Source: a virus (taxonomy: Duplodnaviria > Heunggongvirae > Uroviricota > Caudoviricetes). From it: 64,000 nucleotides of DNA. Of the stretch, positions 1 through 64,000 are shown in pieces; positions within the stretch are counted from its first letter, which is position 1; every line of letters begins with the position of its first letter. Made by a program: the position numbers and the translations under genes. The notes under the pieces were generated by a model. The model saw only the letters and a list, made by a program, of their open reading frames with translations. It did no database searches and was not told the origin of the DNA. The stretch is from IMG/VR virus record IMGVR_UViG_2671180724_000008, one strand, 5' to 3'.

Positions 1-2
1 AC

Positions 3-311
3 CCGAACGCACACCTGCATATTCCATCATGGTACACCGGCGATAACGACATTCTCGACCAGAACTACCGAAACGAAGGATTGGTACGGCTTGCACCCGG
101 AACAGAGCCTCAACGTGGGGACATCTTCTTTATCCAATACGGGAAAATGCCTGACCACTGCGCGGTTTATATCGGTGATGGAATGATTCTTCATCACCAG
201 ATCGACCGCCTTAGTTGTCGTGCTTATTACGGCGGGATGTATCAGAAACATACGACGCATCACTTGCGTCACAAAGACTTGCTCAAGGGAGATGAGACGT
301 GTCTGAGTTAG
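3..311 (+). CDS. tail assembly protein K-like (NlpC/P60-type peptidase domain), 5' end lies outside window
   Basis: Frame is open from the window edge to the stop at 311. Cys/His motif HCAVYIGDGMILHH. Position immediately upstream of I-like and J-like genes. Confidence 0.55.
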   Translation, partial: PNAHLHIPSWYTGDNDILDQNYRNEGLVRLAPGTEPQRGDIFFIQYGKMPDHCAVYIGDGMILHHQIDRLSCRAYYGGMYQKHTTHHLRHKDLLKGDETCLS

Positions 312-889
312 TTCATGTGCAGCTTGGCGGCCCTATGGCCAAACATTTTGGCCGCCACTGGCATCTAAAGGTGCGCAATACAAAACAGGCTCTGGATTTA
401 ATTGAGGCCAACAAGCCTGGGTTTAAAGCATGGATGAAGCGCAATATCAAAACCTATGACAGATACCACATCCAGATCACCAATAAACAGGGCCACAAGT
501 GGTCTGTGGACGAGAGTGAATATCAGATGATGGGGCAGTCTGACAATATTGCAAAAATCCGCATTACCCCTGTTCCGCGAGGAAGTGGTGGATCTGCTTT
601 TGGATGGTTTCAGACGGTTGTTGGAGCAGTATTAATGGTTGCCTCGATATGGGTGCCCGCTCTTGCGCCTCTCGGTTTGTCACTGATGATGGGCGGTATA
701 GCGCAAATCATATCTCCGCAAGCCACTAACGAAAGTGTGAGGCAGGCGGATAACTCGAACTCTTATTACTTTGATGGACCTCAAAACACAACAAACCAGG
801 GGAACCCTGTACAGCTTATCTATGGCGAGGAAATTTTAGTTGGCTCACAGGTCGTGAGTTCTTCTATCACCATCGACCAGCTTATGTAA
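299..889 (+). CDS. tail assembly protein I-like
   Basis: 196-aa ORF overlapping the K-like stop and directly preceding the J-like gene. Hydrophobic C-terminal segment as in lambda gpI-type proteins. Confidence 0.5.
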   Translation: MSELVHVQLGGPMAKHFGRHWHLKVRNTKQALDLIEANKPGFKAWMKRNIKTYDRYHIQITNKQGHKWSVDESEYQMMGQSDNIAKIRITPVPRGSGGSAFGWFQTVVGAVLMVASIWVPALAPLGLSLMMGGIAQIISPQATNESVRQADNSNSYYFDGPQNTTNQGNPVQLIYGEEILVGSQVVSSSITIDQLM

Positions 890-900
890 TCAAGGATTTT

Positions 901-3900
901 TTGGACATGGAACAGTTCAAGAAGAAAAAATTACCGCTTCTTATTGCCGGTGCTGGTGGCAAGAAAAGTAAAAGCTCCAGCCGTACACCGGTTGAAGCTG
1001 ATGATACTGTCAATTCTCGTGCTATGGCAGCCATCCTCGACCTTCTTGGCGAGGGGGTTATCGGTGGCCTGGTAAATGGCGCAAAGTCGATCTTCATCGA
1101 CGATTTACCGATCTTGAATGAAGATGGCTCTTCCAACTTCAGCGGTATTACATGGGATTTTCGTGACGGCTCACAAGACCAGACGCCAATGGCTGGTTTT
1201 GATTTTGTTGAAACGCCTAAGTCCGTAAATATTCAGCTTAAAAAAACACACGACGTTACGGTTTCAATCGATAACGATGAAGCTGATCGCGTTCGTGTCA
1301 TCATGAAATTCCCCTCTTTACGTAGCGTTGATAAAAGCTCTGGCGATACAAATGGCACTACGGTGAAGTACAAATTCCAGATCGCCAACGGAGACGCAAC
1401 ATTTTCTGATGTAGTGGCAGAAGGTGAGAAAAGCGTTGATATCACGCTAACGGCAAAGAAAACCGGCGTGTATTACCGTAGCTATGAGCTGAAACTGCCT
1501 AAGCCTGGTCGTGCATACAAGGTTAGGGTAATTCGTCTTACAGATGATAACAGTAGCCAGTACCTCTACAACGACACATGGGTTGATTCCATAGGTGAGA
1601 TTGTAGATACACCCATGAACTACCCTAATTCTGCACTTGTTGGCTTAAAGGTCAATTCAGAGCAGTTTGGTAGCACAATGCCTTCCCGTTCGTATTTGGT
1701 GCGCGGTATCAAAATTCGAGTACCGTCAAACTACAACGAATACACCAATACTTATGTCGGCGTATGGGACGGTACTTTTAAGCTGTTGTCTTCTTCAAAC
1801 CCTGCGTGGATTCTCTACGATTTGCTTACCAATACTCGGTATGGTCTTGGGCAATTTGTGTCGGAATCCATGATTGACCTCGGCCAGCTCTACCAGATTG
1901 GTCGATATTGTGACGAAGAGGTCGATGATGGCTTTGGGGGTAAAGAGAAACGCTTTGCAATCAATACGCAGATCACTAGTCGACAAGACGCATACCGATT
2001 AATTCAGGATATTGCCGGTGCATTCCGCGGCATGGTGTTTTGGGCTGGTGGCATGGTTAACATCATGCAGGATAGCCCATCAGATCCGGTAATGATGTTT
2101 ACCAACTCCAACGTCAAAGATGGGCTGTTTACCTATAAAGGTTCTGCGCGTAAAGATCGCCCATCCGTTGCGCTCGTAACCTACAACAACAAGGAGGACG
2201 GTTATAAGCAAAACATCGAGTACGTTGAAGATCAGGACGCAATGCGCCGTTATGGTGAGCGTAAAACAGAAGTCGTAGCATTTGGATGTACAAGCCGAGG
2301 CCAGGCTCACCGAGTTGGTTTGTGGCTTTTGTATACCGCCAGAATGGAGTCGGATGTAATTACATTTACTGCCGGCTTAGACGCCTCATTTCTGATGCCC
2401 GGTGAAACCGTTCTGATTCAGAACAAATATCGTGCAGGTAAACGTAACTCCGGTCGAATTGTGGAGTTTACCAAAAACAGCATCACTCTCGATGCGCCTG
2501 TGTCGTTAGCTAAAAGCGGCAGCTTTATTCGGATATTGAATCAGGAAGGCAAAATCGTTGAACGCGATGTTCTTGAAACTGGCGAAAACATAACAAAGGT
2601 TACGTTTTCAAAAGCCCTGTCGTCAGCGGAAACGCCTGTTTTGAACGGTGTCTGGACAATTACAGAACCAGATCTCGAACCTATGCGCGTTCGCATCGTT
2701 AACATCGCGCAGGGGGAAACGCCGGGTAGCTTTGACATCACCGCTGTTGAGAACAATCCGTCTAAATATGAGGCAATCGACAATGGTGCAACGCTTATCC
2801 CGCAGAATACGACGGTATTGGACCCGACTTACTCCAAGCCATCTAATTTGCAAATCACTGAAGGGACTTATCTCTCAAGCCCGGGAAACCTGTCAGTAAA
2901 ACTGACTGCAACATGGGAAGGGAAATCTCCAGAGTATTGGATCAGTTGGCGACGTTCTGATGAAAACAATGTATCGAACTGGCAATCGGCGCGTGTAACC
3001 GAAGAGCAATACGAAATCGTTAATGTCGCGGAGAATGGACGCTACGACTTCCAACTGTATGCGGTTTCATTCAACGGTAAAAAAACAGAAATTATCAGTA
3101 CCGTTTATCAGGTGCTGGGCACAATGACACCGCCGGATGCACCAACGTCATTAACGGCCGTTGGAGACTATCGTAATGTGATACTAAATTGGGTTAATCC
3201 AGATTCGGTAGACCTTGATCACATTAATGTTTACGCATCCCAGACCAACAATCTGGATACGGCGAAACTGATCGCGGAGTCTGCAAGCACCACCTTTACA
3301 CATGCTGGTCTTGGGGATAGTGAAACGTGGTATTACTGGGTTCGAGCATCGAACAAGCGCGGCATGTTAAGTCCTCCGAACTCAAACTTGGGTACAGAGG
3401 CGACAACTCGCGATGTACTGTCGTTCCTGGAAGGTAAGATTACATCGTCTGAGCTTGGTCAGGCTCTGCTTGAGGACATCCACAGCAAAGCCTCTCAAGA
3501 AGCAGTTGACGAGTTAAATGAGCATATCAACCAGAGCGTCGAATCTTTGGAGGGGGCGGTAAACGACGTTAAGGAAGATATAGCTGAATTAGATAAGCAG
3601 TTCAGCGATAACCTCGCGGATTTTGAAATAAAATTCAACGAGCGTAGCGATGCTTTGGAGAACGCACAAACCGAGCTTAAAGGTGAGGTTTCGGCAACGA
3701 TCGACAAGGTCAATGAAGCGTTTGAAAAAATTGGTGCTACTGATGCTGCAATTGTTGAAATCGAAAACACCGTATCTGAACACGATAAAGCTCTCGCTAA
3801 TACAGTCGAGGCAATAAAGGCTGCAAGAGATGAAGCAGCAGCTCTTATTGCTAAGGAAAGCGAGGCTCGTGTTGAAGGCGATGCTGCAAACGCTAAACAA

Positions 3901-5631
3901 CTGGAAGTGTTGCAGTCAACGGTAGAGGAAAGCTCCGCTGCCGTTGAAGAAATGAAAAAGACGGTTGCAGAGGTCGATCGTGCCAGTGCAGAACTGACTA
4001 CGAACATTGAGGCGTTAGCCAAAACAAATATTGACCTGGCTCTTCGTCAAGATGAAGACCAGCGCAAGCAGATGGTCAATAACGCGAAGATCGCAACAAC
4101 ACAGAAAACCTTTGCTGATGATATGTCTGCAATGGCCACGAAGGTTGAGGAAATTCGCGTAGAAATTGGCGAAGACATTAAGGCCAGTATTCTGGAAGAG
4201 TCCACCGCTCGTGCCGATGGCGATGAAGCGTTGGCAAAGCGTGTCACTCAGCTGCAATCTAAGTTTGAAGGAGATATCAGCGCGGCGATTAGTACAGAGC
4301 AGGAGGCTCGTACATCTGCCGATGAAGCTCTGACGACACAGATCACTCAGCTTGAGTCGAAAGTAAGCAACGATATCGTCGCAGCTATTAAGGAAGAGCA
4401 AGAAGCCCGAGCAACGGAAGATTCGGCTCTGGCAAGCCAGATCACCCAACTTCAGGCAAAGGTTGATGATGATATTTCTGCTGCAATACGTAGTGAGCAG
4501 GAGGCTCGAGCAAGCGGGGACTCTGCATTAGCCAAACAAATAAACCAGCTTCAGTCAAAGGTTGACGGTGATATATCCGCTGCCATCACTCAGGAGCAGG
4601 AGGCCAGGGCAAGTGCTGACCAGGCGCTCTCACGAGAAATTAACAGCCTGCGAGCACAGACCGGAACTGATATTGCCGCAGCGGTTGCTGTAGAGACAAA
4701 GGCAAGGACTGATGCCGATAGTGCATTGTCCACTCAGATTACGTCTCTTACAGCAAAAGCTAATGATCTCGAGGCATCTCTTGCCAGAGAAACAACGGCT
4801 CGTGCAGATGGTGATACCGCTTTAACAAAAGAGGTTTCAAGTTTAAAAGCACAGACTGCGAAAGATATTAGTGCGGCCGTTGCAGTTGAAACGCAGGCTC
4901 GAACTGATGCTGACTCGGCGTTGTCATCTCAGATCACCAAGCTGACCTCTCAATACAAAGAGGATATTAAAGCGGCTGTAGCAACCGAAACGAAAACGCG
5001 TACAGAGCAAGATGCGGCACTGGCGACTCAAATCACAAACTTAGAGTCTCAAACAGCAGCCAACATTTCTGCGGCGGTCACAACTGAAACGACAGCGAGA
5101 ACGCAGGCAGATAATGCTCTAAGTGGGCGAATCGATACTCTGAAAGCAGAGGTGGATGGAAATACCGCGACAATTCAACAGCAGGCAACGGCCATTGCTG
5201 ATACCAACAAAAAAGTCTCAACCGCGTGGACGTTGAAAATGGAGACTTCAACGAGCGGAGGGCAGAAGTATGTTGCCGGTATTGCGCTTGGTATCGACAC
5301 CACCGGTCTTTCTCAGTTTTTGGTGCAGGCGGACAGATTTGGTTTGGTCAACTCTGTTAACGGGAAGATCACCACGCCATTTGTTATCGAAAACAGTATC
5401 GCCTATATGAATGGTGCGTATATCAAGGATGGCACAATCACCAATGCAAAAGTAGGCGATCTGCAATCTACCAATTTTGTTAGCGGTAGATCTGGATGGC
5501 GGTTCGGCAAAAATGGAACGCTTGAGATCAACGGTAATAGCGGAGGTAATGGGCGACTGGTCATAAATGGTCAGCGGATTGACGTTTATGACGATAACAA
5601 CGTCCTACGAGTAAGAATTGGCCTTCTGTAA
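901..5631 (+). CDS. host specificity / tail tip protein (lambda J-like) with C-terminal coiled-coil repeat extension
   Basis: 1576-aa ORF with RBS-like aaggat upstream. Contains the J-family motif NPAWILYDLLTNTRYGLGQF and fibronectin-III-like segments, followed by about 300 aa of periodic Ala/Glu/Gln-rich repeats. Confidence 0.8.
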   Translation: MDMEQFKKKKLPLLIAGAGGKKSKSSSRTPVEADDTVNSRAMAAILDLLGEGVIGGLVNGAKSIFIDDLPILNEDGSSNFSGITWDFRDGSQDQTPMAGFDFVETPKSVNIQLKKTHDVTVSIDNDEADRVRVIMKFPSLRSVDKSSGDTNGTTVKYKFQIANGDATFSDVVAEGEKSVDITLTAKKTGVYYRSYELKLPKPGRAYKVRVIRLTDDNSSQYLYNDTWVDSIGEIVDTPMNYPNSALVGLKVNSEQFGSTMPSRSYLVRGIKIRVPSNYNEYTNTYVGVWDGTFKLLSSSNPAWILYDLLTNTRYGLGQFVSESMIDLGQLYQIGRYCDEEVDDGFGGKEKRFAINTQITSRQDAYRLIQDIAGAFRGMVFWAGGMVNIMQDSPSDPVMMFTNSNVKDGLFTYKGSARKDRPSVALVTYNNKEDGYKQNIEYVEDQDAMRRYGERKTEVVAFGCTSRGQAHRVGLWLLYTARMESDVITFTAGLDASFLMPGETVLIQNKYRAGKRNSGRIVEFTKNSITLDAPVSLAKSGSFIRILNQEGKIVERDVLETGENITKVTFSKALSSAETPVLNGVWTITEPDLEPMRVRIVNIAQGETPGSFDITAVENNPSKYEAIDNGATLIPQNTTVLDPTYSKPSNLQITEGTYLSSPGNLSVKLTATWEGKSPEYWISWRRSDENNVSNWQSARVTEEQYEIVNVAENGRYDFQLYAVSFNGKKTEIISTVYQVLGTMTPPDAPTSLTAVGDYRNVILNWVNPDSVDLDHINVYASQTNNLDTAKLIAESASTTFTHAGLGDSETWYYWVRASNKRGMLSPPNSNLGTEATTRDVLSFLEGKITSSELGQALLEDIHSKASQEAVDELNEHINQSVESLEGAVNDVKEDIAELDKQFSDNLADFEIKFNERSDALENAQTELKGEVSATIDKVNEAFEKIGATDAAIVEIENTVSEHDKALANTVEAIKAARDEAAALIAKESEARVEGDAANAKQLEVLQSTVEESSAAVEEMKKTVAEVDRASAELTTNIEALAKTNIDLALRQDEDQRKQMVNNAKIATTQKTFADDMSAMATKVEEIRVEIGEDIKASILEESTARADGDEALAKRVTQLQSKFEGDISAAISTEQEARTSADEALTTQITQLESKVSNDIVAAIKEEQEARATEDSALASQITQLQAKVDDDISAAIRSEQEARASGDSALAKQINQLQSKVDGDISAAITQEQEARASADQALSREINSLRAQTGTDIAAAVAVETKARTDADSALSTQITSLTAKANDLEASLARETTARADGDTALTKEVSSLKAQTAKDISAAVAVETQARTDADSALSSQITKLTSQYKEDIKAAVATETKTRTEQDAALATQITNLESQTAANISAAVTTETTARTQADNALSGRIDTLKAEVDGNTATIQQQATAIADTNKKVSTAWTLKMETSTSGGQKYVAGIALGIDTTGLSQFLVQADRFGLVNSVNGKITTPFVIENSIAYMNGAYIKDGTITNAKVGDLQSTNFVSGRSGWRFGKNGTLEINGNSGGNGRLVINGQRIDVYDDNNVLRVRIGLL
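4200..5120 (+). repeat. imperfect tandem coding repeats (about 40-aa period, coiled-coil-like) inside the J-like gene
   Basis: Recurring peptide pattern EQEARASADSALxxQIxxLxxKVxxDISAAI repeated more than 8 times. The same repeats generate the spurious long minus-strand ORFs in this region. Confidence 0.7.
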
Positions 5632-5723
5632 TGTAGAAAAAAATATTTACATCGGTAAAAATAAGTATGTACTTACTTAATGGCGGGCAAGGATAGCCCG
5701 CCAAATCAAGGAGCATATTCAAC

Positions 5724-8700
5724 ATGTGGTACAGGGAAGGTACTATCACATTTACACAGGGTAGCAATACTCTGGTTGGGGTTGGGACAGCCTGGAACGT
5801 AACAGCTAATGGTGTGTTGCCGGGGATGATCGTCATTGGCCCCGACAATAAGCTGTATGAGATCAAGCGCGTAACAAGCGATACGAATATTGTTCTCTCA
5901 GAACCTTATACCGGCGAAACTCAGTCTGAAGTTCCGTGCCGAATCATTACGACCTATGAAGGCGACTTAACACAGTTTAGCGCGCGCTTTACTGCGCTAA
6001 TGTCGCGTATGTCGGCTGATTCCAAGTCCATGCGCAGTTGGTTGACTGCTCTTGATGAGGTGACAATCGAGCGTGAAGACGGTACAGAAGTTACCGTTAA
6101 GCCGCTGATGCAGATCGTCAACGAGCACAACGAAAACGTTGAGTGGTATAAAAATAACACCGACGCGATTGACGCTGCTGGCGACAAAGCTCGTGAGGCG
6201 GCGGCCAGTGCTGCCGCAGCAGCAGAAAGCGCCAATACCGCTGGAGAAAAAGCCTCTCAAGCGTCTCAAAGTGCATCCGCTGCGGAATCCTCACAAAGTG
6301 CTGCAAGTGCGAGTGCAACTGCTGCGAAAAAATCTGAAACGAACGCAGAATCAGCATATGTCGCGGCAGCAGAATCAGCATCTGTAGCGTCGACTAAAGC
6401 ATCGGAGGCGGCCACATCTGCGTCCAGTGCCTCTGCATCTAAGGATGCGGCTAAAGCATCAGAGGCTAACGCTTCATCGAGTGCAAACGCGGCGGCATCA
6501 TTTGCAACAGAAGCTGAAAATTCGTCTAAGGCAGCAAAAGCGTCAGAGACAAACGCAAAAGCATCTGAAACGGCAGCCGGGCAGAGTGCATCGTCTGCAA
6601 ACAGTTCGAAATCTGCGGCAGAAGCGTCAGCAAGCGCAGCCTCAGCAAGTGCGGATAGTGCTTCATCAAGTGCAACTGCGGCAGGAAAATCTGCGGAAAG
6701 CGCGTCGTCATCAGCGGCAACAGCTACCGCAAAAGCGACTGAGGCGACGAATCAGGCTACAGCCGCTAAAAATTCAGCATCAGCAGCGAAAACCTCTGAA
6801 ACAAATGCAAAGTCTTCAGAAGACAATGCCGCTTCCTCTAAGACTGCGGCTGCTGAATCTGCAAGTTCTGCGTCAGCATCAGCCACCTCGGCGTCTGCTT
6901 CAAAGGATGAGGCGACCAAGCAGGCATCAGCTGCGAAGGGTAGTGCTTCAACGGCATCCACGAAAGCAACAGAGGCGGCAGGCAGTGCGACGGCTGCATC
7001 TCAGAGCAAAACTGCTGCTGAATCCGCTGCGACTCGTGCAGAAGCTGCCGCTGATCGTGCTGAAGAGATTGCCGGTGCAGTTGCGATGGAAGACGCAAGC
7101 CTTACAACTAAAGGTGTTGTGAAACTTAGCAGTGCTGTCGATAGCACCAGCGAATCACTGGCTGCAACTCCAAAGGCAGTTAAAGCTGCGAATGACAATG
7201 CGAATAGCCGATTGGCGAAGAACCAGAATGGTGCTGATATACCAGGTAAGGATACCTTCACGAAAAATATTGGCGCTGGGCGAGCATTTGGAGGCTCTGT
7301 AAGTACAACAGCAGGAAACTGGACTACGGCACAGTTTGTCGAATGGTTGGACTCTCAAGGGGCGTTTAATCATCCGTACTGGATGTGTAAAGGCTCATGG
7401 TCGTATGGCAACAACAAAATCATTACTGATACTGGTTGTGGCAATATTCATCTTGCCGGGGCAGTAATTGAGGTAATGGGGATAAAGTCAGCAATGACGA
7501 TCCGCGTTACCACACCAACAACATCTAGCGGTGGTGGTACTGCTAACGCTCAATTTACTTATATTAACCACGGGACAGATTATTCTCCAGGCTGGCGACG
7601 AGACTACAATACAAAATACAAACCTACGCCATCGGATATAGGTGCATTATCAACATCAGGAGGGACGGTTTCAGGTCCGTTGTCTGTTACTGGTGGATTA
7701 ACTGGTTCATTGAATGGCAATGCGAGTACCGCCACGAAATTGCAGACTGCAAGAACTATCGGCGGCGTGGCCTTCGATGGATCTGCGAACATAAATTTGC
7801 CTGGTGTAAACACGGCAGGTAATCAGAGCACTACTGGTAATGCCGCAACCGCTACAAAACTTCAAACGGCAAGAACGATTGGTGGCGTTTCATTTAACGG
7901 AACTGCCAACATCGACTTGCCCGGAGTTAACAAAGCTGGCAACCAAAGCACCACAGGTAATGCTGCTACAGCTACTAAATTGCAGACAGCAAGAACCATC
8001 GGTGGTGTAAGCTTCGATGGCACTGCGAATATTAATTTGCCTGGTGTTAATGCTGCCGGTAATCAGAACACTACCGGTAACGCGGCCACAGCGACCAAGT
8101 TGCAAACTGCTAGAACTATTAACGGGGTGTCGTTTAACGGCTCTGCGAATATTTCAATACCAACAATTACGTCCAGAGGACGCGTTACTGCGCTCACCGG
8201 TACAACACAAGGTGCTGCGACTGGATTGCAGATGTACGAGGCATATAACAATGGCTACCCTTCGACTTACGGGAATGTGCTTCATCTTAAGGGCGCAACG
8301 GCCGTTGGTGAAGGTGAGTTGTTCATAGGTTGGAGCGGTACAAGTGGTGCTCATGCGCCTGTACATGTACGTTCGCGACGAGATACGGATACATCCAGTT
8401 GGTCTGAATGGGCGCAAGTTTATACGTCCAAAGACTCTATTCCAGGTGTCAATGCCACCGGTAATCAGAACACTACTGGCAACGCAGCCTCTGCAACGAA
8501 GTTGCAGACAGCCAGAACAATTGGAGGTGTGTCGTTTAATGGTACCGCCAATATTAACTTGCCGGGTGTTAATATAGCGGGTAATCAGAATACGACTGGT
8601 AACGCAGCTTCAGCCACGAAGTTACAAACGGCTCGTACCATCGGTGGTGTTAGTTTTAACGGTACAGCCAATATTAACTTACCTGGTGTGAATACGACCG

Positions 8701-9251
8701 GTAATCAGAACACTACTGGTAATGCTGCAACCGCCACAAAATTGCAGACAGCAAGGAAAATTGCTGGTGTTGCGTTTGATGGCTCTGCCGATATAACTTT
8801 GACTGCGGCTAACCTTAATGCTTATACGAAAACAGAGGTAACAAACCTTCTAAGTTCCTATGTGAAGAGCAGTGCTCTTCCAAGCATGACTGTGCGAACT
8901 TCCTCTGTATCAGGTGGGGATATGGGCATGAGTTTGTCTGCGTTCATTAGCCACCTTAAATCAAATGGAGCGTTTAGCAAAAGTTATTGGATTGGCTTTG
9001 GCGATGCTATGGGATTCAATGCTGGTAGTATCAACAATATAACGGGATTTGGTGCTGTAGAATTAGCAGAATCTATAATCGAAGTTTTTAATCTACCTAA
9101 CGGTGATTATACAATTCGTTTAACAACATCACATAAAGCTGACTACGGTGGAGTTACAAACGCAATCCTCGTTTATCACTACCGTAGTAATAGAAGTCCG
9201 TCAGGTCAATGGCTGAAATTTGCCGGTACTGTTGGGGCAACAAGCAACTGA
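5724..9251 (+). CDS. side tail fiber protein with phage-tail-fiber tandem repeats
   Basis: 1175-aa ORF with RBS aaggag upstream. Long Ala/Ser-rich low-complexity N-terminal third, then 9 copies of a 33-aa unit (TGNAATATKLQTARTIGGVSFNGTANINLPGVN). Confidence 0.7.
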   Translation: MWYREGTITFTQGSNTLVGVGTAWNVTANGVLPGMIVIGPDNKLYEIKRVTSDTNIVLSEPYTGETQSEVPCRIITTYEGDLTQFSARFTALMSRMSADSKSMRSWLTALDEVTIEREDGTEVTVKPLMQIVNEHNENVEWYKNNTDAIDAAGDKAREAAASAAAAAESANTAGEKASQASQSASAAESSQSAASASATAAKKSETNAESAYVAAAESASVASTKASEAATSASSASASKDAAKASEANASSSANAAASFATEAENSSKAAKASETNAKASETAAGQSASSANSSKSAAEASASAASASADSASSSATAAGKSAESASSSAATATAKATEATNQATAAKNSASAAKTSETNAKSSEDNAASSKTAAAESASSASASATSASASKDEATKQASAAKGSASTASTKATEAAGSATAASQSKTAAESAATRAEAAADRAEEIAGAVAMEDASLTTKGVVKLSSAVDSTSESLAATPKAVKAANDNANSRLAKNQNGADIPGKDTFTKNIGAGRAFGGSVSTTAGNWTTAQFVEWLDSQGAFNHPYWMCKGSWSYGNNKIITDTGCGNIHLAGAVIEVMGIKSAMTIRVTTPTTSSGGGTANAQFTYINHGTDYSPGWRRDYNTKYKPTPSDIGALSTSGGTVSGPLSVTGGLTGSLNGNASTATKLQTARTIGGVAFDGSANINLPGVNTAGNQSTTGNAATATKLQTARTIGGVSFNGTANIDLPGVNKAGNQSTTGNAATATKLQTARTIGGVSFDGTANINLPGVNAAGNQNTTGNAATATKLQTARTINGVSFNGSANISIPTITSRGRVTALTGTTQGAATGLQMYEAYNNGYPSTYGNVLHLKGATAVGEGELFIGWSGTSGAHAPVHVRSRRDTDTSSWSEWAQVYTSKDSIPGVNATGNQNTTGNAASATKLQTARTIGGVSFNGTANINLPGVNIAGNQNTTGNAASATKLQTARTIGGVSFNGTANINLPGVNTTGNQNTTGNAATATKLQTARKIAGVAFDGSADITLTAANLNAYTKTEVTNLLSSYVKSSALPSMTVRTSSVSGGDMGMSLSAFISHLKSNGAFSKSYWIGFGDAMGFNAGSINNITGFGAVELAESIIEVFNLPNGDYTIRLTTSHKADYGGVTNAILVYHYRSNRSPSGQWLKFAGTVGATSN
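7720..8165 (+). repeat. 99-bp (33-aa) tandem repeat block 1 inside tail fiber gene
   Basis: Five consecutive near-identical units encoding ATKLQTARTIGGV(S/A)F(N/D)G(S/T)ANI. Confidence 0.75.
8440..8800 (+). repeat. 99-bp (33-aa) tandem repeat block 2 inside tail fiber gene
   Basis: Three to four further units of the same repeat after an intervening unique domain. Confidence 0.75.
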
Positions 9252-9288
9252 TTTAGACATTATTTCTAATAAGGATAATTTATAAGAT

Positions 9289-9321
9289 GGTTGTGAGGTC
9301 GATAAATATGGCCTCACAACC
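9289..9321 (+). terminator. stem-loop downstream of tail fiber gene (putative terminator or RNA stabiliser)
   Basis: 10-bp perfect inverted repeat ggttgtgagg / cctcacaacc around a 13-nt loop. No clear T-tract follows, so efficiency is uncertain. Confidence 0.35.
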
Positions 9322-9341
9322 GCAGTTATAAGGATATATTT

Positions 9342-9596
9342 ATGAGCTATGGTGCACAGGTTTGGTCGCCATCAAGACAGGAGATGGTCGATGCGTTGGC
9401 CCCTGTTTATTACCTCGATTATTTTACTCCCTCTGGTTCTGGAAGTAGAACATATGATGTTGAGGCGGGATTGGGAATCGACTATTACATAATGGACGTA
9501 ACCAATGGGAAATACACAAGTCTTACGGTTTCTGGAAATACCATTTCATGGTCTGGAGCTAGTGGTAATTTAAACATATTGGTTTTTCAAAAATAA
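9342..9596 (+). CDS. hypothetical protein
   Basis: 84-aa ORF; stop overlaps the start of the next ORF (translational coupling). Lies in a lower-GC segment after the tail fiber. Confidence 0.4.
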   Translation: MSYGAQVWSPSRQEMVDALAPVYYLDYFTPSGSGSRTYDVEAGLGIDYYIMDVTNGKYTSLTVSGNTISWSGASGNLNILVFQK

Positions 9597-10204
9597 TGTA
9601 CGGAAGCAAGATATATCGATCTGACGGGAAGGTCTGGATGTCTCCTTCTTTGTCTCCTATCGTTTTTCAGAGAAAGCAGGTTGTTTCTTTATCCGGCGGG
9701 ACAGAGTTTAACACCCAAATATCTCCAGATCGTTCACCGATGATTTTTGTTGCCTATTCGAAAGCTGTTTCATTAATAGCCAACAGAATAGTGCGTAACA
9801 ACCAGGTGATTTACAGTTTCGGAGGTCAGGGTAGCGACTCTAGTGCCACGATATACGTATTTTCGAAAGGTATAGCCAAAAAAGAAACTTGGGGCATGAG
9901 TTTTTTCAATGCACAAGGGGAGGAAATCTATAATACGGCAAATATCCCACTTTCATTTACCTTTCTTAATAATACGGAGTGGAACAGCTCTGGAGGGCAT
10001 GTTTTTGATTACCCACCAGCGATAATCCCAACGTATGCGAATGTGTTCGCTGTTCCAGTACCGGGCGGAGCCATGACAATGGTTTATGGATATGCGGCAT
10101 ATGGAAATACTGTTAGCTCGATATTCGTAAACCAACTTAATGGCGGCCATAGTTTTAGCGTAAATGGCAGAGTACCGGTAATAAATAGAAATCTGTATAA
10201 CTGA
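9596..10204 (+). CDS. hypothetical protein (possible tail fiber accessory protein)
   Basis: 202-aa ORF translationally coupled to the preceding ORF. Position after the fiber gene; no recognisable motif. Confidence 0.4.
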   Translation: MYGSKIYRSDGKVWMSPSLSPIVFQRKQVVSLSGGTEFNTQISPDRSPMIFVAYSKAVSLIANRIVRNNQVIYSFGGQGSDSSATIYVFSKGIAKKETWGMSFFNAQGEEIYNTANIPLSFTFLNNTEWNSSGGHVFDYPPAIIPTYANVFAVPVPGGAMTMVYGYAAYGNTVSSIFVNQLNGGHSFSVNGRVPVINRNLYN

Positions 10205-10211
10205 TGAGTAA

Positions 10212-10445
10212 ATGATGAAAAGATTATTTCTAACAATAGCTGTTGTTCTCTCTCTTACTGGCTGCCAGAAATTGCCGACACCTATATGTTATGGTGAGGC
10301 TATCATTGGTGGACAGGAGACTGTCATACCTATATATGCTGTTAAAAAAGTGAACGACTATACCTTATACAAAGCGGGTAGCATCTATAACTGGCGATGG
10401 GTTGGAGTAGGTGCTTTCTCATCAGTCCGTTGCAATGCTGAATGA
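10212..10445 (+). CDS. small lipoprotein, candidate superinfection-exclusion (Cor/Llp-like) protein
   Basis: 77-aa ORF with lipoprotein signal MMKRLFLTIAVVLSLTGC (lipobox LTGC). Sits immediately after the receptor-binding genes. Confidence 0.45.
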   Translation: MMKRLFLTIAVVLSLTGCQKLPTPICYGEAIIGGQETVIPIYAVKKVNDYTLYKAGSIYNWRWVGVGAFSSVRCNAE

Positions 10446-10514
10446 TAGGTAAGTACACACCTACAACAAAAGGGTGAAATGTGATATAAATCCGCCATCC
10501 CGATTTGACTTTTC

Positions 10515-10850
10515 ATGGAGGAAAACATGTCGAACGAGATGGCGGGCGTTACAACAGAGCAAGTTGAGCGTATTGCCGCGATCGTTGCTCGGGAGGTTGT
10601 TGGCAAATTAGGTAAAGAGCTACGTGAAGAAATTGGCCAGGAGGTCAATGATCAGCTGAAAACCTACTTTGGTGATATGACCCCGGCGCAACATAGTATT
10701 CAACACTCCAATCTGGACAAACTCCTTAACCGGTTAGATTCCATCTCAAGTGGGTTCTTTGGCGGCATTGTTTCTAAAATAACGTCGTTCATTATTACCG
10801 CACTGCTTTTGGGGTTAGCCGCGTATGGCGTAAAAAATGGACTGCAATAA
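10515..10850 (+). CDS. membrane protein of lysis cassette (holin candidate)
   Basis: 111-aa ORF with a single C-terminal hydrophobic helix, directly upstream of the endolysin-like and spanin genes. Confidence 0.35.
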   Translation: MEENMSNEMAGVTTEQVERIAAIVAREVVGKLGKELREEIGQEVNDQLKTYFGDMTPAQHSIQHSNLDKLLNRLDSISSGFFGGIVSKITSFIITALLLGLAAYGVKNGLQ

Positions 10851-10863
10851 CAGGAGATCAAGG

Positions 10864-11556
10864 ATGAAGACTCCGAGAGGCATTCGTAATAATAACCCCG
10901 GTAATCTTGATAAAGGATCACCGTGGCAAGGTCTGGTTGTGAATCCAGACGAACCGCGCTTTTGCACGTTTAAAGACCCTGTTTGGGGGATTCGTGCGCT
11001 GGCGGTGACTCTAATTACCTACCACGACAAACGTCGCGCAAAAGACGGCTCAAGTATCGATACCATTCGTGAAGTTATTGAACGTTGGGCACCGCCGAAT
11101 GAAAACAACACTGACGCCTACATTAATGAGGTGTCTAAAGCCGTTGGTGTAACCGCAGACATGATCATCGATCTGCATGATTACGACATCCTTCGACCTT
11201 TGGTTGAGGCAATCATTCGCCACGAGAATGGTCGAGGTCCACTAAAAACGCTGAATACCTGGTATGCGGCAGAAGTTATTGAGGAAGGTCTGCGTCGAGC
11301 TGGCGTCGTTAAGCCGGTGAAAACCGTGAAGGCTGTTCCTGTAACTAAAGAAACAGCAGGCGCAACTGTCACAGCAGGTATTGGTCTGGCGCAGCTTGCC
11401 GATGTTATGCCGCAGGTTTCCGCTGCTATGGATAAGGCACAAGGTCATATCTCTAGCGGGGATACAGTACGCATCATCTTCGGTATTGCCACTATTGTTG
11501 TGGCAGGATTCATTGCCTGGTCGCAGGTAAGAAAACACCAGAAAGGGATGGTCTAA
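10864..11556 (+). CDS. putative endolysin / peptidoglycan hydrolase with C-terminal membrane anchor
   Basis: ATG at 10864 preceded by caggag. Conserved-looking N-terminal motif GIRNNNPGNL; C-terminal hydrophobic segment. Position between holin candidate and spanins. The ORF track offers an earlier start at 10837. Confidence 0.4.
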   Translation: MKTPRGIRNNNPGNLDKGSPWQGLVVNPDEPRFCTFKDPVWGIRALAVTLITYHDKRRAKDGSSIDTIREVIERWAPPNENNTDAYINEVSKAVGVTADMIIDLHDYDILRPLVEAIIRHENGRGPLKTLNTWYAAEVIEEGLRRAGVVKPVKTVKAVPVTKETAGATVTAGIGLAQLADVMPQVSAAMDKAQGHISSGDTVRIIFGIATIVVAGFIAWSQVRKHQKGMV

Positions 11557-11557
11557 T

Positions 11558-11809
11558 ATGCTAGGCAGCCTGATGACAAAGCTAAAAGTTGCTTTGATTA
11601 CGCTGGCTGCCGTTCTTTTCGTTCTGGTCGGCGCTTACACGATGGGCGGAAATGCGGCGCGACGAGCAATGGAAGAGAAGGCAAAACAGGAAGACAGGAA
11701 ACGACTTCAAAGCACATTGGACGTCAAAAATGAAACACTTGATGAGTTACGGAGCAAGGATGCTTCTACTGTTCATCATGAGTTGCACAATAAGTGGTTG
11801 CGTGATTAA
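11558..11809 (+). CDS. i-spanin (Rz-like)
   Basis: 83-aa protein with an N-terminal transmembrane helix followed by a charged helical periplasmic region; its start overlaps the endolysin stop. Confidence 0.55.
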   Translation: MLGSLMTKLKVALITLAAVLFVLVGAYTMGGNAARRAMEEKAKQEDRKRLQSTLDVKNETLDELRSKDASTVHHELHNKWLRD

Positions 11810-11960
11810 GCCTCAACCCGCTGGTGTGCTTTTCTGCGATGCGGCTACACCGCTATACATCAGCCGTGATGATCTCATGACCGAAGAGACTGAAAGAGAG
11901 GTGCTTTTTCACAATATGATAGGGGAGCGATTGTGTGGATGGGGCAGAAAAGTACCCTAA
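11730..11960 (+). CDS. o-spanin (Rz1-like lipoprotein), overlapped with i-spanin in another frame
   Basis: Internal start MKHLM in the 11652..11960 ORF. Lipoprotein signal with lipobox ISGC. Begins inside the i-spanin gene and extends beyond it. Confidence 0.5.
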   Translation: MKHLMSYGARMLLLFIMSCTISGCVIKPQPAGVLFCDAATPLYISRDDLMTEETEREVLFHNMIGERLCGWGRKVP

Positions 11961-12137
11961 CAGAAGAGGAGTTTTCTAACATAAAATTTGCATATTATTA
12001 GAGCACAAGGTAGATTTGGCACATGGATGTCAAGTAAATCATCCCTTGCATTAATGCTGCGACGCATACTCGTAGCCTCTAAACCCTGACAAGGGTCGCC
12101 GCTATGACATTAAGTTAATACCGGCTAAGGTGGACAC

Positions 12138-12521
12138 ATGCTGAACGAAAAACGTTCTATACAAACAATTCGCGATTGCACGAGTGTTATCGCAACTCAT
12201 GTGCTGAATAAGCGCAAACTTGAGGTGCGTAAACTTAACAACGATGCGACTGCGCCAAAAGACACTCGCTTCATCGTAACTTTCAAAGACGATGTTGAGA
12301 ATGCTGGTGCCAGTGTAAAACCGTTGGCTGAAGCGATTTTCCTGAACGATCGTGTTCGTTTCATTGTGAAGCCAGCAAAACAATACCCTGAATTAGCACG
12401 GTTTAGTGACCAATTCTCTGAAATTATTGAGAGTGCAATTCGCCGCTTTCTTAATACTCATGGTAGCATTGTCAGCAATACAACTGCTGATGGTACTGCT
12501 CTAAGATGGCACCTACACTAG
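12138..12521 (+). CDS. hypothetical protein
   Basis: 127-aa ORF with RBS-like aaggtgg upstream. Confidence 0.4.
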   Translation: MLNEKRSIQTIRDCTSVIATHVLNKRKLEVRKLNNDATAPKDTRFIVTFKDDVENAGASVKPLAEAIFLNDRVRFIVKPAKQYPELARFSDQFSEIIESAIRRFLNTHGSIVSNTTADGTALRWHLH

Positions 12522-13258
12522 AACGCACATACTCTAAAAATCTTTATGAGTTTCCTCACCGTGGGGAAACTCGCGTTTCACGTTTTGGCTACCTCATCAA
12601 CGAAGCATCGCTTTTCAAAATATCTGAAATAACCATTATCGAGCCTGATGATGATATCTGTCTGTATATCCTGATGGAGAAAGTTGGAGCACGAGATCAG
12701 GGTGAACTGATGGACTTCATTCTGGACAGAGGCGAAGATGGAATGTCTGATTCGGACATTATTCAAGCAATTCTGCGTTCCGACATGCTCGATCAGAGCA
12801 GAAACACGATAGCAGGCAGAATTGCATTGCGTGAATACACATTCATCGAGGATGGGGTAGAGATTGACTGCTATCAGATTGCAGGTGTTGAAACAGAAAG
12901 AGCAATAAGGCAAAGGGGACTGTGCAACCTCACGTATCGCTTCCTCCTTCATTGGTACGAACATCTTGTCTGTGATTACAATCAGACCATTCCTGGCGCA
13001 AAAATCTGGGCCGGTCCATTAATGCGAACAGGTGATGTAAGAATTTACAACGCAAAAACTGAGACGTTCGAGGATGTGTTAGGCGAATATGGGATGGGAA
13101 AAGAAACCGGCTTTTTGCCGTGGAACAGAGGATTGTTACTTGATCCAGAATTAAGCTCTTGGTTTCCAAATAAGGTGCAAGTTAACGTTGAGAAATTTAT
13201 CGTACTTATCATCTCCCGCAAAACAAGAACCCCAGTTGGTTTATATCTAAAAGATTAA
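12506..13258 (+). CDS. hypothetical protein
   Basis: 250-aa ORF overlapping the preceding stop; followed by a canonical terminator. Confidence 0.45.
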   Translation: MAPTLERTYSKNLYEFPHRGETRVSRFGYLINEASLFKISEITIIEPDDDICLYILMEKVGARDQGELMDFILDRGEDGMSDSDIIQAILRSDMLDQSRNTIAGRIALREYTFIEDGVEIDCYQIAGVETERAIRQRGLCNLTYRFLLHWYEHLVCDYNQTIPGAKIWAGPLMRTGDVRIYNAKTETFEDVLGEYGMGKETGFLPWNRGLLLDPELSSWFPNKVQVNVEKFIVLIISRKTRTPVGLYLKD

Positions 13259-13263
13259 CAATT

Positions 13264-13286
13264 AGGCGACTTCTGTCGCCTTTTTT
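13264..13286 (+). terminator. rho-independent terminator
   Basis: aggcgac-ttct-gtcgcc hairpin followed by tttttt. Confidence 0.7.
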
Positions 13287-13434
13287 GTTAACAGCCATTG
13301 ATTCTCGCCTAAAAATTCTAAGGCAGCACCTACCATTTAACCTTTACACAGCAGCCGTAGGCATTTAGGCTATATCACATATAAGAAAACAAGTTGTTTC
13401 AGACAATAATAATAGACGCAAAGGGAACTCTCCA

Positions 13435-14103
13435 ATGACCAAGATCTTTGTGGTTGGCGGCACAAAGGGCGGGCCTGGCAAATCCACTGTTGCCCAGCAA
13501 ATTGCCGTTTGCCTGAAAGTCAAAAAGAAGAAGAAGGTTTATATCACTGATATAGATATTCAGCGCACGACAACAAGCTGGTGTGAAGACCGTCGACAGA
13601 ACGAAGACCTTGAGCTGATTCCTTTTGCCTACGTTCAGGATGACATCATTAAGCACCTAAAATCGCTTCAGGGTAGAGCTGAGTTTGTAGTGGTAGATGC
13701 TGGTGGCTTTGACTCCGAAATTCAGCGACAAGCGATGCTGATGGCCGACGTTATCATTATCCCGCTGCGTCCTAAGCGTCGTGATTTGAAATCTCTGCGT
13801 GACATCGATCCTATTATCGACAATGTTCGTAATGTAAACGATAAAGTGAAGGTCCGCGCGGTCATGAACCAGTGCCCGGCTTTGCCATCACAAGTGTCTC
13901 GCATTCTGGCGGCTAAAGAGATTGTCGAGACGTTTGGCATCGAGTCTGCGCCAGTCAATCTATATAACCGCAACGTCTACGATGATGCGGAAGAGTCTGG
14001 TCGTTCTATCTTCGAAATGACCGGTAGCGAGCGCGACAAAAAGGCTGAAGCCGAGTTTGAAGAATTTGTAGATTATCTGTTGAGTCTGGAGGAAGAAGAA
14101 TAA
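13435..14103 (+). CDS. parA: ParA-family partition ATPase
   Basis: 222-aa protein with deviant Walker A GGTKGGPGKST near the N-terminus. Small size is typical of type Ib ParA. Confidence 0.8.
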   Translation: MTKIFVVGGTKGGPGKSTVAQQIAVCLKVKKKKKVYITDIDIQRTTTSWCEDRRQNEDLELIPFAYVQDDIIKHLKSLQGRAEFVVVDAGGFDSEIQRQAMLMADVIIIPLRPKRRDLKSLRDIDPIIDNVRNVNDKVKVRAVMNQCPALPSQVSRILAAKEIVETFGIESAPVNLYNRNVYDDAEESGRSIFEMTGSERDKKAEAEFEEFVDYLLSLEEEE

Positions 14104-14462
14104 TGTCCATGAAAATGGGTGACCTAGCAAAGCGCAAAGAGCCTGATGCACCGGCTAAGAACACAACTCCTTTGCGCCAACCAGTCAGACCACAGGGACG
14201 CCCGACTCGTGGCAAAGAGAAAATTAAGAGCCGCACGATGTCACTGGAGGACGAATACTTCGAACTGCTGGAGATGATGAAGTTCATCCCTCGTTTCGAG
14301 AAATTCACCCGTTCAGACGTGATTCGCGCAGCCATTTTCCATCTGGCAGAGAAGTCACCGCAGGAAATCGAGGACATCGTGAAACTTAACGAGGCGATCA
14401 CAGCTGCCGATGTCACGATGCGTACCGATGAAATCAAACGAGAGTTGATGAAAAAAGGTTAA
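14103..14462 (+). CDS. small ParB/ParG-like centromere-binding protein (putative)
   Basis: 119-aa ORF translationally coupled to parA (ATGA overlap). Basic disordered N-terminus and a C-terminal helical region compatible with a ribbon-helix-helix fold. Confidence 0.45.
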   Translation: MSMKMGDLAKRKEPDAPAKNTTPLRQPVRPQGRPTRGKEKIKSRTMSLEDEYFELLEMMKFIPRFEKFTRSDVIRAAIFHLAEKSPQEIEDIVKLNEAITAADVTMRTDEIKRELMKKG

Positions 14463-14499
14463 AAATCATGCATTGGCGCAATGTACGCGCCAATGCATG
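14448..14499 (-). terminator. terminator hairpin between convergent genes
   Basis: 13-bp perfect inverted repeat catgcattggcgc / gcgccaatgcatg with a 7-nt loop. A T-rich run follows on the minus strand (plus-strand gaaaaaaggttaaaaat). Confidence 0.6.
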
Positions 14500-14514
14500 A
14501 CTACAGTGTCAGCT

Positions 14515-15282
14515 TTATGCCGCGCTAACACTATGTTCAGTCCTAACCACCCCAACCTTCACAAAAGGGCTACCGTAGCTTGGTGGCTTCTTGATTAATT
14601 TGCCTACATACAGTTTTCTAATATGCTCATCGGCTATTCTGCCAACAAATTCATAACGTTTTGTGTCGGGGCCAAGAGCTATATCCCTTGTAAAGTACTG
14701 CTGAGAACCGGCTTTGACCCAGCATTCAATCCGATAAACTTCCATTATCAGCCCACCATATGTAGCGTAGGCATATTTGAGATTCTCGTCTCTTGGAACC
14801 TTTGCCCATACGCCACGCGTAGCTTCATATAATGCCAGAGCGGACATTCCTGACTTGTAGGTGCTGTTTAGCAGGAAGGCAAGACCGGCGTGCTCAGGAG
14901 CAATTTCAGTTTCCTCTTGCAGCACTAAGTGATGGTAGGCGTCCAGTGATATTCTGCCCATCATGGAACCACTTCCTCGTACCTTATTCGTAAGCTCTCC
15001 GACCCCCATAAGGTCGATGCATGTCGCCTCAACAAGTTTGGCTGTGGTTTCATCCATACCATGACGAAGTATATCTATGCCTAATTTTTTATTAGCCAAA
15101 AGTTCTTTGATCCGCATGGATTTGGGAGAGTCATCGGGATACTTGATGTGATCGAGACAACGAGTCGATTTGCCTTTTCCTATGTAAAACGGTCTTTTCA
15201 TCTTGTCTTCTGTATCATAGAGACAGTAAACATAGTATTTAGCCTTATCCAATGATCTCGCGTATACCGATAAATCGTCCAT
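14515..15282 (-). CDS. GIY-YIG family nuclease with uncharacterised C-terminal domain
   Basis: 255-aa minus-strand ORF. N-terminal YVYCLYD...PFYIGKGK..R..H matches the GIY-YIG catalytic pattern. It is the only minus-strand gene in a plus-strand block. Confidence 0.55.
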   Translation of the reverse strand: MDDLSVYARSLDKAKYYVYCLYDTEDKMKRPFYIGKGKSTRCLDHIKYPDDSPKSMRIKELLANKKLGIDILRHGMDETTAKLVEATCIDLMGVGELTNKVRGSGSMMGRISLDAYHHLVLQEETEIAPEHAGLAFLLNSTYKSGMSALALYEATRGVWAKVPRDENLKYAYATYGGLIMEVYRIECWVKAGSQQYFTRDIALGPDTKRYEFVGRIADEHIRKLYVGKLIKKPPSYGSPFVKVGVVRTEHSVSAA

Positions 15283-15392
15283 TATTGCATCTCTTAGCTA
15301 CTGACTAATGCGTTCTATTTTACACATAAGTTTTTAATCAATTTAACAGGCTCAAAGTGTAGAGCTTCTGGGCGTCTAAGACGACAAGTTAT

Positions 15393-15455
15393 GCCTGCTT
15401 CCGTATATATAAATAATAAGTAACTTATTAAATATATACAGAAGCAGGTCTTTTA
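15393..15455. repeat. conserved hairpin element, copy A (cctgcttc / gaagcagg stem around an AT-rich loop)
   Basis: 8-bp stem enclosing a roughly 39-nt AT-rich loop, followed by a T-run. A near-identical element recurs at 62088..62148. Confidence 0.5.
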
Positions 15456-15555
15456 AAAGACACCACCAGAACAACTCCCTTCCGTTTCCACTTCCAAAAA
15501 CTGCCACCAGTCGCTATCATCCGCCCATTGTGATAAGTAAGTAACTACCTACCAG

Positions 15556-16305
15556 GTGAGCCACATGAGCCAAATCTTTTTCGACACCATCGACAACGAC
15601 CAGTACGACTTCATGACAGAGTGGAATACCGCTGTTATGGATAAGTGGGTTGCTGAAAACATTGGTTTGTCGCGTTGCAAAGACGAGGCTGAACTCTTCG
15701 ATACGAAGTGGTTTGATTACCGCGACATGCATCCTCTTATGGCCACCTGTCTGTTTACAGAGGCATACAAACGTCAGTACTCAAATATCATGCTGACGCA
15801 CGGTCGAGAACACTTTGAAACAGCTCCGTTCACCACCGGGTTAAAACGCCTGCCTTATCAGGAGTTGTCGACTGCCAATAAAACGTCGCTATGGAAAGCA
15901 CGCCAGTTTGCTGACCGCTATTGCTGCTCATACGACTACTTTATTTCCACCGTTCTTTCCGCAGCTGCACGACGACTGTGGGACAAGCTGCCGCGTCCGC
16001 AGCATTTGTGGCAGCCAGAACTGATTGAGATATTCGAAGATAAATTAGCCAGACGCGCAACAACCCGTCTGGATGACTCTCTGGTTAGCTTTAAGCATAT
16101 GGGAGACATGCAGTTCAACCCGATTCAGGAAAGCTATTTTGAGTGGATTCTGGAGCGTTTACGCGCCATCCCCCGCAGCAAGCGCATACGCGCAATTTTC
16201 TCCGCTATCTGGCTAATGGAAATCGTTCCAGAGCGCCTTATTTCCGCCCACTTTCCAGAAGAACTGGAAGAAGCACGGCGGTTTATTGATCCCCTATCTA
16301 ATTAA
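15556..16305 (+). CDS. hypothetical protein (upstream of replicative helicase)
   Basis: 249-aa ORF, no recognisable motif. Any helicase-loader role is speculation from position only. Confidence 0.45.
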   Translation: MSHMSQIFFDTIDNDQYDFMTEWNTAVMDKWVAENIGLSRCKDEAELFDTKWFDYRDMHPLMATCLFTEAYKRQYSNIMLTHGREHFETAPFTTGLKRLPYQELSTANKTSLWKARQFADRYCCSYDYFISTVLSAAARRLWDKLPRPQHLWQPELIEIFEDKLARRATTRLDDSLVSFKHMGDMQFNPIQESYFEWILERLRAIPRSKRIRAIFSAIWLMEIVPERLISAHFPEELEEARRFIDPLSN

Positions 16306-16348
16306 CTAATACTAGAAAACAATTTGTTTAAAAAACAAAGGAAAGCAC

Positions 16349-17689
16349 ATGACCGAACTTTGCCATACAGGACGCGGGCTGTCCGAAGAGTTTGATGAAG
16401 ATTTCCAGAACAGACTGACGGCATATTTTTGTCGTGATCACGAGTTTCTTACTCGTGCGGGAGATCTGGTTGTGCCTAGCCAATTTGCCAATGCGGCCAA
16501 TGCCATATTGGTTAATATGGTTTCGGGCTATTACCGTATGTACAAGAGCGCGCCCTCTTCATCTGCAATTCTGGATATGCTTAAGCGTGCGAAACGCGAT
16601 AAGACTATCCGTGAGGAACTATTCGCCGATGTTGTTGCTGCGTTTAAGCGCATCCTTGCAGAAAAATTGTCCGATACCTCGTACATGGTTGACCAGGTAT
16701 CAACCTTCGCAAAAAGCGTAGCGTTTGATGATGCTCTGATTAAGGCTGCTGAACTGAAAGAGAAGGGCGACTTTCAGGGGGCGATGGCAATCATGGCCAA
16801 GGTTCAGCAGATTGGATCGAATGAAGCGACCGGAATCTATGACTACTACACCTCCGCAAGTGAGCGATTGAAAGCGCGTGAATATGAGGCTTCAGAGGAG
16901 TATGTACCAAACAGTATTACAACTGGACTCCCTCTTCTCGATAGGTTGCTGTACCAAAAAGGCTGGGCAAAGCGCGAAATGGTGCTCTTCATGGGGTTCG
17001 CTAAATCCGGTAAATCGACCGCAATGGGTGAGTTTTCCATAAACGCAACGCTTGCCGGCTACAATGTTCTGTATCTCTCGCTGGAGGTTCACACCAACAT
17101 TTTGTCCGACCGCTTTGATGCAAGATTGTCGGAGACGGAAATGTCCAAGCTGGTGGAACGGCGCGATGAAGTTCATCGTAAGTTGGCAGAGTTGGGAGCC
17201 ACGAAGGGGATTGGTAGTTTGTGGGTTGTTGAGCGTCCGTCAGGAAGTATGTCACCGGCCGATCTGGACCGTATGCTTAACAGTATGAAAGCCAATGGCA
17301 TGGTGCCTGACATGGTTGTTGTCGACTACGCAGATTTGATGCGTGCCAGTTATGACCTTCGTGATGATCGCGCCAATATTCGTAGTATCTACACCGATTT
17401 ACGTGCTCTTTATGACAAACATAACGTTGCTGGGATCACGGCATCGCAGACAAACCGTGAAGGTGGCGCGTCAGAAGTTGCCACAATGATGCACGCTGCC
17501 GACAACATCGAAAAAGTACGTATTGCTGACCTGGTAATAACGATCAACAAAACCGAAGAAGAAGAAGCGAAAGGAGAGGCTCGTCTCTACTTTGCTGGTT
17601 CGCGTAACCAGCAGGGAGGGATCAGCATTCGCGTTAAACAAAACCTCGAACAAATGCGCTTCATTGAGCGAATCTTAGACGTTACCTAA
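16349..17689 (+). CDS. DnaB-like replicative DNA helicase
   Basis: 446-aa protein with Walker A GFAKSGKST in a RecA-like C-terminal domain. Start preceded by aaaggaaagcacATG. Confidence 0.75.
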   Translation: MTELCHTGRGLSEEFDEDFQNRLTAYFCRDHEFLTRAGDLVVPSQFANAANAILVNMVSGYYRMYKSAPSSSAILDMLKRAKRDKTIREELFADVVAAFKRILAEKLSDTSYMVDQVSTFAKSVAFDDALIKAAELKEKGDFQGAMAIMAKVQQIGSNEATGIYDYYTSASERLKAREYEASEEYVPNSITTGLPLLDRLLYQKGWAKREMVLFMGFAKSGKSTAMGEFSINATLAGYNVLYLSLEVHTNILSDRFDARLSETEMSKLVERRDEVHRKLAELGATKGIGSLWVVERPSGSMSPADLDRMLNSMKANGMVPDMVVVDYADLMRASYDLRDDRANIRSIYTDLRALYDKHNVAGITASQTNREGGASEVATMMHAADNIEKVRIADLVITINKTEEEEAKGEARLYFAGSRNQQGGISIRVKQNLEQMRFIERILDVT

Positions 17690-17770
17690 AAAATAAGCGT
17701 GGAGAACACCTCCACGCTTGATTCATTGGTGAAACAACTTTTCTTTTGCCAAACCACAAAAGAAAAACAC

Positions 17771-18952
17771 ATGAGCCTTTATGTTATATCAACATTTAGG
17801 TTGGTCACAATATTGCCTGTTAAAAGTGGAATTATCGTGAGCGAGCTGAAAGAGCTAATTACCGAATTAGATTTTGAACAATGGTTGGACACTGAAGGTA
17901 TCGTTTATCGACGTGGAGGTGTGAGTGCTCGCGGTCGTGAAGTGAATATCAAGGAGTGTCCGGTATGCGGCAGCTCCAACTGGAAGGTATATTTCAATCT
18001 GACCAGTGGCGTCGGCAAATGCTTCGCTGGTGATCATCCCGAAGAGATTCAGTTCAATAAGCTGGTCTTCCTCAAGCACTACAGCGGTAAATCACGACGA
18101 CAGTTCGAGGAATATGTGCAGAACGCTCTTCTTTCCCAGGGGTGGGCACCAAAGAAAGAAGAGATAGTGCTTGCAAGCACAGTCGAGTTAGAGGGACCAC
18201 TTGCACTCCCTCGTCATTACGAGCTTCCTATAGATGGCCGTCTTCCAGACTATCTGGTTGAACGAAACATATCACCTGAAATGGCAAAGTATTTTGACCT
18301 ACGATACTGCGTCGAAGGCAAGCACGCTTATGTAGATCCGTATACAGATCAGGTAAAAGGACAGATATTCGATATGCGAGTACTGATACCGGTTTACGAT
18401 CTGGATGGGGTAATGAAGACATTTCAGGGACGAGACATTACCGGTACAGCAGACCGCCGCTACCTCTTTCCTATGCAGCTTCCAGCTTCAGGTAAGTTTC
18501 TCTACAACGGCCATAATGCGGTCGGCAAACAGACTGTAGTTGTCTGTGAGGGGGCGTTCGATGTTATGGGGGTTAAACGAGCTATTTTTGATGAAGAAAC
18601 ATTACGTGATTACGTGGAACCGATAGGAACGTTCGGGATGCATCTATCTGGTAACACCACTCAGGATGCAGAAGATCAGTTAGGCGCGTTCCTGACGCTC
18701 AAGGCGCGTGGGTTACGTAATGTGATCATGATGTGGGATAGTGAAAAGCAAGCTATACGCAACACTATGGCCGCAGCCAGGCGACTGACCAGTATCGGTC
18801 TTAATGTCAAAGTTGCGTGTTTGGGTGAGGAAGGACTCGACCCAGGCGGTGCAACGCCAGAACAAATTATCAAAGCCTATTATCGGGCAAAACCGTATAC
18901 CAAACAGTTGGAGTTGCAAAGCAAGGTTTTGGGCATTAAGGCTCTATCGTAA
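17771..18952 (+). CDS. DNA primase (zinc-ribbon plus TOPRIM)
   Basis: Zinc ribbon CPVCGSSNWKVY...GKCF and TOPRIM-like VVVCEGAFDVMG. Start chosen at the internal ATG preceded by ccacaaaagaaaaacacATG (conserved start context); the ORF track offers an earlier start at 17699. Confidence 0.65.
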   Translation: MSLYVISTFRLVTILPVKSGIIVSELKELITELDFEQWLDTEGIVYRRGGVSARGREVNIKECPVCGSSNWKVYFNLTSGVGKCFAGDHPEEIQFNKLVFLKHYSGKSRRQFEEYVQNALLSQGWAPKKEEIVLASTVELEGPLALPRHYELPIDGRLPDYLVERNISPEMAKYFDLRYCVEGKHAYVDPYTDQVKGQIFDMRVLIPVYDLDGVMKTFQGRDITGTADRRYLFPMQLPASGKFLYNGHNAVGKQTVVVCEGAFDVMGVKRAIFDEETLRDYVEPIGTFGMHLSGNTTQDAEDQLGAFLTLKARGLRNVIMMWDSEKQAIRNTMAAARRLTSIGLNVKVACLGEEGLDPGGATPEQIIKAYYRAKPYTKQLELQSKVLGIKALS

Positions 18953-19027
18953 CAAACGCCGTTAAAATAAGTAGATGATTACTTATCTTTCTGTAAGAAT
19001 ACTTTCATCTGTTAGCTAGGAGTTGGT

Positions 19028-19810
19028 ATGAAAGACGAAATTCAGAAATTAGCCTGCGACATCATTGATAAAACTGGTTTAGAAATCAGCGAGAGCAATC
19101 GACTAGACATCATTGAAAAAGCGGTAAAAACAGCAATGGATCATATCGCCACTCGTTTGGTTGAGATCCCGCTACCAGGGCTACCTTATCTGAAGGTTGA
19201 GTTACACGTATGGGGTGAACCTTCTTGTGCACGGCGTTCTGCATTAGTTGTTTTTATTAGCAAAGAAAACCCGCTCAGTCTTAAAGTGCAGGTTGGTGCA
19301 TGGATGGATGGAAAAGTGATCTACACAAATACCGTTTTTTGTGCGCCAAACGACAGTATTATTGAAGAGGCTATTCAGGAATCACTTCTAACTATGCATA
19401 GCTTAGTTTTGCTGGAAGACAAGCAAAACTACGAAGAGTACTTACGGTCGATAAAAGGTGAGAGAACATTGTCACTTAAAGCCGATTTTGTTACCCCGAC
19501 AAACCTGTTGGAAGTCTTGCTTAATAAAGGGGCTAATGATGCCGTAAATGTAATCAGAGAGAGTGAGTATGCGTCTCTTTGCGACATGTGCAAAAGCCAG
19601 TTGGATCTGGTGCATATCGTTATTGATGCTGGGAAGGCATGTGATGGCGTAATGGCGGAATTTGCTGGGAAGATGGTCAGGATTGCTAACGAATTACCGA
19701 TGATAGAGCAAGAGGCTAAATCATACGCCACCAATCATGTCACAGAGCTTCTTGTCCCCTATCGCTTAGAAAGCAATCAGCGCAAGATGGTTAGCTGGGG
19801 AAGTTGGTAA
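19028..19810 (+). CDS. hypothetical protein
   Basis: 260-aa ORF with RBS aggag upstream. Confidence 0.45.
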   Translation: MKDEIQKLACDIIDKTGLEISESNRLDIIEKAVKTAMDHIATRLVEIPLPGLPYLKVELHVWGEPSCARRSALVVFISKENPLSLKVQVGAWMDGKVIYTNTVFCAPNDSIIEEAIQESLLTMHSLVLLEDKQNYEEYLRSIKGERTLSLKADFVTPTNLLEVLLNKGANDAVNVIRESEYASLCDMCKSQLDLVHIVIDAGKACDGVMAEFAGKMVRIANELPMIEQEAKSYATNHVTELLVPYRLESNQRKMVSWGSW

Positions 19811-19865
19811 TCTCTCCGCGCGTCGTTTTTTACGCAAATAACGATAGGTAAGTACAAGATTATTT

Positions 19866-20348
19866 ATGGCGGTAGTTGTGAAAGCTGATTTGTCAAAAAT
19901 CCCCTCTATTTCAGGAAATAATGGTTATTCACTTCGTTGTGAGGAAGTAAAGATAAACGGTGAGTCGGCATATTGCAGCTACTCCGTTTGCCAGCACACC
20001 ATTCTTGCCTTCAAAGAAAACCGTCTTCCTCGAACTTCATTCCAGTCGTGCGCAACCACTATCAAAGCAGGCAAATGCAAGGCGTTAAAAATGATGGTTG
20101 AAGAGATTCGTAAAGGAGAATCTCTGTATTTCGAAGATATGACCGCGCTCATTAAGGAGGTTGAAGAACGGAATAAACAAGCCAGAACTATAAAACGAAA
20201 ACGTGACAGTGTAACGATTAATAGCATGGTTAAGAAGAGCACCACATCACAAACAGCGATCACTGACGTGTATGCGGCGTTGCTTGAAGAAACAACAAAA
20301 GAAACACATGAGCAAATCGATCAACATATGGAGGCAAAACAACAATGA
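19866..20348 (+). CDS. hypothetical protein (Cys-rich N-terminus)
   Basis: 160-aa ORF; several Cys in the first 70 aa (possible metal-binding). Confidence 0.4.
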   Translation: MAVVVKADLSKIPSISGNNGYSLRCEEVKINGESAYCSYSVCQHTILAFKENRLPRTSFQSCATTIKAGKCKALKMMVEEIRKGESLYFEDMTALIKEVEERNKQARTIKRKRDSVTINSMVKKSTTSQTAITDVYAALLEETTKETHEQIDQHMEAKQQ

Positions 20349-21667
20349 AAAAGTTGATCGCACTTAAGCATAAGCTGGACGAAATGAAAGCTATGGGAAC
20401 CAATGCAAAAAAAGAGGCATTGGCCAACATGGATGACTTCGAGCAAAGCATGGTTTCATTGATGCTCAACCCTTTCATCCGTTTTGGGGTAAAGAAATAC
20501 AAAGTGGCAGAGCCGCTTAGTGAGTCCGTCCCAAGTGACGAAAAAGCCATTGATATACTGAATAAGCTGGCCTCTCGCGAGCTGACGGGGAACGCAGCAA
20601 TAGCTGCTGTTGAGTCTATCGTGGCGTCAATGTGCGCCGATGGGCAGGACGTGTTCCGTCGTTTCCTCTTAAAAGATCCGAAAGCTGGCGTTGGGATTAG
20701 CCTATGCAACAAGGTTTTTGAAAATCCCATTCCGAAATTCGAGGTGCAGCTGGCGTCACCGTATAAAGAAAAAGGCGACAAATACCCCTTCAAGCCAAAT
20801 CCTAAAGCAAAATGGCCGATGATTGGCAGCCTTAAGCTCGATGGTTTGCGAGTAATTTGCGAGGTTATTGTTGACGAGGAAGAGGTGAACTTCCTTTCTC
20901 GTACTGGTAATCCAATCACGTCTCTCGATCACCTAAAGCCAGCCATGCTCGAATTAGGCAAACTTTCAGGCCACAAACACATCTTCTTCGATGGTGAAGG
21001 AACAGCCGGTTCATTTAACAAGTCCGTATCTGCATTGCGCAAAAAGAACGTGCAGGCAATTGGCGCTATTTATCATGTTTTCGACTTCTTCCTACCGGAA
21101 TGGCGGGCACAGGCTAAATCCAAAGAGTATGCAAAGACAGGTATGAAGCTGAAAGAGCGCCTGGCTATTCTCGTGGCGTTGTTCAAAAACGATCGCAGTG
21201 AAGACTACGCGCAAGACATTCACCTACATCCGTTCTACATCATCCATAGCCACGAAGACTTCATCGAACGCTTCATGAAACGCCTGGACGATAACGAAGA
21301 AGGGGAGATGGGCAAAGATCCGAACTCTGTTTACGAGTTTAAACGTACCCGCAGCTGGTGGAAGTTAAAAGACGAAGATTCAGAAGATGGTGAAATTATC
21401 GACTTTGAGCCGGGCGACCCGGACTCTGGTTTTGCCAACACACTTGGAAAAATTGTTATTCGTCTTGAAAACGGCGTCATCGTTCGTGCGAGCGGCATTA
21501 AGCATAAATATCTGGACGAGATCTGGAACAACAAAGAGAAGTACCGTGGTCGTATTGTCGAGGTTCATTGTCACGAGAAAACACCGGACGGCAGCTTACG
21601 CCACCCACGACTGAAATGGCCGCGTTGCTTACGCGATACAGAAGATCGAATCGGAGATAAAGAATGA
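20345..21667 (+). CDS. ATP-dependent DNA ligase
   Basis: 440-aa ORF with nucleotidyltransferase motif I KLDGLR (GSLKLDGLRV). Confidence 0.65.
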   Translation: MKKLIALKHKLDEMKAMGTNAKKEALANMDDFEQSMVSLMLNPFIRFGVKKYKVAEPLSESVPSDEKAIDILNKLASRELTGNAAIAAVESIVASMCADGQDVFRRFLLKDPKAGVGISLCNKVFENPIPKFEVQLASPYKEKGDKYPFKPNPKAKWPMIGSLKLDGLRVICEVIVDEEEVNFLSRTGNPITSLDHLKPAMLELGKLSGHKHIFFDGEGTAGSFNKSVSALRKKNVQAIGAIYHVFDFFLPEWRAQAKSKEYAKTGMKLKERLAILVALFKNDRSEDYAQDIHLHPFYIIHSHEDFIERFMKRLDDNEEGEMGKDPNSVYEFKRTRSWWKLKDEDSEDGEIIDFEPGDPDSGFANTLGKIVIRLENGVIVRASGIKHKYLDEIWNNKEKYRGRIVEVHCHEKTPDGSLRHPRLKWPRCLRDTEDRIGDKE

Positions 21668-21843
21668 TGCTCGGCTGGATGATTGCATTTTTAGCGGTTG
21701 GTTTTTTAATCGGTATTGTGGTGATGTCCAGTTGCATCAATGACTACATTAAAAGCGGTGTTATAGAACGACGCGGTCGTATTTATCGCATTGTAGAAAT
21801 AACCCACACAGTGAAGGAGATTAAGGATGATCGTATTAAGTAA
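21664..21843 (+). CDS. small membrane protein (paralog A)
   Basis: 59-aa ORF, absent from the ORF track (under 60 aa). ATGA overlap with the ligase stop. One TM helix and a conserved C-terminal GRIYRIVEITH motif shared with the ORF at 22039. Confidence 0.35.
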   Translation: MMLGWMIAFLAVGFLIGIVVMSSCINDYIKSGVIERRGRIYRIVEITHTVKEIKDDRIK

Positions 21844-22042
21844 GCGGGAGAAGGAAACGCTTCATGAAATCAGTAAGTGGCCGGAGTTCCCTGAGTACTG
21901 GAAGCCTAAAACGCGGGCTAAGTTAGAGCGGTTAGGGTTGGTTGCAAACGTTTCTGAAACGTGGTGTTCGGCCAACTACCAGTTAACTGATAAAGGGAAA
22001 GTATTGCTACAGCAATTAGTAGAATCAGGAGCGTTCAAATGA
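21827..22042 (+). CDS. hypothetical protein
   Basis: 71-aa ORF overlapping the preceding small ORF. Confidence 0.35.
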   Translation: MIVLSKREKETLHEISKWPEFPEYWKPKTRAKLERLGLVANVSETWCSANYQLTDKGKVLLQQLVESGAFK

Positions 22043-22191
22043 TTCCATACATCTCATTAGCTTTTATGGGTGGCTTCCTTATTGGCTTCGGCATCTGTCG
22101 TGATTTAATTAAGCAGGAACTTAAAACCAAAACACTGTGCATCGGAAAGCGTGTGTATCGGGTAGTTCATGAAACAAAGGTGAAAAAATGA
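22039..22191 (+). CDS. small membrane protein (paralog B)
   Basis: 50-aa ORF, ATGA overlap with the preceding stop. One TM helix and a C-terminal KRVYRVVHETK motif paralogous to the ORF at 21664. Confidence 0.35.
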   Translation: MIPYISLAFMGGFLIGFGICRDLIKQELKTKTLCIGKRVYRVVHETKVKK

Positions 22192-22478
22192 GCAATTTAA
22201 CTTCTTGGGAATGGTGGTTGGCCACCTATTTCTTAGCGGCCGGAGTCGCATTCGCCTTTTACGTAGGTCAGTTAGTCGTAAAACTGTTGCTGATTAAATT
22301 TGCTAGTCATAAACGTATCGATGATGGTCTGTGGCGTCTTGGCACCCTGGTGGAAACTCGCTACGGGCAACTTAAGGAGAACGAAACCATTACTATCCAA
22401 GCGAAACGATTCACTGCCACCATCACAAGAACACCTAGTCGTAGAGTGGCATTGATCAAAAAAGTCACAACCGAATAA
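22188..22478 (+). CDS. hypothetical membrane protein
   Basis: 96-aa ORF with an N-terminal TM helix; ATGA overlap with the preceding ORF. Confidence 0.35.
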   Translation: MSNLTSWEWWLATYFLAAGVAFAFYVGQLVVKLLLIKFASHKRIDDGLWRLGTLVETRYGQLKENETITIQAKRFTATITRTPSRRVALIKKVTTE

Positions 22479-23256
22479 AAACATATTGATAAGTATTTAC
22501 TTACTTATCTTTTGTGTATAAGATGACTTTGTTTTCGTTGAGACGCGACTGTTTGAACTTAAATACAAGTGCAAACGAAGAAGTCTATCTGGCAGTAGCC
22601 TAATAAGCCAAACACCAGCGAGGTCAGTTTCCAGCCTCGTTACCGAAATGGGACACACTGAGCGAGTGTGATTGCAGAACGCAGGAGGGAACATTCATGT
22701 TCCCTCCGATGAAGTAACAGAATGGGCGGTTGGTATATTTTCAACTCCATATGACTCCCGGATTCTTAGCCACTGACCGCCCATCCTGTTACGTCATTTT
22801 GTTCAATTATGTCGTTTATACTGGGTTAAAAAGCGGCGACGTAGCCCGGCTGGTATGGTTAGCCAGCACACAACGTTGAGGCCATTACATTTTTATCAAT
22901 TCTAAGGTTCTATTCACAGAGATACCGGCGAGCGTTGATATGTAACATGTTGGGCAAACATTCAATCGGAGTAGTGGCCTCAACGTTGTGAAGACGGGAT
23001 TGTTGTGTAGGTTTAACCACTGTTGCCATTGGTGCCTGTTTTCACAACAAATGATTCCATACATCACATTGTATAAATTACAAAGTAGGTGCTGTCCTCA
23101 GAAACATCATCTACTTAAAGATTTTGCCTTCTACTATTGAGCGAAGTCGAAAGCGTCTGGCACTAACGAAAAGTGCAAGTAGCGGTGCGTTTCCTGGCAG
23201 AAACTAAACCGTCGCGATTGGCACTGTTGAGTAATAAATACTGGCAGTGCTGAATT

Positions 23257-23331
23257 GATGGTGTAGCTCAGCGGTAGAGCAGTTGGCTGTTAACCAACTG
23301 GTCGGTGGTTCGAATCCACCCACCATCGCCA
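23257..23331 (+). tRNA. tRNA-Asn (anticodon GTT)
   Basis: Canonical cloverleaf read by eye: acceptor gatggtg / caccatc, D-arm gctcagcggtagagc, anticodon loop ctGTTaa, T-arm ggtggttcgaatccacc, encoded CCA. Confidence 0.8.
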
Positions 23332-23336
23332 ATTTA

Positions 23337-23423
23337 GGGGAGTTAGTCCGTAGAGGTAGCGGTGTAGACTGTAAATCTACTGTCATTGCGACTCGGGTGG
23401 TTCGACTCCATCACTCCCCACCA
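23337..23423 (+). tRNA. tRNA-Tyr (anticodon GTA), type II with long variable arm
   Basis: Acceptor ggggagt / actcccc, anticodon stem-loop gtaga-ctGTAaa-tctac, long variable arm, T-loop ttcgact, encoded CCA. Confidence 0.7.
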
Positions 23424-23427
23424 AATT

Positions 23428-23503
23428 GCCGGTTTAGCTCAGTTGGTAGAGCGCCTGCCTTGTAAGCAGGATGTCAGCGGTTCGTGTCCGTTAACCGGCA
23501 CCA
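23428..23503 (+). tRNA. tRNA-Thr (anticodon TGT)
   Basis: Acceptor gccggtt / aaccggc, D-arm gctcagttggtagagc, anticodon loop ctTGTaa, T-loop ttcgtgt, encoded CCA. Confidence 0.75.
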
Positions 23504-24171
23504 ACATAATATTGAGAACATTGGCGTAACGGGGTCATATCCCAATCTATGAATAAATGTTACGTTGCCGCGTGACAACCAGTGTTCTCAACATTGTGGT
23601 GAATGCACAGGCTGATGTGCCGCAACTACAGTAGTGCGCGCTTTGCGGGGCTTGCTACAACCCTGTGTCGGAGATCAGCGCCGACCATCACAATTTGGCT
23701 CTCTTGCAACAGCATAACGCTGAAATATGTCCAACCTGGTGCGGCCTGTTCACCCGCCGTTAGCTCCACGAAACGGAGCGCACAACAGATAAGAGAACTT
23801 CCCATATGGGGCTTGGCTTAAATGCATCGAGTTCTCTTATCGCTGTGTCACAGACAAATTTCCGACAGCCCTGTTTATCATCGGACGCAACCTAAAAGGT
23901 CGAGGCAAAGCCAGGTAATAGCGGAGGGAGTGACACAGCACACAACAGGTAAGAGCATTTGTAGAGTTCGACTCTCTACCGTGGGCTTTTTCCCGCGATG
24001 CGAGCCATAAATGCTCTTTCCGTTGTGGTGGATTCGCAGACTGATGCGATAGCTTTCTTGGATGTTAGGGAAATGCGGCCGCAAATCTTCCCTTTCGCGA
24101 GCGGTGATCGTCCGTAGTCCTAATTGGCTGCACCGTATGCCGGAGATTCAGTACCGGCCACCACAACGGCC

Positions 24172-24258
24172 GGAGAGTAGGGAGCATGGTGCTCAAGCGG
24201 TCTTGAAAACCGTCCCATTGTGCAAACGATGATGGTTCGATTCCATTACTCTCCGCCA
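24172..24258 (+). tRNA. tRNA-Ser-like (anticodon TGA), type II, non-canonical D-arm
   Basis: Acceptor ggagagt / actctcc, anticodon stem-loop gcggt-ctTGAaa-accgt, long variable arm, T-loop ttcgatt, encoded CCA. The D-arm is irregular, so function is uncertain. Confidence 0.5.
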
Positions 24259-24260
24259 GA

Positions 24261-24338
24261 CACAGCGTTGAGCGGTTTGGCCTTTTAATCAACTCGATTA
24301 AGACTCCGCTAACATAAACCAGACCGCTCAACGCTGTG
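24261..24338. repeat. long imperfect inverted repeat immediately after the tRNA cluster
   Basis: 20-bp arms (19/20 match): cacagcgttgagcggtttgg and ccagaccgctcaacgctgtg, separated by a 42-nt loop. Confidence 0.6.
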
Positions 24339-24370
24339 ATAGACAATTACGGCAGACGTTCTTAACCATA

Positions 24371-24400
24371 GCTTGCTAACATCCTAGCAACACTTTTTTT
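24371..24400 (+). terminator. rho-independent terminator after tRNA region
   Basis: ttgcta-acatcc-tagcaa hairpin followed by cacttttttt. Confidence 0.5.
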
Positions 24401-24413
24401 CAGCGCAAAATTC

Positions 24414-24436
24414 AAAGGGGCTTCGGCCCCTTTTTT
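24414..24436. terminator. bidirectional rho-independent terminator
   Basis: aaaggggc-ttcg-gcccctttttt, with an A-run upstream and T-run downstream. Lies just past the 3' end of the minus-strand gene 24454..25788. Confidence 0.75.
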
Positions 24437-24453
24437 GAAAGCAATGGGCAAGT

Positions 24454-25788
24454 TCATGCCAAATTATCCAGATTTCTTTTCTTTTTTTCAATTATATTTC
24501 TCGCGCCAGAAAAAATTTTACTCAAAATAATTGATTTGCTTGCTCTATTATTAAGATGTAACAACGCGCTATAAAATACATAGTTATCTATTTTACTATT
24601 TAAAGTATTCCCAAGCTTCCCGTTATATGTGCTATTAATAGTATTAAAATATACATGTTCAGGACCTATATTACAAATACCCCTATCAACTCGCTTTAAA
24701 TAATGTTTAACTAAAGAAATAGCATCTTCCTTATCATTAATAACATAAAGTCCTGAGCGTTTACCTAGCTTGCTGTCCGAGAATAATTTATAACCAACAA
24801 GTTCATTTAACGTATTATCCACTTTTGTCAACTCTTTGTTGGCAATCTCCAAATAATACTCAATCTCTTTCTCCATATTACTTATTAAAGAGTTAAATTC
24901 TGCTCGTAACAAATCACCACCAGGTGATTTATAACTCCATAAAATTGAATTGGTAATACGTACTACGTCAGATACTTCTGGTTTCTCTGAATAGTTTTTG
25001 TATCTAGTGCAAATAATGCTGTGCTTTATATATTCTCTAACTAATGATCGATAATCCCTTTCGAAAAGGTTTTTGACATCTAGTCTTCCATTGCTTGTTG
25101 TTATTAAGGTGGTGTTTAAAACTGGGTCGCCTTCAAAAAAATTATATTTATTTAGTAATCGTTTTAGCTTGTGTGAATTATGTGATGTTTCGCCATAATA
25201 ATTTATCCCAAAAATAGCAATTATTAGCATAACATCAGGAGTGATGAAATGTCGTAATTGCTCGGCATAAACTTTTTTATCTTCGATTTTCGAAGATGGA
25301 GAGTAAAAACCTTTGTCTATATATTCTAATATTGAAACAATATTACTAACATAACGTATAAAAACTTGATTCATTACAACGGAATCATAAACCTGATGCA
25401 AATAATCTACTCTCAAGTTGTTTTTTATTTTTTCCCCTGTACTAGATGATAACTCTTCTTTTACCTGCCCAAGTAGCTTTTCGTGGTGCTCCAGCAATGT
25501 TTTAAACCATTGTTCAAATGATGATTTTCTTGCCTCAGTTAATGAATCTGATGTTATCTGGACAGCTTTCATAGCTGCTTTCGCACTTTTCTTTGCTTCA
25601 TAAGCGTTCCATGCTGAAGCACAAAAAGCTGCCGCCGTGATGCAACTGGTAAAAATAGAAATCCTATCTGCAACATTCAAGCTCCAGAACCAATCAGACG
25701 ATGAAATCAAAACCACAGATATTACGGGAACAATGAAAATCAAAACAGGCATGTATGTACTCGCTCTAATAGTTATTAGTCGAGGCAA
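24454..25788 (-). CDS. low-GC membrane protein of unknown function (candidate accessory / defence or exclusion gene)
   Basis: 444-aa minus-strand ORF in a markedly AT-rich segment. Two predicted N-terminal TM helices, then a largely helical soluble region with no nucleotide-binding or nuclease motif recognisable by eye. Own terminator at 24414..24436. Confidence 0.5.
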   Translation of the reverse strand: MPRLITIRASTYMPVLIFIVPVISVVLISSSDWFWSLNVADRISIFTSCITAAAFCASAWNAYEAKKSAKAAMKAVQITSDSLTEARKSSFEQWFKTLLEHHEKLLGQVKEELSSSTGEKIKNNLRVDYLHQVYDSVVMNQVFIRYVSNIVSILEYIDKGFYSPSSKIEDKKVYAEQLRHFITPDVMLIIAIFGINYYGETSHNSHKLKRLLNKYNFFEGDPVLNTTLITTSNGRLDVKNLFERDYRSLVREYIKHSIICTRYKNYSEKPEVSDVVRITNSILWSYKSPGGDLLRAEFNSLISNMEKEIEYYLEIANKELTKVDNTLNELVGYKLFSDSKLGKRSGLYVINDKEDAISLVKHYLKRVDRGICNIGPEHVYFNTINSTYNGKLGNTLNSKIDNYVFYSALLHLNNRASKSIILSKIFSGARNIIEKKKRNLDNLA

Positions 25789-25848
25789 ATATTATATAAA
25801 TCTCGTTATGATTTACAGACATGTATACGTATTGCTAATTATCACCAA

Positions 25849-25880
25849 CAAATGATAGGTGTGTACATATCTATCATTTG
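25849..25880. promoter_or_regulatory. palindromic operator-like site in a divergent intergenic region
   Basis: Perfect 10-bp inverted repeat caaatgatag ... ctatcatttg with a 12-nt spacer, between the minus-strand membrane-protein gene and the glutaredoxin gene. Confidence 0.45.
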
Positions 25881-25930
25881 TTGTAAAATTAATGTATACG
25901 CTATGAATACACTAATAATATGAGGTAATC

Positions 25931-26176
25931 ATGACTATCGTTATCTACGGACGAGATAACTGTTCATACTGCAAACGTGCGGTCGAGCTGGCGAAGCAAC
26001 TAAAGGGACATGGCTACGGTGATTATGAGTACATCGACATCACTACTACCGGTATCGATAAGGAAAAACTTAGCGAAATTGTTGGTAAACCGGTAGAGAC
26101 TATACCCCAGGTACTGATCGATGGCCAGCCGATTGGCGGATACACAGAACTGGCTGCATACGTCAGCACCCTCTGA
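25931..26176 (+). CDS. glutaredoxin (NrdH/Grx-like thiol-disulfide redoxin)
   Basis: 81-aa protein with active-site CSYC near the N-terminus and the TIPQVLIDGQPIGG motif. Confidence 0.7.
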   Translation: MTIVIYGRDNCSYCKRAVELAKQLKGHGYGDYEYIDITTTGIDKEKLSEIVGKPVETIPQVLIDGQPIGGYTELAAYVSTL

Positions 26177-26180
26177 TTTT

Positions 26181-26206
26181 AACGGCTCACAGGAGCCGTT
26201 TTTATT
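26181..26206 (+). terminator. rho-independent terminator
   Basis: aacggctc-acag-gagccgtt hairpin followed by tttatt. Confidence 0.7.
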
Positions 26207-26386
26207 CCCACCAAACTCACTCCCGTTTCCCTTAAAATTCAAAAAACAACGTCAAAATGATTCCATACCTACTATGTATGGAATCATTCGTGAAAATGAG
26301 TTACTTTTACTCTTGATCCTATAAGAATCTATGCCTAATATACTGTTTACTTATACAGTGAATCGGCGTAACTCGGTGATTGTCAT

Positions 26387-27490
26387 ATGAAAAATAGCTT
26401 TGACAGAGCACGCGCTGCGGAGAACACCTCAAAAGAGGCGATTGAGTATCTCGAAAGAGCATCTCAAATGCAGGCCGTTATGATCTCGCAGGTTAGCAAT
26501 GACATGAGATTCTCGGACGCATTCATGTTATTCACTCGCTTATCTCTGCTTATAACCAGACGTCGGCCAGAGATCGCTGTTCATTGTATTTTGATACATG
26601 TTTTGCCGCACATTGCTGATGTAAAAGTAAGTGACATTAATAGGTTCATGGTGAACCAACTGGTAAACCCACTAATACTGGATGGCAAAATTGTTATGGG
26701 CCGCCGCGTTTTCTCTCTGATGAAGCAGTTCCTTAGCTGGTGCGCCTTCCAGGGGATGATAGACGTGTCACCGTTAAACGATATGTCACTAAACAAAGTT
26801 GCCGGTGGCGCAAAGCCCACACCTCGCGAGCGGAAGCTGACCGACGCAGAGGTATGGGTGTTCTGGAATATATGGGACTACTTCAATGTGTGCGCTGGTA
26901 CAAAATGGGCGGCCAGGCTGTGTCTTGTATCAGCAAGACGACCTGACGAAGTACTGCGGGCTAAAAAAAGTGAGTTCAATCTTAAGCGTGGGGTTTGGAA
27001 TCAAGGCAAGAGAAACAAGTCAGCACGTGAGCATTCGCTGCCTTTAAGCACATTAATGCGCACATGCATTGAAGAGTTGTTCGAATACGGTAAAGACAGC
27101 CAGTGGCTCGTGCCTTCGAATAAAAAAATCGGGAAAGACCTTCCTATGTCTAAAGTGGCAATAGCCCAGGCATTACGTCGTATTCTGGAACGACCAGAAC
27201 TGATGGAGCTTGAGCCATTTACACCCCGAGATTTGCGCCGTACTGCGCGTAGTTACTTCCCAGCATTAGGCATAAGCCAGGAGGTATCACGCAAAATCAT
27301 GAACCACAGTCTTGAGGGGATAGATCGGGTCTACGACCGGCACGATTATATGGACGAGATGCGAGACGCCTTAGAAAGTTTCTCGACGTACATCGCATCA
27401 ATCGTAGAGCAACCGGATTTAGACGAAATTGACCACAAATTCAAGGGAGATCGTCTATCAACAGAGCTTATTCGTGTAAATTTTTCATAG
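26387..27490 (+). CDS. tyrosine-type site-specific recombinase (integrase / resolvase family)
   Basis: 367-aa ORF. C-terminal catalytic region carries R..DLRRTARS ... HS ... YDRHDY, consistent with the R-H-R-Y tyrosine recombinase signature. Confidence 0.7.
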   Translation: MKNSFDRARAAENTSKEAIEYLERASQMQAVMISQVSNDMRFSDAFMLFTRLSLLITRRRPEIAVHCILIHVLPHIADVKVSDINRFMVNQLVNPLILDGKIVMGRRVFSLMKQFLSWCAFQGMIDVSPLNDMSLNKVAGGAKPTPRERKLTDAEVWVFWNIWDYFNVCAGTKWAARLCLVSARRPDEVLRAKKSEFNLKRGVWNQGKRNKSAREHSLPLSTLMRTCIEELFEYGKDSQWLVPSNKKIGKDLPMSKVAIAQALRRILERPELMELEPFTPRDLRRTARSYFPALGISQEVSRKIMNHSLEGIDRVYDRHDYMDEMRDALESFSTYIASIVEQPDLDEIDHKFKGDRLSTELIRVNFS

Positions 27491-27871
27491 AGACTTTATG
27501 GCCTCAACAACCTTTTGTGATGCGCCTTTCTCTTTACCGAATCGCTCGTTATATGCAGCAAGAACCTGTTTTTCGTCCTCGTTAAGAGGAGCGGTGCCTT
27601 CTTTGTATAAAAATGCTGCGAGTTCAGGTTGGCGTTCTTCCAGCACCATCATCATAAGACGACTTGGCTCAATACCCAGCGCCAGCGCCAGCGGACGAAC
27701 CTTATCGATAGGCAAAGGAATTTTGCCACTTTTAATTAAAGAAAGGTTGTTGGCATTTTTATAACCAATAAGTCTGGCTATTTGGGCCTGACTCATAGGT
27801 GAGGATTCAATCAGCCCTGCGATAAAAGCAGCATAGCGACTTTCTATAAATTCAATCTTGTTGTCAGACAT
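27485..27871 (-). CDS. XRE-family helix-turn-helix transcriptional regulator (repressor-like)
   Basis: 128-aa minus-strand ORF with HTH segment SQAQIARLIGYKNANNLSLIKSG. Convergent with the recombinase gene and divergent from the operon beginning at 28123. Confidence 0.6.
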   Translation of the reverse strand: MSDNKIEFIESRYAAFIAGLIESSPMSQAQIARLIGYKNANNLSLIKSGKIPLPIDKVRPLALALGIEPSRLMMMVLEERQPELAAFLYKEGTAPLNEDEKQVLAAYNERFGKEKGASQKVVEAIKSL

Positions 27872-28122
27872 TGTTACAACCTTTGCGCGTTTAATTCTCT
27901 CTGGTAAGTGCTTACCGATATTACATCAAAGGTTAGGGTTGTAAAGCTATTATCATTTTTTTCGGCAGGCACTTGTAAGACCGAGCAAAGGTCCATGCAT
28001 GGAGAAAAACTAGCCCAAAATAGGTAAGAAAATTAACTTGCATCTGATATAGATGTATTCAGTATTGATACAAATTTTAGTAGTATTCCTTACCATAGTA
28101 TAAGTTAGAATGGATTGATTGA

Positions 28123-28335
28123 ATGAAAACCACTATTTCCAGCCTAATCGCTCTTGAGATCGGACACGTACAGAAATTAGCTGATGAGTGTGTAGCTGAC
28201 ATCCTCACCGATCTACCGAATGAGCAGATTCAGGTTGGTGTGAATGACACAACTGGCTTTATATTCGAACTTAACAACAAACGCTTCACGCTTCTCAATA
28301 CCGGCTCCGGGTCTTTAGCCGTCAGAATCTGTTAA
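28123..28335 (+). CDS. hypothetical protein
   Basis: 70-aa ORF, first gene divergent from the HTH regulator. Confidence 0.3.
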   Translation: MKTTISSLIALEIGHVQKLADECVADILTDLPNEQIQVGVNDTTGFIFELNNKRFTLLNTGSGSLAVRIC

Positions 28336-28433
28336 CCCCTCTTCTCCCTGCGCGAATGGCTTAGTTCCCTGTTCGCGCAGTGCTACATTAAACACACTAG
28401 TAAATAATTTGTTTTCATAACAAAGGATTAGCC

Positions 28434-30542
28434 ATGTCTAAAAAACGTTCCATCAAAGAGGTTCAGGACTTCCGTGACAGTGTAAAACGAGTAGTCGCTC
28501 TCCTTTCAGGTAAAAACATCCCTGTTGCAGAACGAGGGGACGACGCTTATGTACGCTATAACGATGATGGAGAGCCAATTCTCGTAAACATCCCATCAAT
28601 CCCGGATAACGCAACACCGGCATTGATGAATGCTGTGCGCGGATTTCTCGATCATGAGGTTGCTCACATTTTGTTTACCGATATTCGTGTGTCCAACAAA
28701 ATGAGAGAAAAAGGACGCGTTCCTTCCTGGTCGCTATGGAATGCCTTAGAAGACGTGTTCATCGAGCGAAAAATGGGGCAGGTCTTTAACGGAACAAGAC
28801 GTAATCTGATGGCAACTCAGCGCCTTATAATCGAAAAAGTCTTTAAACCAAAGGCTTCAGAGGCTATTGCTTATTGTGGCAAAGATCAGCGCGCGCTTTT
28901 TCTAAACTTCTTTCTCTGTCCGGTTGTAAGAGCCTGGGATGGCCAAGCACCGTTCGTAGATTTCATGGATGAATACTGGCCTGTCATTGAGAAACCAATT
29001 TCATTATTAAAAGAACATGGTATCGATGTGGCCGTGCGTAACATGTCTTGCACCGAGGATTGTGTAAAGGTGGCTGCGACCATAGCTAAGATCCTCAAAG
29101 ACACTGAAAGTGAAAGCAAAGGTAAGGAGTCAGCTCCGGGAAAAACTTCCGATCCTTCAGACGCTGACCAGACGGATGCCTCTGGAGAAAACAATGAAGA
29201 CAACGAAGATCATGAGACACCCTCAGCGTTAGATAATCACAAATCTATCGAATCAGAATCACACAGTAAGCACAAACATGATAATAACGACAGTGATGAT
29301 TCAGATAATTCTGAATCATCAGAAACAATATTCGATGATACAGAAAATGATAAAGAGGTATCAGATTCTGATGCTTCTGATAACGCGGCGTCAGAATCAT
29401 TAACCGCTGGCCACGAAAAAAGAAAAACGACAGAAGACGGCTCTTCAGATATTCCAACTCCGTCAAAAATGAGTCTGGAAGAGGCTTTAGAGGAGCTGGA
29501 TAGCATAGAAGATGAAGTCGGAGGCATGACAGAAGATGCTCTATCCGAAACGATTAAAAGCGAGTTAACAGAAAGCTCGAAAAGCGAATACAGGCCATAC
29601 AATCGCTCATACGACTTCATCGGCTCGATTGATCAGGCAGAAGCCCATATCAAACGGCTTATTAAAACATTCTCCGATATTGATTTAGGAGGATATCCAA
29701 TCAGCCGCTATCGCATCGTTCCTGAAGGCAACCAGCTCTTCGACAAATATATTGAAAAGCATCTTTCGTCAGGTGTTTCGTCGACGCTGGCAAAAGACCT
29801 GGAGCGAGCAATAGCAAGCAGAAACAGAGTTCAGTTTATACCGGGCCAGCGTCGGGGGCGCATTCATGGTTCTAGTATCTACAGATTAGCAATGAATGAT
29901 GATCGCGTGTTTCGTAAAAAAGAAGAATCTAAAGCCGTTAACGCCTGTGTTCAACAAGTGATTGATTTATCAGGTTCAATGAGTGGCGAAACGATAAAAC
30001 TAGCTCTTGCAAGTGCATATACCATCGCCGATGCTCTTGATCGAATAAATGTTCCCAACATTATCACCGGCTTCACTACATTTGGCAGTCATCTGGCAGC
30101 GATAGAACTTAAGGCTATCAAGTATGAGTTCTCTCGCTTTGAATCTTTAATGCTACCTATCATCAAAAATTGGAATGAAAAAGCAAATTCTCGCGAAGTT
30201 CGCTCACGTATGGGGTGCGTAGGCTACACATTCCCACTTCTTAATAACGTGGATGGTGAAAGCATAGCCAGCCTTGCATCGTTATTTTCCGGTCGCATGG
30301 AGGACAGGAAGATCATGCTTGTTCTGAGCGATGGCGAGCCGCTGGCTGTTGGGAGAGGTTTTGACGCTCATTTGCGTTCGGTTGCGAAGCAAATTGAAAC
30401 GCAGACTGACATTGATTTGATGGCAATTGGCATCATGACTGACGCACCGGAGAGATTTTACGCAAATCATGCCCTGGTAACGAGCGTTGATAGTCTTGGT
30501 TCATCTGTAGTTACTGAACTATCTCGTATCATTTTGAAGTGA
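28434..30542 (+). CDS. CobT-like von Willebrand factor A domain protein with acidic disordered linker
   Basis: 702-aa ORF. C-terminal VWA domain with MIDAS DLSGSMSG, central Asp/Glu/Ser-rich low-complexity region, and an N-terminal HEVAH (HExxH) motif. Confidence 0.6.
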   Translation: MSKKRSIKEVQDFRDSVKRVVALLSGKNIPVAERGDDAYVRYNDDGEPILVNIPSIPDNATPALMNAVRGFLDHEVAHILFTDIRVSNKMREKGRVPSWSLWNALEDVFIERKMGQVFNGTRRNLMATQRLIIEKVFKPKASEAIAYCGKDQRALFLNFFLCPVVRAWDGQAPFVDFMDEYWPVIEKPISLLKEHGIDVAVRNMSCTEDCVKVAATIAKILKDTESESKGKESAPGKTSDPSDADQTDASGENNEDNEDHETPSALDNHKSIESESHSKHKHDNNDSDDSDNSESSETIFDDTENDKEVSDSDASDNAASESLTAGHEKRKTTEDGSSDIPTPSKMSLEEALEELDSIEDEVGGMTEDALSETIKSELTESSKSEYRPYNRSYDFIGSIDQAEAHIKRLIKTFSDIDLGGYPISRYRIVPEGNQLFDKYIEKHLSSGVSSTLAKDLERAIASRNRVQFIPGQRRGRIHGSSIYRLAMNDDRVFRKKEESKAVNACVQQVIDLSGSMSGETIKLALASAYTIADALDRINVPNIITGFTTFGSHLAAIELKAIKYEFSRFESLMLPIIKNWNEKANSREVRSRMGCVGYTFPLLNNVDGESIASLASLFSGRMEDRKIMLVLSDGEPLAVGRGFDAHLRSVAKQIETQTDIDLMAIGIMTDAPERFYANHALVTSVDSLGSSVVTELSRIILK

Positions 30543-30637
30543 TTAAAACAGCCTTAACGATAAGTAACTACTTATGATAGTTAATGATATATTTATATAA
30601 GAAGTTGAACGCTCATTAGAGAACAAAGGAAAAACGC

Positions 30638-31873
30638 ATGACTACTACTGCACTGCAAAATGAAAAAAATCCTTCTGATTACCTTGTTTGCAAGTGGTGC
30701 GGAAAATCATTTCACTATTTTAAGTCCCATGTAGCCTATGGTAATTGCGAGGGCATTCCTGAGTCGGTAAAAGATGCCGATCCTGACACCGTACTGAAAA
30801 TGTACACAACGCAGTTTCCAGATGAACCAACGCTATCGAAAAAGGCACTTGATGCAATTCAAGCTAAACGTGCCGAGCAAAAAAGCGAAATGGCCAAATC
30901 TTCTGGTGTGACCAGTAGCCCAGGCTACATAGGCACAGTTGAGTACAAGACAGATCTGGTCGCAGCTCACGAACTGCTAGACGTAACGGTGGAAGAACTC
31001 GGAACAAAACGTGGGACGCCGCTCATGGTTAGCGTCAACGTCAATACGCCGTTTCCAGAGTTCGTTCCTGAAGTGAAGAAGGGCTACGTATATGGCGACT
31101 TCGAACTGATCAAAGACATTTTCATGATGCTTGAACTTGGCATACCAGGCTATTTGTGGGGACATGCAGGAACAGGCAAATCGTCATTGCCTACACAGCT
31201 ATGTGCTTTGCTCAATCGTCCGTTGATCCGTGCCCAACATACAGCATCAATGGAAGAAGCTCATGTTACGGGTCAAATTCTGGCGCGTGATGGCTCTACG
31301 TATTTCGAGCCAGGCTTGCTTGCGCTCGCAATGAAGCATGGCTGGGTTTACCTCGCGGATGAATACGACTTTGCGTTTCCACAAATTCTTGGCGTGTATC
31401 AGCCAGTGCTGGAAGGTGAAGCGTTGGTCATCAAAGAGGCGACACCAGAATGGCGTCGCATTACTCCGCATAAACGGTTTGCTTTTATTGGCACTGGCAA
31501 CACGAACGGATCTGGTGATGAAACCGGCTTGTACCAGGGTACAAACATCCAGAACGCCGCGAACTTTTCGCGTTTTGGCATCGTTTCGAATGTGAAATAC
31601 ATGAGCAAAGAGGCAGAGATCAACATGTTGATAAATGCCGGCATTGTGGATGAGTACGCTGAAAAGATGGTTAAGTTTGCCGGTATCGTTCGCGATGGTT
31701 ACGAAGAACACAATATCAGCCAACCGATTGGGCCTCGTGAGCTTTTGTTGTCGGCCAAGATTGGAATGATGCGAGGCGACTTTGTGACAGGTATTGAGCG
31801 TTCTTTCATTAACAAACTCCCTTCAGCTTCTGCACAAGCGGCTCGTGAAGTTGTTCAAAAAATATTTGGTTGA
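30638..31873 (+). CDS. CobS/MoxR-like AAA+ ATPase
   Basis: 411-aa ORF with Walker A GHAGTGKSS and an N-terminal Cys-rich segment CKWCG...C. Start preceded by aaaggaaaaacgcATG. Confidence 0.6.
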   Translation: MTTTALQNEKNPSDYLVCKWCGKSFHYFKSHVAYGNCEGIPESVKDADPDTVLKMYTTQFPDEPTLSKKALDAIQAKRAEQKSEMAKSSGVTSSPGYIGTVEYKTDLVAAHELLDVTVEELGTKRGTPLMVSVNVNTPFPEFVPEVKKGYVYGDFELIKDIFMMLELGIPGYLWGHAGTGKSSLPTQLCALLNRPLIRAQHTASMEEAHVTGQILARDGSTYFEPGLLALAMKHGWVYLADEYDFAFPQILGVYQPVLEGEALVIKEATPEWRRITPHKRFAFIGTGNTNGSGDETGLYQGTNIQNAANFSRFGIVSNVKYMSKEAEINMLINAGIVDEYAEKMVKFAGIVRDGYEEHNISQPIGPRELLLSAKIGMMRGDFVTGIERSFINKLPSASAQAAREVVQKIFG

Positions 31874-32079
31874 TCGTGCGTAAAGGATGTTTCGGCTCTC
31901 TTATCGCTGCTTCTGAAACTGGTAAGGCTTGTCTGGTGTGTCCAGACAAGCCCGATTGTCACCAATCAGCAAAAGAAGTTGCGATTTCGATGCACGGGAA
32001 GTTCGTAGGCTTCCCAAATGACAAAATCAAAAAAACCAGAAAGGTAAAAACACATGAAGGCACTGATGGTTCGAACTGA
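31870..32079 (+). CDS. small Cys-rich hypothetical protein
   Basis: 69-aa ORF, ATGA-coupled to the upstream gene and overlapping the polymerase start. Contains CLVCPDKPDC. May be spurious. Confidence 0.25.
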   Translation: MIVRKGCFGSLIAASETGKACLVCPDKPDCHQSAKEVAISMHGKFVGFPNDKIKKTRKVKTHEGTDGSN

Positions 32080-35000
32080 CTTCTCACTTGGGGAGTCGGC
32101 TTTAAAAGCGGAAAACGCGGTGAAGATTGCCAGAGAAGCTGGCTACACCGCTGTAATTTCAGCAGATAGCATGAATATTGCGAGTGTTATTCCACTACAA
32201 CGTGCCGCTGGTGACGACATGGCGGTTATTTGTGGTGTGAAACTAAATATCGTTGATGATCCCACATACGAGTACCGGGCTAAACTTGCTAAAGAGTCTA
32301 AGGGATGTATGGAATCATTAGAGCGAGGACGTAACTACTCGTTTACCGCTCTAATTAAAAATGAGCAAGGATATCGCGACATCTGCGAACTAATGACGGT
32401 GGCCAACACACGAGAACAGTTCTACTTTGTACCGCGTCTCTCGCTCGAACAGTTGGTTTCTACATATGCCAAAGGCAACATCATCCTGCTCACTTCCGAC
32501 ATCGGTAGCGTGTTCCAACGCAACGATTTTGCAAAAATCATAAGCACACTGATTACAGCGGGTGGAAAAGACAACTTCTATAGTGTGGTTTATCCGCACC
32601 CTACCCCATTCTACGACCAGATTAACGTCCGGGCGATGAAAGTCGCCAGCGCATTGAAAATAGAGCCAGTGGCGTTCTATCCCGCTTATTACGAATCGAT
32701 CGACGATGCAGACATTAAAGACATTGCGCACATGGTTACGAACAACATCAAAATCGACCAGCCGCATCGTCTGCGTATCCCCCACCAGCGAGATAACGCC
32801 GTCAATGGTCGCCGCCATCTCCTTGAGGCTCTTAAAGCCTTCTCCGTTCGCATGGATGTGCCGGTAACAGCTGCAATGGCCTCAACAACGCAGGATACCA
32901 TTATCGATGCCTGCACATGGCGCTGGCATGAATTGCCGCCAGCACTGCCAAAGATGGCAGACGACGAGCCTGCAACGCTTATGAAACTGGCTGTTGCAGG
33001 GCTGCGTAAACGTCTTACCACAAAAGAGTTTGGCTACACACCACCTGCTTCTGAGAACAGGGTTTATGTTGAGCGGCTAAAGTACGAAATGGACACGCTG
33101 ACTCGCCTGGGATTTTGTGGTTACTTCCTGATGGTACGCGATCTGATGAATCACAGCCGTGAAACTGGCATTCCTGTCGGGCCTGGTCGTGGTTCCTCCG
33201 CTGGATCTCTGGTGGCATGGTGCATAGGCATAACCAACGTCGACCCAATCCGTCACGGTCTTCTGTTTGAACGTTTCATCAACCCTGAGCGTCTCGACTT
33301 GCCGGATGCGGATTTGGACTTCAGCCAGGCACGTCGCCATGAAGTGATCGAGTATTTGAATGAACGCTACGGCGAAGATTACGTTGCGGGTATTCCGAAC
33401 TTCACATATCTGGGCGCAGCCTCTGCACTACGTGACACCGCTCGTATTTATGGTGTGGAGTCCGCAGATATGGCGGTATCAAAAGAACTGAAGAACGTCG
33501 AGGATGATAGCCTTCCATTGGAAGAACTGCGCGAACAACTGGCAAGTCTCGACAAATACGCAACAAAATATCCTGATGCATTCAATGCAGCCTGCAAGTT
33601 ACAAAGCCTTATGCGTGGCTTTGGTAGACATGCGGCAGGGATGATCGTAGCAGGTGTTCCTCTGACAGAACGTACACCGGTTGAGCGCCGTGGTGACGCG
33701 CGTTGTATCGCATTTGACAAGCGTTACTGCGAGGCTATGGGCCTAATTAAGCTGGACGTGCTTGGCCTGGCAACTCTCGATTTGCTCGATAGTGCAAAAC
33801 GCTACATAAAAGAGAACACAGGTGAAGATATCAATCTTGATGCCATTTCTCTTGAGGATCGCAAGGTGCTGGATGGTTTTGCTGCTGGGTACACTCAAGG
33901 TGTTTTCCAGCTTGAATCAGGCCCAATGCGCAAGCTGCTTAAAGATTTAGGTGGTGGAATTGAGCCAATGAGCTTTAAAACGGTTGTTGCTACGACTGCG
34001 CTCTTCCGGCCGGGGCCAATTCAGTCAGGCATGTTGGATGATTATGTTTCTGTCGCCAAAGGCTTTATGACGCCGGAATCATTACACCCCGTTCTTGATG
34101 AACTTACCGCAGAAACAAATGGCGTGATTCTCTATCAGGAACAGACGATGAACGCGACTCGATTGCTTGCTGGCTTCACAATGGCTGAAGCTGACGGTGT
34201 TCGTAAAGCGATCGGCAAAAAAGACATGGAAAAAATGAAGAGCATGGGCGAGAAGTTCATCGTTCAGGCTCAAGCTGGCTGGATAGACGTTGAGCTGGAA
34301 GATGGCACTACACAGCGCATTCACCGTGCGGAACATTTTAAATGCGAAGACGGAACTCTGAAAACTGTCGAAGAGGCACTTGAGTACGGCGCAAAACTAC
34401 CTATAAACGCAGTACGCGTTACAGCGTCACATCCAGGGCTATCAGAGATGAAAGCGAAGGAGATCTGGACCGCATTCGAAAAGAATGGTGCCTACCAGTT
34501 CAACAAATCACACTCTGTTGCTTACTCCTTAATCAGTTATCAATCTATGTGGTTGAAAACTCATTATCCCGCAGAGTTTTTCGCTGCTGCTCTCACTATT
34601 CTTGGCGAAGATAAACACCAGGGGCTGGTTAAAGATGCGCTGACCTATGGTATTCGCGTATTGCCACCAGACGTTAACGTGTCATCTAACCGAATCGAGA
34701 TCCGCACGCTTGAAGATGGCAGCCAGGTGCTGTATGCGCCCTTCTCTGCTGTGAAAGGTTGTTCTGAGAATGGCTGCCAGGCCATCATGAGAGCGCGAGA
34801 AAAAGTTGGCGGCAAATTCGAGTCACTGGCGCAATTCGAAGAAGCTGTCGAGAAACGTGCCTGTAATAGTCGAGTGCGCGAATCACTGCAAAAAGTAGGG
34901 GCGTTTGCATCCATCGAGCCAGGTAGTCTGCCAGCAACTGATCCAGAGCGTCTCCGCGACCAAGCTGAATTGATGGGAAACCTTGTCATAGACGCAGTTA

Positions 35001-35572
35001 AAGCCTCACGTCCGTTTGAGATGAACCCCAAACGTTCGGCTGAGATTAACGTGCTCATGACACGGATGGCGGCTGAAATGGGATTAGGTGATGAACTAAT
35101 CCGCCCTAGCATTGGCATTAAGCCGAAAATCATGATCATTCTGGACAATGCAAACGGCAATGATGCTCGAACCGGTTACTTTATGGAGAACGGATACGAC
35201 GATTTTAAGGCCAAGCTGTTGACGGCTGGGGATTTGCGCATGGGCGATCTCTATGTCACAGGCGTTTGCAAAAAGGTGAAAGACAAAGAAAAGGACTACA
35301 CCAAAGACGAGATCGGCCAGTTCACCGACTTTATGCGTGAAGAGATCAATCTGGTGCGCCCGACCTATGTGCTGACGTGTGGCAGCCGGGCAACGGCATT
35401 GTTTAACAACAAAAACAAGCCATCCGATTTGGTCGGCAGGAAGGAGTACCTTCCAGACCTTGACGTTACTGTCTTTTACGGGTTTAACCCCAACATTCTT
35501 TACTTCAGACCTGAAGAGGGAGAACGACTAGAAGCGATATTAGCCGACGTAGCAGAAACCATTAAGACGTGA
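32054..35572 (+). CDS. dnaE: DNA polymerase III alpha subunit-like replicative polymerase (DnaE family) with C-terminal extension
   Basis: 1172-aa ORF. N-terminal PHP-like region, central Pol III alpha-type palm/fingers, and an extra C-terminal domain of about 200 aa. Start preceded by aaaggtaaaaacacATG. Confidence 0.75.
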   Translation: MKALMVRTDFSLGESALKAENAVKIAREAGYTAVISADSMNIASVIPLQRAAGDDMAVICGVKLNIVDDPTYEYRAKLAKESKGCMESLERGRNYSFTALIKNEQGYRDICELMTVANTREQFYFVPRLSLEQLVSTYAKGNIILLTSDIGSVFQRNDFAKIISTLITAGGKDNFYSVVYPHPTPFYDQINVRAMKVASALKIEPVAFYPAYYESIDDADIKDIAHMVTNNIKIDQPHRLRIPHQRDNAVNGRRHLLEALKAFSVRMDVPVTAAMASTTQDTIIDACTWRWHELPPALPKMADDEPATLMKLAVAGLRKRLTTKEFGYTPPASENRVYVERLKYEMDTLTRLGFCGYFLMVRDLMNHSRETGIPVGPGRGSSAGSLVAWCIGITNVDPIRHGLLFERFINPERLDLPDADLDFSQARRHEVIEYLNERYGEDYVAGIPNFTYLGAASALRDTARIYGVESADMAVSKELKNVEDDSLPLEELREQLASLDKYATKYPDAFNAACKLQSLMRGFGRHAAGMIVAGVPLTERTPVERRGDARCIAFDKRYCEAMGLIKLDVLGLATLDLLDSAKRYIKENTGEDINLDAISLEDRKVLDGFAAGYTQGVFQLESGPMRKLLKDLGGGIEPMSFKTVVATTALFRPGPIQSGMLDDYVSVAKGFMTPESLHPVLDELTAETNGVILYQEQTMNATRLLAGFTMAEADGVRKAIGKKDMEKMKSMGEKFIVQAQAGWIDVELEDGTTQRIHRAEHFKCEDGTLKTVEEALEYGAKLPINAVRVTASHPGLSEMKAKEIWTAFEKNGAYQFNKSHSVAYSLISYQSMWLKTHYPAEFFAAALTILGEDKHQGLVKDALTYGIRVLPPDVNVSSNRIEIRTLEDGSQVLYAPFSAVKGCSENGCQAIMRAREKVGGKFESLAQFEEAVEKRACNSRVRESLQKVGAFASIEPGSLPATDPERLRDQAELMGNLVIDAVKASRPFEMNPKRSAEINVLMTRMAAEMGLGDELIRPSIGIKPKIMIILDNANGNDARTGYFMENGYDDFKAKLLTAGDLRMGDLYVTGVCKKVKDKEKDYTKDEIGQFTDFMREEINLVRPTYVLTCGSRATALFNNKNKPSDLVGRKEYLPDLDVTVFYGFNPNILYFRPEEGERLEAILADVAETIKT

Positions 35573-35581
35573 TCCCATAAA

Positions 35582-35604
35582 CATGGCCTCTATGGCCATG
35601 TTTT
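35582..35604 (+). terminator. rho-independent terminator
   Basis: catggcc-tcta-tggccatg hairpin followed by tttt. Confidence 0.6.
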
Positions 35605-35697
35605 CCCTTATCCCCTCATATCCCCTATCCTCGAACTCCTTGCCTTATCATCACAATGATATAATCAATATAAAATGATAAGTAAAAAGGAAAGCAC

Positions 35698-36129
35698 ATG
35701 ATCACCGATATTTACGAGAAAATAATGTCTGATCTCGAGTTTGACCGAGACAATCTGGAGGAAGTCTGGCGTAGACAACCCCGCCTTTTAATGGAGTATG
35801 GCTCAAAACTCGCTCATGCAGAAAGAAGTGTCGCAGAGGCAAAACTTAACCTTGAAGCTGTTGAAGCAAAGCTATACGACACAGAGCGTAAGAACTTGAG
35901 TATGAACGGCATTAAGTTCAACGAGTCTGTACTGGACGCTAAGGTTAAAACAAACCCACAGTATCTGTCTAAACGGCAGAAGTTGGATGAAGCACGGCAC
36001 ATCGCAGACATATACAAACATGCTGTCGCCGCCTTTTCGCATCGCCGAGACATGATCGTTCAGGCGTCGAAGATGGCCATCGTTGAGTTAGATCGATTAG
36101 GCTCTGAACGCTTTATTACTCCCCGTTGA
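35698..36129 (+). CDS. hypothetical protein
   Basis: 143-aa ORF with the conserved start context aaaaggaaagcacATG, between the polymerase and SSB genes. Confidence 0.45.
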   Translation: MITDIYEKIMSDLEFDRDNLEEVWRRQPRLLMEYGSKLAHAERSVAEAKLNLEAVEAKLYDTERKNLSMNGIKFNESVLDAKVKTNPQYLSKRQKLDEARHIADIYKHAVAAFSHRRDMIVQASKMAIVELDRLGSERFITPR

Positions 36130-36246
36130 TTTTTGATAGATAATAAGTAAGTACTGATCTATCATTTAACAGCTCGAAAGAGCCACGAATGAACGAAAGC
36201 CCAACGCGCATAGCGCCATCGGCCAAATCACAACAAGGAGAAACAC

Positions 36247-37269
36247 ATGTCTAAGACATTACTTGATTTGCTTAACAAAACTCGTGAAGACATTGCCGCC
36301 AAACGTGGCAAAAACACTGATTTGACCCGCTTAAAAGACGGCATCAACTATATCCGCATCTTCCCTAATAAAGACGACCCGAATGGTAAGTTCTTCCAGA
36401 CTTTTGGTATGCACTACATTAAGTATCAGAACGAGGAAGGTAAAGAAGCAACCAATGCTTATATTTGTGAGCAACATACTCACGGTCGCGCTTGTCAGCT
36501 ATGCGAAATGGTGATGGAAGGTCGCGCTCGTCACAAGGGTAACAAAGCAATGGAAGAGCGCATCGGTCAAATGCGTGCAACCCCTCGCTACCTGGTAAAC
36601 GGCATTCTTTCAACTCGTGAGGATTTCTCCGATGCAGAGAAATGTCAGTTAATCGAACTGCCTTCCACTGTGTTCGATGATATCTGCAAAGCAATCACCG
36701 AAGACATCGCTGACGATATCGGCAATCCATTAAGCAAAGAGGAAGGTTACGCATTTCAAATTAAGCGCACAGGCTCTGGTCGCGATACAGAATATGACGT
36801 TTCACCAAAACGTAAAGTCTTCAAAGGTGATATCGAAGATAAATTCTGGAACAACCAACATGACCTGATTGCTTATGTGAATCAGGCCGATGAAACTCGC
36901 CTTCTTGCGACAGTTCGCACTATGGGTCGTCTGATTGGCATCGCTGCACCAACTGCCACTGCATCGGCACCAGCAATTTCCTCAACAGCGAAAACATCGG
37001 CCTCTGCACTGCCTGGATTTGGCTCGATCACTGGTCATACGGAAGGAGCGACGGCTGTAGCAACCGCCCACACTCCAGCTTCTGAACCAACCAGTCTGGT
37101 TGATGAAGAAGTCCTGCGAGCAATGGAATCTGAATTTAAATCAGAAACAAGTTCTGCTGCCACATCAGCCAAAGAGTCTGAAGCAGACGCAACGACATCT
37201 GTAGCAGCCGCATCTGCGGCGGAAGATGAAGGTATTGATGACCTGCTGAAAGAACTGGAGTCTCTGTAA
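36247..37269 (+). CDS. single-stranded DNA-binding protein (T4 gp32-like) with acidic C-terminal tail
   Basis: 340-aa ORF. N-terminal region aligns by eye with gp32 (INYIRIFPNKDDPNGKFF versus gp32 AVIRFLPSKNDEQAPF) and carries a Cys/His cluster CEQHTHGRACQLC. Acidic C-terminus EDEGIDDLLKELESL. Confidence 0.6.
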   Translation: MSKTLLDLLNKTREDIAAKRGKNTDLTRLKDGINYIRIFPNKDDPNGKFFQTFGMHYIKYQNEEGKEATNAYICEQHTHGRACQLCEMVMEGRARHKGNKAMEERIGQMRATPRYLVNGILSTREDFSDAEKCQLIELPSTVFDDICKAITEDIADDIGNPLSKEEGYAFQIKRTGSGRDTEYDVSPKRKVFKGDIEDKFWNNQHDLIAYVNQADETRLLATVRTMGRLIGIAAPTATASAPAISSTAKTSASALPGFGSITGHTEGATAVATAHTPASEPTSLVDEEVLRAMESEFKSETSSAATSAKESEADATTSVAAASAAEDEGIDDLLKELESL

Positions 37270-37286
37270 TCCCATTACGTGACCAG

Positions 37287-37314
37287 TAAGGCGTCTACGG
37301 ACGCCTTACTTTTT
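37287..37314 (+). terminator. rho-independent terminator after SSB gene
   Basis: taaggcgtc-tacg-gacgcctta hairpin followed by ctttttgg. It lies inside the longest version of the next ORF, arguing for a later start. Confidence 0.6.
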
Positions 37315-37329
37315 GGAAGGAATGTACCG

Positions 37330-38274
37330 GTGAATTATCTCTTCGTAGATGGCAATAGCCTGGGTTATTACCACCAACAATCTGACAAATTGCACAACGG
37401 CGAAATGGAAGTACAGGCTGCTTTCGGCTTTGTTAAGAACGTCCGTCGTTATGCCTCCATCCTCCATGCCCGACCTATGATTCTTTGGGATGGATTTAGT
37501 GACAAGCGTCGCGACTTTTACCCGGACTACAAAGCAAATCGCGACGACGATCCTGATATGAAAAAGATGAAGGAAGGCTTTGCTGTCCAGAAGCCATACA
37601 TCCTCAAAATGATGACCGCGCTTGGTGTTAACCAAATCATTGCAAAAGATGCAGAAGCGGATGATCTGGCCGGGCTGCTGGTATCCCGCATGGCACCGCA
37701 GCCAACCGTTGAACACATCTATCTGTTAACAGGCGATAGCGACTGGCTTCAGTTAGTTCGCGAAAACGTAAGCTGGGTAAGCCTGCGTGAAGACGCCAAA
37801 AACAAGCAGGTTAATTTTGAGCAATTTGCGGAGCTGACAGGATTCGCCACGCCTCGCGCATTTTTGGAAGCAAAAGCATTACAAGGCGATAACTCGGACA
37901 ACATTAGCGGTGTTGGTGGCATTGGTGCTGGCGGCGCGAAAGAGCTGCTGCATGAATGGGGAAGTGTCGCAACGATGGTACGCGGCATCAACGACGGCTC
38001 AATCGTGGTTAATAAAGGGCGTCATAAGACCGCCTTCAACAAACTAGCGAAGAATGCCTTCAACGAGAAAACAGGCTGTCGAATGCTCGAAGCGTTCAAG
38101 AGAAACATCACGCTAATGAACCTGATTGAGACGAAGTTTCCGCCTACCGAAATCGAAACAATCAAAGGCAATCGTGACGTGAAAGCATTCGAGCAACTGT
38201 GCTACGAGCTGAATTTCCGTTCGTTCCTTGAAGACCTTGAAGTGTTTGTTCTTCCATTCGAAAGGTATTGCTAA
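37330..38274 (+). CDS. 5'-3' exonuclease / flap endonuclease (T4 RNase H / T5 D15-like)
   Basis: N-terminal LFVDGNSLGYY and downstream acidic clusters typical of the FEN/PIN fold. Start set at GTG 37330 after the terminator, with ggaagg RBS; the ORF track start is 37279. Confidence 0.6.
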   Translation: MNYLFVDGNSLGYYHQQSDKLHNGEMEVQAAFGFVKNVRRYASILHARPMILWDGFSDKRRDFYPDYKANRDDDPDMKKMKEGFAVQKPYILKMMTALGVNQIIAKDAEADDLAGLLVSRMAPQPTVEHIYLLTGDSDWLQLVRENVSWVSLREDAKNKQVNFEQFAELTGFATPRAFLEAKALQGDNSDNISGVGGIGAGGAKELLHEWGSVATMVRGINDGSIVVNKGRHKTAFNKLAKNAFNEKTGCRMLEAFKRNITLMNLIETKFPPTEIETIKGNRDVKAFEQLCYELNFRSFLEDLEVFVLPFERYC

Positions 38275-38540
38275 TGCTTAAATCGATTATTAATGGCGCT
38301 ACCACCACCCCTACCCAACTGGCAAAAGAGATTGTCTTTTATCACGGTGAGTACGCTGTCATCGCACTGCCGTCAATTCTAGGCGCTGCCGGAATGAAAG
38401 CGACAGATCGCGAGTTTGGATTAGTCAGCGAGCAGGTCGTAAAAATCCTCGCTCGTGTATCCAAACACCTTAACCACGATGCGATTGTATTCGACGAATC
38501 CGCCGCTTTAAAACGAATCAACAAAACAAAAGGAGCCTGA
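38268..38540 (+). CDS. hypothetical protein
   Basis: 90-aa ORF overlapping the stop of the exonuclease gene. Confidence 0.3.
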   Translation: MLMLKSIINGATTTPTQLAKEIVFYHGEYAVIALPSILGAAGMKATDREFGLVSEQVVKILARVSKHLNHDAIVFDESAALKRINKTKGA

Positions 38541-38542
38541 TC

Positions 38543-39616
38543 ATGGCAAAAGGAAAATCCGCACTGGCACTTGCTCTGAAAAAGAAAATCGGTAGCAACG
38601 ACGAAATTCAGAAAGTAACCCATTGGATTGACACAGGCTTTCCTCCGTTAAACAAAGCTATTTCAGGTCGTTACGATGGCGGTTTCCCATGTGGTCGTAT
38701 CGTAGAAGTATTCGGGCCGCCAAGCGCGGGGAAAACCTTTTTGGCAACAGCAGCAATGATCTCCGCTCAGAAACAAGATGGTCTGGCGGTATTCCTCGAT
38801 CATGAGAACAGTTTTGACGTTGGCCTGGCGGTAGCCAATGGCCTGAATGCAGATGAGGATGACGGCCAGTGGGTATACAAGCAGCCTGATACCTTCGAAG
38901 ACTCTGTAGAGTTGATCGGCACAATACTTAAATTGGTACGTGATGAAGAGCTTATCCCTGAATCAGCACCTATCTGTATCGTGGCTGACTCACTTGCGTC
39001 TATGGTTCCGAACTCCAAAGCCGAGAAGTTCGAAAAGATGGCTGAAGGCACTGCCAAAGACAAAGATCAGCTAAACATGAACGACAATACGGCGCTTGCT
39101 CGTGCGACGAGCGCGAACTTCCCCACTCTGGCTTTGTGGGCACGCAAATATAACGCCTGCATCATCTTCTTGAATCAGGTTCGCACAAAAATCGGTGTAA
39201 TGTTTGGCGACCCTACGACGTCACCAGGCGGCGATTCACCGAAGTTTTACGCTTCTGTGCGCATCCGTCTCGGTGCATCGGTGATGAAGGATGGTAAAGA
39301 GAAGATCGGTCAGGACGTAGGCGCAGAGTGCATCAAAAACAAAGTTGCACCACCGTATGGCAAATGCACCTGGAAATTCTACTTCGATCCTACTCGTGGC
39401 CTCGACGTTATCGAGTCGCTCGTCGAGTACATGCTGGAAGAAGGATACCTGCCAAAGAACGCCAGCGGGCGCGTAGAAATTGGTGACAAGAAATACACCA
39501 AATCACAGATCGTCGAGATGTATCGGGAGAAGCCACTAGCTGAAATCATTGCGGCTTTACAGGCAATCGACGACCGGAGATCAAAAGACAATCCCACCGA
39601 GTCAGTAGAAGAGTAA
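38543..39616 (+). CDS. RecA-family recombinase (RecA/UvsX-like)
   Basis: 357-aa ORF. Walker A region RIVEVFGPPSAGKTFLA closely resembles RecA GRIVEIYGPESSGKTTL. Confidence 0.6.
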   Translation: MAKGKSALALALKKKIGSNDEIQKVTHWIDTGFPPLNKAISGRYDGGFPCGRIVEVFGPPSAGKTFLATAAMISAQKQDGLAVFLDHENSFDVGLAVANGLNADEDDGQWVYKQPDTFEDSVELIGTILKLVRDEELIPESAPICIVADSLASMVPNSKAEKFEKMAEGTAKDKDQLNMNDNTALARATSANFPTLALWARKYNACIIFLNQVRTKIGVMFGDPTTSPGGDSPKFYASVRIRLGASVMKDGKEKIGQDVGAECIKNKVAPPYGKCTWKFYFDPTRGLDVIESLVEYMLEEGYLPKNASGRVEIGDKKYTKSQIVEMYREKPLAEIIAALQAIDDRRSKDNPTESVEE

Positions 39617-39621
39617 ACACA

Positions 39622-39645
39622 AGGCGTCCACAGGACGCCTTTTTT
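39622..39645 (+). terminator. rho-independent terminator
   Basis: aggcgtcc-aca-ggacgcct hairpin followed by ttttt. Confidence 0.75.
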
Positions 39646-39708
39646 ATCTCTTGAAAATATATAAGTACTTACTTATCATTTTCACATAACAACCACATAG
39701 GAAAACAC

Positions 39709-39909
39709 ATGATCAAAATCTATCTATTGGCAGTAGCCACAGGCCTTTCAGTGGCTCTCATCTACGGATTACTGGTTCCGTCGCTGATTTCTGCAAAGAG
39801 TGATTTGGCCGTCATGCTTGGAGTTCTCGTTGGTTTTGGTACTCCTGTAATCGGTCTTATTGCTGGTCGTAAGTTTATTAACTCATTAATCAAAGCAAAG
39901 GGGAAATAA
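39709..39909 (+). CDS. small two-helix membrane protein
   Basis: 66-aa ORF with two hydrophobic helices. Start context cataggaaaacacATG. Immediately upstream of the SPFH gene. Confidence 0.4.
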   Translation: MIKIYLLAVATGLSVALIYGLLVPSLISAKSDLAVMLGVLVGFGTPVIGLIAGRKFINSLIKAKGK

Positions 39910-39912
39910 GTA

Positions 39913-40743
39913 ATGAAGAAACGTTTACCTGTAATTGCTCTGGCGGCTATTTGCACAATGGGTATTATTGGCTATGACCGCGTAGAACCTGGATTTGTTG
40001 GCATCAAAGTAAACAAAGTAGGTGAAGATAAAGGGATTGGTGAAGTTGTTGGTGTTGGCCACCAATGGGTAGGCATTAACACTGAACTTTATGTATTCCC
40101 GACCTTCAAACAAATGAAGATCTACGACGAGCCGTTCACATTCCAGATGAGTGACGGTACTGCTATCGGTCACAAAATTGGCGTTACGTATCTGGTTAAT
40201 CGTGACAAGGTAACGACAGTGTTCCAGACCTATCGCAAAGGCGTAGACGATATCACCGAATCAGATCTGCGTCAGAAAATTGCCGACTCTCTAAACCGTT
40301 TGGCCAGCCGTATGACCACTGACTCATTTATCGACGGTGGTAAGGCACAATTGCTGGACAACGCACTGAAAGATATTCAGAAAGAGATGTCTCCGGTTGG
40401 TATTGAGGTACTGAGCCTGTCATGGGTTGGAAAACCTGATTACCCAAAAACCGTCATTGAATCCATCAACGCCAAAGTAACGGCTAACCAGCGTACTCTG
40501 CAACGTCAGCAGGAAGTCGAACAACGTAAAGCTGAGGCGAATATGCTGCGTGAACAGGCTAATGGTGAAGCTGATGCTATCCGTGCTCGTGCGCAAGCAG
40601 AAGCAGACGCCATTCGTCTGCGCGGTGAAGCTCTGCGTCAAAACCCGAACGTTATGGAACTGGAAGCCATCAATAAATGGAATGGCCAGTTACCGCAGTA
40701 CATGACTCAAGGGGCTAACACTCCTTTCATTACCGTGAAATAA
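39913..40743 (+). CDS. SPFH / band-7 (stomatin-prohibitin-like) domain protein
   Basis: 276-aa ORF. N-terminal signal/anchor, central region with SPFH-like sequence character, C-terminal Ala/Glu/Arg-rich coiled coil (QRKAEANMLREQANGEADAIRARAQAEADAIR). Confidence 0.55.
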   Translation: MKKRLPVIALAAICTMGIIGYDRVEPGFVGIKVNKVGEDKGIGEVVGVGHQWVGINTELYVFPTFKQMKIYDEPFTFQMSDGTAIGHKIGVTYLVNRDKVTTVFQTYRKGVDDITESDLRQKIADSLNRLASRMTTDSFIDGGKAQLLDNALKDIQKEMSPVGIEVLSLSWVGKPDYPKTVIESINAKVTANQRTLQRQQEVEQRKAEANMLREQANGEADAIRARAQAEADAIRLRGEALRQNPNVMELEAINKWNGQLPQYMTQGANTPFITVK

Positions 40744-40761
40744 CTCTCTTTGAGAAGTTCA

Positions 40762-40786
40762 GGCGTCCAGTTGGACGCCGTTTTAT
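40762..40786 (+). terminator. rho-independent terminator
   Basis: ggcgtcc-agtt-ggacgcc hairpin followed by gtttta. Confidence 0.7.
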
Positions 40787-40838
40787 TCTCGTTATTATCA
40801 CATACAAGAAAACAATTTGTTAAAAGGTTAAGTTAATT

Positions 40839-41663
40839 ATGCCCAACCACATTACAAACGAAATCCGAGTCATAGGTGGCACAAATAAACAACGCTTAGA
40901 TTTCATACGTGCCATAACTAACAAAAAAGGTCTAATTGACTTTAATACCATTTGCAGACGTCCGAAAAGTATAGAAATGGAAGAAAACAATCATATCAGG
41001 CGCATGGCCTCTGCAATGGCGGGCGAAACAGTTTACGACTACATGTTCGGTGAATTAAAGACTCCAGAACAGCTCGAATTAGCTATGCGTGAATCAGGAA
41101 TGACACGCAAGGAAATTCGCAAAATCAAAGAGCAGGCTCTTATGCGGCTTGAGAATTATCGTCGCTATGGCTATTACTCATGGTTTGACTGGTCGCGAGC
41201 TAATTGGGGAACAAAATGGAATGCCTACAACATCGAAATGCCCGTAAAACGTATCCCTACACGTATTAAGTACGGCCATAATTTCCGCCATACACACGTT
41301 CGAGCATATGCAAAACGAATCTATAAAAAACGTCTTGCAAGACATGCCGCAACTGGTGGTGAGTTGGTGATTCGCTTTGAAACAGCCTGGTCTATGCCAA
41401 AACCAATTTATCAAGCGATGGCTAGAAAGTTCCCGCACCTTGAGTTTGTAATACGTTATGCAGACGAAGACTTCGGCAATAACTGCGGATTCATTTTACT
41501 TCGCAACGGCAAATGGGAATATGACTACATTGCACCGGCGAATAACGAACAATCGTCAGAAGAAAAAATCAAATGGCGCAAGTTCGCCTTTGAGTTATGT
41601 TGTCCTGGTATCACTCCACAAGAATACGGTCTAAATGAAGAATACGAATACGCCGGATATTAA
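40839..41663 (+). CDS. hypothetical protein (conserved-looking SWFDWSRANWGTKWN motif)
   Basis: 274-aa ORF; Trp-rich motif of unknown function. Confidence 0.45.
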   Translation: MPNHITNEIRVIGGTNKQRLDFIRAITNKKGLIDFNTICRRPKSIEMEENNHIRRMASAMAGETVYDYMFGELKTPEQLELAMRESGMTRKEIRKIKEQALMRLENYRRYGYYSWFDWSRANWGTKWNAYNIEMPVKRIPTRIKYGHNFRHTHVRAYAKRIYKKRLARHAATGGELVIRFETAWSMPKPIYQAMARKFPHLEFVIRYADEDFGNNCGFILLRNGKWEYDYIAPANNEQSSEEKIKWRKFAFELCCPGITPQEYGLNEEYEYAGY

Positions 41664-41709
41664 AAAAATTGTCATTTAGCTTTACGCATGAAGCATAGAG
41701 GTTAATAAG

Positions 41710-42450
41710 ATGAAAAGAAAAATTGAAGAACCAAAAACGACCCTTAATAAACATGGGGAAAAAATTCAAACACATCCAGCGTTCGGTCTTGTGAAAACAA
41801 GCCGTGTTAGCACAACTGGCATTCGCCTATTTGATTCAGAACTGGAACATAGAGACTATATTGAAATAGGCGTTTACGAGGCGGAACTGTCCTTAGACAA
41901 TGAACGAACCCGGCCACAAAGAAGTAGCAATAGACGGCCTTTAGTTGAAATCAGACTTAGTCAGGCACAATGGGCTGCTATGGTTAGCAGTTTTGGTGTG
42001 GGCGAAGGTGTGCCATGCACTATTTCATATAAAACCATTGGCGACTCAATTAGAGTTCATGATATTGCCGAGCAAAAAAGTATTCGGCAAAAATTCAACG
42101 ATCAAATAAAGGCAGCTACGAATAGTGAGATTGATCGACTTAATCAGCAAGTTTCAGAGCTAGGTGAGCTTGTGAAAAAAGGAAGAGCTGGAAAACGTGA
42201 CCTTGAAGAACTATATAGAAAACTTGCATCTGCTGTAGCTAACCTTCCTGAAAATCTGTGCTTTGCTACCGAATTAATGCAGGAGCAAATGGATGAAATT
42301 GTCTCATCTGGAAAGGCGGAGATTGAGGCGTATGTTGCGGGCACGGTTATGCGTAAAGGGTTAGCAGCATTAGGCACAGAATCATGCATTAACGATGATC
42401 CTACTGTCTCTATCACCAAAATGGAAAGCGGTAAAGAATTACTGCCATAA
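41710..42450 (+). CDS. hypothetical protein
   Basis: 246-aa ORF with RBS gaggt upstream. Confidence 0.45.
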   Translation: MKRKIEEPKTTLNKHGEKIQTHPAFGLVKTSRVSTTGIRLFDSELEHRDYIEIGVYEAELSLDNERTRPQRSSNRRPLVEIRLSQAQWAAMVSSFGVGEGVPCTISYKTIGDSIRVHDIAEQKSIRQKFNDQIKAATNSEIDRLNQQVSELGELVKKGRAGKRDLEELYRKLASAVANLPENLCFATELMQEQMDEIVSSGKAEIEAYVAGTVMRKGLAALGTESCINDDPTVSITKMESGKELLP

Positions 42451-42470
42451 ATGCATCTGAGGTACTGACA

Positions 42471-42860
42471 ATGCTTTTAATTCAACCTGGGTTCGGTTTA
42501 AAGATAAAAAAAGGGCATATGTTTGGTGAGCGAGATTCCAAACGAAAAATTCTGTCTATTCGATTACCATTTATCACCATTCATTGGTTAAACAGAGAGT
42601 CAACCGATTATTGGTATAAATGCGCAAGAGCAGCATTTAACGACCCTGACTGGTTTGTAGAAAATCACCACGCGGTTCGTCAGGCAAAAAGAAAGGCTAA
42701 TACGACATATATGAAGGCATATCAGGATGCCTGGGAAGAACATCGTGGCCGATACCAAAAAAACATTGAAAAACTTGAATCAGAAAATATGGACCTAAGA
42801 AGAAAACTTGGTGAAGCACGTCGAGACATCGAAGCATATAAACGTCTTGTATCGGAGTGA
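42471..42860 (+). CDS. hypothetical protein
   Basis: 129-aa ORF. Confidence 0.35.
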   Translation: MLLIQPGFGLKIKKGHMFGERDSKRKILSIRLPFITIHWLNRESTDYWYKCARAAFNDPDWFVENHHAVRQAKRKANTTYMKAYQDAWEEHRGRYQKNIEKLESENMDLRRKLGEARRDIEAYKRLVSE

Positions 42861-42922
42861 ATATATCTTTGCTTTATTTTTTCAAAGGTGATTATTTTCC
42901 TATTTATAAGGAGAAGTAAAAC

Positions 42923-43348
42923 ATGGCAGCAATTAAGAAACTCTACGATGCCGCAAACGCGGCTCTGGATGTTATTGATGATGAAGTATCAAAAGGCTTT
43001 CCTGAACCTGATTGGGCGCATCAGCTACGAAACGCTATCGCCGAAATGAATCCACCAGATCCGACCACCGACGAGACAGACTGGCAGCGATTTATCCGTA
43101 TGTACGCTCAGGAAATAGGTCCAACGCCAACGGCAGAGCAAGCAATGCTGCTGAAATACTTCAAAGAGGCGGGAGAGGATTTACCAATTGATGACTCAGC
43201 ATATTGGTTCCACTGCGCATGGCGTAAGTATGACGTGATATTCACACAAGGCATGGGGAGCAAAGATATGGTTGTGTGGCATCTACTCCATATAGACACA
43301 GCCGTTGACAGAGTTATTGAACAGTTTTTCCCTAAACAAGAAGATTGA
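42923..43348 (+). CDS. hypothetical protein
   Basis: 141-aa ORF with RBS aggag upstream. Confidence 0.4.
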   Translation: MAAIKKLYDAANAALDVIDDEVSKGFPEPDWAHQLRNAIAEMNPPDPTTDETDWQRFIRMYAQEIGPTPTAEQAMLLKYFKEAGEDLPIDDSAYWFHCAWRKYDVIFTQGMGSKDMVVWHLLHIDTAVDRVIEQFFPKQED

Positions 43349-43403
43349 TCGCCTATTCATAACTAACAAAATAAGTAAACACTAACCACAAAAGGAAAAA
43401 CAC

Positions 43404-43679
43404 ATGAGAGTTTTAGTTCGAATCGTTACCAGCACTGTCTATGACGTGTTTCCGCTTTTTATGGTCAAAGCCGATGGTCTTAACGACGAAGAAACTGACG
43501 CGCTGATCCAGCGTATTCTCGTTGAATATACAGGTCATGACGCTGATTCAGTGATGGTTGATGATGATGGTGTTTGTTGGCATAACGGCAACTGTTGGTA
43601 CGTAGAAGAGACTCAACAAATCAGTGATGAAGATGCCGCACATCTTGAGCGTATTTTAAGCATCAGCACTTTTGAGTGA
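43404..43679 (+). CDS. hypothetical protein
   Basis: 91-aa acidic ORF with the conserved start context aaaaggaaaaacacATG. Confidence 0.4.
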   Translation: MRVLVRIVTSTVYDVFPLFMVKADGLNDEETDALIQRILVEYTGHDADSVMVDDDGVCWHNGNCWYVEETQQISDEDAAHLERILSISTFE

Positions 43680-43718
43680 GTTTACAGTAAAATTTATATA
43701 AGTTAGTATCTACCTATC

Positions 43719-43898
43719 ATGAAGATTTTTATTGAATACTTGTTACTCATCGTGTCAATAGCTTTTGTCATCGACTGCATTTTCACTGGTGTCATTCGTA
43801 AAGTCTTTTCCCCGGTGAACGACGTAGTAATAAACGCTTTGGCTATCGTGCTCGTATTTAATTCAGCATTTGATGTAATCAAAGAGGTGGCAGCATGA
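43719..43898 (+). CDS. small membrane protein
   Basis: 59-aa ORF, absent from the track (under 60 aa). Two hydrophobic helices; ATGA overlap with the next gene. Confidence 0.25.
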   Translation: MKIFIEYLLLIVSIAFVIDCIFTGVIRKVFSPVNDVVINALAIVLVFNSAFDVIKEVAA

Positions 43899-44230
43899 AG
43901 GCCATCCCATTCGCGCTGTTGTTCCTTTCTTCGATCGTTGTGGCCGACACCACTGTTTATCAGTGTGAAATGTCTGTAGCCGACGTTAAGAATGGCGCTC
44001 TTACCGACGTCATAAAAGCACCATATGGAGCGATGGTCGTAGACAGCGGCGACCAGTTCTATGTTGTGCGTGACGATCGAGTATTGTCATCCCCATATCT
44101 CACAAACCGTAATGGCAAATTAACCGGCGTTGGAGAAGACCACTTCGTATACAACAAATACAAGGGCTTCTATGGCGTTCACGCTTCTCAGCAAAGCTAC
44201 CTTTTCGATGACTGCAAGGAGGTTGGATAA
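43895..44230 (+). CDS. secreted hypothetical protein
   Basis: 111-aa ORF with signal-peptide-like N-terminus MKAIPFALLFLSSIVVA. Confidence 0.4.
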   Translation: MKAIPFALLFLSSIVVADTTVYQCEMSVADVKNGALTDVIKAPYGAMVVDSGDQFYVVRDDRVLSSPYLTNRNGKLTGVGEDHFVYNKYKGFYGVHASQQSYLFDDCKEVG

Positions 44231-44442
44231 TGGCATTAACACTGGCAGGTCTGGAAATCGAGAAAACAAGCGGCTACTGGCGTGCTAAGGGTTTCAAGCA
44301 GCCAGGCATTCTTGAGCGTCTGGAACGTGAAGATGGGTATATCGTCCACCAGCGGCGTGAATGGCGTATGTACGATCCAGAAACAGGAAAACTGACTACA
44401 AAAGCCGGAACACTCTGGGGTCTGTTGAAGAAAATACACTAA
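44230..44442 (+). CDS. hypothetical protein
   Basis: 70-aa ORF translationally coupled to the preceding gene. Confidence 0.35.
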   Translation: MALTLAGLEIEKTSGYWRAKGFKQPGILERLEREDGYIVHQRREWRMYDPETGKLTTKAGTLWGLLKKIH

Positions 44443-44487
44443 ATGCAAACTGACTGCGGCTCGTTCCGCAGTCATATTTCATAGTCG

Positions 44488-45022
44488 TCACCGCTGACAG
44501 CATACACAATCAACTACCGCTGATAGCATATCGAGAGTCTATCTTACCGCTCACAGCATACTTTACTCGATTTTTTACCGCTGACAGCATACTTAAGACA
44601 TTGCATGAATAATGTGTACCGGTATGGGTATAACCAGAACAAAATTACCGCTGGCAGCATACGAAGGTCTGACATATACCATTAATTACCGCTGATAGCA
44701 TATCCAAACAAAAATTCCTCAATAAAACACCGCTGACAGCATACGTTCTATCAGGGAGCAGCAGGCAATAAATGCCTTTCACTACAAGCAATCAGCGCAA
44801 TAGCAATAGAATGTTAGTGAGCGCAAACCTATATGGAATGCACTCTTCGAGGTTAGTAACCACTGGGGAGGTATGACAGAGCATTGAGTGGTGATAGATG
44901 ATTTACCGCTCACAGCATACGTTCATCTCACTATACCGCTGGTAGCATATCTTTAACCGTTCACAGCATACTTTTCAGAAAAATAGCCGCTGATAGCATA
45001 CATTTCACCGCTGACAGCATAT
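44488..45022. repeat. iteron array downstream of repA (12 copies, incA-like)
   Basis: Twelve direct repeats with consensus (T)ACCGCTGACAGCATAC at irregular 20-45 bp spacing, in two clusters (7 + 5) separated by about 140 bp. Confidence 0.85.
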
Positions 45023-46116
45023 CAAAGCAGTTTGAGACTATTGGAAAGGATCTCAATCATCTTGATATTTTCAGGCGTCAAATTCTGCGAAAGTTCGGTT
45101 ATCTTGTTGATAATGTTCTGTTTAGCATCAATTTCCCCGGCTTTCTCATCTGGTTTTTTGGGTTCGATGTCTTCAGGTTTTGGCGGTGCGACTTTAAGTT
45201 TTGGATTACGGCTGTGAATCTGGATATAGATCGACCGCCCTCGCTTAATCTCGCTGTATTCGAGATAGCCCAAATCTTGGAGAGCTTTTAAGCCGTTACG
45301 TATAGTCTGATTCTGCGAGCTGACATTCCTGCTACTCAAATTGAGTCGCGCACGCAATCGAGCAAGCGATACCGGCGCAGGCTTGGTTGGAAGACTTTCG
45401 ATGAAGGTGTACAGAGCCTGTGCTGTTTCTTTGCGTGGTAGCTTATTGATAACCTTTAACTGCAAAAGAACCTTATGGTCAAAGCGATATAGTTCGGCCA
45501 GCTTCGGTTCTGCATAGAACACCACCGTATCTTTCTGCTCGTTGTAGTCCACGCTATTGATGAGGTGCACCATCAGAAGCGAGATCTTGTTAGAGCCGTC
45601 GACGTTCTTTTCTTCATACGTTCTCTGGAAAGACAGAGTTGTACGCATGATCTTCAAAAGACTGTTTGTAAGCCGGTCGCGGAGTGTTTTGCGGATCTGT
45701 GACGATGGATAGCCACAAAACTTCGCAAATTTCGTGATGCTTAACTCGACACGACCGTTAGGTTCGCCGTATTCTGCCAGCGAACGCACAACGCCCACCC
45801 ACGTTTTGAAATCATGATCCATGTCGAGACGAGGACCGGTTATCTTGATGTCGGAATAGCCTTCAGAACGGGCTACTTCGAGCTGAACAAGCTCCTTTGA
45901 AGCATCGATTTCATTTGGCTTGTTACGCTTGCTGTATTTTGTCCCCTTGAGCGTGGGCACGAACAACCCCAGCCGCATCAACGCAATTGGTTGGACTGTA
46001 TTGTTGCTATTAGGGACAAGTTCCCCTGTGTACAATTCAAGGGAACCTTCTTCAAAGTTGTCGAGATTATCTTCTACTTCTTTGTTATTTTTACCTTTTT
46101 TATTTTTTGTGGACAT
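45022..46116 (-). CDS. repA: RepA-like iteron-binding plasmid replication initiator
   Basis: Minus-strand ORF flanked on both sides by iterons. Start set at MSTKNKKGKNNK (ATG at 46116-46114) so that the coding region does not overlap the upstream iterons; the track start is 46236. Confidence 0.7.
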   Translation of the reverse strand: MSTKNKKGKNNKEVEDNLDNFEEGSLELYTGELVPNSNNTVQPIALMRLGLFVPTLKGTKYSKRNKPNEIDASKELVQLEVARSEGYSDIKITGPRLDMDHDFKTWVGVVRSLAEYGEPNGRVELSITKFAKFCGYPSSQIRKTLRDRLTNSLLKIMRTTLSFQRTYEEKNVDGSNKISLLMVHLINSVDYNEQKDTVVFYAEPKLAELYRFDHKVLLQLKVINKLPRKETAQALYTFIESLPTKPAPVSLARLRARLNLSSRNVSSQNQTIRNGLKALQDLGYLEYSEIKRGRSIYIQIHSRNPKLKVAPPKPEDIEPKKPDEKAGEIDAKQNIINKITELSQNLTPENIKMIEILSNSLKLL

Positions 46117-46134
46117 GTGGACACCTTTGTCATT

Positions 46135-46237
46135 CAACCGCTGACAGCATACTTGATTTGCCGCTGGCAGCATACAAAAAACAGTTGGCAGCATACGGCG
46201 AACCGTTGACAGACTATCAATTACCGCTGACAGCATA
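46135..46237. repeat. iteron array upstream of repA (5 copies, origin/incC-like)
   Basis: Five copies of the same CCGCTGACAGCATAC-type repeat, two of them degenerate, in the repA promoter region. Confidence 0.8.
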
Positions 46238-46278
46238 CATGAACATGGCTTCAGACCAGTCGTGGCGCGGCTTACAGC

Positions 46279-46351
46279 GATCGGGGATCTTATTTGATCT
46301 ATACAAGGATCTATCTATGGATCTCTTTATTAGGATCTATCCTGTGGATAT
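46279..46351. promoter_or_regulatory. origin-associated GATC cluster with DnaA-box-like sequence
   Basis: Six GATC sites within about 60 bp (46279-46337), followed by tgtggatat (reverse complement atatccaca, 8/9 match to the DnaA box TTATCCACA), adjacent to the iterons. Confidence 0.65.
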
Positions 46352-46437
46352 GTGAATAATTAAAACAGGCATTTACTACCTTCGGCGCACCTGGTGGGTT
46401 ATCGTTGCCTCGGCTAACAATCACAGAAAAATGACAT

Positions 46438-47082
46438 ATGGATCTAAAACGCACGCGCTGGGTTCGTCGTCTTGAAGACGGCTCATACACTATCGAATCA
46501 AATTCCAACCTGAATAAGCAGAAGTTGCTTTGTGACATCTGCGGTATAGCGGCGAAGTGCCCGATCTACGAAACCAGAATAAAACTTGATAAGGCTGGTG
46601 TGAATTTTCATTTAAACAGTTGCATCAGGTACGTTCCATTGCTCGCATTTCGTAAACCGATCATCGGATTGGATGCCCCCTACTTCAACACACTCCGTTC
46701 AGGTGTGACGTGGCGAGATCGTTTATCACCAGACAAGCTGATTTGCCTTGTATCCGCAGACACAGGGAAAATCATCCGTTTTGGGAAAGTAGACAAGGTT
46801 TACTCAGGTCCAGTAGACGAAATGTTGCGGAAACACAGCCGGTTTAATCATCTCTGTATGGGTGGTGAGAAAATCGAAAAGGTGGAAGAAGTGATCCGTA
46901 AATCCTACGGACACTTTCTGACCAAAGATAGCCTGCTCACCGCAATCTACATCAGACATGTAAAACGTGAGTTCGACCTCGAATACCACAGCGAAGAAGA
47001 GCTTAACCTTGTTGACCCACGTCCAAAAGCTGGCGTCATAAGCATAAACGCAGCGCGTAAAAAGCCCACTGACGCGCTGTAA
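46438..47082 (+). CDS. hypothetical protein
   Basis: 214-aa ORF next to the origin. Confidence 0.4.
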   Translation: MDLKRTRWVRRLEDGSYTIESNSNLNKQKLLCDICGIAAKCPIYETRIKLDKAGVNFHLNSCIRYVPLLAFRKPIIGLDAPYFNTLRSGVTWRDRLSPDKLICLVSADTGKIIRFGKVDKVYSGPVDEMLRKHSRFNHLCMGGEKIEKVEEVIRKSYGHFLTKDSLLTAIYIRHVKREFDLEYHSEEELNLVDPRPKAGVISINAARKKPTDAL

Positions 47083-47336
47083 CCCTCCAGATCGTATATT
47101 GGCGTAGATAGAATCTACGCCCCCTCAAAATAGCTCTCATAGCGTTCTACAGTGATCCTGTCTTATTTTTAGTCATACAGGCAAGCAAAGTTGCGCCACA
47201 ACAAATAGGTATATACTTACTTATAAATTTTGTATATTAAGACGCTCGTTTCATTCCTAACATACCGTTATGCATAGTTGTTTACCTTCTCATTGCTCTT
47301 AAAATTTGTATCAAAATAACCACAAAGGAAAAACAC

Positions 47337-48422
47337 ATGACTTTGCCATACGGCGTCATTTCTGACTGCCACTACCACAAATGGGATGCGTTCTCCACGA
47401 CGAACGCTGAGGGGCTTAACTCCAGACTTGAAATACAGTTGGAAGCAACGAAAGAAGCAGCCATCGCCATGAAGAAGGCCGGTTGTAAGTACATGTTGGT
47501 TGCCGGTGATACATTTCACGTCCGAGGAACTGTGTCCCCTTCTGTTTTGCATTACGTAACTGAAACGTACAAGTGGATTATCAACGAGCTTGATCTGACA
47601 GTAGTAATGCTGGCCGGTAATCACGATCTTGAAACCAACGATTCAGTATATAGCGCCAACGCAGCAGCATCGCTGAGTTCTATCGGCGTGGTAATCGTAT
47701 GTGGCAAGCGCCCACACTCAATAAAAATTGGTGATGTGACTGTCCACCTGATTAGCTGGCGTAACAATCATGCGGAGCTTATCAGCGATCTGAAAGCATT
47801 ACGTAAGAGCGTAGAAGGTGATAATCATGACGTTGTTATCCATACATCCATTAACAAAGCCATTCCAACAATGCCTGACGTCGGTATCGATGCGCAGGAG
47901 TTAAAGGATATCGGCTTTCGTCTCGTGCTTAGTGGGCATTACCACAACCACAAAGAGGTCATTCCTGGTGTTATCAGTGTCGGTGCGCTGACCCATCAAA
48001 ATTGGGGAGATGTTGGATCTCTGGCTGGTTACATGATCGTAAACCCGGACGGCAGTTTCAGTCACTACGAAACCAGTGCGCCTAAATTCATTAACCTGGA
48101 AGATTATGTTGCCGATGACCAAATTCGCGGCAACTACGTGCGTTTCCGCGCCGTAATTGAGAACGATGAAGAAGGCATTAAGTACCAGAATATCCTCAAA
48201 ACAATGGGCGCAAAAGGTGTCGTGTGCAACTTCATCCGTAAGTCATCAATGATGGAAGGGACAGCAAGCACAACGGAAACCAGCAAAATCGATAGCTTGG
48301 GAGAGTCGGTATCTGCTTATTGCAAGATTGTCCACGATACTGACGGCGGATTTGATCTGAGCAAGTTGGATATTTTGTGTCAGGAAATCCTCACCGAAGC
48401 GGAGAGTTCGGAGGCTGTGTGA
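47337..48422 (+). CDS. SbcD/Mre11-like nuclease (calcineurin-like phosphoesterase)
   Basis: 361-aa ORF with phosphoesterase motifs DCHYH, GDTFH and GNHD. Start context acaaaggaaaaacacATG. Confidence 0.65.
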   Translation: MTLPYGVISDCHYHKWDAFSTTNAEGLNSRLEIQLEATKEAAIAMKKAGCKYMLVAGDTFHVRGTVSPSVLHYVTETYKWIINELDLTVVMLAGNHDLETNDSVYSANAAASLSSIGVVIVCGKRPHSIKIGDVTVHLISWRNNHAELISDLKALRKSVEGDNHDVVIHTSINKAIPTMPDVGIDAQELKDIGFRLVLSGHYHNHKEVIPGVISVGALTHQNWGDVGSLAGYMIVNPDGSFSHYETSAPKFINLEDYVADDQIRGNYVRFRAVIENDEEGIKYQNILKTMGAKGVVCNFIRKSSMMEGTASTTETSKIDSLGESVSAYCKIVHDTDGGFDLSKLDILCQEILTEAESSEAV

Positions 48423-48651
48423 GGCAAAGTCGTTATGGGAGCTTTCGAGACTTTGCCATCACGATGAAAAGACTTGAACGAGGCCAGACGGTGATGTTTC
48501 ACAAGCCCTACCCGCCACAAGGAAATCCCGTAGCGTTTTATCTTGGAAGGTTAACAAGAAAAGGCGTATTGAGACGCAGATCCTTCCCGGCGCATACGGA
48601 GTTCAGATTGAAAGAAGGTCAAAAGCTAACACACGGTATCAAAGGTGTTAT

Positions 48652-50568
48652 ATGAAGTTTTTAAAGCTCCAGGTTGAGAATTTTATGGCTATCGCCAGCG
48701 CGGAGGTCGAGTTAGATCAGCGTGGTTTAGTGCTAATTCAGGGCGTTAATAGTGATGATAGTTCCGCATCAAGTAATGGCTCTGGAAAGTCAACTCTAAT
48801 GAATAGCCTGATGTGGTGTCTTTATGGCGAAACAGCTCATGGTGTGAAGGGTGACGATGTGTTGTCTACCGACCATGAAAAGAACTGTCGTGTTGCAGTA
48901 ACCATCGAGGATGAAGGCAAGAGATATGCGATCATTCGTCACCGTAAACACAAAGAGTTCAAAAATCGTCTTATCGTTCGTGGTGAAGATGGCGATATGA
49001 CGAAAGGCAAAGATGCGCTGACGCAGGAGTTCGTCGAGCGTCTGATCGGTGCATCTAAAGAGGTTTTCATGGCTTCCATCTATGCGAGCCAAGAAGCTAT
49101 GCCAGATTTACCTGGAATGTCCGACAAAAACCTCAAAACCATCGTAGAAGAAGCCGCTGGCGTTGACAGACTGACACGCGCCTACGCTATTGCTCGTGAG
49201 CGAGCTAATGCAGCTGCCGCACGTATGGATGTGGTTAAAACCAAATTGGAGTCGACAATCTCGACCATTGAGGCAACACAGTCAGAAATTGAGTCCGCGA
49301 AAGCCTCCTCTGAATCATGGGAACAAGAGCGTTCTAAACGTTATGACGATGCCTTGGCTGGGCTGGCAAGTGCCGAAGTTGAGTTAACGGAAGTTGAACT
49401 TGAGATCCGCACTCTTCCCGAACAGATCCGTGATACCGAGAAGGCAATCGAAAGTGAGCGCAAAAAGTTAGCCTCAAAAGAAGAACATGACGCCAAGTTG
49501 CTCAAAGTGCGTGGTGCGATAACTGATATTCGGGCAAGCATCAAAGCTACAGAAAATAGTCAGGCTGATGCAATGAGCCGCGCGCGCAATTTTAAGACTA
49601 AAGCAGAAGAGGTTGGTACTAAAGTGGGATCGCCATGCCCTACTTGTGGCAAAGCCTACTGCGAAGAAGATCTATCAACGGTGAAGGAGAATTTCATTGA
49701 ACAAGCACGTCAGGAAATTGGTCAGGCGAAGACACTTGCAGAGGCAATGGCTAAACACAAAACGAATCTTGAGAAAGCGTTAAGCATTGAGTCTGCCCTT
49801 GTTAAAACGACACCTGATGTAACGGCTATCATTGCACGGATTGAAGAGCTTACTAAACAACTCTCATCTTTGCGTCATCGTGAGAAGGAGGTTGTTGCTA
49901 TTGAGTCTCTTGTTACTCGTGCTCGTGCAGAGGTAGATCGTATCTCAAAAGAGGTTAATCCGTTTATTGCACTTATCGCCAGACACGAAGATAACCTGGC
50001 ATCCAGTAAGTCTACCTTCAAGTCCTTAAAAGATGAGTTGAAGGCTATTCAGGAACAAACGTTGCTATTGGAAAAAGCTCGTCAGGTCTACTCTCCTGCC
50101 GGGGTGCGTTCTCATATTTTGACGTCTGTTACGCCTTTCCTGAATACACGTACAGCTGAGTATCTCAATACGTTGTCTGACGGGAATATTACTGCTGAGT
50201 GGTCGACGATGGATGTCACTAAAAAAGGTGAGTATCGCGACAAATTCAACATTAGTGTGCAGAAGAAAGGTTCAAGTAAGTCGTTCCAGACCCTCTCTGG
50301 TGGTGAGAAGCGGAAGGTTCGCATTGCGTGTTCTTTGGCATTGCAGGATCTGGTTAGTAACCGGGCGAGTAAAAACATCGATTTGTTTATCGGCGACGAA
50401 ATTGACGATGCACTCGATACAGCCGGTCTTGAACGCCTCATGGGTATTCTGGAGTCCAAAGCTCGCGAGCGAGGTACTGTGCTGATTATCTCCCATAAAG
50501 AGATGAAGTCATGGTTCCGGGAAACTATTACGCTGGAAGTTAAAGAGGGGCGCAGCTATGTCGTTTAA
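48652..50568 (+). CDS. SbcC/Rad50-like ATPase
   Basis: 638-aa ORF. N-terminal Walker A NGSGKST, central coiled coil with CPTCGK zinc hook, C-terminal signature LSGGEKRK and Walker B LFIGDEID. Confidence 0.65.
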   Translation: MKFLKLQVENFMAIASAEVELDQRGLVLIQGVNSDDSSASSNGSGKSTLMNSLMWCLYGETAHGVKGDDVLSTDHEKNCRVAVTIEDEGKRYAIIRHRKHKEFKNRLIVRGEDGDMTKGKDALTQEFVERLIGASKEVFMASIYASQEAMPDLPGMSDKNLKTIVEEAAGVDRLTRAYAIARERANAAAARMDVVKTKLESTISTIEATQSEIESAKASSESWEQERSKRYDDALAGLASAEVELTEVELEIRTLPEQIRDTEKAIESERKKLASKEEHDAKLLKVRGAITDIRASIKATENSQADAMSRARNFKTKAEEVGTKVGSPCPTCGKAYCEEDLSTVKENFIEQARQEIGQAKTLAEAMAKHKTNLEKALSIESALVKTTPDVTAIIARIEELTKQLSSLRHREKEVVAIESLVTRARAEVDRISKEVNPFIALIARHEDNLASSKSTFKSLKDELKAIQEQTLLLEKARQVYSPAGVRSHILTSVTPFLNTRTAEYLNTLSDGNITAEWSTMDVTKKGEYRDKFNISVQKKGSSKSFQTLSGGEKRKVRIACSLALQDLVSNRASKNIDLFIGDEIDDALDTAGLERLMGILESKARERGTVLIISHKEMKSWFRETITLEVKEGRSYVV

Positions 50569-51301
50569 ATTAAGCCGCTCGCAGTTTTTGCAGGTATTTG
50601 CAGTGATGCAGTCGATAAAACTGATCAATGGGCATACTTCCAATAGTGCGGCTCCACGTATTCTGTGGGGCAGCAATAATATTGACAAAGCACAATTCGC
50701 CCCGTTGCTTGGTCTAATATCCGAGACACCATTGATGCAAAGTTTGGAATCACTACCGTCTGGATGTATTGCGCCGATCTTGATTAATCCTTTTGTTGAG
50801 GGGGGATATCTTCCCAACGTCGGACCTGGGTTTATCGCAACCCATGAAACTGAAGATCTTAACATTAATAGCGAAGGGTTCTTTGGGGCAATGGATGCGC
50901 ATCTCTGTATGGCTTTCACGAACCTTATTCGACTTGCCAATAAGCGGGCGGATAGTTTGGCATCGCCAGGTGATGCTTTTACTGGTTTCCTTATCCAAAG
51001 GAGGGATAAAAAGTACAGTGCGGACAAACTACAGTTTGTTGGTAAGTATGGAGAAATGGTAGAAATCGAACTTCAGCTCCCTCATGTTTTAGCAAACGAT
51101 AGTGCAGACAGTCGGAGGCTGTTGGGCATCATGCGTCATTTCATAGCAAGTGGCGTTAAACATGCCGTAGATAAACGTGTCACGCAGGAAAATGAGTATT
51201 CAGACTTTGCAAGCTATCCCCAACCAACGTTGCAAACGGCAATAGTAGCCAATTCGTTGGAGGCGAGATTATTGGAAAACCCTATATGGGGAACATGGTA
51301 A
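50558..51301 (+). CDS. hypothetical protein
   Basis: 247-aa ORF overlapping the SbcC-like stop. Confidence 0.4.
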   Translation: MSFKLSRSQFLQVFAVMQSIKLINGHTSNSAAPRILWGSNNIDKAQFAPLLGLISETPLMQSLESLPSGCIAPILINPFVEGGYLPNVGPGFIATHETEDLNINSEGFFGAMDAHLCMAFTNLIRLANKRADSLASPGDAFTGFLIQRRDKKYSADKLQFVGKYGEMVEIELQLPHVLANDSADSRRLLGIMRHFIASGVKHAVDKRVTQENEYSDFASYPQPTLQTAIVANSLEARLLENPIWGTW

Positions 51302-51310
51302 GGAGACTAT

Positions 51311-51880
51311 ATGAGTAAAAAAATCAGCGTAGTTGGTGTTGATCCCTCAATGAGCAACTTTGGGCTTGCTGTGGGCACTTTAGACCTTGAAACGGACGAA
51401 CTTGAGATTCACGGCCTTACTCTTGTTGAGACTAAAGCGGGGAGTAACAAAAAGACAGTTCGTGTGAACAGTGACGATCTGCGCCGTGCCAGTGAAATAT
51501 GGCGTGTTGCGAAGCCAATCATTGATAAGGCAAATATGGTTTTTTGTGAGCTACCGGTTGGGAGCCAAAACTCTCGTTCGCAGACGTCTTACGGTATTTG
51601 TATCGGTGTACTTGCGTGTGTGGATAAGCCATTGATCCAGGTCACTCCAAACGAAATTAAGCATTTTGTCGGCAATAAACTTACTACATCGAAAGAAGAG
51701 ATTATCCAGTGGGCTACGAAAAAACACCCTAAAGCACCGTGGCTGCGTCGTAAGCAATCTGGACAGGATGTTCTCGTGAACAAAAACGAACATTTGGCTG
51801 ATGCGGTGGCTGCCATCCATACCGGTATGCAAACGGATCAGTTCCGCCAGGTGCGCGATGTTCTTAAGTCTCTCATTTGA
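51311..51880 (+). CDS. RuvC-like Holliday junction resolvase (putative)
   Basis: 189-aa ORF. N-terminal ISVVGVDPS resembles the RuvC/YqgF catalytic Asp motif. RBS aaggag upstream. Confidence 0.5.
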   Translation: MSKKISVVGVDPSMSNFGLAVGTLDLETDELEIHGLTLVETKAGSNKKTVRVNSDDLRRASEIWRVAKPIIDKANMVFCELPVGSQNSRSQTSYGICIGVLACVDKPLIQVTPNEIKHFVGNKLTTSKEEIIQWATKKHPKAPWLRRKQSGQDVLVNKNEHLADAVAAIHTGMQTDQFRQVRDVLKSLI

Positions 51881-51914
51881 TTTCATTGATAGGTAAGTGC
51901 TTATCTATTAACAT

Positions 51915-51947
51915 GGGCCACTATATTTAGTGGCCCTCTTTATTTGG
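51915..51947 (+). terminator. rho-independent terminator
   Basis: gggccact-atattt-agtggccc hairpin followed by tctttatttgg. Confidence 0.65.
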
Positions 51948-51953
51948 TGATAC

Positions 51954-54269
51954 ATGATAAGCATCGTAAAACGTAACGGCCAAACAGAGCCGTTATCCGA
52001 AGAAAAATACAACCGCGTCGTAATGTATGGCGTAGAAGGCATTCGTGGTGTAAGCGCATCCGCTGTAGCAATGGGAGCTGCGGCCAGCATTTTTGATGGG
52101 ATTACCACCAGCCAGTTGCATGAGGCTTTGGTTAAATCTGCCGCTGATTTGATCTCACCAGATGCACCAAATTACTCGCAGGTGGCTGCCCGCCTGAACA
52201 TTTTTAAAATCCGCAAAGATGCCTTCGGTCGTTACGACTATCCGAACTTCTACCAACACATTGTCAAGAACGTTAACAAGGGCGTCTATGACAAGGATTT
52301 GCTGACACATTATTCATTTGAAGAGATCGAAGAACTCGGCAATTACATTAAGCCTAAACGTGACGATCTTTTTGGCTATGCAGCTACGGTGCAATTGCAA
52401 AGCAAATATCTCGTTCAAAACCGTGTTACTGGTGAGATTCATGAGGGGCCGCAACATATCTATATGCTGGTAGGCATGTGTCTGTTCCAGAATTGGGAAG
52501 ACGACTGCGCTGGCAAAACACGTATGGAGATGGTCAAAGGTTTCTATGACGTTACAAGTACGTTCAAACTGTCTCTGCCCACACCAATCATGGCCGGCGT
52601 CCGTACTCCAACCCGTCAGTTCTCCAGTTGTGTGCTGATTGAGTCTGGCGATAGTCTGAAAGGTATTAGTGCAGCTTCAGCCGCAATTATCGACTACGTT
52701 TCACGTCGTGCTGGAATTGGTATTGGTTTTGGCCGTATCCGTGCGCTGGGCAGCGAGATCCGCAATGGTGAAGCCACCCATACCGGAGTTATTCCATTCC
52801 TGAAGCATTTCCAGACGGCTGTTAAATCTTGTTCGCAAGGTGGTGTTCGTGGTGGCGCAGCAACAGCGTTTTACCCGATCTGGCATCTTGAAGTTGAAAG
52901 TCTGCTGGTGGTGAAAAATAACCGTGGTATTGATGAAAACCGCGTTCGCCATCTTGATTACGGCGTCATGAGTAACCGTCTAATGTACCGTCGACTCGTC
53001 AGAAGCGAGAACATCACTCTGTTCAGCCCGCATGATGTGCCTGATATGTACGAAGCCTTCTTCACAGACCAGGATCTGTTTGAAAAGCTGTACCATAAAT
53101 ACGAAGCCGATGATTCAATTCGCAAGAAGTCAGTACCTGCCATTGAGCTGTTCTCATCTCTGATGCAGGAACGAGCGTCCACGGGCCGAATTTATATTGC
53201 GAACGTCGATCATATTAATGAGCATGGCGCTTTCATTCCTGCTCTTGCACCTGTCCGCCAGTCAAACCTGTGCATGGAGATCACTCTACCCACTCGTCCA
53301 CTGGCATTTACCGACGACCCGAACGGTGAGATCGCGCTATGCACTTTATCCGCTTTTAACCTCGGAGCCATCCGTTCACTGGAGTCTCTTAAAGAGGTGG
53401 CGTTCTATGCCGTTGCTGCACTGGATTCGTTACTGGATTATCAAGACTATCCGATGGAGGCAGCCGAAGTGCCTGCCAAAGCTCGTCGTAGCCTGGGAAT
53501 CGGTGTAACCAACTTTGCTTATTACCTGGCAAAGAATGGCGTTCGTTATTCTGATACCGCTGGCAATAAACTGGTGCATGAAACGTTCGAAGCTATCCAG
53601 TATTACCTTCTTGATGCCAGCTGCCGACTTGCTGAAGCAAAAGGTGAGTGTGACTGGTTTGAGCAGACCAAGTACGCAATTGGTCAGTTGCCGATCGACC
53701 ATTACCGTTCTTCATTAGACGAAAGTGACGAAACCAACTTTGAGTTAAAGATGCCGTGGGAAGAACTGCGTGAACGTATTGCGAAATACGGCCTTCGCAA
53801 CTCCACACTGACGGCACAAATGCCATGTGAGACTTCCAGCCAGATCACTAATTCCACCAACGGCATCGAACCGCCTCGTGGCCCGGTGTCGGTGAAATCT
53901 TCTAAGGACGGCATCGTTAAGATGGTCGTGCCTGAGTTTGAAAAACTGAAGGAACAGTATGAATACCTGTGGGATATGCCGGACAACCGCGGCTATCTGA
54001 CAAAGGTGGCGATCATCCAGAAGTTCTTCGACCAGGCTATTTCAGCCAATACCAACTATGACCCTTCTCGCTTTGAAGGCGATAAAGTCCCAATGATGAC
54101 GCTACTGTCAGATTTGCTTCTCGCCTACAAGATGGGAGTTAAAACGCTTTACTACCACAACACCAGAGATGGGGCAGGAAAGCGTGATGACGACGAACCG
54201 CAGAATCCACTGACGCAAGCTGTAGCCGTCGAGCCAGAAGATGAGTGCGACGGAGCCTGCAAAATCTGA
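51954..54269 (+). CDS. nrdA: ribonucleoside-diphosphate reductase alpha subunit (class Ia NrdA)
   Basis: 771-aa ORF. Near-collinear, high-identity match (by eye) to enterobacterial NrdA along its length, including N-terminal ATP-cone, catalytic-site segments and C-terminal Cys pair. Confidence 0.9.
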   Translation: MISIVKRNGQTEPLSEEKYNRVVMYGVEGIRGVSASAVAMGAAASIFDGITTSQLHEALVKSAADLISPDAPNYSQVAARLNIFKIRKDAFGRYDYPNFYQHIVKNVNKGVYDKDLLTHYSFEEIEELGNYIKPKRDDLFGYAATVQLQSKYLVQNRVTGEIHEGPQHIYMLVGMCLFQNWEDDCAGKTRMEMVKGFYDVTSTFKLSLPTPIMAGVRTPTRQFSSCVLIESGDSLKGISAASAAIIDYVSRRAGIGIGFGRIRALGSEIRNGEATHTGVIPFLKHFQTAVKSCSQGGVRGGAATAFYPIWHLEVESLLVVKNNRGIDENRVRHLDYGVMSNRLMYRRLVRSENITLFSPHDVPDMYEAFFTDQDLFEKLYHKYEADDSIRKKSVPAIELFSSLMQERASTGRIYIANVDHINEHGAFIPALAPVRQSNLCMEITLPTRPLAFTDDPNGEIALCTLSAFNLGAIRSLESLKEVAFYAVAALDSLLDYQDYPMEAAEVPAKARRSLGIGVTNFAYYLAKNGVRYSDTAGNKLVHETFEAIQYYLLDASCRLAEAKGECDWFEQTKYAIGQLPIDHYRSSLDESDETNFELKMPWEELRERIAKYGLRNSTLTAQMPCETSSQITNSTNGIEPPRGPVSVKSSKDGIVKMVVPEFEKLKEQYEYLWDMPDNRGYLTKVAIIQKFFDQAISANTNYDPSRFEGDKVPMMTLLSDLLLAYKMGVKTLYYHNTRDGAGKRDDDEPQNPLTQAVAVEPEDECDGACKI

Positions 54270-54374
54270 CATATGGTGGGGGGTATCCCCACCTTCTCTT
54301 TGATTTGTAAGCCTTGTTTAAACAAATAAGATAACAACTTGTTTAAACACATCAAAAAGCAAAAGGAAAAACAC

Positions 54375-55517
54375 ATGTCATATTCAACGTTCCGTTTGGG
54401 TGCTAATGATGCAACCAAAGAGCCTATGTTCCTCGGACAATCTGTCAACGTGGCACGTTACGATCAGCAAAAATACCGTGATTTTGAAAAGTTGATTGAA
54501 CGTCAATTGTCTTTCTTCTGGCGGCCGGAAGAAGTTGATATTTCGAGCGATCGCATCGACTTCAATACGAAGCTGCGGGACCACGAACGCCACATTTTCC
54601 TGAGTAATCTCCGTTATCAAACGTTGCTCGATTCAGTTCAGGGACGTAGCCCAAATGCAACGCTGCTGCCGCTTATCTCTATTCCTGAACTGGAAACGTG
54701 GGTTGAAACGTGGTCTTTCTCTGAGACTATCCATAGCCGTAGCTACACCCACATTATTCGTGGCATGGTGGACGATCCGAGCATTGTTTTTGACGGTATT
54801 GTTACGGATGAAGAAATCATCAACCGAGCGATCAGTATCTCTGCTGAATATGACAGGCTTTATGGGATGACATGCGAGCGCCAGTCGTTAGGTGAGAAGG
54901 AGTTTGAACGTCTGTACGTAAATGAATATGGCTGGGAGCCATACCCTTTGCACCGTCAGCTTTTCCGCACGTTGGTGTCCATTAATGCGCTTGAGGCGAT
55001 CCGTTTCTATGTAAGTTTTGCATGTACGTTTGCCTTTGGCGAACGGAAGTTGCTTGAGGGTAACACCAAAATTATGCGCTTTATTGCCCGTGATGAAGCT
55101 CTGCATTGCGAAGGAACTGAACGCATGATCCGCTTCATGCGTACCGGTCGAGAAGGTTTATTGTGGAAAGAGATTGCTGCTGATGAAGAAAACGTCATTT
55201 ACGACACCATGAAATCAGTCGCCGAACAAGAAATGAACTGGGCAGACTATCTCTTCAAAGACGGTTCGATGATTGGTTTAAACGCGGATATTCTCAAAAC
55301 CTATGTAAAATACCGCACCAATCTGGCTATGAATCGTCTTGGCCTGAAGGCTTTATTTCCAGAAGTTACCACTGATCCGCTGGTCTGGATGAACAAGTGG
55401 TTGTTAACCGACACACTGCAAATTGCACCACAAGAGGCAGAGCAAAGCACATATCTGGTAGGTCAGATCGATTCTACCGTGGATAAGGCTTCTCTAAGCC
55501 AGTTTGCAGACCTGTAA
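54375..55517 (+). CDS. nrdB: ribonucleoside-diphosphate reductase beta subunit (class Ia NrdB)
   Basis: Start at the ATG preceded by aaaaggaaaaacacATG. Iron-ligand and tyrosyl-radical region [18 protein letters not shown] and ARDEALH conserved as in E. coli NrdB. Confidence 0.9.
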
Positions 55518-55594
55518 ACCGATACAAAGCATTATGTGGCCTGGCAACGCTGGGCCACAATGGATCACAAGAATTAAGAAGGAACAAAACTAGC

Positions 55595-56464
55595 ATGAAC
55601 TTTACCAAACTGACTGACCACCTGAAACTTGCCACCGATCGACTCATTGGATTTAAGCCAGAACCATATGAGTTGCATGAAGGTCATGGTGTAGCTACTG
55701 AAAGTATTTACAAGATGGTCGATCAGTTTCATGAACTCTTCCAGCATCCGAGACGCGTTATGCCGACACCAGAGCTGCTTCGTCTCCGTGCAAGCCTGAT
55801 TCATGAAGAAGCTGTAGTGGAAGGTATTCCAGCCGCAATGAATGGGGATATTGAGCAACTGCTGGATGCAATGGCCGACTTTTTATACGTTGGTGTTGGT
55901 ACGATGGTCGCCATCAAAGGTGGTATTTCTACCGGCATGACCTATTACACGCAGGAACAGAGCATTGATCGCTTTATGCAGACAATTTTTGTGCCTGGTA
56001 ACACTGTTTTCGATGATATGGCAATGCCATTTCAGGAAGCTCGTGAGGCGTCATGTATGCTCGAAGAGCTGGCAGATAAACTTGAGAACAAGACTGTTAA
56101 GGATTCTGAGCTGATTCAGGAACTGCGCCGTGTAATGAACAAAATCTATGTGGCGTGCATGATGACCTATCGACTGGCTGATTTCCTCGGTATCAATGTC
56201 GTCGAGCTGGTTGGCGAAATTCATCGGTCCAACATGACAAAATTATGGCCTGCAGATGCCGAAGAGCGTCGCCATGCTGTGGCCAACTGCAAATACGACT
56301 CTTCTGACCTGGGATTTCGCCATGCTGATGGCACCGATAAGATGATCGGTTTTCGAATTTCCGATGGAAAGATTCTGAAGTCTCCAACCTATAGTGATGT
56401 CGATTTATCCTCCTTTGTTGAGCAAGCTAAAGCCTCAGCAATGTACGGAATGATCAAAAAATAA
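55595..56464 (+). CDS. MazG-like nucleoside triphosphate pyrophosphohydrolase (putative, tandem all-alpha NTP-PPase modules)
   Basis: 289-aa ORF with two EE..E...D..D acidic helical motifs (IHEEAVVEG...DIEQLLDAMADFLY and EEL..K...D.E.I.E), located between nrdB and thyA. Confidence 0.35.
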   Translation: MNFTKLTDHLKLATDRLIGFKPEPYELHEGHGVATESIYKMVDQFHELFQHPRRVMPTPELLRLRASLIHEEAVVEGIPAAMNGDIEQLLDAMADFLYVGVGTMVAIKGGISTGMTYYTQEQSIDRFMQTIFVPGNTVFDDMAMPFQEAREASCMLEELADKLENKTVKDSELIQELRRVMNKIYVACMMTYRLADFLGINVVELVGEIHRSNMTKLWPADAEERRHAVANCKYDSSDLGFRHADGTDKMIGFRISDGKILKSPTYSDVDLSSFVEQAKASAMYGMIKK

Positions 56465-56533
56465 TTGTAGGTAGTTATCTATCTGTGTATATTGCATTGG
56501 CGCGTTAAATTTCTGAAACAACTATTCGTTTTT

Positions 56534-56558
56534 GGTGGCCTATGGCCACCATTTTTTT
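56534..56558 (+). terminator. rho-independent terminator
   Basis: ggtggcc-tat-ggccacc hairpin followed by attttttt. Confidence 0.75.
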
Positions 56559-56635
56559 ATCTATCTGGTCTTGTTCGCTCAATAAATGTAAACTCACATA
56601 ATGAATAAGTAGTTACTTATCTTTGTGAGGTTTTT

Positions 56636-57739
56636 GTGTCACTCCTTTTGAATCGTGAGCATACGAACGGTCAGGTAACAAACGCATCGTATGCAAAAGT
56701 TATTGAGACGGTGCTTAAAAGCGGCGTGCAGGCTGATGATCGCACAGGCACTGGTACTTTAAGCACCTGCTACGTTCCCTCTTACTACATGCTTACTGGT
56801 GGGACTGTGCCGCTTATTTCTGGAAAGGCGGTAAATCTTAAGCCACTACTTGTCGAACTTGAGTGGTATCTGAAAGGCACGGGCAACATCCAATTTCTCA
56901 AGGATAACGGCGTTAAGATTTGGGATGCATGGGCCGATGAGAATGGCGATTTGGGGCCGGTTTACGGTAAGCAGTGGCGTCGCTGGGAAGATACCCGCAT
57001 CGTGAGCCATAGTGAGTATCTGAGCAAGATCGATACGTTCCGTGAACGCGGGTACAAAGTCGAGGGATACCTGGGTATCAGTGAAGATCGCGTAGTGCTG
57101 TCCCGTGAAATCGATCAGCTACAGCGTATTGTCGATACACTGCGCACGAACCCTACCGATCGTCGCATCATGCTTAACGCATGGAACGTAGGCGAGCTTG
57201 AGGATATGAAACTGCCACCTTGCCACTTTGTCTTCTCTTTGTGGAGTCGTGAGCTTGATTTTGAAACCCGTTTAACGATGGCAACTGACATTGGTCTTCA
57301 ACACAGTCGCCTCGGTTACGAGTCTATCTACACCAAGATGCTATACGATCTGGAGATGGTCGGCAGTGTTACTGAAACTGAACTGGATGAACTTGGAATC
57401 CCCAAACGCATCCTCAACTCCTGCCTCGTACAGCGTAGCGTAGACACTTTTGTTGGTATGCCATTCAATATTGCTGGTTATGGCATTCTCACTCATTTTC
57501 TCGCGAAGATTACGGGTCACATGGCCGGTGCCTTTGTGCATTTTGGCTTTGACGTGCATTTGTACAATAACCACATGGAAAGTGTGTGTGAGCTAATGAA
57601 ACGACAGGCTCCAGAGCATTCAGATCCGGTCGTTATTTTCCCTCATGAATGGTCTGAGCTGGATGATTTCAAATGGGACGATATTCTGATTCTTGGCTAT
57701 GACCCTCTACCGTGGATCAAGGTTCCAGTGGCGGTGTGA
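56636..57739 (+). CDS. thyA: thymidylate synthase (ThyA family) with internal insertion
   Basis: GTG start. Conserved DRTGTGTLS, RRIMLNAWN and catalytic LPPCHFVF motifs plus QRSVDTFVGMPFNIAGY. At 367 aa it is about 100 aa longer than E. coli ThyA, mainly from an insertion after the catalytic Cys. Confidence 0.8.
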   Translation: MSLLLNREHTNGQVTNASYAKVIETVLKSGVQADDRTGTGTLSTCYVPSYYMLTGGTVPLISGKAVNLKPLLVELEWYLKGTGNIQFLKDNGVKIWDAWADENGDLGPVYGKQWRRWEDTRIVSHSEYLSKIDTFRERGYKVEGYLGISEDRVVLSREIDQLQRIVDTLRTNPTDRRIMLNAWNVGELEDMKLPPCHFVFSLWSRELDFETRLTMATDIGLQHSRLGYESIYTKMLYDLEMVGSVTETELDELGIPKRILNSCLVQRSVDTFVGMPFNIAGYGILTHFLAKITGHMAGAFVHFGFDVHLYNNHMESVCELMKRQAPEHSDPVVIFPHEWSELDDFKWDDILILGYDPLPWIKVPVAV

Positions 57740-57740
57740 T

Positions 57741-58154
57741 ATGGCAAGAGGTATGTATGTCTTATGCGAAATTGAAGGTGTGCTGGCAAATACCAGCCAT
57801 CGTAAATCTGTATCTGACGCGGATGCAGGCCAGCTCATTGCCGGTGATGAACTCATTTTCCCTACCAGCCGTATGTTGCGTGGTTTTGCTCGCTCAGGGG
57901 CTGAAGTGGTGCTTATCAGTAGCCGCTCTGAAACCCTTGAAGCGCCCACTAAACGATGGCTGAAAGATTTTGGTGTTGATTACGACTGGCTTCATCTCGT
58001 ACCGAATGGCATCAGTTATGAGAAGCATATTAAGCGCACATTAGCGGAGCATAAAGGCGATCTGCTTATCGCTGCGCTGGTGCACGATCCTCGACTCCGT
58101 GCCGCTTTAGCTGACTCTCATCATAGACCGGTCATCTATGAGGTGGGCAAATGA
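57741..58154 (+). CDS. HAD-fold hydrolase-like protein (putative nucleotidase-like; atypical motif I)
   Basis: Start at the ATG immediately after the thyA stop. Motif YVLCEIEGVLA resembles HAD motif I DxDGVL but with Glu in place of Asp. Confidence 0.3.
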   Translation: MARGMYVLCEIEGVLANTSHRKSVSDADAGQLIAGDELIFPTSRMLRGFARSGAEVVLISSRSETLEAPTKRWLKDFGVDYDWLHLVPNGISYEKHIKRTLAEHKGDLLIAALVHDPRLRAALADSHHRPVIYEVGK

Positions 58155-58627
58155 AGATGATAGCTGCTGTTGGCCGTAATTATGAGATCGGTAGAGCGAA
58201 CGAACTGCCCTGGCGTTGCTCTACCGATCTGAAGCTATTTAAGAGACTCACCAAAAACGCCACTGTCGTTATGGGACGTAAAACGATGGAAAGTCTCAAA
58301 CGCCCTCTTCCAGAGCGTCATAATCTCGTTTTGACGCGCTCTCATGGCTTTGTACCAAATGGATTCTACCCTGCTGGTGTGGATGATGTGTTGCGATTAC
58401 CAGAGCCTGTGTGGGTGATTGGCGGGGAACAAATTTACTCGCTATTCATGCCGCATGTTGAAGAGATTTGGCTCTCCCACATCGGCGTTGATGTACCAAA
58501 CGCTGATGCATTCTTCCCGGCAAGCATGATGCGTAACTTAGGCTTTGTGCCTGTTGAAACAGCTTATACCCAACGAGCCAGCGAGGAAGAGCCTGGCTTT
58601 TCGCAGATCGTATACAGAAGGTCGTAA
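58151..58627 (+). CDS. folA: dihydrofolate reductase
   Basis: 158-aa ORF with N-terminal MIAAVGRNYEIGRANELPW and VVMGRKT motifs typical of DHFR; translationally coupled to the upstream gene. Confidence 0.8.
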   Translation: MKMIAAVGRNYEIGRANELPWRCSTDLKLFKRLTKNATVVMGRKTMESLKRPLPERHNLVLTRSHGFVPNGFYPAGVDDVLRLPEPVWVIGGEQIYSLFMPHVEEIWLSHIGVDVPNADAFFPASMMRNLGFVPVETAYTQRASEEEPGFSQIVYRRS

Positions 58628-59271
58628 TGGATTACCGGATTGGGATCACTGGTGCTCAGGGCAGTGGGAAAACAACCCTGGCTAAATATATCGACAAACA
58701 TTACGGAATCCCTTACGTGGATGCTGGTGTCGGAAGTTTGATGAGCCGCCTCGGTGTTCGAGTAGGTGAGTCTATGCCTCTATATGAGCGGCTTCAGATT
58801 CAAATGGAAATAGCAAAGCATATAGAGCTACTTACGCGTGGTGTTGAAGGCTTTGTTATCGATCGTACACCTGCTGATGTTATGGCCTACACGTTGGATT
58901 TGGTCGGCCATACAAATGAAGAGCGGTGTATTGAGTTAGCCCTCGATATCGAAAAGTTTTGCCACAAAACTGCCATTTCAAACTTTAACGCCATTGCTGG
59001 CTTACGCCCGGGAGTCGCTCTCTCAGAGCGAGATTACTTGCGATCACAACGAGCATCATTAGACCGTCTGTATGTTGCTCGTATTGATGCGTTGATGTGC
59101 GGGGAACTGACAAAAATTCACCTGCATCCGCAAAGGGGAGATCTGCAAACCTTCGTCGTTTCCAACCGATATCGCACGGTTGAAGCAAGAGCCAGATCAG
59201 TGATGAGAATGCTAGATAACGCTGTAGAAAAGATAGAAAACCGGTTCTGTGGCCGAGTGACCGTTCATTAG
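58627..59271 (+). CDS. P-loop nucleotide/nucleoside kinase (putative dNMP kinase)
   Basis: 214-aa ORF with Walker A GITGAQGSGKTT at the N-terminus; sits in the nucleotide-metabolism cluster. Confidence 0.45.
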   Translation: MDYRIGITGAQGSGKTTLAKYIDKHYGIPYVDAGVGSLMSRLGVRVGESMPLYERLQIQMEIAKHIELLTRGVEGFVIDRTPADVMAYTLDLVGHTNEERCIELALDIEKFCHKTAISNFNAIAGLRPGVALSERDYLRSQRASLDRLYVARIDALMCGELTKIHLHPQRGDLQTFVVSNRYRTVEARARSVMRMLDNAVEKIENRFCGRVTVH

Positions 59272-59332
59272 AAATTGTTCGCCTCTTCTACATTGCGACA
59301 ATAAAACTCTCAAAATGGGTTAAGGATAAAAA

Positions 59333-59752
59333 ATGTTTAGTGAAATGTTGCTTGAAGATGAACTGGATCGGAAAACAACAGAGGCTTTGATTCGTGTGGC
59401 GGACGAACATTCTCGGTCGTTTATGAGCGATCGAGAGGCTCGTCTGGCTATTCGTGCCATATTCGAAACTGCGCAAGGGCTTGTTGGCGCACAAGTAGGT
59501 GAAGCCATTAACATCGCCATGTCTCAGTTCAGTGAAGGCAGTAAAAAGCCTCTGTTTCCTATGCATTTGATGCTGGCTGGTGGCACGGTGCTTTATATCT
59601 CTGTTTGTCTGGATAGCAACCAAATCAATATTCTCAACACTGCGTCAGGTAAGTGGAAAGATCCGATTGTCTGTGAAACCAGTGAAGAAACTTTGAAAAA
59701 AGCGGCTCAATTTGTACGTAGCGCACTACTTAAGGGCGCTAAGAAGTTGTAA
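59333..59752 (+). CDS. hypothetical protein
   Basis: 139-aa ORF with RBS aaggat upstream. Confidence 0.4.
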   Translation: MFSEMLLEDELDRKTTEALIRVADEHSRSFMSDREARLAIRAIFETAQGLVGAQVGEAINIAMSQFSEGSKKPLFPMHLMLAGGTVLYISVCLDSNQINILNTASGKWKDPIVCETSEETLKKAAQFVRSALLKGAKKL

Positions 59753-59761
59753 GGAGTTCTG

Positions 59762-60319
59762 ATGACAACGATTGTTGCAGGCATCGATATCGAGTCTACG
59801 GGACTGGATTTCCTTGCTGGTCATAAAATTATTGAAATCGCAATTACCCGCTATGAACTGGAGACACAGAGACATATTGATAGTCTGGAGATGCGTTTTA
59901 ACCCTCGCAGAAACATAGATCCGAAAGCTCAAGCCGTTCATGGCATTTCATTGGAACAGCTCGCAGCTGAACCTTTGTTGTCAAATCATGCCAGCGAAAT
60001 TGGCGCTTATATGGGGGCATGTAGTGCGTGGATTGCTCATAACGGCGAAGCGTTTGATATACCATTTATTCGGCACGAGTTTTCAGGGTATGGAGTAAGA
60101 CTGCCAGACGTTCCTGTTATAGATACTATGTTATCGGGATTGTGGGCCACAGAAGACGGTAAACGCCCCCGCCTTGAAGAGTTGGCCTTCTCTCTTGGCT
60201 TTATATACGATCATGCCAAAGCACATAGTGCCTTATATGACACAAACTTAATGATGCAATGCTTCTTTAAGGCACGTAATAAGTACGGATTTTTTAAATT
60301 ACCCTCTGAAATTGTGTAA
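59762..60319 (+). CDS. DnaQ-like 3'-5' exonuclease (DEDDh family)
   Basis: 185-aa ORF with Exo I GIDIESTGL, Exo II AHNGEAFDIPF and Exo III H..LYDT motifs. Confidence 0.7.
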   Translation: MTTIVAGIDIESTGLDFLAGHKIIEIAITRYELETQRHIDSLEMRFNPRRNIDPKAQAVHGISLEQLAAEPLLSNHASEIGAYMGACSAWIAHNGEAFDIPFIRHEFSGYGVRLPDVPVIDTMLSGLWATEDGKRPRLEELAFSLGFIYDHAKAHSALYDTNLMMQCFFKARNKYGFFKLPSEIV

Positions 60320-60323
60320 AACA

Positions 60324-60361
60324 AAAGCCTACTTTAAAAAGTTTAAAGTAGGCTTTCTTTT
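60324..60361 (+). terminator. rho-independent terminator
   Basis: 15-bp perfect inverted repeat aaagcctactttaaa / tttaaagtaggcttt with a 3-nt loop, followed by ctttt. Confidence 0.75.
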
Positions 60362-60477
60362 AAAGAACAGTCGCCTTTCAATCATTTCCTGCCTGTATTT
60401 AATACTTTTCCGCCTGATAGGTTTAGTCAAAATGTAGCCATCGAAACGCAAATGTAACCAAACAGAAGGAGACTTAC

Positions 60478-61287
60478 ATGAGTTCGGTTGAAAATGTAAT
60501 GACAAATGATGATCTGGACGAGCTGACAGCCATGTTGCAATCACTTGATGAACCAGTAAAAAAAGCTGCACAGGTTGAAAATACTGATGATATTGACGAT
60601 CTGCTGCTCGGCCTCGATGCTGGCGTAGCCATGAGTTCTGATGATGTTGCCGAAGAACTGTTCAATGAAGAAAAAGCAGGTGATTTCAGCTCTGCTTTAA
60701 ATGAGTTGGAGTTAGCGCATGAGCCTATAAACGTAATTAACGCTGAAAGTGGTGAAGCTGCCGAAAATGAGCCAGAACAGTTGGGGATCATTGAGGTTGA
60801 AGAGTGTGTTGAGGTTAATGATGAATTAAAAGTTCAACAGTCAAATGATAGCAATACAAATAAAAAAACTCGTGCTGCAAGAGGTCCTCGTTTTACTTTA
60901 AGTGATAAAGATGATTCGTTTTTCAATAAAGCAGGCTTAGAAAAAGATATTTTCTTAGACGCTTACGAAAACGCGCCTGTCAAAGCGAAGGATAAGATAT
61001 TAAACCTTCTTAATTGGTTTAGCGGAGGTCCAGATATTAGTGTTTACACGGTAATTTCCATGAGACACCTTCTTACAGAAAAGAAGGCTACAAGTAATAG
61101 TATTAAGATTGCTTTAATGAGCAATCCAGAAAAACCGTATCCGCTTAACACTGCGTCAACTCAGGCTGGGCAAATGATGGCTGTATTTCCAGCTACAGGA
61201 ATTGCCGTTAGAGACGGTGGAAATCTAACATTGAACGAAGAATCACCGATCGTTAAGAAGTTTGTCGCGGAGTACACTATTGGATGA
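60478..61287 (+). CDS. acidic hypothetical protein
   Basis: 269-aa ORF with RBS aaggag upstream; Asp/Glu-rich N-terminal half. Confidence 0.4.
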   Translation: MSSVENVMTNDDLDELTAMLQSLDEPVKKAAQVENTDDIDDLLLGLDAGVAMSSDDVAEELFNEEKAGDFSSALNELELAHEPINVINAESGEAAENEPEQLGIIEVEECVEVNDELKVQQSNDSNTNKKTRAARGPRFTLSDKDDSFFNKAGLEKDIFLDAYENAPVKAKDKILNLLNWFSGGPDISVYTVISMRHLLTEKKATSNSIKIALMSNPEKPYPLNTASTQAGQMMAVFPATGIAVRDGGNLTLNEESPIVKKFVAEYTIG

Positions 61288-61364
61288 CGTTCCCCTACTG
61301 AAAATAAAGCCCATAGAGAGCTTTATAGTGCTGGGTAAGCTAATCACATACCCAGCACCATAAA

Positions 61365-61410
61365 AACGCGCCAGAGAGCTTCTTGTTCGCATTTCTGGCG
61401 CGTTTTATTT
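61365..61410 (+). terminator. rho-independent terminator
   Basis: aacgcgccaga / tctggcgcgtt 11-bp stem followed by ttatttgatt; a second hairpin gtgctgggt / acccagcac lies just upstream. Confidence 0.7.
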
Positions 61411-61470
61411 GATTGCCATACATAAAATCAAATGCAAAAATAGGTAATCACTTACCTATCGAGAAAGAAG

Positions 61471-62064
61471 ATGATTGCAGCCGAAAAAATCAAACAGCGA
61501 AAGCGCGACAACTCTCTTCGTGACCTCTGGAGAACACCTGATTGGCTGTTTTCTGCCATTCAACGTTATCTTGGAGTGACATTTGATGTTGACGTTGCCT
61601 GCAACAAGGACAATGCAAAGCTGCCTAATTTCATAGGCATTGAGCGTGATGCTTTGAAATCTGAATGGGGACAGCCAGGTACAATTGCCTTCCTCAATCC
61701 ACCCTACTCCAAAATCTCCCCCTGGATTGATGCGGCTATACGTGAGCAGGCTCGCGGAGTTACAACAGTGATGCTAATTCCTCAATCCCTCGATACAAAG
61801 TGGTATGAGCGTGCAACAGAGTATGCGAATGAGACGATTATTCTGTCTGGTGGCCGCGTAGCGTTTGTCGAGCCTGACGTCAATTTGGGTCAGGTAGAAG
61901 TAAACATCAACCCCGGTGGCAGTATGCTCGTTGTTTTTCGAGGATTCTGTCAGGACGCTGGGCACTCTATAAGCAAGATCCCTTTGGACGTCATGAAAAG
62001 TCTGGGAGGGTATGATCCTGCGAATGTGGTCAGGAAAAAAAGACCATCAAAGAAGGCTGCTTAG
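61471..62064 (+). CDS. phage-type DNA N6-adenine methyltransferase (Dam-like)
   Basis: 197-aa ORF with catalytic NPPY motif (AFLNPPYS); small size is typical of the phage Dam family. Confidence 0.6.
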   Translation: MIAAEKIKQRKRDNSLRDLWRTPDWLFSAIQRYLGVTFDVDVACNKDNAKLPNFIGIERDALKSEWGQPGTIAFLNPPYSKISPWIDAAIREQARGVTTVMLIPQSLDTKWYERATEYANETIILSGGRVAFVEPDVNLGQVEVNINPGGSMLVVFRGFCQDAGHSISKIPLDVMKSLGGYDPANVVRKKRPSKKAA

Positions 62065-62087
62065 TTTGTTCTGGCGAGTGTAATTAA

Positions 62088-62148
62088 CCTGCTTCTGTAA
62101 ATAAATAACTACATATTAATTATTAATATACGGAAGCAGGCTGTTTTG
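62088..62148. repeat. conserved hairpin element, copy B (cctgcttc / gaagcagg stem around an AT-rich loop)
   Basis: Same 8-bp stem and similar AT-rich loop (gtaaataaataa...) as copy A at 15393..15455, followed by ctgttttg. Confidence 0.5.
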
Positions 62149-62249
62149 TATCAGAGACTCCCAGACCTGAACACCACTACAGAATCCACTAGAACCCCTT
62201 CTCAGACGCTTTAAAATCGATTTTATGAACCACTTTAAGGAAAACTAAC

Positions 62250-62480
62250 ATGTCATACCCGACCAATGTTGTTGCGCTCGTAGAGAGCGATTTTCTGGCT
62301 AAGGCTCGTGAAATGATGAAAGATCGCGAGCAGGCTTTCAACTTGTACGAATGGGCAATTAAGTGCTTGCATCTTGGGGAGCATCGCGAACTTGTTGAAC
62401 AGCTTTTAGGTGAGTTGATCAACGAGGTGTTTGCCTTGAATGTTCAACTACATGGTCGAGAAAATAATCAATCGAAATGA
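62250..62480 (+). CDS. hypothetical protein
   Basis: 76-aa ORF with start context aaggaaaactaacATG. Confidence 0.35.
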   Translation: MSYPTNVVALVESDFLAKAREMMKDREQAFNLYEWAIKCLHLGEHRELVEQLLGELINEVFALNVQLHGRENNQSK

Positions 62481-62997
62481 TAGATAAGTACAAACTATTC
62501 ATAAGATGAATTGTAAGTGCTAAGATCTGATAGTTTCCAGTCATAGACTGGAGACTCGACCTGATGGGTGGGGGTAAGCGTCACTGGCGTCAGGTTTAAA
62601 AAAGCTCACTACCAGCGTAGAACCGGTGCCGTTTAGGTGTCGGGGAAGGGGGAACCAAAGTGAGCAGAGACAAGGGTCACTTTATGATTGTCGAGTCTGG
62701 GGTGTTTCGAGAGGTTGAATCCAGTACTCCCCTTCATAAAGTGTGGGAAGATCTCGGTTCTGGGGTGCTGTCATCCATAACTTCCCAAGTCTAAGCTGGC
62801 AGTAGACTTAGACCATAGCTTTTCAGGTTATGAAACGACCAGGTTGGTGAGGAATTTTATACTCACCTCCCTGGGAGAGTATTACCTGAAAAGACAACCT
62901 CTCACTTCGTTCGAGGTGAACTTCACTCACTTCGTTCGTTCAGTTCAGGTTTATAAAAACCTGTACTGGGAAGTAATTTGTTTATTTTAATAATTAT

Positions 62998-63023
62998 TAC
63001 ACGCACGCGTGTGCGCACGCGCG
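62998..63023. repeat. 26-nt perfect alternating purine-pyrimidine tract (Z-DNA-prone)
   Basis: tacacgcacgcgtgtgcgcacgcgcg alternates Pu/Py without interruption and contains the direct repeat cgcacgcg twice. Lies about 40 bp upstream of the RNase H start. Confidence 0.6.
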
Positions 63024-63062
63024 AGGAAAAAAATAGGCGCGGCGCTTGATTCAGGAGTTTAT

Positions 63063-63653
63063 ATGACGTCGAAGACACCAGCCCGGTCGCAAGCAAAAAC
63101 TCGCAAAAAAGACAAAAACAAAAATTCTCCCCGCACCAATCCCACAACGCCTGTCGTAGAGTTCAATCCCCAGCTTAAAACCGTGAAAATCTTCAGTGAT
63201 GGCTCTTGCCTTAAAAATCCGGGTGGCCCGGGCGGTTACGGTATAGTTCTCCAGTATCGTGGTGAGGAACGCGAGTTCTCAGATGGTTTTCATAGCACCA
63301 CCAATAACCGCATGGAGATGATGGGGGCACTTATCGGGCTGGAGCGTTTGAAATATCCATGCAACGTTATTTTGCACTCTGATAGCCAGTATCTGAAAAA
63401 CGGCATGACACAGTGGATGAAATGGTGGAAACGCAATGGATGGATGACTTCTGACAAAAAACCGGTAAAGAATGTTGATCTGTGGAAGCGTCTGGATGAG
63501 GCCGCAAGTCGACATAATGTTCGCTGGAAGTGGGTTAAAGGTCACGCCGGGCATCGTGAAAATGAAATATGTGATCGACTCGCGAAGATCGCAGCTTTTT
63601 CAGCAGCAGATATGCCTCACAAGAAAGATATTGGTTTTGTTTATAACAATTAG
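63063..63653 (+). CDS. rnhA: ribonuclease HI
   Basis: Start at the ATG preceded by caggag. Motifs [28 protein letters not shown] and [14 protein letters not shown] are typical of RNase HI. Has a short basic N-terminal extension. Confidence 0.8.
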
Positions 63654-63801
63654 TAAGTAAGTATTTACCTATTATTTTAAATCATGTATCTTATCGGCGT
63701 CAGGATGACAATGTGTCGGTAAGACACAGTTCCAGGATGGAACGAGAAAGGCGGCTGGCAATCGCCAGCCGCAACTCTTTCTGACACTGGATGGAGTCCA
63801 C

Positions 63802-64000
63802 ATGGCACGTCAAACCTATTTCACTTCTGCAACTAAACGTCCTCGTTCTTTACGTCAAATTTTGGCCGAATTATTTAGCGGTCGTGTTATGTCACGTCTT
63901 GATGAACTAGAGACTACCGTTCGGTTGCTGAATGAACGTTTAGATAATCAAGCGTCAGTTGTTGCGAACGTGGGGGCGATTGTTGCCTCTGGTTCTTCAC
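63802..64000 (+). CDS. hypothetical protein, 3' end outside window
   Basis: ORF opens at ATG 63802 and runs off the window edge; a GC-rich hairpin lies upstream. Confidence 0.3.
   Translation, partial: MARQTYFTSATKRPRSLRQILAELFSGRVMSRLDELETTVRLLNERLDNQASVVANVGAIVASGSS

Follow-up and report, generated by a model that had tools for sequence, protein, structure and literature searches.

The tyrosine recombinase gene int and the adjoining helix-turn-helix (HTH) gene probably belong to a plasmid-state (lysogeny) module composed of two units arranged tail to tail: a maintenance repressor and an SOS-boosted, non-integrating recombinase. The module is of an ordinary kind, with some details that have not been described before. 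Shown for it are the gene structure, the catalytic residues, the architecture and co-variation of the recombinase site, the plasmid-only distribution, the motif statistics, and the published expression of the phage-plasmid Cyrano. The window (the whole 64,000-nucleotide stretch of DNA that was analyzed) is assigned by sequence comparison to the SSU5 supergroup of phage-plasmids, as a representative of the pSLy3/Cyrano type from E. coli. A collection of 5,426 complete E. coli genomes includes 252 with such elements, or about one genome in 20. The region is 95–99% identical to Cyrano, CMS-2020a, and numerous E. coli plasmids of 105–115 kb; it is matched by 655 plasmid records (top identity, 99.3%) and, at 95–98%, by the phages Cyrano, CMS-2020a, and PhiR41_1. 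Its gene order is common to the Klebsiella, Citrobacter, Yersinia, and SSU5 lineages. Cyrano has been proven to be an inducible phage-plasmid, and each cell carries 5.5 copies of it (PMC9928086); mitomycin C or ciprofloxacin triggers the induction of SSU5-like elements (PMC9600943; PMC9928086). SSU5-like phage-plasmids, some of which carry resistance genes, also occur in Klebsiella, Enterobacter, Salmonella, and Yersinia (pMT1) (PMC9600943). The searched literature contains no binding or recombination data for any family member, and lysogeny control and the recombinase are uncharacterized there; a search for the motif, the SSU5 or pSLy3 repressor, and the pHCM2 integrase returned nothing specific.

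Whether the element exists as a circular plasmid or integrated in host genomes, a point raised by an earlier reading of the DNA made from its sequence only, is answered by its distribution. Among the 5,426 complete E. coli genomes, 254 placements are on plasmids and none is chromosomal, and no integrated copies flanked by attL and attR are found; the palindromic site next to int, described below, is uncut in all loci read. Most relatives of Int are encoded on contigs of about 100–120 kb. Three index blocks place the protein on contigs of 0.2–1 Mb, which was counted against a plasmid-module reading; on those contigs that encode the Int and HTH proteins, the ±10-kb neighborhood is the same as that of the plasmid. 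In the type phage SSU5, which is described as virulent (PMC5427195), an 8-kb deletion takes out int, the HTH gene, the control region, and orf70, suggesting that this “virulent” phage is a deletion mutant of the int-HTH-orf70 module.

The two genes at the center of the module lie where the sequence-only reading had placed them, int at 26387..27490 on the plus strand and the HTH gene at 27485..27871 on the minus strand. The overlap that it described between them amounts to 6 shared nucleotides, which are only the stop codons, abutting as TCA-TAG at 27485–27490; the coding sequences are otherwise separate. This tail-to-tail abutment of int and the HTH gene is common to all lineages, Providencia and Xenorhabdus among them. 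An Rfam search of 21500–29000 returns only tRNAs at or near threshold, plus sub-threshold tmRNA-like matches.

Int is a 367-residue tyrosine recombinase composed of a core-binding domain and a catalytic domain, and is matched by the Pfam profile Phage_integrase (PF00589) with 39.9 bits against a cut-off of 27.1. A phmmer search of Int against the PDB gives no match even at E = 10, such that a profile is required: the Int profile matches 21 PDB sequences at E ≤ 0.01, among them λ Int (1z1b, E = 7e-12), XerC/D, XerA, XerH, and Tn1549 Int, with Cre not among the 21. In the profile alignment to 1z1b, R185, K211, R284, H307, and Y316 pair with R212, K235, R311, H333, and Y342 of λ Int, respectively. 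R185, R284, and Y316 are invariant across 22 Int homologues, and K211 and H307 are present in at least 90% of them. The position of λ H308 (His-II) is occupied in this alignment by Arg281 (FTPRDLRRT). The His-II position is substituted in some active tyrosine recombinases, and Arg281, although it counts against the preferred reading, is compatible with activity. The alignment to λ Int begins at λ residue 45, and the arm-binding domain PF13356 is absent from Int, being found only in distant P4-like relatives (≤34% identity, 400–460 residues).

The candidate cognate site of the recombinase, as judged from its sequence, is a 12-7-12 inverted repeat at 26257..26287, ATGATTCCATAC-CTACTAT-GTATGGAATCAT, located 100 bp 5′ of the int start codon. 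This site had not been seen in the earlier reading. It is single in the window, with none expected by chance. Neither arm changes across 10 loci and 101 IMG/VR contigs, and the 7-bp spacer is free to vary. In Providencia, Xenorhabdus, and Pantoea, the arms are altered symmetrically to TGACTCCAGAC, co-varying with Int, around a spacer that stays at 7 bp; the Pantoea site accompanies int alone in an unrelated neighborhood. The distance from the palindrome to the promoter is variable. Unrelated left flanks start about 30 bp beyond the palindrome, and a semi-conserved A-rich element is positioned about 12 nt from the left arm. Two other roles for the palindrome were considered and rejected. As an intrinsic terminator, it has no T-run after the stem on the plus strand, and the T-run on the minus strand is several nucleotides off the stem (Cyrano). 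Integron-like cassette capture does not fit cargo junctions that lie about 30 bp outside the site, past the A-rich element.

The Cre-like role that had been proposed for the recombinase is more likely than chromosomal integration because of the plasmid-only placement, the absence of an arm-binding domain, and the lox/dif-like site adjoining int. Int may be likened to Cre in its working, while falling outside the Cre family proper. That Int is instead a classical integrase, with the palindrome serving as an attP core for chromosomal entry in some hosts, is very improbable. Such a role would agree with the annotation “site-specific integrase,” which is used throughout, with the P4/CP4-57-type integrases that are its distant relatives, and with the occurrence of some relatives on contigs of 0.4–0.9 Mb. 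None of the 254 E. coli placements is chromosomal, however, and the site is intact beside int in every locus read, including that of Pantoea. In addition, Int has no arm-binding domain, no excisionase gene was seen adjoining int, and the perfectly symmetric 12-bp arms are more like those of lox or dif than attP cores.

Between this site and the int start codon, a putative promoter is read from the sequence at 26313..26341 on the plus strand, comprising a −35 hexamer TTGATC (26313–26318), a 17-nt spacer, and a −10 hexamer TAATAT (26336–26341). Its 8/12 matches place it under the promoter-scan threshold, and it is conserved in all Enterobacteriaceae-type lineages. The final base of the −10 hexamer is overlapped by a LexA (SOS) box, TACTGTTTACTTATACAGTG (26341..26360), which conforms to CTGT-N8-ACAG. 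Scored with a position weight matrix built from E. coli boxes, this box reaches 22.5 bits, within the range of those boxes, and is the sole match in the window, the next best site scoring 13.7. The CTG-N10-CAG of the box is kept in 92 of 93 IMG/VR loci, and its center is variable. Across a whole related plasmid, one other perfect LexA box is observed, at a umuD-like gene. The box is missing from distant lineages. A LexA-repressed resolvase would be unusual, which counts against the SOS-control part of the proposal. In Cyrano, int RNA increases about 25-fold in macrophages (log2 from 5.6 to 10.3; PMC9928086), an indirect pointer to SOS induction. The LexA box at int could account for induction by DNA-damaging antibiotics.

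Single copies of the site arm are found elsewhere in the window. An exact 16-mer, AATGATTCCATACATC, occupies 22038..22053 on the plus strand, where its ATG starts a small hydrophobic ORF (about 50 residues in Cyrano); this copy holds the equivalent position in the Cyrano, Klebsiella, Citrobacter, and SSU5 lineages. Another copy, at 23050..23065 on the plus strand, lies roughly 200 bp 5′ of tRNA-Asn, in non-coding DNA that is conserved. A third is located within the PolIII-α gene (32304..32319, minus strand; codons 84–89, CMESL), where all 16 nucleotides, synonymous positions included, are invariant in three lineages and the flanks vary. A degenerate copy within int (26993..27004, minus strand) carries two mismatches here and one in other lineages. 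The copies lie 0.7–6 kb from the site, two of them within genes, and no inversion or deletion variants are seen at them. A simple resolution model does not account for the single arms in pol and int, and they count against it. Neither of two other roles for the arm motif was retained: as a genome-wide asymmetric operator of the P1 C1 kind, it would have just five copies in the 109-kb plasmid, all within 10 kb of int, and as a promoter, it has no acceptable hexamers by eye.

A regulatory function of the palindrome and the single arms, with Int or an RNA bearing the 16 nucleotides controlling int, pol, the small membrane ORF, and the tRNA leader, is doubtful. It would be in keeping with the conserved positions of the copies in three lineages and their 15–16 invariant nucleotides even within coding sequence. 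Copies to the left of the palindrome are on the plus strand and copies to its right are on the minus strand, making the int and pol mRNAs complementary to the sense copies that upstream transcripts contain. There is also a precedent in TnpI of Tn4430 and Tn5401, a tyrosine recombinase that uses extra copies of its motif for control. Against this function, distant lineages have the palindrome without the single copies, the palindrome–promoter distance is variable, and the flanks of the arm copies show no consistent covariation past the core between the putative RNA partners.

The second unit of the module encodes a 128-residue protein, assigned to phrog_8 (“transcriptional regulator”), that is the candidate plasmid-state maintenance repressor. 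The Pfam matches of the protein itself, to HTH_19 and HTH_37, are sub-threshold only (HTH_19, 18.9 bits against a cut-off of 30.2), which weighs against this candidate; its profile relatives exceed the HTH_3 and HTH_37 thresholds, and a phmmer search against the PDB gives no match at E = 1. The AF2 model (pLDDT 75) predicts a five-helix XRE-type fold, for which Foldseek retrieves C.BclI, C.AhdI, SinR, and P22 c2 with target-normalized TM scores of 0.72–0.80 and E values of only about 5e-3. The recognition helix is nearly invariant. No S24 peptidase domain is matched in Pfam or NCBIfam. In Cyrano, which is 98% identical, the HTH gene is named “putative repressor,” is expressed about 10-fold over background in the plasmid state, and encodes the sole DNA-binding regulator among the genes expressed in that state (PMC9928086).

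In the 251-bp intergenic region 27872..28122, the inverted half-sites reported in the earlier reading are present, with GGTAAG at 27903 and 28023 and CTTACC at 27911 and 28089; these four occurrences compare with 0.12 expected from the window frequency (Poisson P = 8e-6). The promoter-like hexamers reported there are by themselves no more than chance would give: the scan finds one site in 26100–28500 versus 4.2 in shuffles. That one site is conserved. It is the promoter of the HTH gene (27918..27945, minus strand), composed of −35 TTTACA (27945–27940), a 16-nt spacer, and −10 TAATAT (27923–27918), and its hexamers are conserved across lineages. Centered at about +1.5 of this promoter is a perfect 14-bp palindrome, GGTAAGTGCTTACC (27903..27916, zero mismatches), a candidate operator that is conserved together with the HTH promoter in 94 related loci. 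The conserved palindrome sits at the HTH gene's own promoter, as in autoregulation, and not at the rightward promoter, and the initial picture of the control region needs revision in this respect. The other half-sites are isolated: the left one, ATAGGTAAG (28020..28028), is found only in the window, Cyrano, and pEC00678_4, and the right one, CTTACCATAG (28089..28098), only in the E. coli lineage (the same three elements).

The palindrome at the HTH promoter has relatives throughout the window. Besides it, at least 14 family sites are present, nearly all intergenic, with the consensus TA(A/G)GTAAGTACTTAC(C/T)TA. As an 18-bp palindrome family, it numbers 10 sites with three or fewer mismatches versus 0.1 in shuffles, an enrichment of about 100-fold, and 24 of 26 palindrome-family sites fall outside every ORF of 90 residues or longer. 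The best member, TAGGTAAGTGCTTATCTA (51890..51907), is located upstream of nrdA, and further 18-bp palindromes start at 5662, 10446, 15534, 19845, 22490, 25856, 36144, 39658, 43699, 47206, 56606, 61441, and 63654. With the palindrome being one of at least 15 related sites spread over the window, control is probably not exerted by the local two-promoter switch originally envisaged. The earlier reading, of a maintenance (lysogeny-like) switch, is partly supported, with the expression of the HTH gene in Cyrano and the loss of the module from virulent SSU5 in its favor. The copy at the HTH promoter is the one link between the HTH protein and the dispersed palindromes, and another regulator could bind the latter.

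An unlikely possibility is that the HTH protein is only a local autoregulator (of itself, int, or orf70), like a restriction-modification controller or an antitoxin, and that another factor binds the palindromes, with the master repressor encoded elsewhere. Among known structures, controller (C) proteins and HigA-type antitoxins match best, the HTH-promoter palindrome has CT..GA flanks versus TA..TA in the dispersed sites, and the plasmid annotation includes other regulators. However, the HTH-promoter and dispersed palindromes share all 12 specified core bases, Cyrano in the plasmid state expresses no further regulator, and loss of the module accompanies the virulent lifestyle in SSU5.

On the other side of the intergenic region, the rightward promoter is likely to be contained in a block at 28040..28088 (plus strand) that is conserved in a nine-locus alignment, with the extended −10 element TGATACAAA (28066–28074) in the window and TGATACAAT in relatives; the promoter scan has no match in this block. 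Most lineages have the rightward promoter without the full palindrome, a point against the preferred reading. A LexA box at this promoter was considered and rejected, since the CTG-N13-CAG there has the wrong spacing and is unconserved. The promoter is followed by a 70-residue ORF, orf70 (28123..28335, plus strand; phrog_2627), in the “cro position,” which is syntenic in all lineages, Providencia and Xenorhabdus included, and whose model (pLDDT 68) has no meaningful structural match. RNA of the Cyrano homologue increases about 90-fold in macrophages (PMC9928086). A hairpin, CTGCGCGAA...TTCGCGCAG (28348..28380, plus strand), is located 3′ of orf70 as a terminator or attenuator before CobT. Its stem survives sequence change in other lineages, and in the Providencia and Xenorhabdus relatives a U-run follows; in distant relatives the hairpin is a true terminator. 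In induced Cyrano, RNA falls roughly 30-fold ahead of CobT (PMC9928086). Of the replication operon said to run from 28123, the gene content is as stated (CobT-like, CobS/AAA_5, PolIII-α, SSB-like, and exonuclease), but the hairpin follows orf70, and the rightward promoter mainly serves the 70-residue ORF rather than one long replication operon. According to the annotation of a near-identical plasmid, a RecA-like gene is next.

The convergent arrangement of int and the HTH gene could itself be the induction switch. LexA cleavage would open the int promoter, and collision or antisense RNA from int read-through into the repressor gene would cut repressor levels and derepress the phage, with Int as a passenger or helper. 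Such a switch is unlikely, though several observations speak for it. The repressor is without an S24 cleavage domain, such that the SOS signal must arrive indirectly; the int/HTH junction has no structure (z = −0.03), the terminator scan of the region finds no strong terminator, and the arrangement is kept in every lineage; and at the 6-h time point in macrophages, Cyrano RNA from int and orf46 rises above the slightly falling HTH RNA, strand being disregarded. Distant lineages, however, share the arrangement without the LexA box, a weak terminator-like site is present at 27711–27727, and other routes are possible, such as an antirepressor. A broader scheme, in which the DNA-damage signal enters via int, LexA release firing int into the non-cleavable repressor gene and Int or arm RNA engaging the single arms, is rather improbable; if true, a single circuit would link recombination, replication, and immunity, and it would differ from the circuits of λ, P1, and N15.

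In the preferred reading, a tail-to-tail module of repressor and recombinase, every protein–DNA contact, recombination reaction, and regulatory effect is predicted. The HTH repressor would be transcribed from the sigma-70 promoter at 27945–27918, and its dimer would bind GGTAAGTGCTTACC at its own transcription start, limiting its own synthesis. The dispersed palindromes either separate the −35 and −10 hexamers of promoter-like sequences or coincide with their +1, and one repressor may hold down many early, replication, and nucleotide-metabolism units, as do P1 C1 and the L5 repressor. The LexA box over the int promoter would keep Int low normally and allow more after DNA damage, such that SOS-raised Int would coincide with RecA-driven dimer formation and phage induction. 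Two Int monomers would occupy the invariant arms, with strand exchange taking place over the 7-bp spacer, and would act on the plasmid's own copies in dimer resolution and possibly in circularization of incoming DNA, with no chromosomal site. The probable operator, its regulon, and the repressor-gene promoter are now exact, testable elements, and the lox-like site with its recombinase could become a new orthogonal recombination tool.

The module is reminiscent of several known systems. As in Cre/loxP of P1, a tyrosine recombinase without arm-type sites is encoded on a plasmid prophage next to its site, where symmetric arms of 12 bp (versus 13 bp in loxP) flank an asymmetric spacer. Its presumed role in dimer resolution or circularization is the one described for Cre in P1 (PMC7969092). 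Unlike Cre/loxP, the system here shows no detectable kinship beyond the superfamily and has a 7-bp rather than 8-bp spacer, a LexA box, and single arms kilobases away. A short inverted repeat with a 6–8-bp spacer and the conversion of dimers to monomers are shared with XerCD/dif-cer and plasmid multimer resolution, and the module is also found on large non-phage replicons (Pantoea); the differences are a single element-encoded recombinase, identical arms, and no accessory sequences identified here. The dispersed palindromes recall the sites of P1 C1 and the stoperators of L5 gp71, where a single immunity repressor has many intergenic operators genome-wide, some of them over promoters. P1 C1 and L5 gp71 sites are asymmetric, whereas the sites here are palindromic, the small XRE-type HTH protein is unrelated to C1, and binding is predicted.

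Comparisons can also be drawn for the individual features of the int unit. Similar to integron IntI, a LexA box lies over the recombinase promoter, the site is just 5′, and variable cargo is located beyond; in contrast to integrons, attC-like repeats are absent and cargo junctions fall some 30 bp beyond the site rather than within the spacer. One conserved arm (sfx) in the Rci/sfx shufflon and extra motif copies (DR1/DR2) in TnpI/IRS of Tn4430 are possible models for the single arms, although the extra sites of those systems have demonstrated roles and lie no farther off than about 100 bp to 2 kb, compared with 0.7–6 kb here. Finally, the convergent switches of coliphages 186 and P2 resemble the present locus in that lysogenic units face lytic or SOS-controlled units; here, whole genes meet at their 3′ ends, and interference between them is hypothetical.

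The window belongs to the SSU5 supergroup of phage-plasmids. Its region 25800-29000 is matched by 655 PLSDB plasmids, the best of which (99.3%) is the 109-kb Escherichia coli plasmid pEC00678_4, and by the phages Cyrano, CMS-2020a, and PhiR41_1 at 95-98%. The sequence-only reading had set a plasmid state against chromosomal integration, and the plasmid state is what is observed: the int-HTH region, which encodes a tyrosine recombinase (Int) and a candidate repressor (the HTH protein), is present in 252 of 5,426 complete E. coli genomes, at 254 plasmid places and no chromosomal one. Experiments have established Cyrano (pLF82) as a phage-plasmid with 5.5 copies per cell that produces siphovirus particles and is inducible by genotoxic stress (PMC9928086). 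The type phage SSU5, described as virulent (PMC5427195), carries a deletion of ~8 kb that starts just after tRNA-Asn and ends just before the CobT-like gene, removing the cargo, int, the HTH gene, the control region, and orf70, a 70-residue ORF. Lytic growth thus does not require the module, whose loss accompanies a non-temperate lifestyle.

Both ORFs exist as first described. The first (26387..27490, plus strand) encodes a tyrosine recombinase of 367 residues (PF00589, 39.9 bits). A profile built from 22 homologues aligns with λ Int (1z1b) at E = 7e-12, pairing R185, K211, R284, H307, and Y316 of Int with R212, K235, R311, H333, and Y342 of λ Int; the position of λ His308 is occupied by Arg281. 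Int does not contain the PF13356 arm-binding domain, which is found in distant P4-like relatives. The analogy previously drawn to Cre holds functionally but not as family membership. The reported overlap between int and the HTH gene (27485..27871, minus strand) reduces to contact: the stop codons abut (TCA/TAG, 27485-27490), and no terminator is found at this tail-to-tail junction.

An inverted repeat, ATGATTCCATAC-CTACTAT-GTATGGAATCAT, is located at 26257-26287, 100 bases upstream of the int start codon, and is found once in the window. The arms do not vary among 10 loci of Escherichia, Kluyvera, Yersinia, Buttiauxella, and Klebsiella or among 101 IMG/VR contigs, but the 7-bp spacers do: CTACTAT (36), CTATTAA (25), TTGGTAG (20), TTGTAAG (8), and others. 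The arms are unchanged beside the Nissabacter Int homologue (60% identity), and the sites become ATGACTCCAGAC-TACATAG-GTCTGGAGTCAT in Providencia (44%) and TGACTCCAGAC-TTAGTTA-GTCTGGAGTC in Xenorhabdus (47%). In Pantoea allii, ATTGTGACTCCAGAC-TTAATAG-GTCTGGAGTCACAAT adjoins int on a 437-kb contig, and HTH, CobT, and other phage genes are all missing from its vicinity. Across these distant homologues, the arms vary symmetrically with the protein, the spacer is constant in length (7) and free in sequence, and the site accompanies int rather than phage genes. From these sequence comparisons, we assign 26257-26287 with high confidence as the predicted cognate site of Int, at which the enzyme would recombine. 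The spacers CTATTAA (locus L003) and TTAATAG (L006, L126) of related lineages are exact reverse complements; therefore, the asymmetric core has flipped at least once between perfectly symmetric arms, possibly by template switching at the palindrome or by recombination. Approximately 12 nt to the left of the site, an A-rich element of the AGATTTCAAAAAA type (26226-26244) is semi-conserved in ~100 loci, including those with unrelated DNA beyond it on the left, and may serve the site in an accessory or bending role.

Single copies of the arm, as the exact 16-mer AATGATTCCATACATC, occur at three further positions in the window: at 22038 (plus strand), supplying the start codon and the first five codons for a small hydrophobic ORF (~50 residues in Cyrano); at 23050 (plus), in conserved non-coding sequence 200 bp upstream of tRNA-Asn; and at 32304-32319 (minus), within the polymerase gene. 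The int gene contains a fourth, degenerate copy, and no others are present on the whole 109-kb plasmid. Copies to the left of the palindrome are all on the plus strand and those to the right all on the minus strand. The Klebsiella, Citrobacter, and SSU5 lineages have them at the same places, and the polymerase-internal copy is invariant at 16 of 16 nucleotides, including synonymous positions, in drifting flanks. Distant lineages with changed arms have no single copies within 10 kb. Judged by sequence, the copies may be extra Int-binding sites, comparable to those of TnpI or Rci, or may act through RNA-RNA pairing of sense with antisense.

The int promoter (TTGATC-17-TAATAT, 26313-26341) runs directly into a predicted LexA (SOS) box, TACTGTTTACTTATACAGTG, at 26341-26360; TACTGT-N8-ACAGT has no other match in the window. 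On a matrix of E. coli LexA boxes, which themselves score 13.3 to 27.2, this box scores 22.5 bits and the next window match 13.7. CTG-N10-CAG is retained in 92 of 93 oriented IMG/VR loci with a variable centre, and the Citrobacter lineage has a CTGG/CCAG variant; the box is absent at the Nissabacter, Providencia, Xenorhabdus, and Pantoea loci. pEC00678_4 has one other perfect LexA box, before a umuD-like S24 peptidase gene (78936-79360 of that record, outside the window); this plasmid also carries host-like metG and apbC. Cyrano int RNA is ~5 times local background in LB and increases in macrophages, from log2 5.6 to 10.3 (supplement of PMC9928086).

Pfam HTH matches to the second ORF are all sub-threshold. 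The protein belongs to phrog_8 ("transcriptional regulator"), its profile relatives exceed the HTH_3 and HTH_37 thresholds, and its AF2 model (pLDDT 75) resembles the XRE-type proteins C.BclI, C.AhdI, SinR, and the P22 c2 N-terminal domain. Of the genes that Cyrano expresses as a plasmid, the homologue of this protein is the only one for a DNA-binding regulator, and it is listed as putative master repressor (PMC9928086). The GGTAAG/CTTACC half-sites noted earlier are borne out, with four in the 251-bp gap (27872..28122) versus 0.12 expected (P = 8e-6); those at 28020-28028 and 28089-28098 are confined to the E. coli lineage. The promoter-like hexamers described there come down to one scan match, the leftward HTH promoter TTTACA-16-TAATAT (27945-27918). 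A perfect palindrome (27903-27916), the candidate operator, begins 2 bases past its -10 hexamer, centred near +1.5. Promoter and palindrome form a block conserved in 94 loci (GGTAAGTGCTTACC, 47; a form ending in CTTACT, 28; GGTAAGTACTTACC, 17), although the HTH protein is only 57% identical in Klebsiella; the recognition-helix stretch GYKNxNNLSLIKSGKIPLP is nearly invariant.

This palindrome is one member of a wider family, TA(A/G)GTAAGTACTTAC(C/T)TA, with 10 window sites at ≤3 mismatches versus 0.1 in shuffles; at ≤5 mismatches, 24 of 26 sites fall outside ORFs of ≥90 residues. Enrichment of the family extends to Klebsiella, Citrobacter, Yersinia, Buttiauxella, and SSU5 loci. Measured against the best promoter-like hexamers, one class of sites occupies the promoter spacer (centre ~-20, the flank forming the -10 hexamer TATCAT), and the other sits at ~+1.5, as at the HTH promoter. 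In several lineages (L004, 6971; L006, 6966; L014, reverse complement, 11852; L021, 11663; L020, 13934), the CobT-like gene contains a copy, TAGATAAGGACTTACCTA, which the window lacks there.

Rightward, orf70 (28123..28335; phrog_2627) is syntenic everywhere and has no recognisable fold. A hairpin follows, its stem maintained despite sequence change, and in Providencia and Xenorhabdus it is a textbook terminator with a U-run. In macrophages, the Cyrano orf70 homologue reaches log2 10.8 and CobT 5.9 (supplement of PMC9928086). Hairpin and RNA levels thus indicate that the divergent promoter mainly serves orf70; transcription divergent from the HTH gene stands, and the proposed single operon through the polymerase does not. 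CobT to polymerase would receive read-through at best or have its own control. In most lineages, a small conserved inverted repeat, AAAACAAATTGTTTT, immediately precedes the CobT ribosome-binding site (window 28395-28430, as TAATTTGTTTTCATAACAAAGG; L003 6035-6065) and could be a separate CobT control element. In Xenorhabdus (L128, 14481-16802), a LAGLIDADG_3 domain in the 773-residue CobS/AAA_5 protein suggests that an intein or homing endonuclease has been inserted.

The interval that separates the Int site from the tRNA/glutaredoxin genes is a cargo hot spot (window 24259-26256; L001 4260-5134; L010 720-2500; L128 6884-9666). It holds an AbiC-like 444-residue ORF (weak putAbiC match) in the window, CYRAN_43 in Cyrano, where it is the top expressed gene (723-fold over background), and, on other plasmids, a YafO toxin accompanied by a colicin-immunity gene, Ail/Lom, fimbrial usher genes, or a colicin DNase together with ParE/Phd. 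Ahead of the tRNA cluster (Asn, Tyr, Thr, Ser; 23257-24258), conserved non-coding DNA (22479-22654, 22900-23256; blocks including CAGTGGCCTCAACGTTGTG and CGTCTGGCACTAACGTAAAGTGCAAGTAGCGG) gives only sub-threshold tmRNA-like Rfam matches and possibly encodes an unannotated structured RNA.

New details are the LexA box, the terminator-free tail-to-tail arrangement, and the single arm copies; they allow a more unusual circuit, which is itself unlikely. The int-HTH unit is a real, coherent maintenance module of known kind rather than an integration module: a small, putatively autoregulated repressor, probably with a dispersed regulon, and a Cre/Xer-like recombinase with an adjacent site, the layout of which is that of a simple tyrosine recombinase core site, as in lox, FRT, and dif.

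Follow-up and report, generated by a model that had tools for sequence, protein, structure and literature searches.

The 64,000-nucleotide stretch analysed here, referred to as the window, is an SSU5-like phage-plasmid of E. coli that is 98% identical to phage Cyrano and is matched by hundreds of plasmids as well. The two genes considered below, T (a CobT-like adaptor) and S (a CobS/MoxR-class AAA+ ATPase), are therefore already in the databases under labels such as "CobT/CobS/porphyrin biosynthesis", and the pair is not new but is a core, previously annotated feature of SSU5-like phage-plasmids. An earlier note, made from the sequence alone, had placed the two open reading frames upstream of a polymerase gene and divergent from an HTH gene; both frames are present exactly where it put them, with the HTH gene on the minus strand and a DnaE-type polymerase following S (Table 1).

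The inverted repeat ahead of T is not a canonical terminator, since no T-run follows it. A 69-aa ORF that runs across the stop codon of S and the start codon of the polymerase gene had no match in Pfam or NCBIfam searches, and it is possibly a part of the T/S module. Downstream of the polymerase lie genes for a gp32-like SSB, a 5'-3' exonuclease, and a RecA-like protein, while tail, lysis, partition, helicase-primase-ligase, and integrase genes are found between the T/S pair and the structural genes of the window. T and S are co-oriented with the replication genes in an array divergent from the HTH gene, and judging from this arrangement they are probably expressed together with those genes.

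Table 1. Features of the T/S locus, with window coordinates
Feature	Position	Strand	Basis and remarks
HTH (XRE-like) regulator	27485..27871	-	weak Pfam HTH_19/HTH_37; phrog_8 'transcriptional regulator' 6.6e-12; Cyrano 'putative repressor'
70-aa ORF, first gene of rightward operon	28123..28335	+	phrog_2627 5.8e-41; counterpart at same position in Cyrano
Perfect 9-bp inverted repeat, CTGCGCGAA-N15-TTCGCGCAG, between 70-aa ORF and T start codon	28348..28380	.	repeat search
T, CobT-like adaptor, 702 aa	28434..30542	+	ORF and Pfam; phrog_1576 over full length, E 4e-299
T N-domain, aa 1-228	28434..29117	+	predicted M48-like/zincin fold: helix, three-stranded sheet, nine helices
RGFLD (R69, D73)	28638..28652	+	matches Brucella CobT R76 and D80 (alignment; contacts from preprint)
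HEVAH, aa 74-78 (H74, E75, H78), on helix aa 62-81	28653..28667	+	putative zinc-binding/catalytic motif
NALEDVFIE (N103, E106, D107, E111), on helix aa 99-117	28740..28766	+	candidate third metal ligand ('glutamate helix')
Acidic Ser-rich linker of T, about aa 229-400	29118..29633	+	composition; homology to disordered CobT linker
Shaft of T, aa 464-502, NRVQFIPGQRRGRIHGSS...	29823..29939	+	alignments, preprint; homologue of CobT Q373-R413
VWA domain of T, complete MIDAS (D511, S513, S515, N605, D633)	29907..30536	+	Pfam CobT_C; Brucella alignment
S, CobS/MoxR-class AAA+ ATPase, 411 aa	30638..31873	+	ORF and Pfam; phrog_249 2.8e-106
Zinc-finger-like C2HC motif of S (C18, C21, H31, C37)	30683..30751	+	in ~140-aa N-terminal extension
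Walker A of S, GHAGTGKS, aa 175-182	31160..31183	+	G175, G178, G180, K181 invariant
Pore-loop region of S, invariant E206 and E207	31235..31279	+	E206 replaces CobS S102, a shaft-contact residue
Walker B of S, WVYLADE, aa 236-242	31343..31363	+	D241, E242 invariant
C-terminal helix of S (E404, Q407, K408)	31835..31870	+	equal CobS E308, Q311, R312 (alignment)
69-aa ORF, four Cys	31870..32079	+	phrog_6337 2e-45
DnaE-type (family C) DNA polymerase, 1172 aa	32054..35572	+	Pfam PHP, DNA_pol3_alpha, DNA_pol3_finger, HHH_6

Domains and conserved residues of the two proteins

Pfam, motif, and composition data agree with the description of T in the earlier note as a 702-aa protein with an N-terminal HEVAH, an acidic linker, and a C-terminal VWA/MIDAS domain. 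According to Pfam, alignments, and structure prediction, the succession of HEVAH N-domain, acidic linker, shaft, and VWA/MIDAS is the domain order of CobT, with the Pfam CobT model matching aa 9-294 (E 1.3e-27) and the CobT_C VWA model aa 492-701 (E 3.4e-82). HEVAH is no chance match, because H74, E75, and H78 show no or almost no variation when 70 and 86 homologues (~30-38% identity) are aligned; G70, D73, E106, D107, and E111 are invariant among homologues of T. The motif HExxH occurs in 120/120, 110/112, and 126/127 phage-type proteins of three sets (356/359 in total) as opposed to 0/80 true CobT proteins, all of which read RGxxDSMALR where T of the window reads RGFLDHEVAH. At the sequence level, HExxH thus cleanly separates phage-type proteins from true CobT, and these alignments show that the N-domain of phage T keeps the HExxH...E signature of a putative M48-like zincin site that true CobT has lost. 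The pairs R69/D73 and E106/E111 are kept in the non-catalytic chelatase CobT as well, and their conservation is therefore partly due to docking or fold, not catalysis. In Brucella CobT, R76 and D80 are salt-bridged to the small subdomain of CobS (bioRxiv 10.64898/2026.07.21.739949).

Structure prediction of the HExxH region, a check suggested in the earlier note, returned a zincin topology with high confidence (AlphaFold; pLDDT 91.7). Specifically, the HEVAH helix comes after strands at aa 31-53, giving an HExxH helix behind a mixed sheet, the glutamate helix is placed at aa 99-117, and the predicted fold resembles those of solved zincins. When aa 1-230 were searched against Pfam at E values up to 10, the only match was PF06213 (CobT), with no peptidase model, and a weak match to a PHROG 'peptidase' family (phrog_459, 1.7e-8) was found over aa 72-128. 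The linker (18% S, 15% E, and 14% D over aa 221-400, net charge -37) varies in length and sequence even among close homologues; it is presumed to be disordered from its composition and from its homology to the CobT linker, which is unresolved in CobST structures (bioRxiv 10.64898/2026.07.21.739949). The shaft carries a net charge of +6 in the window protein, and its CobT counterpart, Q373-R413, enters the CobS ring pore (same preprint). In the VWA domain, DLSGS occupies aa 511-515 and the five MIDAS residues align with Brucella D422, S424, S426, N518, and D546.

S was rightly called a MoxR-type AAA+ ATPase: Pfam AAA_5 matches aa 173-293 (E 1.7e-15), Walker A and B are intact, homologues additionally carry CbbQ_C, and the gene adjoins one for a VWA protein with a complete MIDAS, as is expected of the MoxR class. 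Its strongest match to a solved protein is CobS (PDB 9ujv; E 3.8e-26 over aa 142-411), with weaker sequence matches to midasin (8.1e-12), CbbQ (1.6e-6), and NorQ (9.9e-4). The "Cys-rich N-terminus" of the earlier note was an overstatement, as there are three Cys (C18, C21, and C37) and H31 in one small zinc-finger-like motif. This motif is a conserved CxxC-x9-H-x5-C/H, with conservation of 90% or more at C18, C21, and H31 in the alignment of S homologues; Pfam gave no match for the region, and AlphaFold predicts a beta-beta-alpha finger (beta-hairpin plus helix) with pLDDT 81-96 over aa 11-80. The CobS residues corresponding to those of the C-terminal helix, E308, Q311, and R312, dock the CobT N-domain, and CobS S102 contacts the shaft (bioRxiv 10.64898/2026.07.21.739949). 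Phage-type S proteins do not have the chelatase helix alpha10 patch A322-V326.

Distance from the cobaltochelatase and occurrence in other phages

Sequence comparison with the solved Brucella proteins indicates that the homology is real, T matching CobT with E 9.6e-17 and S matching CobS as given above, and the CobT/CobS-like assignment of the earlier note holds. Its further view that a chelatase role is implausible is also borne out. Whole-protein scores were compared with the NCBIfam equivalog cut-offs for EC 6.6.1.2, and both proteins fall short of the threshold roughly 6- to 11-fold, T reaching 67.6 bits where TIGR01651 requires 759.05 and S 87.2 bits where TIGR01650 requires 558.55. As the earlier note had it, there is no cobalamin pathway, since neither CobN nor any other cobalamin gene is annotated in the 108-kb Cyrano genome or was found among the window-specific ORFs scanned. 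The element encodes a ribonucleotide reductase of the NrdAB type, which does not depend on B12, and a ThyX thymidylate synthase. The shaft and pore differ as well. Shaft charge is +6.5 +/- 1.3 in phage-type proteins (n=70) versus -1.2 +/- 0.65 in chelatase CobT (n=30), and the pore site at CobS S102 is E in 45/45 phage-type proteins versus S in 30/30 chelatase CobS, with CobS R147 replaced by F/Y/H in the phage type. This reciprocal change of charge fits a conserved, co-evolving contact of the shaft within the pore.

The same architecture and motifs are found in cyanophage S-SM1, Vibrio podophage ICP2, roseophage CRP-810, Rhizobium phage RHph_X66, and Gordonia phage Woes. Structural matches in BFVD reach VWA proteins of sipho-, podo-, haloarchaeal, and actinophages, and ATPases homologous to S occur in Staphylococcus and Listeria myophages. 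The order T-S-(small ORFs)-DnaE is kept in relatives with ~30% identity in the T N-domain and 35-45% in S; within the group of SSU5, nickie, and the Rhizobium phages, adjacency to replication genes reflects inherited synteny and does not constitute independent evidence. In S-SM1 the order is gp47-gp46-'peptidase' (HEVGH, DWSGS)-CobS-gp45-gp44-gp62, while in ICP2 CobT (HECYH)-CobS is followed by five small ORFs and then primase-helicase-polymerase. In CRP-810 and Woes, the pair lies among unannotated genes. Finally, Pseudomonas phage nickie keeps the pair with both His of HExxH lost (DSEISK), and so proteolysis is not indispensable in every member.

Proposed mechanism and its rivals

T and S resemble the chelatase motor but, unlike it, keep a putative metalloprotease site intact, and the pair is therefore most likely an ATP-driven protein-processing machine rather than a B12 enzyme. 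Specifically, we give roughly even odds (about 0.5) to T and S being a CobST-like motor-adaptor with a metalloprotease adaptor that acts on a protein client and not on a corrin. The earlier note had offered a remodelling machine or an HExxH metallopeptidase, and both suggestions fit the separation of the phage type from true CobT by HExxH and the predicted zincin topology.

By homology to Brucella CobSTN, S would form an ATP-dependent hexameric ring, to whose small subdomain (E404, Q407, and K408) the T N-domain would dock through R69 and D73. Upon nucleotide binding, the basic shaft of T would enter the acidic pore of S (E206 and E207), and the VWA/MIDAS face opposite the three-stranded sheet of the N-domain would clamp a third partner, as happens with CobN in the chelatase. 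In CobT, the N-domain has an M48C-like fold whose sheet touches the client CobN (bioRxiv 10.64898/2026.07.21.739949). The clamped client of the phage machine may be a protein that is cleaved or processed at the HExxH...E site, with ATP-driven movement of the shaft serving to position, strain, or release it, and a possible task of the zinc-finger-like N-terminus of S is to bring the motor to this client. Homologous pairs are found amid replication genes in three phage groups that are not related to one another. The client is therefore most likely either a phage protein linked to replication or recombination or a conserved protein of the host that is encountered at that stage, and the work of T and S most likely belongs to the early/replication programme of the phage. 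It is tempting, if speculative, to go further and regard the phage-type pair as a distinct ATP-dependent protease, with the peptidase borne on the VWA adaptor of a MoxR motor and the substrate clamped between MIDAS and active site, not passed through the ring; we hold this to be doubtful. Were it true, the CobST chelatase motor of cells would derive from a widespread viral module and would have lost its protease activity.

In the phage literature, such genes are usually taken for true auxiliary metabolic genes, the phage CobS and CobT taking over a host CobN and boosting cobalamin for nucleotide production. This hypothesis is explicit for viral cobST clusters (PMC8651126), is echoed in several genome papers, and can draw on the clear CobS/CobT homology of the pair, which extends to domain order, shaft, and MIDAS. 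It is nonetheless highly improbable for T and S, given their scores far under the equivalog cut-offs, an element with no CobN but with the B12-independent NrdAB and ThyX, a putative protease site that is kept here and lost in 80/80 sampled true CobT proteins, shaft-pore electrostatics unlike those of the chelatase, an extra zinc-finger-like N-terminus on S, and homologous ATPases in Staphylococcus and Listeria myophages too. To our knowledge, E. coli has neither CobN nor a de novo corrin pathway; Salmonella uses the CbiK route. A host-takeover or anti-defence protease, which would recognise and cut a conserved host protein (for example, one belonging to defence, the nucleoid, or the replisome) soon after derepression, differs from the motor-adaptor with a protein client only in where the client originates. 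It is unlikely: neither PADLOC nor any other evidence ties the pair to known defence or counter-defence systems, and a conserved phage-encoded client would explain the conserved surface equally well.

A role in the virion was proposed by Iyer et al. 2021 for T4-like jumbo phages (PMC7824862): the MoxR-vWA pair would assemble capsid or tail proteins as a chaperone, and the metallopeptidase would trim structural proteins as a maturation protease. The architecture described there is the same, that paper cites a MoxR-vWA system required for tail development in Acidianus two-tailed virus, and a combination of AAA+, VWA, and protease suits assembly work. In every context examined, however, the pair is non-structural, being in the replication/early module in SSU5-like, nickie, and Rhizobium phages, S-SM1, and ICP2 and among unannotated non-structural genes in Woes and CRP-810; in the window, the tail-to-integrase blocks listed above part it from the structural genes. 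T4-GC15 and T4-GC190 are the only clusters of the cyanophage core named in the text of PMC3037559 as experimentally determined virion proteins, and the pair is T4-GC146 and T4-GC150. We consider this role rather unlikely. Insertion of a metal cofactor into a phage metalloenzyme (NrdB, for instance, or the neighbouring DnaE-type polymerase at its PHP domain), with the HExxH site holding or passing a metal ion and cutting no peptide bond, accords with most characterised MoxR-VWA pairs (CobST, BchID, NorQD, CoxDE, and CbbQO), which insert metals or activate metalloenzymes. Across a large group of phages, the pair does have a PHP-domain polymerase as its neighbour, and some members can do without catalysis, as the loss of His in nickie shows. 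Such a role is rather unlikely all the same, since cyanophages, ICP2, and Gordonia phages have the pair without an adjacent DnaE-type polymerase and the full putative gluzincin signature is kept, including the presumed catalytic Glu E75 that mere metal holding would not need. Nor is any zincin fold known to serve as a metallochaperone.

Comparison with known systems

The T/S pair belongs to an already described kind of phage gene pair. A phage MoxR-vWA pair with an N-terminal metallopeptidase was described by Iyer, Anantharaman, Krishnan, Burroughs, and Aravind in 2021 (PMC7824862), and the viral cobST cluster by Liu et al. in the same year (PMC8651126); the window pair is of this type, with a CobS/MoxR-like ATPase adjacent to a VWA protein that has an N-terminal HExxH. 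The HExxH...LED..IE motif, MIDAS, and ATPase of the window proteins recur in the cyanophage 'peptidase' and CobS. The subjects of those papers were T4-like jumbo phages or cyanophages and archaeal viruses, whereas the window is a temperate E. coli phage-plasmid with the pair beside a family C polymerase. Their proposals, virion assembly or cobalamin boosting, predate the link to the solved CobSTN architecture, and no experimental work on any phage homologue was found in the literature searched.

With Brucella melitensis CobSTN (PDB 9ujv/9uka series), T and S have in common the adjacent genes and the AAA+ clade. T is like CobT in its M48-like N-domain, acidic linker, pore-inserting shaft, and VWA domain with a D-S-S-N-D MIDAS, and the residues that dock the N-domain to the small subdomain are kept as in Brucella CobST. 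In contrast, phage T retains HExxH where chelatase CobT has DSMALR; the phage pair combines a strongly basic shaft with an acidic pore, the reverse of the tendency in chelatase CobST; phage S has the ~140-aa N-terminal extension with its zinc-finger-like motif and no helix alpha10, chelatase CobS being opposite on both counts; and, unlike the CobSTN chelatase, the phage element has no CobN partner gene.

Other known systems close to the pair are the M48/M56 gluzincin metallopeptidases (ZMPSTE24/Ste24, BepA, HtpX, Oma1, and BlaR1) and the minigluzincins. NorQ-NorD, CbbQ-CbbO, RavA-ViaA, CoxD-CoxE, and Rea1/midasin are like T/S in combining an AAA_5-type hexameric motor with a client-presenting MIDAS adaptor. 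None of their adaptors is known to have an intact peptidase domain, and their clients are metalloenzymes, Rubisco, and ribosome assembly factors.

The pair and its surroundings in an SSU5-like phage-plasmid

The two open reading frames that an earlier note had joined into one module, a CobT-like protein (T) and a CobS/MoxR-class AAA+ ATPase (S), were found exactly where it had placed them, and its domain assignments held as well. T carries an N-terminal HEVAH motif (aa 74-78), an acidic linker rich in Ser, Asp and Glu (net charge -37), and a C-terminal CobT_C/VWA domain (Pfam, aa 492-701, E 3.4e-82) with the MIDAS motif DLSGS at aa 511-515, and S, described as a MoxR-type ATPase, has both Walker motifs. 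A DNA-mimic role for the linker was considered and dropped, since true CobT has the same kind of linker. The first 140 residues of S gave no match in Pfam; its N-terminus holds a conserved CxxC-x9-H-x5-C/H motif (C18, C21, H31, C37), confidently modelled by AlphaFold as a beta-hairpin and helix in the shape of a small zinc finger.

Coordinates of the pair, its surroundings and related features in other phages
Feature	Sequence	Position	Strand	Description
T	window	28434-30542	+	702 aa; Pfam CobT aa 9-294, E 1.3e-27
S	window	30638-31873	+	411 aa; AAA_5-type ATPase; Walker A GHAGTGKS, Walker B WVYLADE
69-aa ORF	window	31870-32079		phrog_6337; start overlaps S stop codon, end overlaps polymerase start codon; four Cys (C7, C21, C24, C30)
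DnaE-type polymerase	window	32054-35572		1172 aa
Inverted repeat	window	28348-28380		perfect, 9 bp, 15-nt spacer; just 5' of T start codon; no T-run after
Segment with no DNA match in Cyrano	window	34250-35718		last third of DnaE-like gene and following region
RecA-like gene	window	38543-39616		1074 nt
RecA-like gene	phage Cyrano (L001)	32362-34701		2340 nt
Low-GC island	window	23518-25919		absent from Cyrano; GC 0.36 in the 24001-26000 bin vs 0.41-0.51 in all other 2-kb bins
Island ORF	window	24454-25788	-	444 aa
tRNA-Asn, tRNA-Thr, tRNA-Ser	phage Cyrano (L001)	16318-16565		Cyrano annotation
cobT	Pseudomonas phage nickie (L166)	8974-11058		GFLDSEISK at the motif
gp81-gp80	Gordonia phage Woes (L172)	4209-7681		reversed order; ATPase first, 520 aa
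ATPase and CobT	roseophage CRP-810 (L167)	1827-5645		reversed order; ATPase first, 617 aa
Polymerase	distant relative (L084)	12387-15809		Pfam UDG domain at C-terminus

The region shares 97.9% identity with Escherichia phage Cyrano and as much as 99.6% with E. coli plasmids, with weaker DNA matches to Salmonella phage SSU5 and to 454 plasmid records (Escherichia, Enterobacter, Yersinia, Salmonella, Citrobacter), and the window is thus an SSU5-like phage-plasmid. Such phage-plasmids, of which the genes for T and S are core genes, are common in clinical Enterobacteriaceae and are related to the Yersinia pMT1-type and Salmonella pHCM2-type plasmids. The pair had been described as divergent from an HTH gene and co-oriented with the replisome genes, and this is the arrangement seen: a 70-aa ORF and the divergent HTH gene lie 5' of T, the 69-aa ORF bridges S and the polymerase, and a UvsY-like gene, a gp32-like SSB, a 5'-3' exonuclease and a RecA-like gene lie 3' of the polymerase. 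Distant relatives have a sigma-70-like gene and a 170-180-aa ORF at the position of the 69-aa ORF instead.

The inverted repeat could be an operator or an RNA hairpin; a promoter/terminator scan of 27400-36300 found sites no more numerous than in shuffled controls. PADLOC returned no meaningful defence-system match. Cyrano has a HicAB toxin-antitoxin pair downstream of its polymerase, and the greater length of its RecA-like gene suggests an intein or another insertion in that phage. The ORF in the low-GC island may represent defence cargo: without a PADLOC match, it weakly resembles the putative abortive-infection protein putAbiC of Pfam (E 2.9e-4, which falls slightly short of the cut-off). 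From the corresponding Cyrano annotation, the three-tRNA cluster is expected at about 23250-23500 in the window, at the edge of this island.

The HExxH motif and the N-terminal domain

A search of 1.84 billion representative proteins with T residues 1-230 returned 1138 relatives at E <= 0.001; among the matches listed, the 127 longer than 550 aa all measured 588-864 aa and had the N-domain in common. HExxH was present in 148 of the 150 best representatives (all of them listed), in all 120 close SSU5-like proteins, in 110 of 112 profile hits and in 126 of the 127 full-length representatives, but in none of 80 true alphaproteobacterial CobT proteins, whose genes were retrieved by searching with the PDB CobT sequence. 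Where the motif aligns, true CobT reads RGxxDSMALR and the phage proteins RGFLDHEVAH. Judged from these alignments, HExxH is the feature that discriminates phage-type proteins from chelatase CobT. At approximately 30-38% identity, no variation is seen at G70, D73, H74, E75, E106, D107, E111, G120 and R166, and little or none at H78. The resulting HExxH...LED..IE signature is accompanied by a MIDAS in the 702-aa 'peptidase' of cyanophage S-SM1, Vibrio phage ICP2 gp41, the CobT of roseophage CRP-810, Rhizobium phage RHph_X66 and Gordonia phage Woes gp80. An exception is the cobT product of Pseudomonas phage nickie, which is without both putative zinc-binding His residues while the T-S-DnaE arrangement is kept; this loss parallels the degeneration of chelatase CobT. 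Two Bartonella loci (L007 and L072) have a chelatase-type cobT with the degenerate DSMALR motif.

Structure prediction, suggested in the earlier note, gave a confident AlphaFold model of T residues 1-230 (86-sequence alignment; pLDDT 91.7, pTM 0.87), in which one helix and three strands precede the HExxH helix (aa 62-81), followed by a short helix, a long helix (aa 99-117) predicted to carry E106, D107 and E111, and further helices. In BFVD, the same N-domain occurs in VWA proteins of sipho- and podoviruses, haloarchaeal tailed viruses and actinophages. Against PDB sequences, the N-domain as a single sequence found only chance matches, such as HLA chains, and its profile aligned only from the 'glutamate helix' onward; Foldseek against the PDB found no significant match for it.

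Cobalamin annotation, replication context and competing readings

Genes under the names cobS and cobT belong to the core gene set of marine cyanophages, are found in many further tailed phages and in archaeal viruses, and are routinely counted in virome studies as vitamin B12 'auxiliary metabolic genes'. Databases name the two genes 'cobalamin biosynthesis protein CobT', 'AAA family ATPase' or 'porphyrin biosynthesis protein', and in the Cyrano annotation the pair is named after the Salmonella CobT and CobS enzymes, to which it is unrelated. S and T are indeed homologous to the solved Brucella CobS and CobT (E 3.8e-26 and 9.6e-17, respectively). That they are true chelatase subunits is nevertheless very improbable: both fall far short of the NCBIfam equivalog cut-offs (S, 87.2 bits vs 558.55; T, 67.6 bits vs 759.05), and neither CobN nor another cobalamin gene is annotated in the complete genome of the near-identical Cyrano or was found in the window segments absent from it. 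Moreover, 677 phage records contain CobS-like ATPases, 131 of them from Staphylococcus and 52 from Listeria phages, a spread difficult to reconcile with a general cobalamin role. Cyrano encodes a B12-independent ribonucleotide reductase (NrdAB type) and, as thymidylate synthase, ThyX; E. coli is known to lack both CobN and a pathway for making corrins de novo. These results, with the retained HExxH, bear out the view in the earlier note that the cobalamin pathway is absent and a chelatase role implausible.

In the group comprising SSU5, nickie and Rhizobium phages, the order helicase-primase-ligase ... T-S-(small ORFs or a sigma-like gene)-DnaE persists at about 30% identity for the T N-domain and 35-45% for S. 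This order is inherited synteny, and DnaE adjacency was down-weighted as functional evidence because the whole replication module is syntenic there. A viral contig scan with a CobS-like alignment returned only close relatives (78-100% identity) and no new contexts; tblastn against annotated phages was used in its place. More telling are two contexts from unrelated groups: in the T4-like cyanophage S-SM1, gp46/gp47 flank the pair on one side and the clamp/clamp-loader genes gp45/gp44/gp62 on the other, and in the podovirus ICP2 five small ORFs separate it from the primase, helicase and family A polymerase genes downstream. The pair thus stands among replication genes in three groups with different replication modules (family C polymerase; T4-type clamp and clamp loader; T7-like primase, helicase and family A polymerase).

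The favoured reading, with a probability of roughly 0.5, is that the pair forms a motor-adaptor of the CobST kind, driven by ATP and bearing a live M48-like metallopeptidase, that works on a protein client within the early/replication programme. The earlier note's suggestion of a remodelling machine or metallopeptidase is supported. A protease directed at the host is the strongest of the alternatives, though unlikely. Next comes virion assembly, proposed by Iyer et al. (2021; PMC7824862) for a phage MoxR-vWA pair with an N-terminal metallopeptidase; the replication-gene context in three groups, and the finding that the pair was never among structural genes in the contexts examined, speak against it and leave it improbable. 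A metal-insertion chaperone ranks after virion assembly and is likewise doubtful.

Comparison with CobSTN and with described phage pairs

In the chelatase, CobS forms a ring on whose small subdomain CobT_N docks (CobS E308, Q311 and R312 with CobT R76 and D80), the CobT 'shaft' (Q373-R413) enters the ring pore upon nucleotide binding, and the CobN client is gripped between the VWA/MIDAS face and the three-stranded sheet and beta3-alpha2 loop of CobT_N (bioRxiv 10.64898/2026.07.21.739949). On the window proteins, CobT R76 and D80 correspond to T R69 and D73, of which D73 is invariant together with the intervening G70, and CobS E308, Q311 and R312 correspond to S E404, Q407 and K408; among 45 phage-type ATPases, the Q is kept in 36 and R or K in all 45. 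The MIDAS of T is complete, and the shaft has its counterpart at aa 464-502. Shaft charge is +6.5 +/- 1.3 in phage-type proteins (n=70) vs -1.2 +/- 0.65 in chelatase CobT (n=30), the shaft-contacting CobS S102 is Glu in 45/45 phage-type ATPases, adjoining a second invariant Glu, and in most of them an aromatic residue or His replaces the basic CobS R147. We read this charge change as probable co-evolution of a conserved shaft-in-pore contact. The assembly steps of the T-S machine can thus be inferred by homology with good support.

In T, the surface equivalent to the one holding CobN would be the substrate-binding side of a zincin, with the predicted catalytic site beside it intact; the client is thus probably a protein, which would be held on the N-domain and cut or processed at the adjacent HExxH site. 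At its N-terminus the ATPase has extensions that are specific to each lineage and look like targeting domains: zinc-finger-like in S, a different 110-aa region in the cyanophage, about 360 aa in CRP-810, and Cys-rich, 270 aa in Woes.

If the pair is indeed a protease-bearing remodelling machine of the replication programme, its B12 annotations would be in error, as would the ecological conclusions drawn from them; one function widespread in phages would gain a concrete mechanism, and for SSU5-like phage-plasmids a conserved early function would be identified. The pair belongs to a kind already described, by Iyer et al. and as a viral cobST cluster by Liu et al. (2021; PMC8651126), and other papers state that phage cobS function 'remains uncertain'. 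Searches of a literature library found nothing on SSU5 or phage-plasmids with CobT or cobalamin and, on CobT-like phage proteins, only genome announcements and no experiment. New here are the clean split between phage-type proteins that keep HExxH and chelatase CobT that has lost it, the failed equivalog test of both proteins, the recurring replication-gene context, and the mapping onto the CobSTN structures of July 2026 with its shaft-pore charge change, which points to H74, E75, H78, K181, the shaft and the MIDAS as candidate key sites.

Follow-up and report, generated by a model that had tools for sequence, protein, structure and literature searches.

A DnaE-type polymerase with a predicted degenerate uracil-DNA glycosylase domain in the replication block of an SSU5/pHCM2-type phage-plasmid

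INTRODUCTION

Timinskas et al. (2014; PMC3919608) described the DnaEX variant, with the architecture PHP-Pol3-(HhH)2-UDG, in which the OB and CTD are replaced by an archaeal-type (family-4) UDG domain. They reported it as an extra polymerase found in certain Yersinia pestis and Salmonella enterica strains, a distribution that is consistent with elements of the pMT1/pHCM2 type. A family-4 UDG is also found on the replicative polymerase of the phage UDG-PolA fusions, where catalytic residues have been lost in the N4-like proteins while those of the SPO1- and SP15-like type are active. The inactive domain of N4-like PolA has been proposed as a processivity module (PMC10201439; bioRxiv 2025.03.26.645540), and the poxvirus D4 UDG serves within the A20-D4 processivity factor (PMC4889955).

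We have analyzed a window of 64,000 nucleotides, the whole stretch of viral DNA taken from IMG/VR record IMGVR_UViG_2671180724_000008, that contains a polymerase of the same architecture as DnaEX.

RESULTS

The replication block and its relatives

In nucleotide sequence the window is 96-98% identical to two known phage-plasmids that resemble SSU5, CMS-2020a and PhiR41_1. For the polymerase gene the identity is 98.4% to that of CMS-2020a, 96.6% to PhiR41_1, 93.5% to Cyrano and 85% to Salmonella phage SSU5. Gene order and content are like those of these SSU5/pHCM2-type elements (the first three being Escherichia phages), with no essential difference; accessory genes vary, and the RecA gene product is 357 aa in the window vs 779 aa in PhiR41_1 and Cyrano. 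We identify the region 32054-60319 as the block for replication, recombination and nucleotide metabolism of an E. coli phage-plasmid of the SSU5/pHCM2 type. Our gene map agrees with how PhiR41_1 and Cyrano are annotated; in Cyrano a helicase, primase, ligase, Pol III alpha, UvsY, gp32-like SSB, RecA, SbcCD, RuvC and an exonuclease like Pol III epsilon are already listed. The block is already known and annotated, and the polymerase-UDG architecture was reported in 2014.

A preliminary description of this DNA had assigned a list of replisome genes to this region. Every gene on that list was located on the + strand, but three of them are upstream of the region and one is downstream (Table 1). The Pfam matches of the primase are weak, and its name also rests on the DNA primase annotation in PhiR41_1 and Cyrano. 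The region additionally carries ribonucleotide reductase, thymidylate synthase, DHFR, a MazG-like protein, the Rep3 initiator and the UvsY-like ORF, all of which had gone unmentioned. The last of these aligns collinearly but weakly with T4 UvsY in hhalign (E=0.029, probability 1.7%), and no Pfam match was found in 22 members of its family; it is a weakly assigned, possible recombination mediator.

Table 1. Positions of the replication genes and of the polymerase features in the window
Feature	Position	Strand	Evidence	Remark
DnaB-like replicative helicase	16349-17689	+	DnaB_C E=3e-13; Cyrano: DNA helicase	outside 32054-60319
DnaG/Toprim-type primase	17699-18952	+	DNAG_N 24.2 bits, Toprim_2 21.0 bits, both below gathering score	outside 32054-60319
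ATP-dependent DNA ligase	20345-21667	+	DNA_ligase_A_M E=4e-13	outside 32054-60319
CobT-like VWA protein	28434-30542	+	CobT_C E=3e-82	
CobS-like AAA_5 ATPase	30638-31873	+	AAA_5 E=2e-15	
Pol III alpha (DnaE-type family-C polymerase), 1172 aa	32054-35572	+	PHP, DNA_pol3_alpha E=1e-73, fingers, HHH_6	
PHP domain, degenerate metal site	32054-32923	+	PHP E=8e-13	
Clade-specific insertion in fingers, 53 aa (aa 743-795)	34280-34438	+	absent from Taq DnaE and from relatives at <=54% identity	
(HhH)2 domain	34649-34918	+	HHH_6 E=2e-16, aa 866-955	
Linker motif R966-L-R-D-Q970-A-E-L-M974-G-N-L977	34949-34984	+	conservation across family	
Family-4 UDG-like domain, aa ~990-1172	35021-35569	+	TIGR00758 E=1.4e-8	
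Weakly UvsY-like ORF, 143 aa	35698-36129	+	phrog_231 E=1e-4; Cyrano: UvsY	
T4 gp32-type SSB	36247-37269	+	PF08804 E=6e-65, profile covered full length	
5'-3' exonuclease / flap endonuclease (FEN)	37279-38274	+	5_3_exonuc_N E=1e-24, 5_3_exonuc E=7e-12	
RecA-type recombinase	38543-39616	+	RecA E=2e-42	
Rep3-family plasmid replication initiator	45022-46236	-	Rep3_N E=5e-9; Cyrano: RepA	
SbcD-like nuclease subunit, T4 gp47-type	47337-48422	+	Metallophos, AAA_23, SMC_N matches over SbcD/SbcC pair	
SbcC-like nuclease subunit, T4 gp46-type	48652-50568	+	T4 gp46 match E=4.9e-15	
RuvC-like Holliday junction resolvase	51311-51880	+	phrog_159 E=3e-57 only; no Pfam match	
DnaQ-like DEDDh 3'-5' exonuclease, 185 aa	59762-60319	+	RNase_T E=1e-20	
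RNase H	63009-63653	+	RNase_H E=1e-44	outside 32054-60319

The polymerase core

The polymerase has the architecture PHP-Pol3-(HhH)2-UDG-like. It scores 631.8 bits against TIGR00594 (cut-off 434), and matches DnaE chains in the PDB with E=1e-109 to 1e-122. The PHP-palm-thumb-fingers-(HhH)2 core is shared with E. coli Pol III alpha (DnaE1), and the catalytic aspartate triad is retained, with D418, D420 and D568 corresponding to E. coli D401, D403 and D555. This is a DnaE-type enzyme with a catalytic site that is predicted to be intact. Within the PHP domain, eight of the nine metal-ligand positions are replaced in our own reading of the alignment to M. tuberculosis DnaE1 (5lew). H-x-H becomes A-L-M, TDH becomes ADS, GVE becomes GVK and NDCH becomes YPAY, and one position is a conservative D-to-E change. 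Because the metal site is degenerate, the polymerase would not be expected to have intrinsic proofreading. E. coli alpha likewise has a PHP domain without a complete metal site, together with a separate DEDDh exonuclease.

The insertion in the fingers contains the site, at aa 787/788, where the polymerase gene of relatives is split by a homing-endonuclease gene. In the split allele L004 a NUMOD4/HNH_3 gene lies between an N-terminal piece that aligns to aa 1-776 and a C-terminal piece that aligns to aa 788-1170.

A UDG-like domain at the C-terminus

The ~218 aa that follow the HhH domain have no Pfam match above threshold, and had been taken for an extra domain of about 200 aa without assigned function. 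The unmatched segment is real, but the total length of the polymerase equals that of E. coli DnaE (1172 vs 1160 aa), so that this segment replaces, rather than adds to, the OB fold and tau-binding domain that the window polymerase lacks.

Sharing its position in the protein and the total length of the enzyme with the ordinary DnaE OB and tau-binding region, the tail might have been a divergent form of it. However, hhalign of the tail against E. coli DnaE aa 930-1160 gave a probability of 0.2%, and the family profile of the tail matched no DnaE chain in the PDB. The same profile matched family-4 UDGs at E=1e-16 to 1e-22 (4zbx 2.5e-22, 1vk2 1.8e-20 and 1ui0 1.6e-16). The predicted fold is also that of a UDG. 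The AF2 model has a pLDDT of 89.2 and a pTM of 0.84, and its best matches in Foldseek are family-4 UDGs (E~1e-10, TM 0.66-0.79). Profile search, Foldseek and hhalign thus refute a divergent OB and tau-binding region, to which we give practically no chance. We conclude that the polymerase tail is a degenerate domain derived, as judged from profiles and the predicted model, from a family-4 UDG, and that it takes the position of the OB and tau-binding domains. The architecture, with this domain, is the one published earlier (PMC3919608).

In the domain of the window motif A reads LDNAN, the position of the uracil-contacting Asn is occupied by G1070, and motif B reads NPN. The domain has, in addition, neither the motif A Pro nor the EE pair, and the Fe-S cysteines are missing, a loss that it shares with its clade. 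Across the family Asn is found at the TNAV position in 0/92 members and His in motif B in 1/92, and the motif B arginine is not conserved. In UDG, hydrogen bonds to uracil and stabilisation of the leaving group come from the Asn and His (PMC10359453), and because both are replaced family-wide canonical uracil excision by this domain is unlikely.

The pocket is strongly conserved, with D1031 present in 85/92 members, Y1067 in 90/92, T1069 in 91/92, K1073 in 87/92 and P1146 in 90/92, and a CxxC pair is retained in 40/92 relatives, the pair plus a third Cys in about 40/92. With these features the domain may have kept some role in catalysis or ligand binding, whether residual or altered. Family-2 MUG enzymes function with Asn in motif B.

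The domain could alternatively be an active glycosylase of altered chemistry or specificity, performing co-replicative base excision or base sensing in the manner of the SPO1-/SP15-like UDG-PolA. The acidic residue at the motif A position, the conserved Y-x-T, K and N-P-G, and the cysteines kept in some relatives would fit such an activity, as would the existence of active UDG-PolA fusions (bioRxiv 2025.03.26.645540) and the thymidylate synthase, DHFR and MazG-like genes encoded nearby. Yet the Asn and His that bond uracil are missing from essentially the whole family, the motif B arginine is not conserved, and the window domain has further lost the motif A Pro, the EE pair and every Fe-S cysteine. 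We think an active glycosylase quite improbable.

The linker motif and the source of processivity

Between the HhH and UDG-like domains lies a flexible linker with a motif that is conserved among 92 family members (R966 in 87/92, Q970 in 85/92, L973 in 71/92, M or L at 974 in 74/92 and P at 975 in 77/92), in a region that has an AF2 pLDDT of 59-71, lower than that of the UDG-like domain. Its QAELM section (Q970-M974) resembles QADMF of E. coli alpha, each being a Q-x-acidic-hydrophobic-hydrophobic sequence following the HhH domain, although MAFFT places QAELM at E. coli residues ~892-900 and not in the QADMF column (920-924). From its sequence it may be a host beta clamp-binding motif.

A phmmer search at E<=10 of all the ORFs of the window and of complete Cyrano detected neither E. 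coli DnaN or DnaX homologues nor any of T4 gp45/44/62; in this search T4 gp46 matched the SbcC-like ORF (E=4.9e-15) as a positive control, but highly divergent clamps would be missed. Nor does the annotation of Cyrano list a clamp or clamp loader. The element differs from E. coli Pol III in having no detected beta, tau, gamma or delta. These results bear on the proposal in the preliminary description of a self-contained replisome, which would require no host replication proteins and would have processivity that is intrinsic or provided by an unrecognised phage factor. The phage does encode helicase, primase, polymerase, exonuclease, SSB, FEN, RNase H and ligase, and several hypothetical proteins that are conserved lie beside the helicase and primase; a homologue of the 249-aa ORF upstream of the helicase is found in phage nickie (E=1e-18). 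But nickie has no conserved counterpart of the 260-aa ORF that follows the primase, and both the lack of a detected bacterial- or T4-type clamp or loader and the conserved clamp-binding-like motif in the polymerase argue against self-sufficiency, which we consider a rather poor prospect.

The separate exonuclease

The DnaQ-like exonuclease retains the DEDDh residues, in the motifs DIESTG, HNGEAFD and HSALYD read from the translation. It matches NCBIfam epsilon models with E~1e-20, but at 71.5 bits vs a 196-bit cut-off. E. coli epsilon is 243 aa, and the window protein comprises the catalytic domain only, without the C-terminal alpha-binding tail. Orthologues at ~40% identity are found in the same distant phages as DnaE-UDG, and the pairing of a separate DEDDh exonuclease with a Pol III-type polymerase was correctly recognised at the outset. 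Physical coupling of the two remains putative; the epsilon tail is lacking and the genes are 24 kb apart.

Conservation of gene order

Among 80 viral contigs almost all share the order CobT-CobS-DnaE(UDG)-UvsY-like-gp32-FEN-RecA-SbcCD, which is also that of Pseudomonas phage nickie. Throughout the lineage the CobT-like/CobS-like pair is found directly upstream of the gene for the polymerase (CobT in 39/40 informative viral loci, CobS in 46/46, and both in nickie), and the UvsY-like ORF lies downstream in 74/77 viral loci. Of 66 informative IMG/VR loci, 65 have the gp32 gene adjoining that of the polymerase, and in nickie, a lytic phage, a gp32 match is again next to the polymerase (E=6e-26). 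The lineage in which the block is conserved is broad, with lytic phages of about 110 kb among its members, and gp32 together with a Pol III-type polymerase is not the unusual mix that it had been thought to be.

Strict synteny with CobS/CobT and gp32 could indicate that the UDG-like domain acts chiefly as an adaptor between proteins and replaces tau binding, coupling the polymerase to the helicase/primase, to gp32 or to the CobS/CobT-like pair. The tau-binding domain is missing, there is no tau gene, the phage encodes its own helicase and primase, and D4-A20 provides a precedent (PMC4889955). However, the conserved residues fall in the motifs of the former nucleotide-binding pocket, with no obviously new surface, and we regard an adaptor as unlikely.

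DISCUSSION

Taken overall, the locus is probably best explained as a known phage-plasmid replication block that has a DnaE with an inactive UDG-derived domain and operates by a host-clamp-dependent scheme. In the plasmid state replication would begin from the Rep3 initiator, and lytic growth would employ T4-style recombination-dependent replication using gp32, RecA, the UvsY-like mediator, the gp46/47-like nuclease and RuvC. The fork would be driven by the phage DnaB-like helicase and primase, with processivity conferred via Q970-A-E-L-M974 by the beta clamp of the host, whose own clamp loader would load it. Proofreading would be provided in trans by the DnaQ-like exonuclease, and Okazaki fragments would be matured by FEN, RNase H and ligase. 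The UDG-like domain would not excise uracil and would more likely be a DNA-binding or tethering module in the place of the OB domain, by analogy with what has been proposed for the inactive UDG of N4-like PolA. The tau-binding domain would be dispensable, since there is no tau subunit to bind.

The placing of a bacterial-type DnaE and a separate DnaQ-like exonuclease among T4-type partners (gp32, SbcCD with SbcC matching gp46, FEN/RNase H and ATP ligase), as first proposed, is supported. Membership of the SSB in the gp32 family is clear, the SbcC-like protein is similar to T4 gp46, and UvsW and UvsY are annotated in Cyrano. Unlike T4, the polymerase is of family C where gp43 is of family B, the Pfam match of the recombinase is to bacterial RecA, and no gp45 clamp or gp44/62 loader was detected. 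The UDG-PolA proteins have an N-terminal UDG on an A-family polymerase, whereas that of the window is C-terminal on a C-family polymerase and replaces two canonical domains; the two appear to be independent fusions.

Only the architecture of DnaEX was noted in PMC3919608. To this can now be added that catalytic residues have been lost throughout the family, that the linker carries a motif, that some alleles are split and that synteny is conserved among the phages, and gp32 beside DnaE-UDG is a hallmark of a widespread phage lineage.

The element and its replication genes

The polymerase gene has a nucleotide identity of 98.4% to CMS-2020a, 96.6% to PhiR41_1 and 93.5% to Cyrano, all SSU5-like relatives from Escherichia, and 85% to Salmonella phage SSU5, and the window is therefore part of a phage-plasmid of the SSU5/pHCM2 type. 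This is a well-described group (PMC7969092), in which a plasmid copy number of ~5.5 per cell has been reported for Cyrano, and membership is further borne out by the ParA partition gene, the Rep3 initiator gene and the synteny with PhiR41_1 and Cyrano.

The gene map was drawn from scans with Pfam, PHROG and NCBIfam profiles. All the replication genes named in the preliminary description exist, but the interval 32054-60319 in which it had placed them leaves out the helicase, primase and ligase, which are upstream, and RNase H, which is downstream. The primase has weak Pfam matches below the gathering score, and is named as such in relatives too. The curated ENA annotation of Cyrano has all of these genes, among them "UvsY recombination mediator", "SSB T4 gp32-like" and "Exonuclease, PolIII subunit epsilon", and also names a UvsW helicase, which lies beyond the stretch matching the window. 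The inventory is thus correct and not new; the literature and databases already contain the element as well as the domain architecture of its polymerase.

Features of the window, with coordinates and strand
Feature	Coordinates	Strand
Tail genes	upstream of ParA	+
ParA	13435-14103	+
GIY-YIG protein, 255 aa	14515-15282	-
249-aa ORF (phrog_2500)	15556-16305	
DnaB-like helicase	16349-17689	+
Primase	17699-18952	+
260-aa ORF	19028-19810	
160-aa ORF (phrog_5055)	19866-20348	
ATP ligase	20345-21667	+
tRNA cluster	23257-24258	+
Low-GC island	24001-26000	
444-aa ORF	24454-25788	-
Integrase	26387-27490	+
CobT-like VWA protein	28434-30542	+
CobS-like AAA_5 ATPase	30638-31873	+
Pol III alpha	32054-35572	+
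53-aa insertion in Pol III alpha	34280-34438	
UvsY-like ORF, 143 aa	35698-36129	+
gp32-like SSB	36247-37269	+
FEN	37279-38274	+
RecA	38543-39616	+
Rep3 initiator	45022-46236	-
SbcD	47337-48422	+
SbcC	48652-50568	+
RuvC-like	51311-51880	+
Ribonucleotide reductase, MazG-like, phosphatase-domain protein, DHFR	between RuvC-like and DEDDh exonuclease	+
Thymidylate synthase, 367 aa	56636-57739	+
DEDDh exonuclease	59762-60319	+
Dam	61471-62064	+
RNase H	63009-63653	+

Some features accompany the replication genes. Between ligase and integrase there are four tRNA genes (Asn-GTT, Tyr-GTA, Thr-TGT and Ser-TGA); the Cyrano annotation has three (Asn, Thr and Ser) at the equivalent site. The thymidylate synthase aligns with the Pfam profile of ThyA in two segments, and as a typical ThyA has ~264 aa an insertion is probable. 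The Cyrano orthologue is labeled 'ThyX', yet the family matched in Pfam is ThyA. RecA has 357 aa in the window versus 779 aa in PhiR41_1 and Cyrano (L001 26496-28835 and L010 5065-7404 of our related loci), so that recA in these relatives would carry an insertion of ~420 aa, an intein or other element, absent from the window. The GIY-YIG protein adjoining ParA matches LEM-3-like GIY-YIG (E=6e-7) and the PADLOC anti-phage model PD-T4-3 (E=1.6e-23). The low-GC island (GC 0.364 versus ~0.46 elsewhere in the window) contains a 444-aa ORF with a borderline putAbiC match (E=2.9e-4, 21.7 bits against a cut-off of 22.0), likely an acquired accessory or defense gene. PADLOC gave nothing meaningful for this ORF, the CobT- and CobS-like proteins or an SPFH protein.

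The C-terminal region of the polymerase is related to uracil-DNA glycosylases

The polymerase can be aligned to DnaE structures as far as aa ~953, where the (HhH)2 domain ends. The ~200 aa that follow had been described as an extra domain. They are indeed not the ordinary OB and tau-binding region, but they add nothing to the overall size, the polymerase having 1172 aa and E. coli DnaE 1160 aa.

Taken alone, the C-terminal domain (aa ~990-1172) gives weak but consistent matches to uracil-DNA glycosylases (UDGs) of family 4, with E=0.0018 for Pfam UDG, E=1.4e-8 for TIGR00758 and E=0.06-0.24 for the PDB chains 4zbx, 1l9g and 1ui0. The thresholds of the curated models are not reached (TIGR00758 34.7 bits against a cut-off of 125.3; PF03167 18.8 against 24.3). 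Among the database homologues of the polymerase, the C-terminal fragment of a split allele (P0001) is named "uracil-DNA glycosylase" by NCBI, and three more distant full-length relatives (P0100, P0113 and P0114) have a precomputed PF03167 match. When 1.84 billion representatives were searched exhaustively, 141 clusters came up, 81 with E<1e-10. A profile built from 26 diverse members matched the UDGs of S. tokodaii (4zbx, 2.5e-22), T. maritima (1.8e-20) and T. thermophilus (1.6e-16) in the PDB, and UdgX at ~1e-13. On the curated models the homology to UDGs is judged significant, with membership of family 4 below trusted thresholds.

The predicted structure is in accord with this. AlphaFold2 run on the family alignment gave a pLDDT of 89.2 and a pTM of 0.84 for the domain, which has the alpha/beta/alpha fold of UDGs, and its closest neighbors in Foldseek are family-4 UDGs (4zbx, 1l9g, 1vk2 and 1ui0; E~1e-10, TM 0.66-0.79). 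Alignment to the ordinary OB and tau-binding region of DnaE, chosen beforehand as the decisive comparison, came out negative: the family profile, compared by hhalign with E. coli DnaE 930-1160, gave a probability of 0.2%, and the 26-member profile matched no DnaE chain in the PDB. We have therefore rejected the ordinary region as an explanation. Taken together, the profile, fold and hhalign results indicate a UDG-derived domain in place of the OB and C-terminal domains.

An OB fold is found toward the C terminus of at least 97% of C-family polymerases, and the PHP-Pol3-(HhH)2-UDG architecture was published by Timinskas et al. (both PMC3919608). In the C-terminus of the window polymerase no OB fold was matched in Pfam, the predicted fold being that of a UDG instead, and no tau-binding C-terminal domain was found with the family profile against PDB DnaE chains or by hhalign against E. 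coli DnaE. The domain standing at this position might be a protein-interaction hub that replaces tau binding, a reading that we consider unlikely.

The active site and role of the UDG-like domain

UDGs of family 4 and UdgX hydrogen bond the uracil through the His of motif B and the Asn of TNAV, and their motif A Glu activates the nucleophile (PMC10359453). We compared the equivalent positions in 92 members of the polymerase-linked family. The uracil-contacting Asn is G1070 in the window and Ser, Ala, Gly or Thr in 87/92, with no Asn in any member. The position of the motif B His is N1145 (N1145-P-N in place of HP(S/A)); across the family it is Asn in 59, Ser in 16, Thr in 13 and His in one. 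The motif A Glu is replaced by D1031, and by Asp in 85/92. Motif A itself reads L-D1031-N-A-N rather than the canonical GE(A/G)PG; the family consensus is x-D-x-P-(N/T/S), with the Pro kept in 75 members, and the window domain has neither this Pro nor the acidic pair that follows. Of the four cysteines of the 4Fe-4S site, an N-terminal CxxC pair and a third one are kept in ~40 of the 92, but there are no Fe-S cysteines in the SSU5 clade and no CxxC in the window domain. At the KC position, which follows the conserved Lys, Cys is not one of the family's six most frequent residues. Loss of the residues that contact uracil makes canonical uracil excision unlikely.

Four residues of the pocket, Y1067, T1069, K1073 and P1146, are strongly conserved family-wide, and a binding function is probably retained. 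There are precedents in both directions among PolA enzymes, in which a UDG domain is active in the SPO1- and SP15-like types, and inactive in the N4-like type, where it has been proposed to be a processivity module (PMC10201439; bioRxiv 2025.03.26.645540). A glycosylase or sensor of altered specificity would fit the conserved pocket; set beside the exchanges at the uracil-contacting positions, we regard it as improbable.

The polymerase core and its interruption

The remainder of the polymerase is that of a C-family enzyme. The three catalytic aspartates of the Pol-beta-like palm, D418, D420 and D568, align with D401, D403 and D555 of E. coli (PF07733 E=1e-73), PF02811 (PHP), PF17657 (fingers) and PF14579 ((HhH)2) follow in canonical order, and TIGR00594 scores above its cut-off. 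As we read the alignment with DnaE1 of M. tuberculosis, eight of the nine metal-ligand positions of the PHP domain are replaced, and proofreading by this domain is therefore not expected.

A clade-specific insertion of 53 aa (aa 743-795) sets the polymerase apart from Taq DnaE and from relatives at ≤54% identity. In many relatives from Klebsiella, Enterobacter and Xenorhabdus the gene is split within this insertion, at aa 787/788, into an N piece of 787 aa and a C piece of 389 aa with a NUMOD4/HNH_3 homing-endonuclease gene between them. The window allele is uninterrupted, yet has the insertion containing the split site. Among viral loci the gene is split at the same site in 19 of the 73 that are informative, and C pieces of ~390 aa are common among the 141 homologue clusters. 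Relatives with a split gene include L004 (4001-8253), L025, L028, L044, L059, L071 and L090. The intervening free-standing HNH_3 genes have at least three architectures (NUMOD4-HNH_3-HTH, NUMOD3-HNH_3 and HTH-HNH_3), and invasion of the site thus appears to be recurrent. An intein at the 53-aa insertion was considered and rejected. The insertion is too short for one, and in the split alleles the pieces of 787 and 389 aa account for the 1172 aa with no intein-sized surplus. The split-intein site of cyanobacterial DnaE (FNKSH motif) lies ~25 aa downstream and is not the same place.

Three homologues of 879-1075 aa (P0103, P0109 and P0124) have the N-terminal domains of the polymerase and a RecA domain in one protein. 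Such proteins suggest deletion derivatives in which dnaE is joined to recA, with loss of the UDG-like domain, the UvsY-like ORF, gp32 and FEN.

A separate exonuclease, a candidate for proofreading

The DEDDh protein has 185 aa with motifs ExoI-III intact in the translation (D9-I-E11, H-N-G-E-A-F-D99 and H155-x4-D160; RNase_T E=1e-20). Against the epsilon model NF004316 it scores 71.5 bits with a cut-off of 196, the match being confined to profile positions 6-167 of 234, and as the protein stops at aa 185 the C-terminal alpha-binding segment of epsilon is absent. Judged from these matches, it corresponds to the catalytic domain of epsilon only. Orthologues of ~40% identity are found in phage groups that have the UDG-type DnaE (Rhizobium RHEph10 and B1VFA, Pseudomonas Nickievirus and Stenotrophomonas phages), and this co-occurrence is consistent with a functional pairing of the two proteins.

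Clamp and clamp loader

The replisome had been called self-contained. When E. coli DnaN and DnaX-gamma and T4 gp45, gp44 and gp62 were searched with phmmer against ORFs of ≥60 aa from the window and the complete Cyrano genome, nothing was found at E≤10; as a control, T4 gp46 found the SbcC-like gene at E=5e-15. PHROG scans of unassigned ORFs near the replication genes gave families of unknown function only. As far as sequence searches can detect, the element has neither a clamp nor a clamp loader, and the description as self-contained is not supported. Processivity that is truly independent of the host seems to us quite doubtful. The 260-aa ORF following the primase was considered as a divergent clamp and dropped, as it has close homologues only and no counterpart in the lytic Pseudomonas phage nickie.

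Two other ORFs, of 249 aa upstream of the helicase and of 160 aa, flank the helicase and primase, and have homologues at the same positions in nickie (E=1e-18 and E=3e-9, respectively). The former matched no PDB sequence. Both are candidates for a helicase loader or other replisome accessory.

The linker that follows the (HhH)2 domain carries a motif conserved across the polymerase family, R-[LR]-K-D-Q-x-E-L-[ML]-P-G-L, which in the window reads R966...Q970-A-E-L-M974-G-N-L977 in a region of lower model confidence. Clamp-binding motifs include QL[SD]LF, and QADMF in E. coli alpha. The linker motif is a plausible candidate for binding the beta clamp. Exact equivalence of QAELM with QADMF was rejected, since the MAFFT column lies ~28 residues earlier in E. 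coli; the two are positionally analogous only.

The gene order is conserved in a large phage lineage

The presence of a gp32-type SSB beside a Pol III-type polymerase had been thought an unusual mix. The SSB assignment is secure (PF08804 219.5 bits against a gathering score of 26.8, profile positions 1-208 of 208), but the combination is not peculiar to the window. Nickie has the same order of helicase, primase, ligase, CobT, CobS, dnaE, (UvsY-like), gp32 (PF08804 E=6e-26), exonuclease and RecA, continuing with SbcD, SbcC, RuvC, nrdA, nrdB, thyA and DHFR. We scanned IMG/VR with an alignment of eight sequences of the UDG-like domain, which gave 163 confirmed loci, of which 80 were analysed. Counting loci with enough flanking DNA, the polymerase gene is followed downstream by the UvsY-like gene in 74/77, gp32 in 65/66, FEN in 53/54, RecA in 46/46 and SbcD in 38/41, and preceded by the CobS-like gene in 46/46 and the CobT-like gene in 39/40. 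The order in nickie and these counts indicate that a C-family polymerase with gp32 is a fixed signature of a large phage lineage.

The UvsY-like ORF matches phrog_231 at E=1e-4. Alignment of its family with T4 UvsY by hhalign is collinear but weak (E=0.029, probability 1.7%), the family profile matched no PDB sequence, and none of 22 members has a Pfam match. The ORF has 143 aa in the window versus 426 aa in nickie (L006 20754-22034), and many homologues on viral contigs have frames of 250-400 codons with long N-terminal extensions of low complexity. The conserved part contains the motif R-[RK]-D-M-[LI]-V-Q.

The CobT-like VWA and CobS-like AAA_5 (MoxR-type) pair (28434-31873) lies directly upstream of the polymerase, and likewise in nickie. 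The window showed no CobN. The function of phage cobS and cobT has been called uncertain (PMC11288001); the fixed link of the pair to the replicase suggests a role related to replication.

A proposed mode of replication and its significance

We propose that the element would replicate as a plasmid from its Rep3 initiator, and in the lytic mode in a T4-like, recombination-dependent manner using gp32, RecA, the gp46/47-like nuclease and RuvC, perhaps with the weakly supported UvsY-like mediator and the UvsW named in the Cyrano annotation. The fork would be served by the phage's own helicase and primase. The UDG-type DnaE may be kept on the DNA by the beta clamp of the host through the QAELM motif, with proofreading provided in trans by the DnaQ-like exonuclease, and lagging strands would be processed by FEN, RNase H and ligase. 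The UDG-like domain would serve as a DNA-binding or tethering module where the OB fold would be. The observation from which this analysis began is confirmed in substance, and its interpretation is partly supported.

In clinical Enterobacteriaceae, phage-plasmids of the SSU5 type are common, and resistance genes are a frequent cargo of phage-plasmids in general, so the copying of such an element in two modes, plasmid and lytic, is of practical interest. The gene block is conserved across plasmids of enterobacteria, lytic phages that infect Pseudomonas, Rhizobium and Stenotrophomonas, and many environmental viral contigs. Its replicase is an uncommon natural experiment, a Pol III alpha in which the OB and tau-binding domains have been exchanged for a domain derived from a glycosylase. 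Residual interest attaches to the role of that domain, a possible part played by the host clamp, the unvarying CobS/CobT-like neighbors and the recurrent splitting of the polymerase gene by endonucleases.

Archaeal PolB reads ahead for uracil in its template. We put forward, as a speculation to which we give rather low odds, that the UDG-derived domain is no relic but a working module that lets a replicase of family C do without the OB and tau-binding domains, either by gripping DNA and scanning the template or by docking CobS/CobT. If it grips DNA or scans the template, it would be the counterpart in bacterial viruses of poxvirus D4 or of the archaeal read-ahead. If it is a docking site, the CobS/CobT-like AAA+/VWA pair, always its neighbor, would be an unrecognized replisome accessory. 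Either would constitute a hitherto undescribed replisome architecture in a widespread phage lineage.
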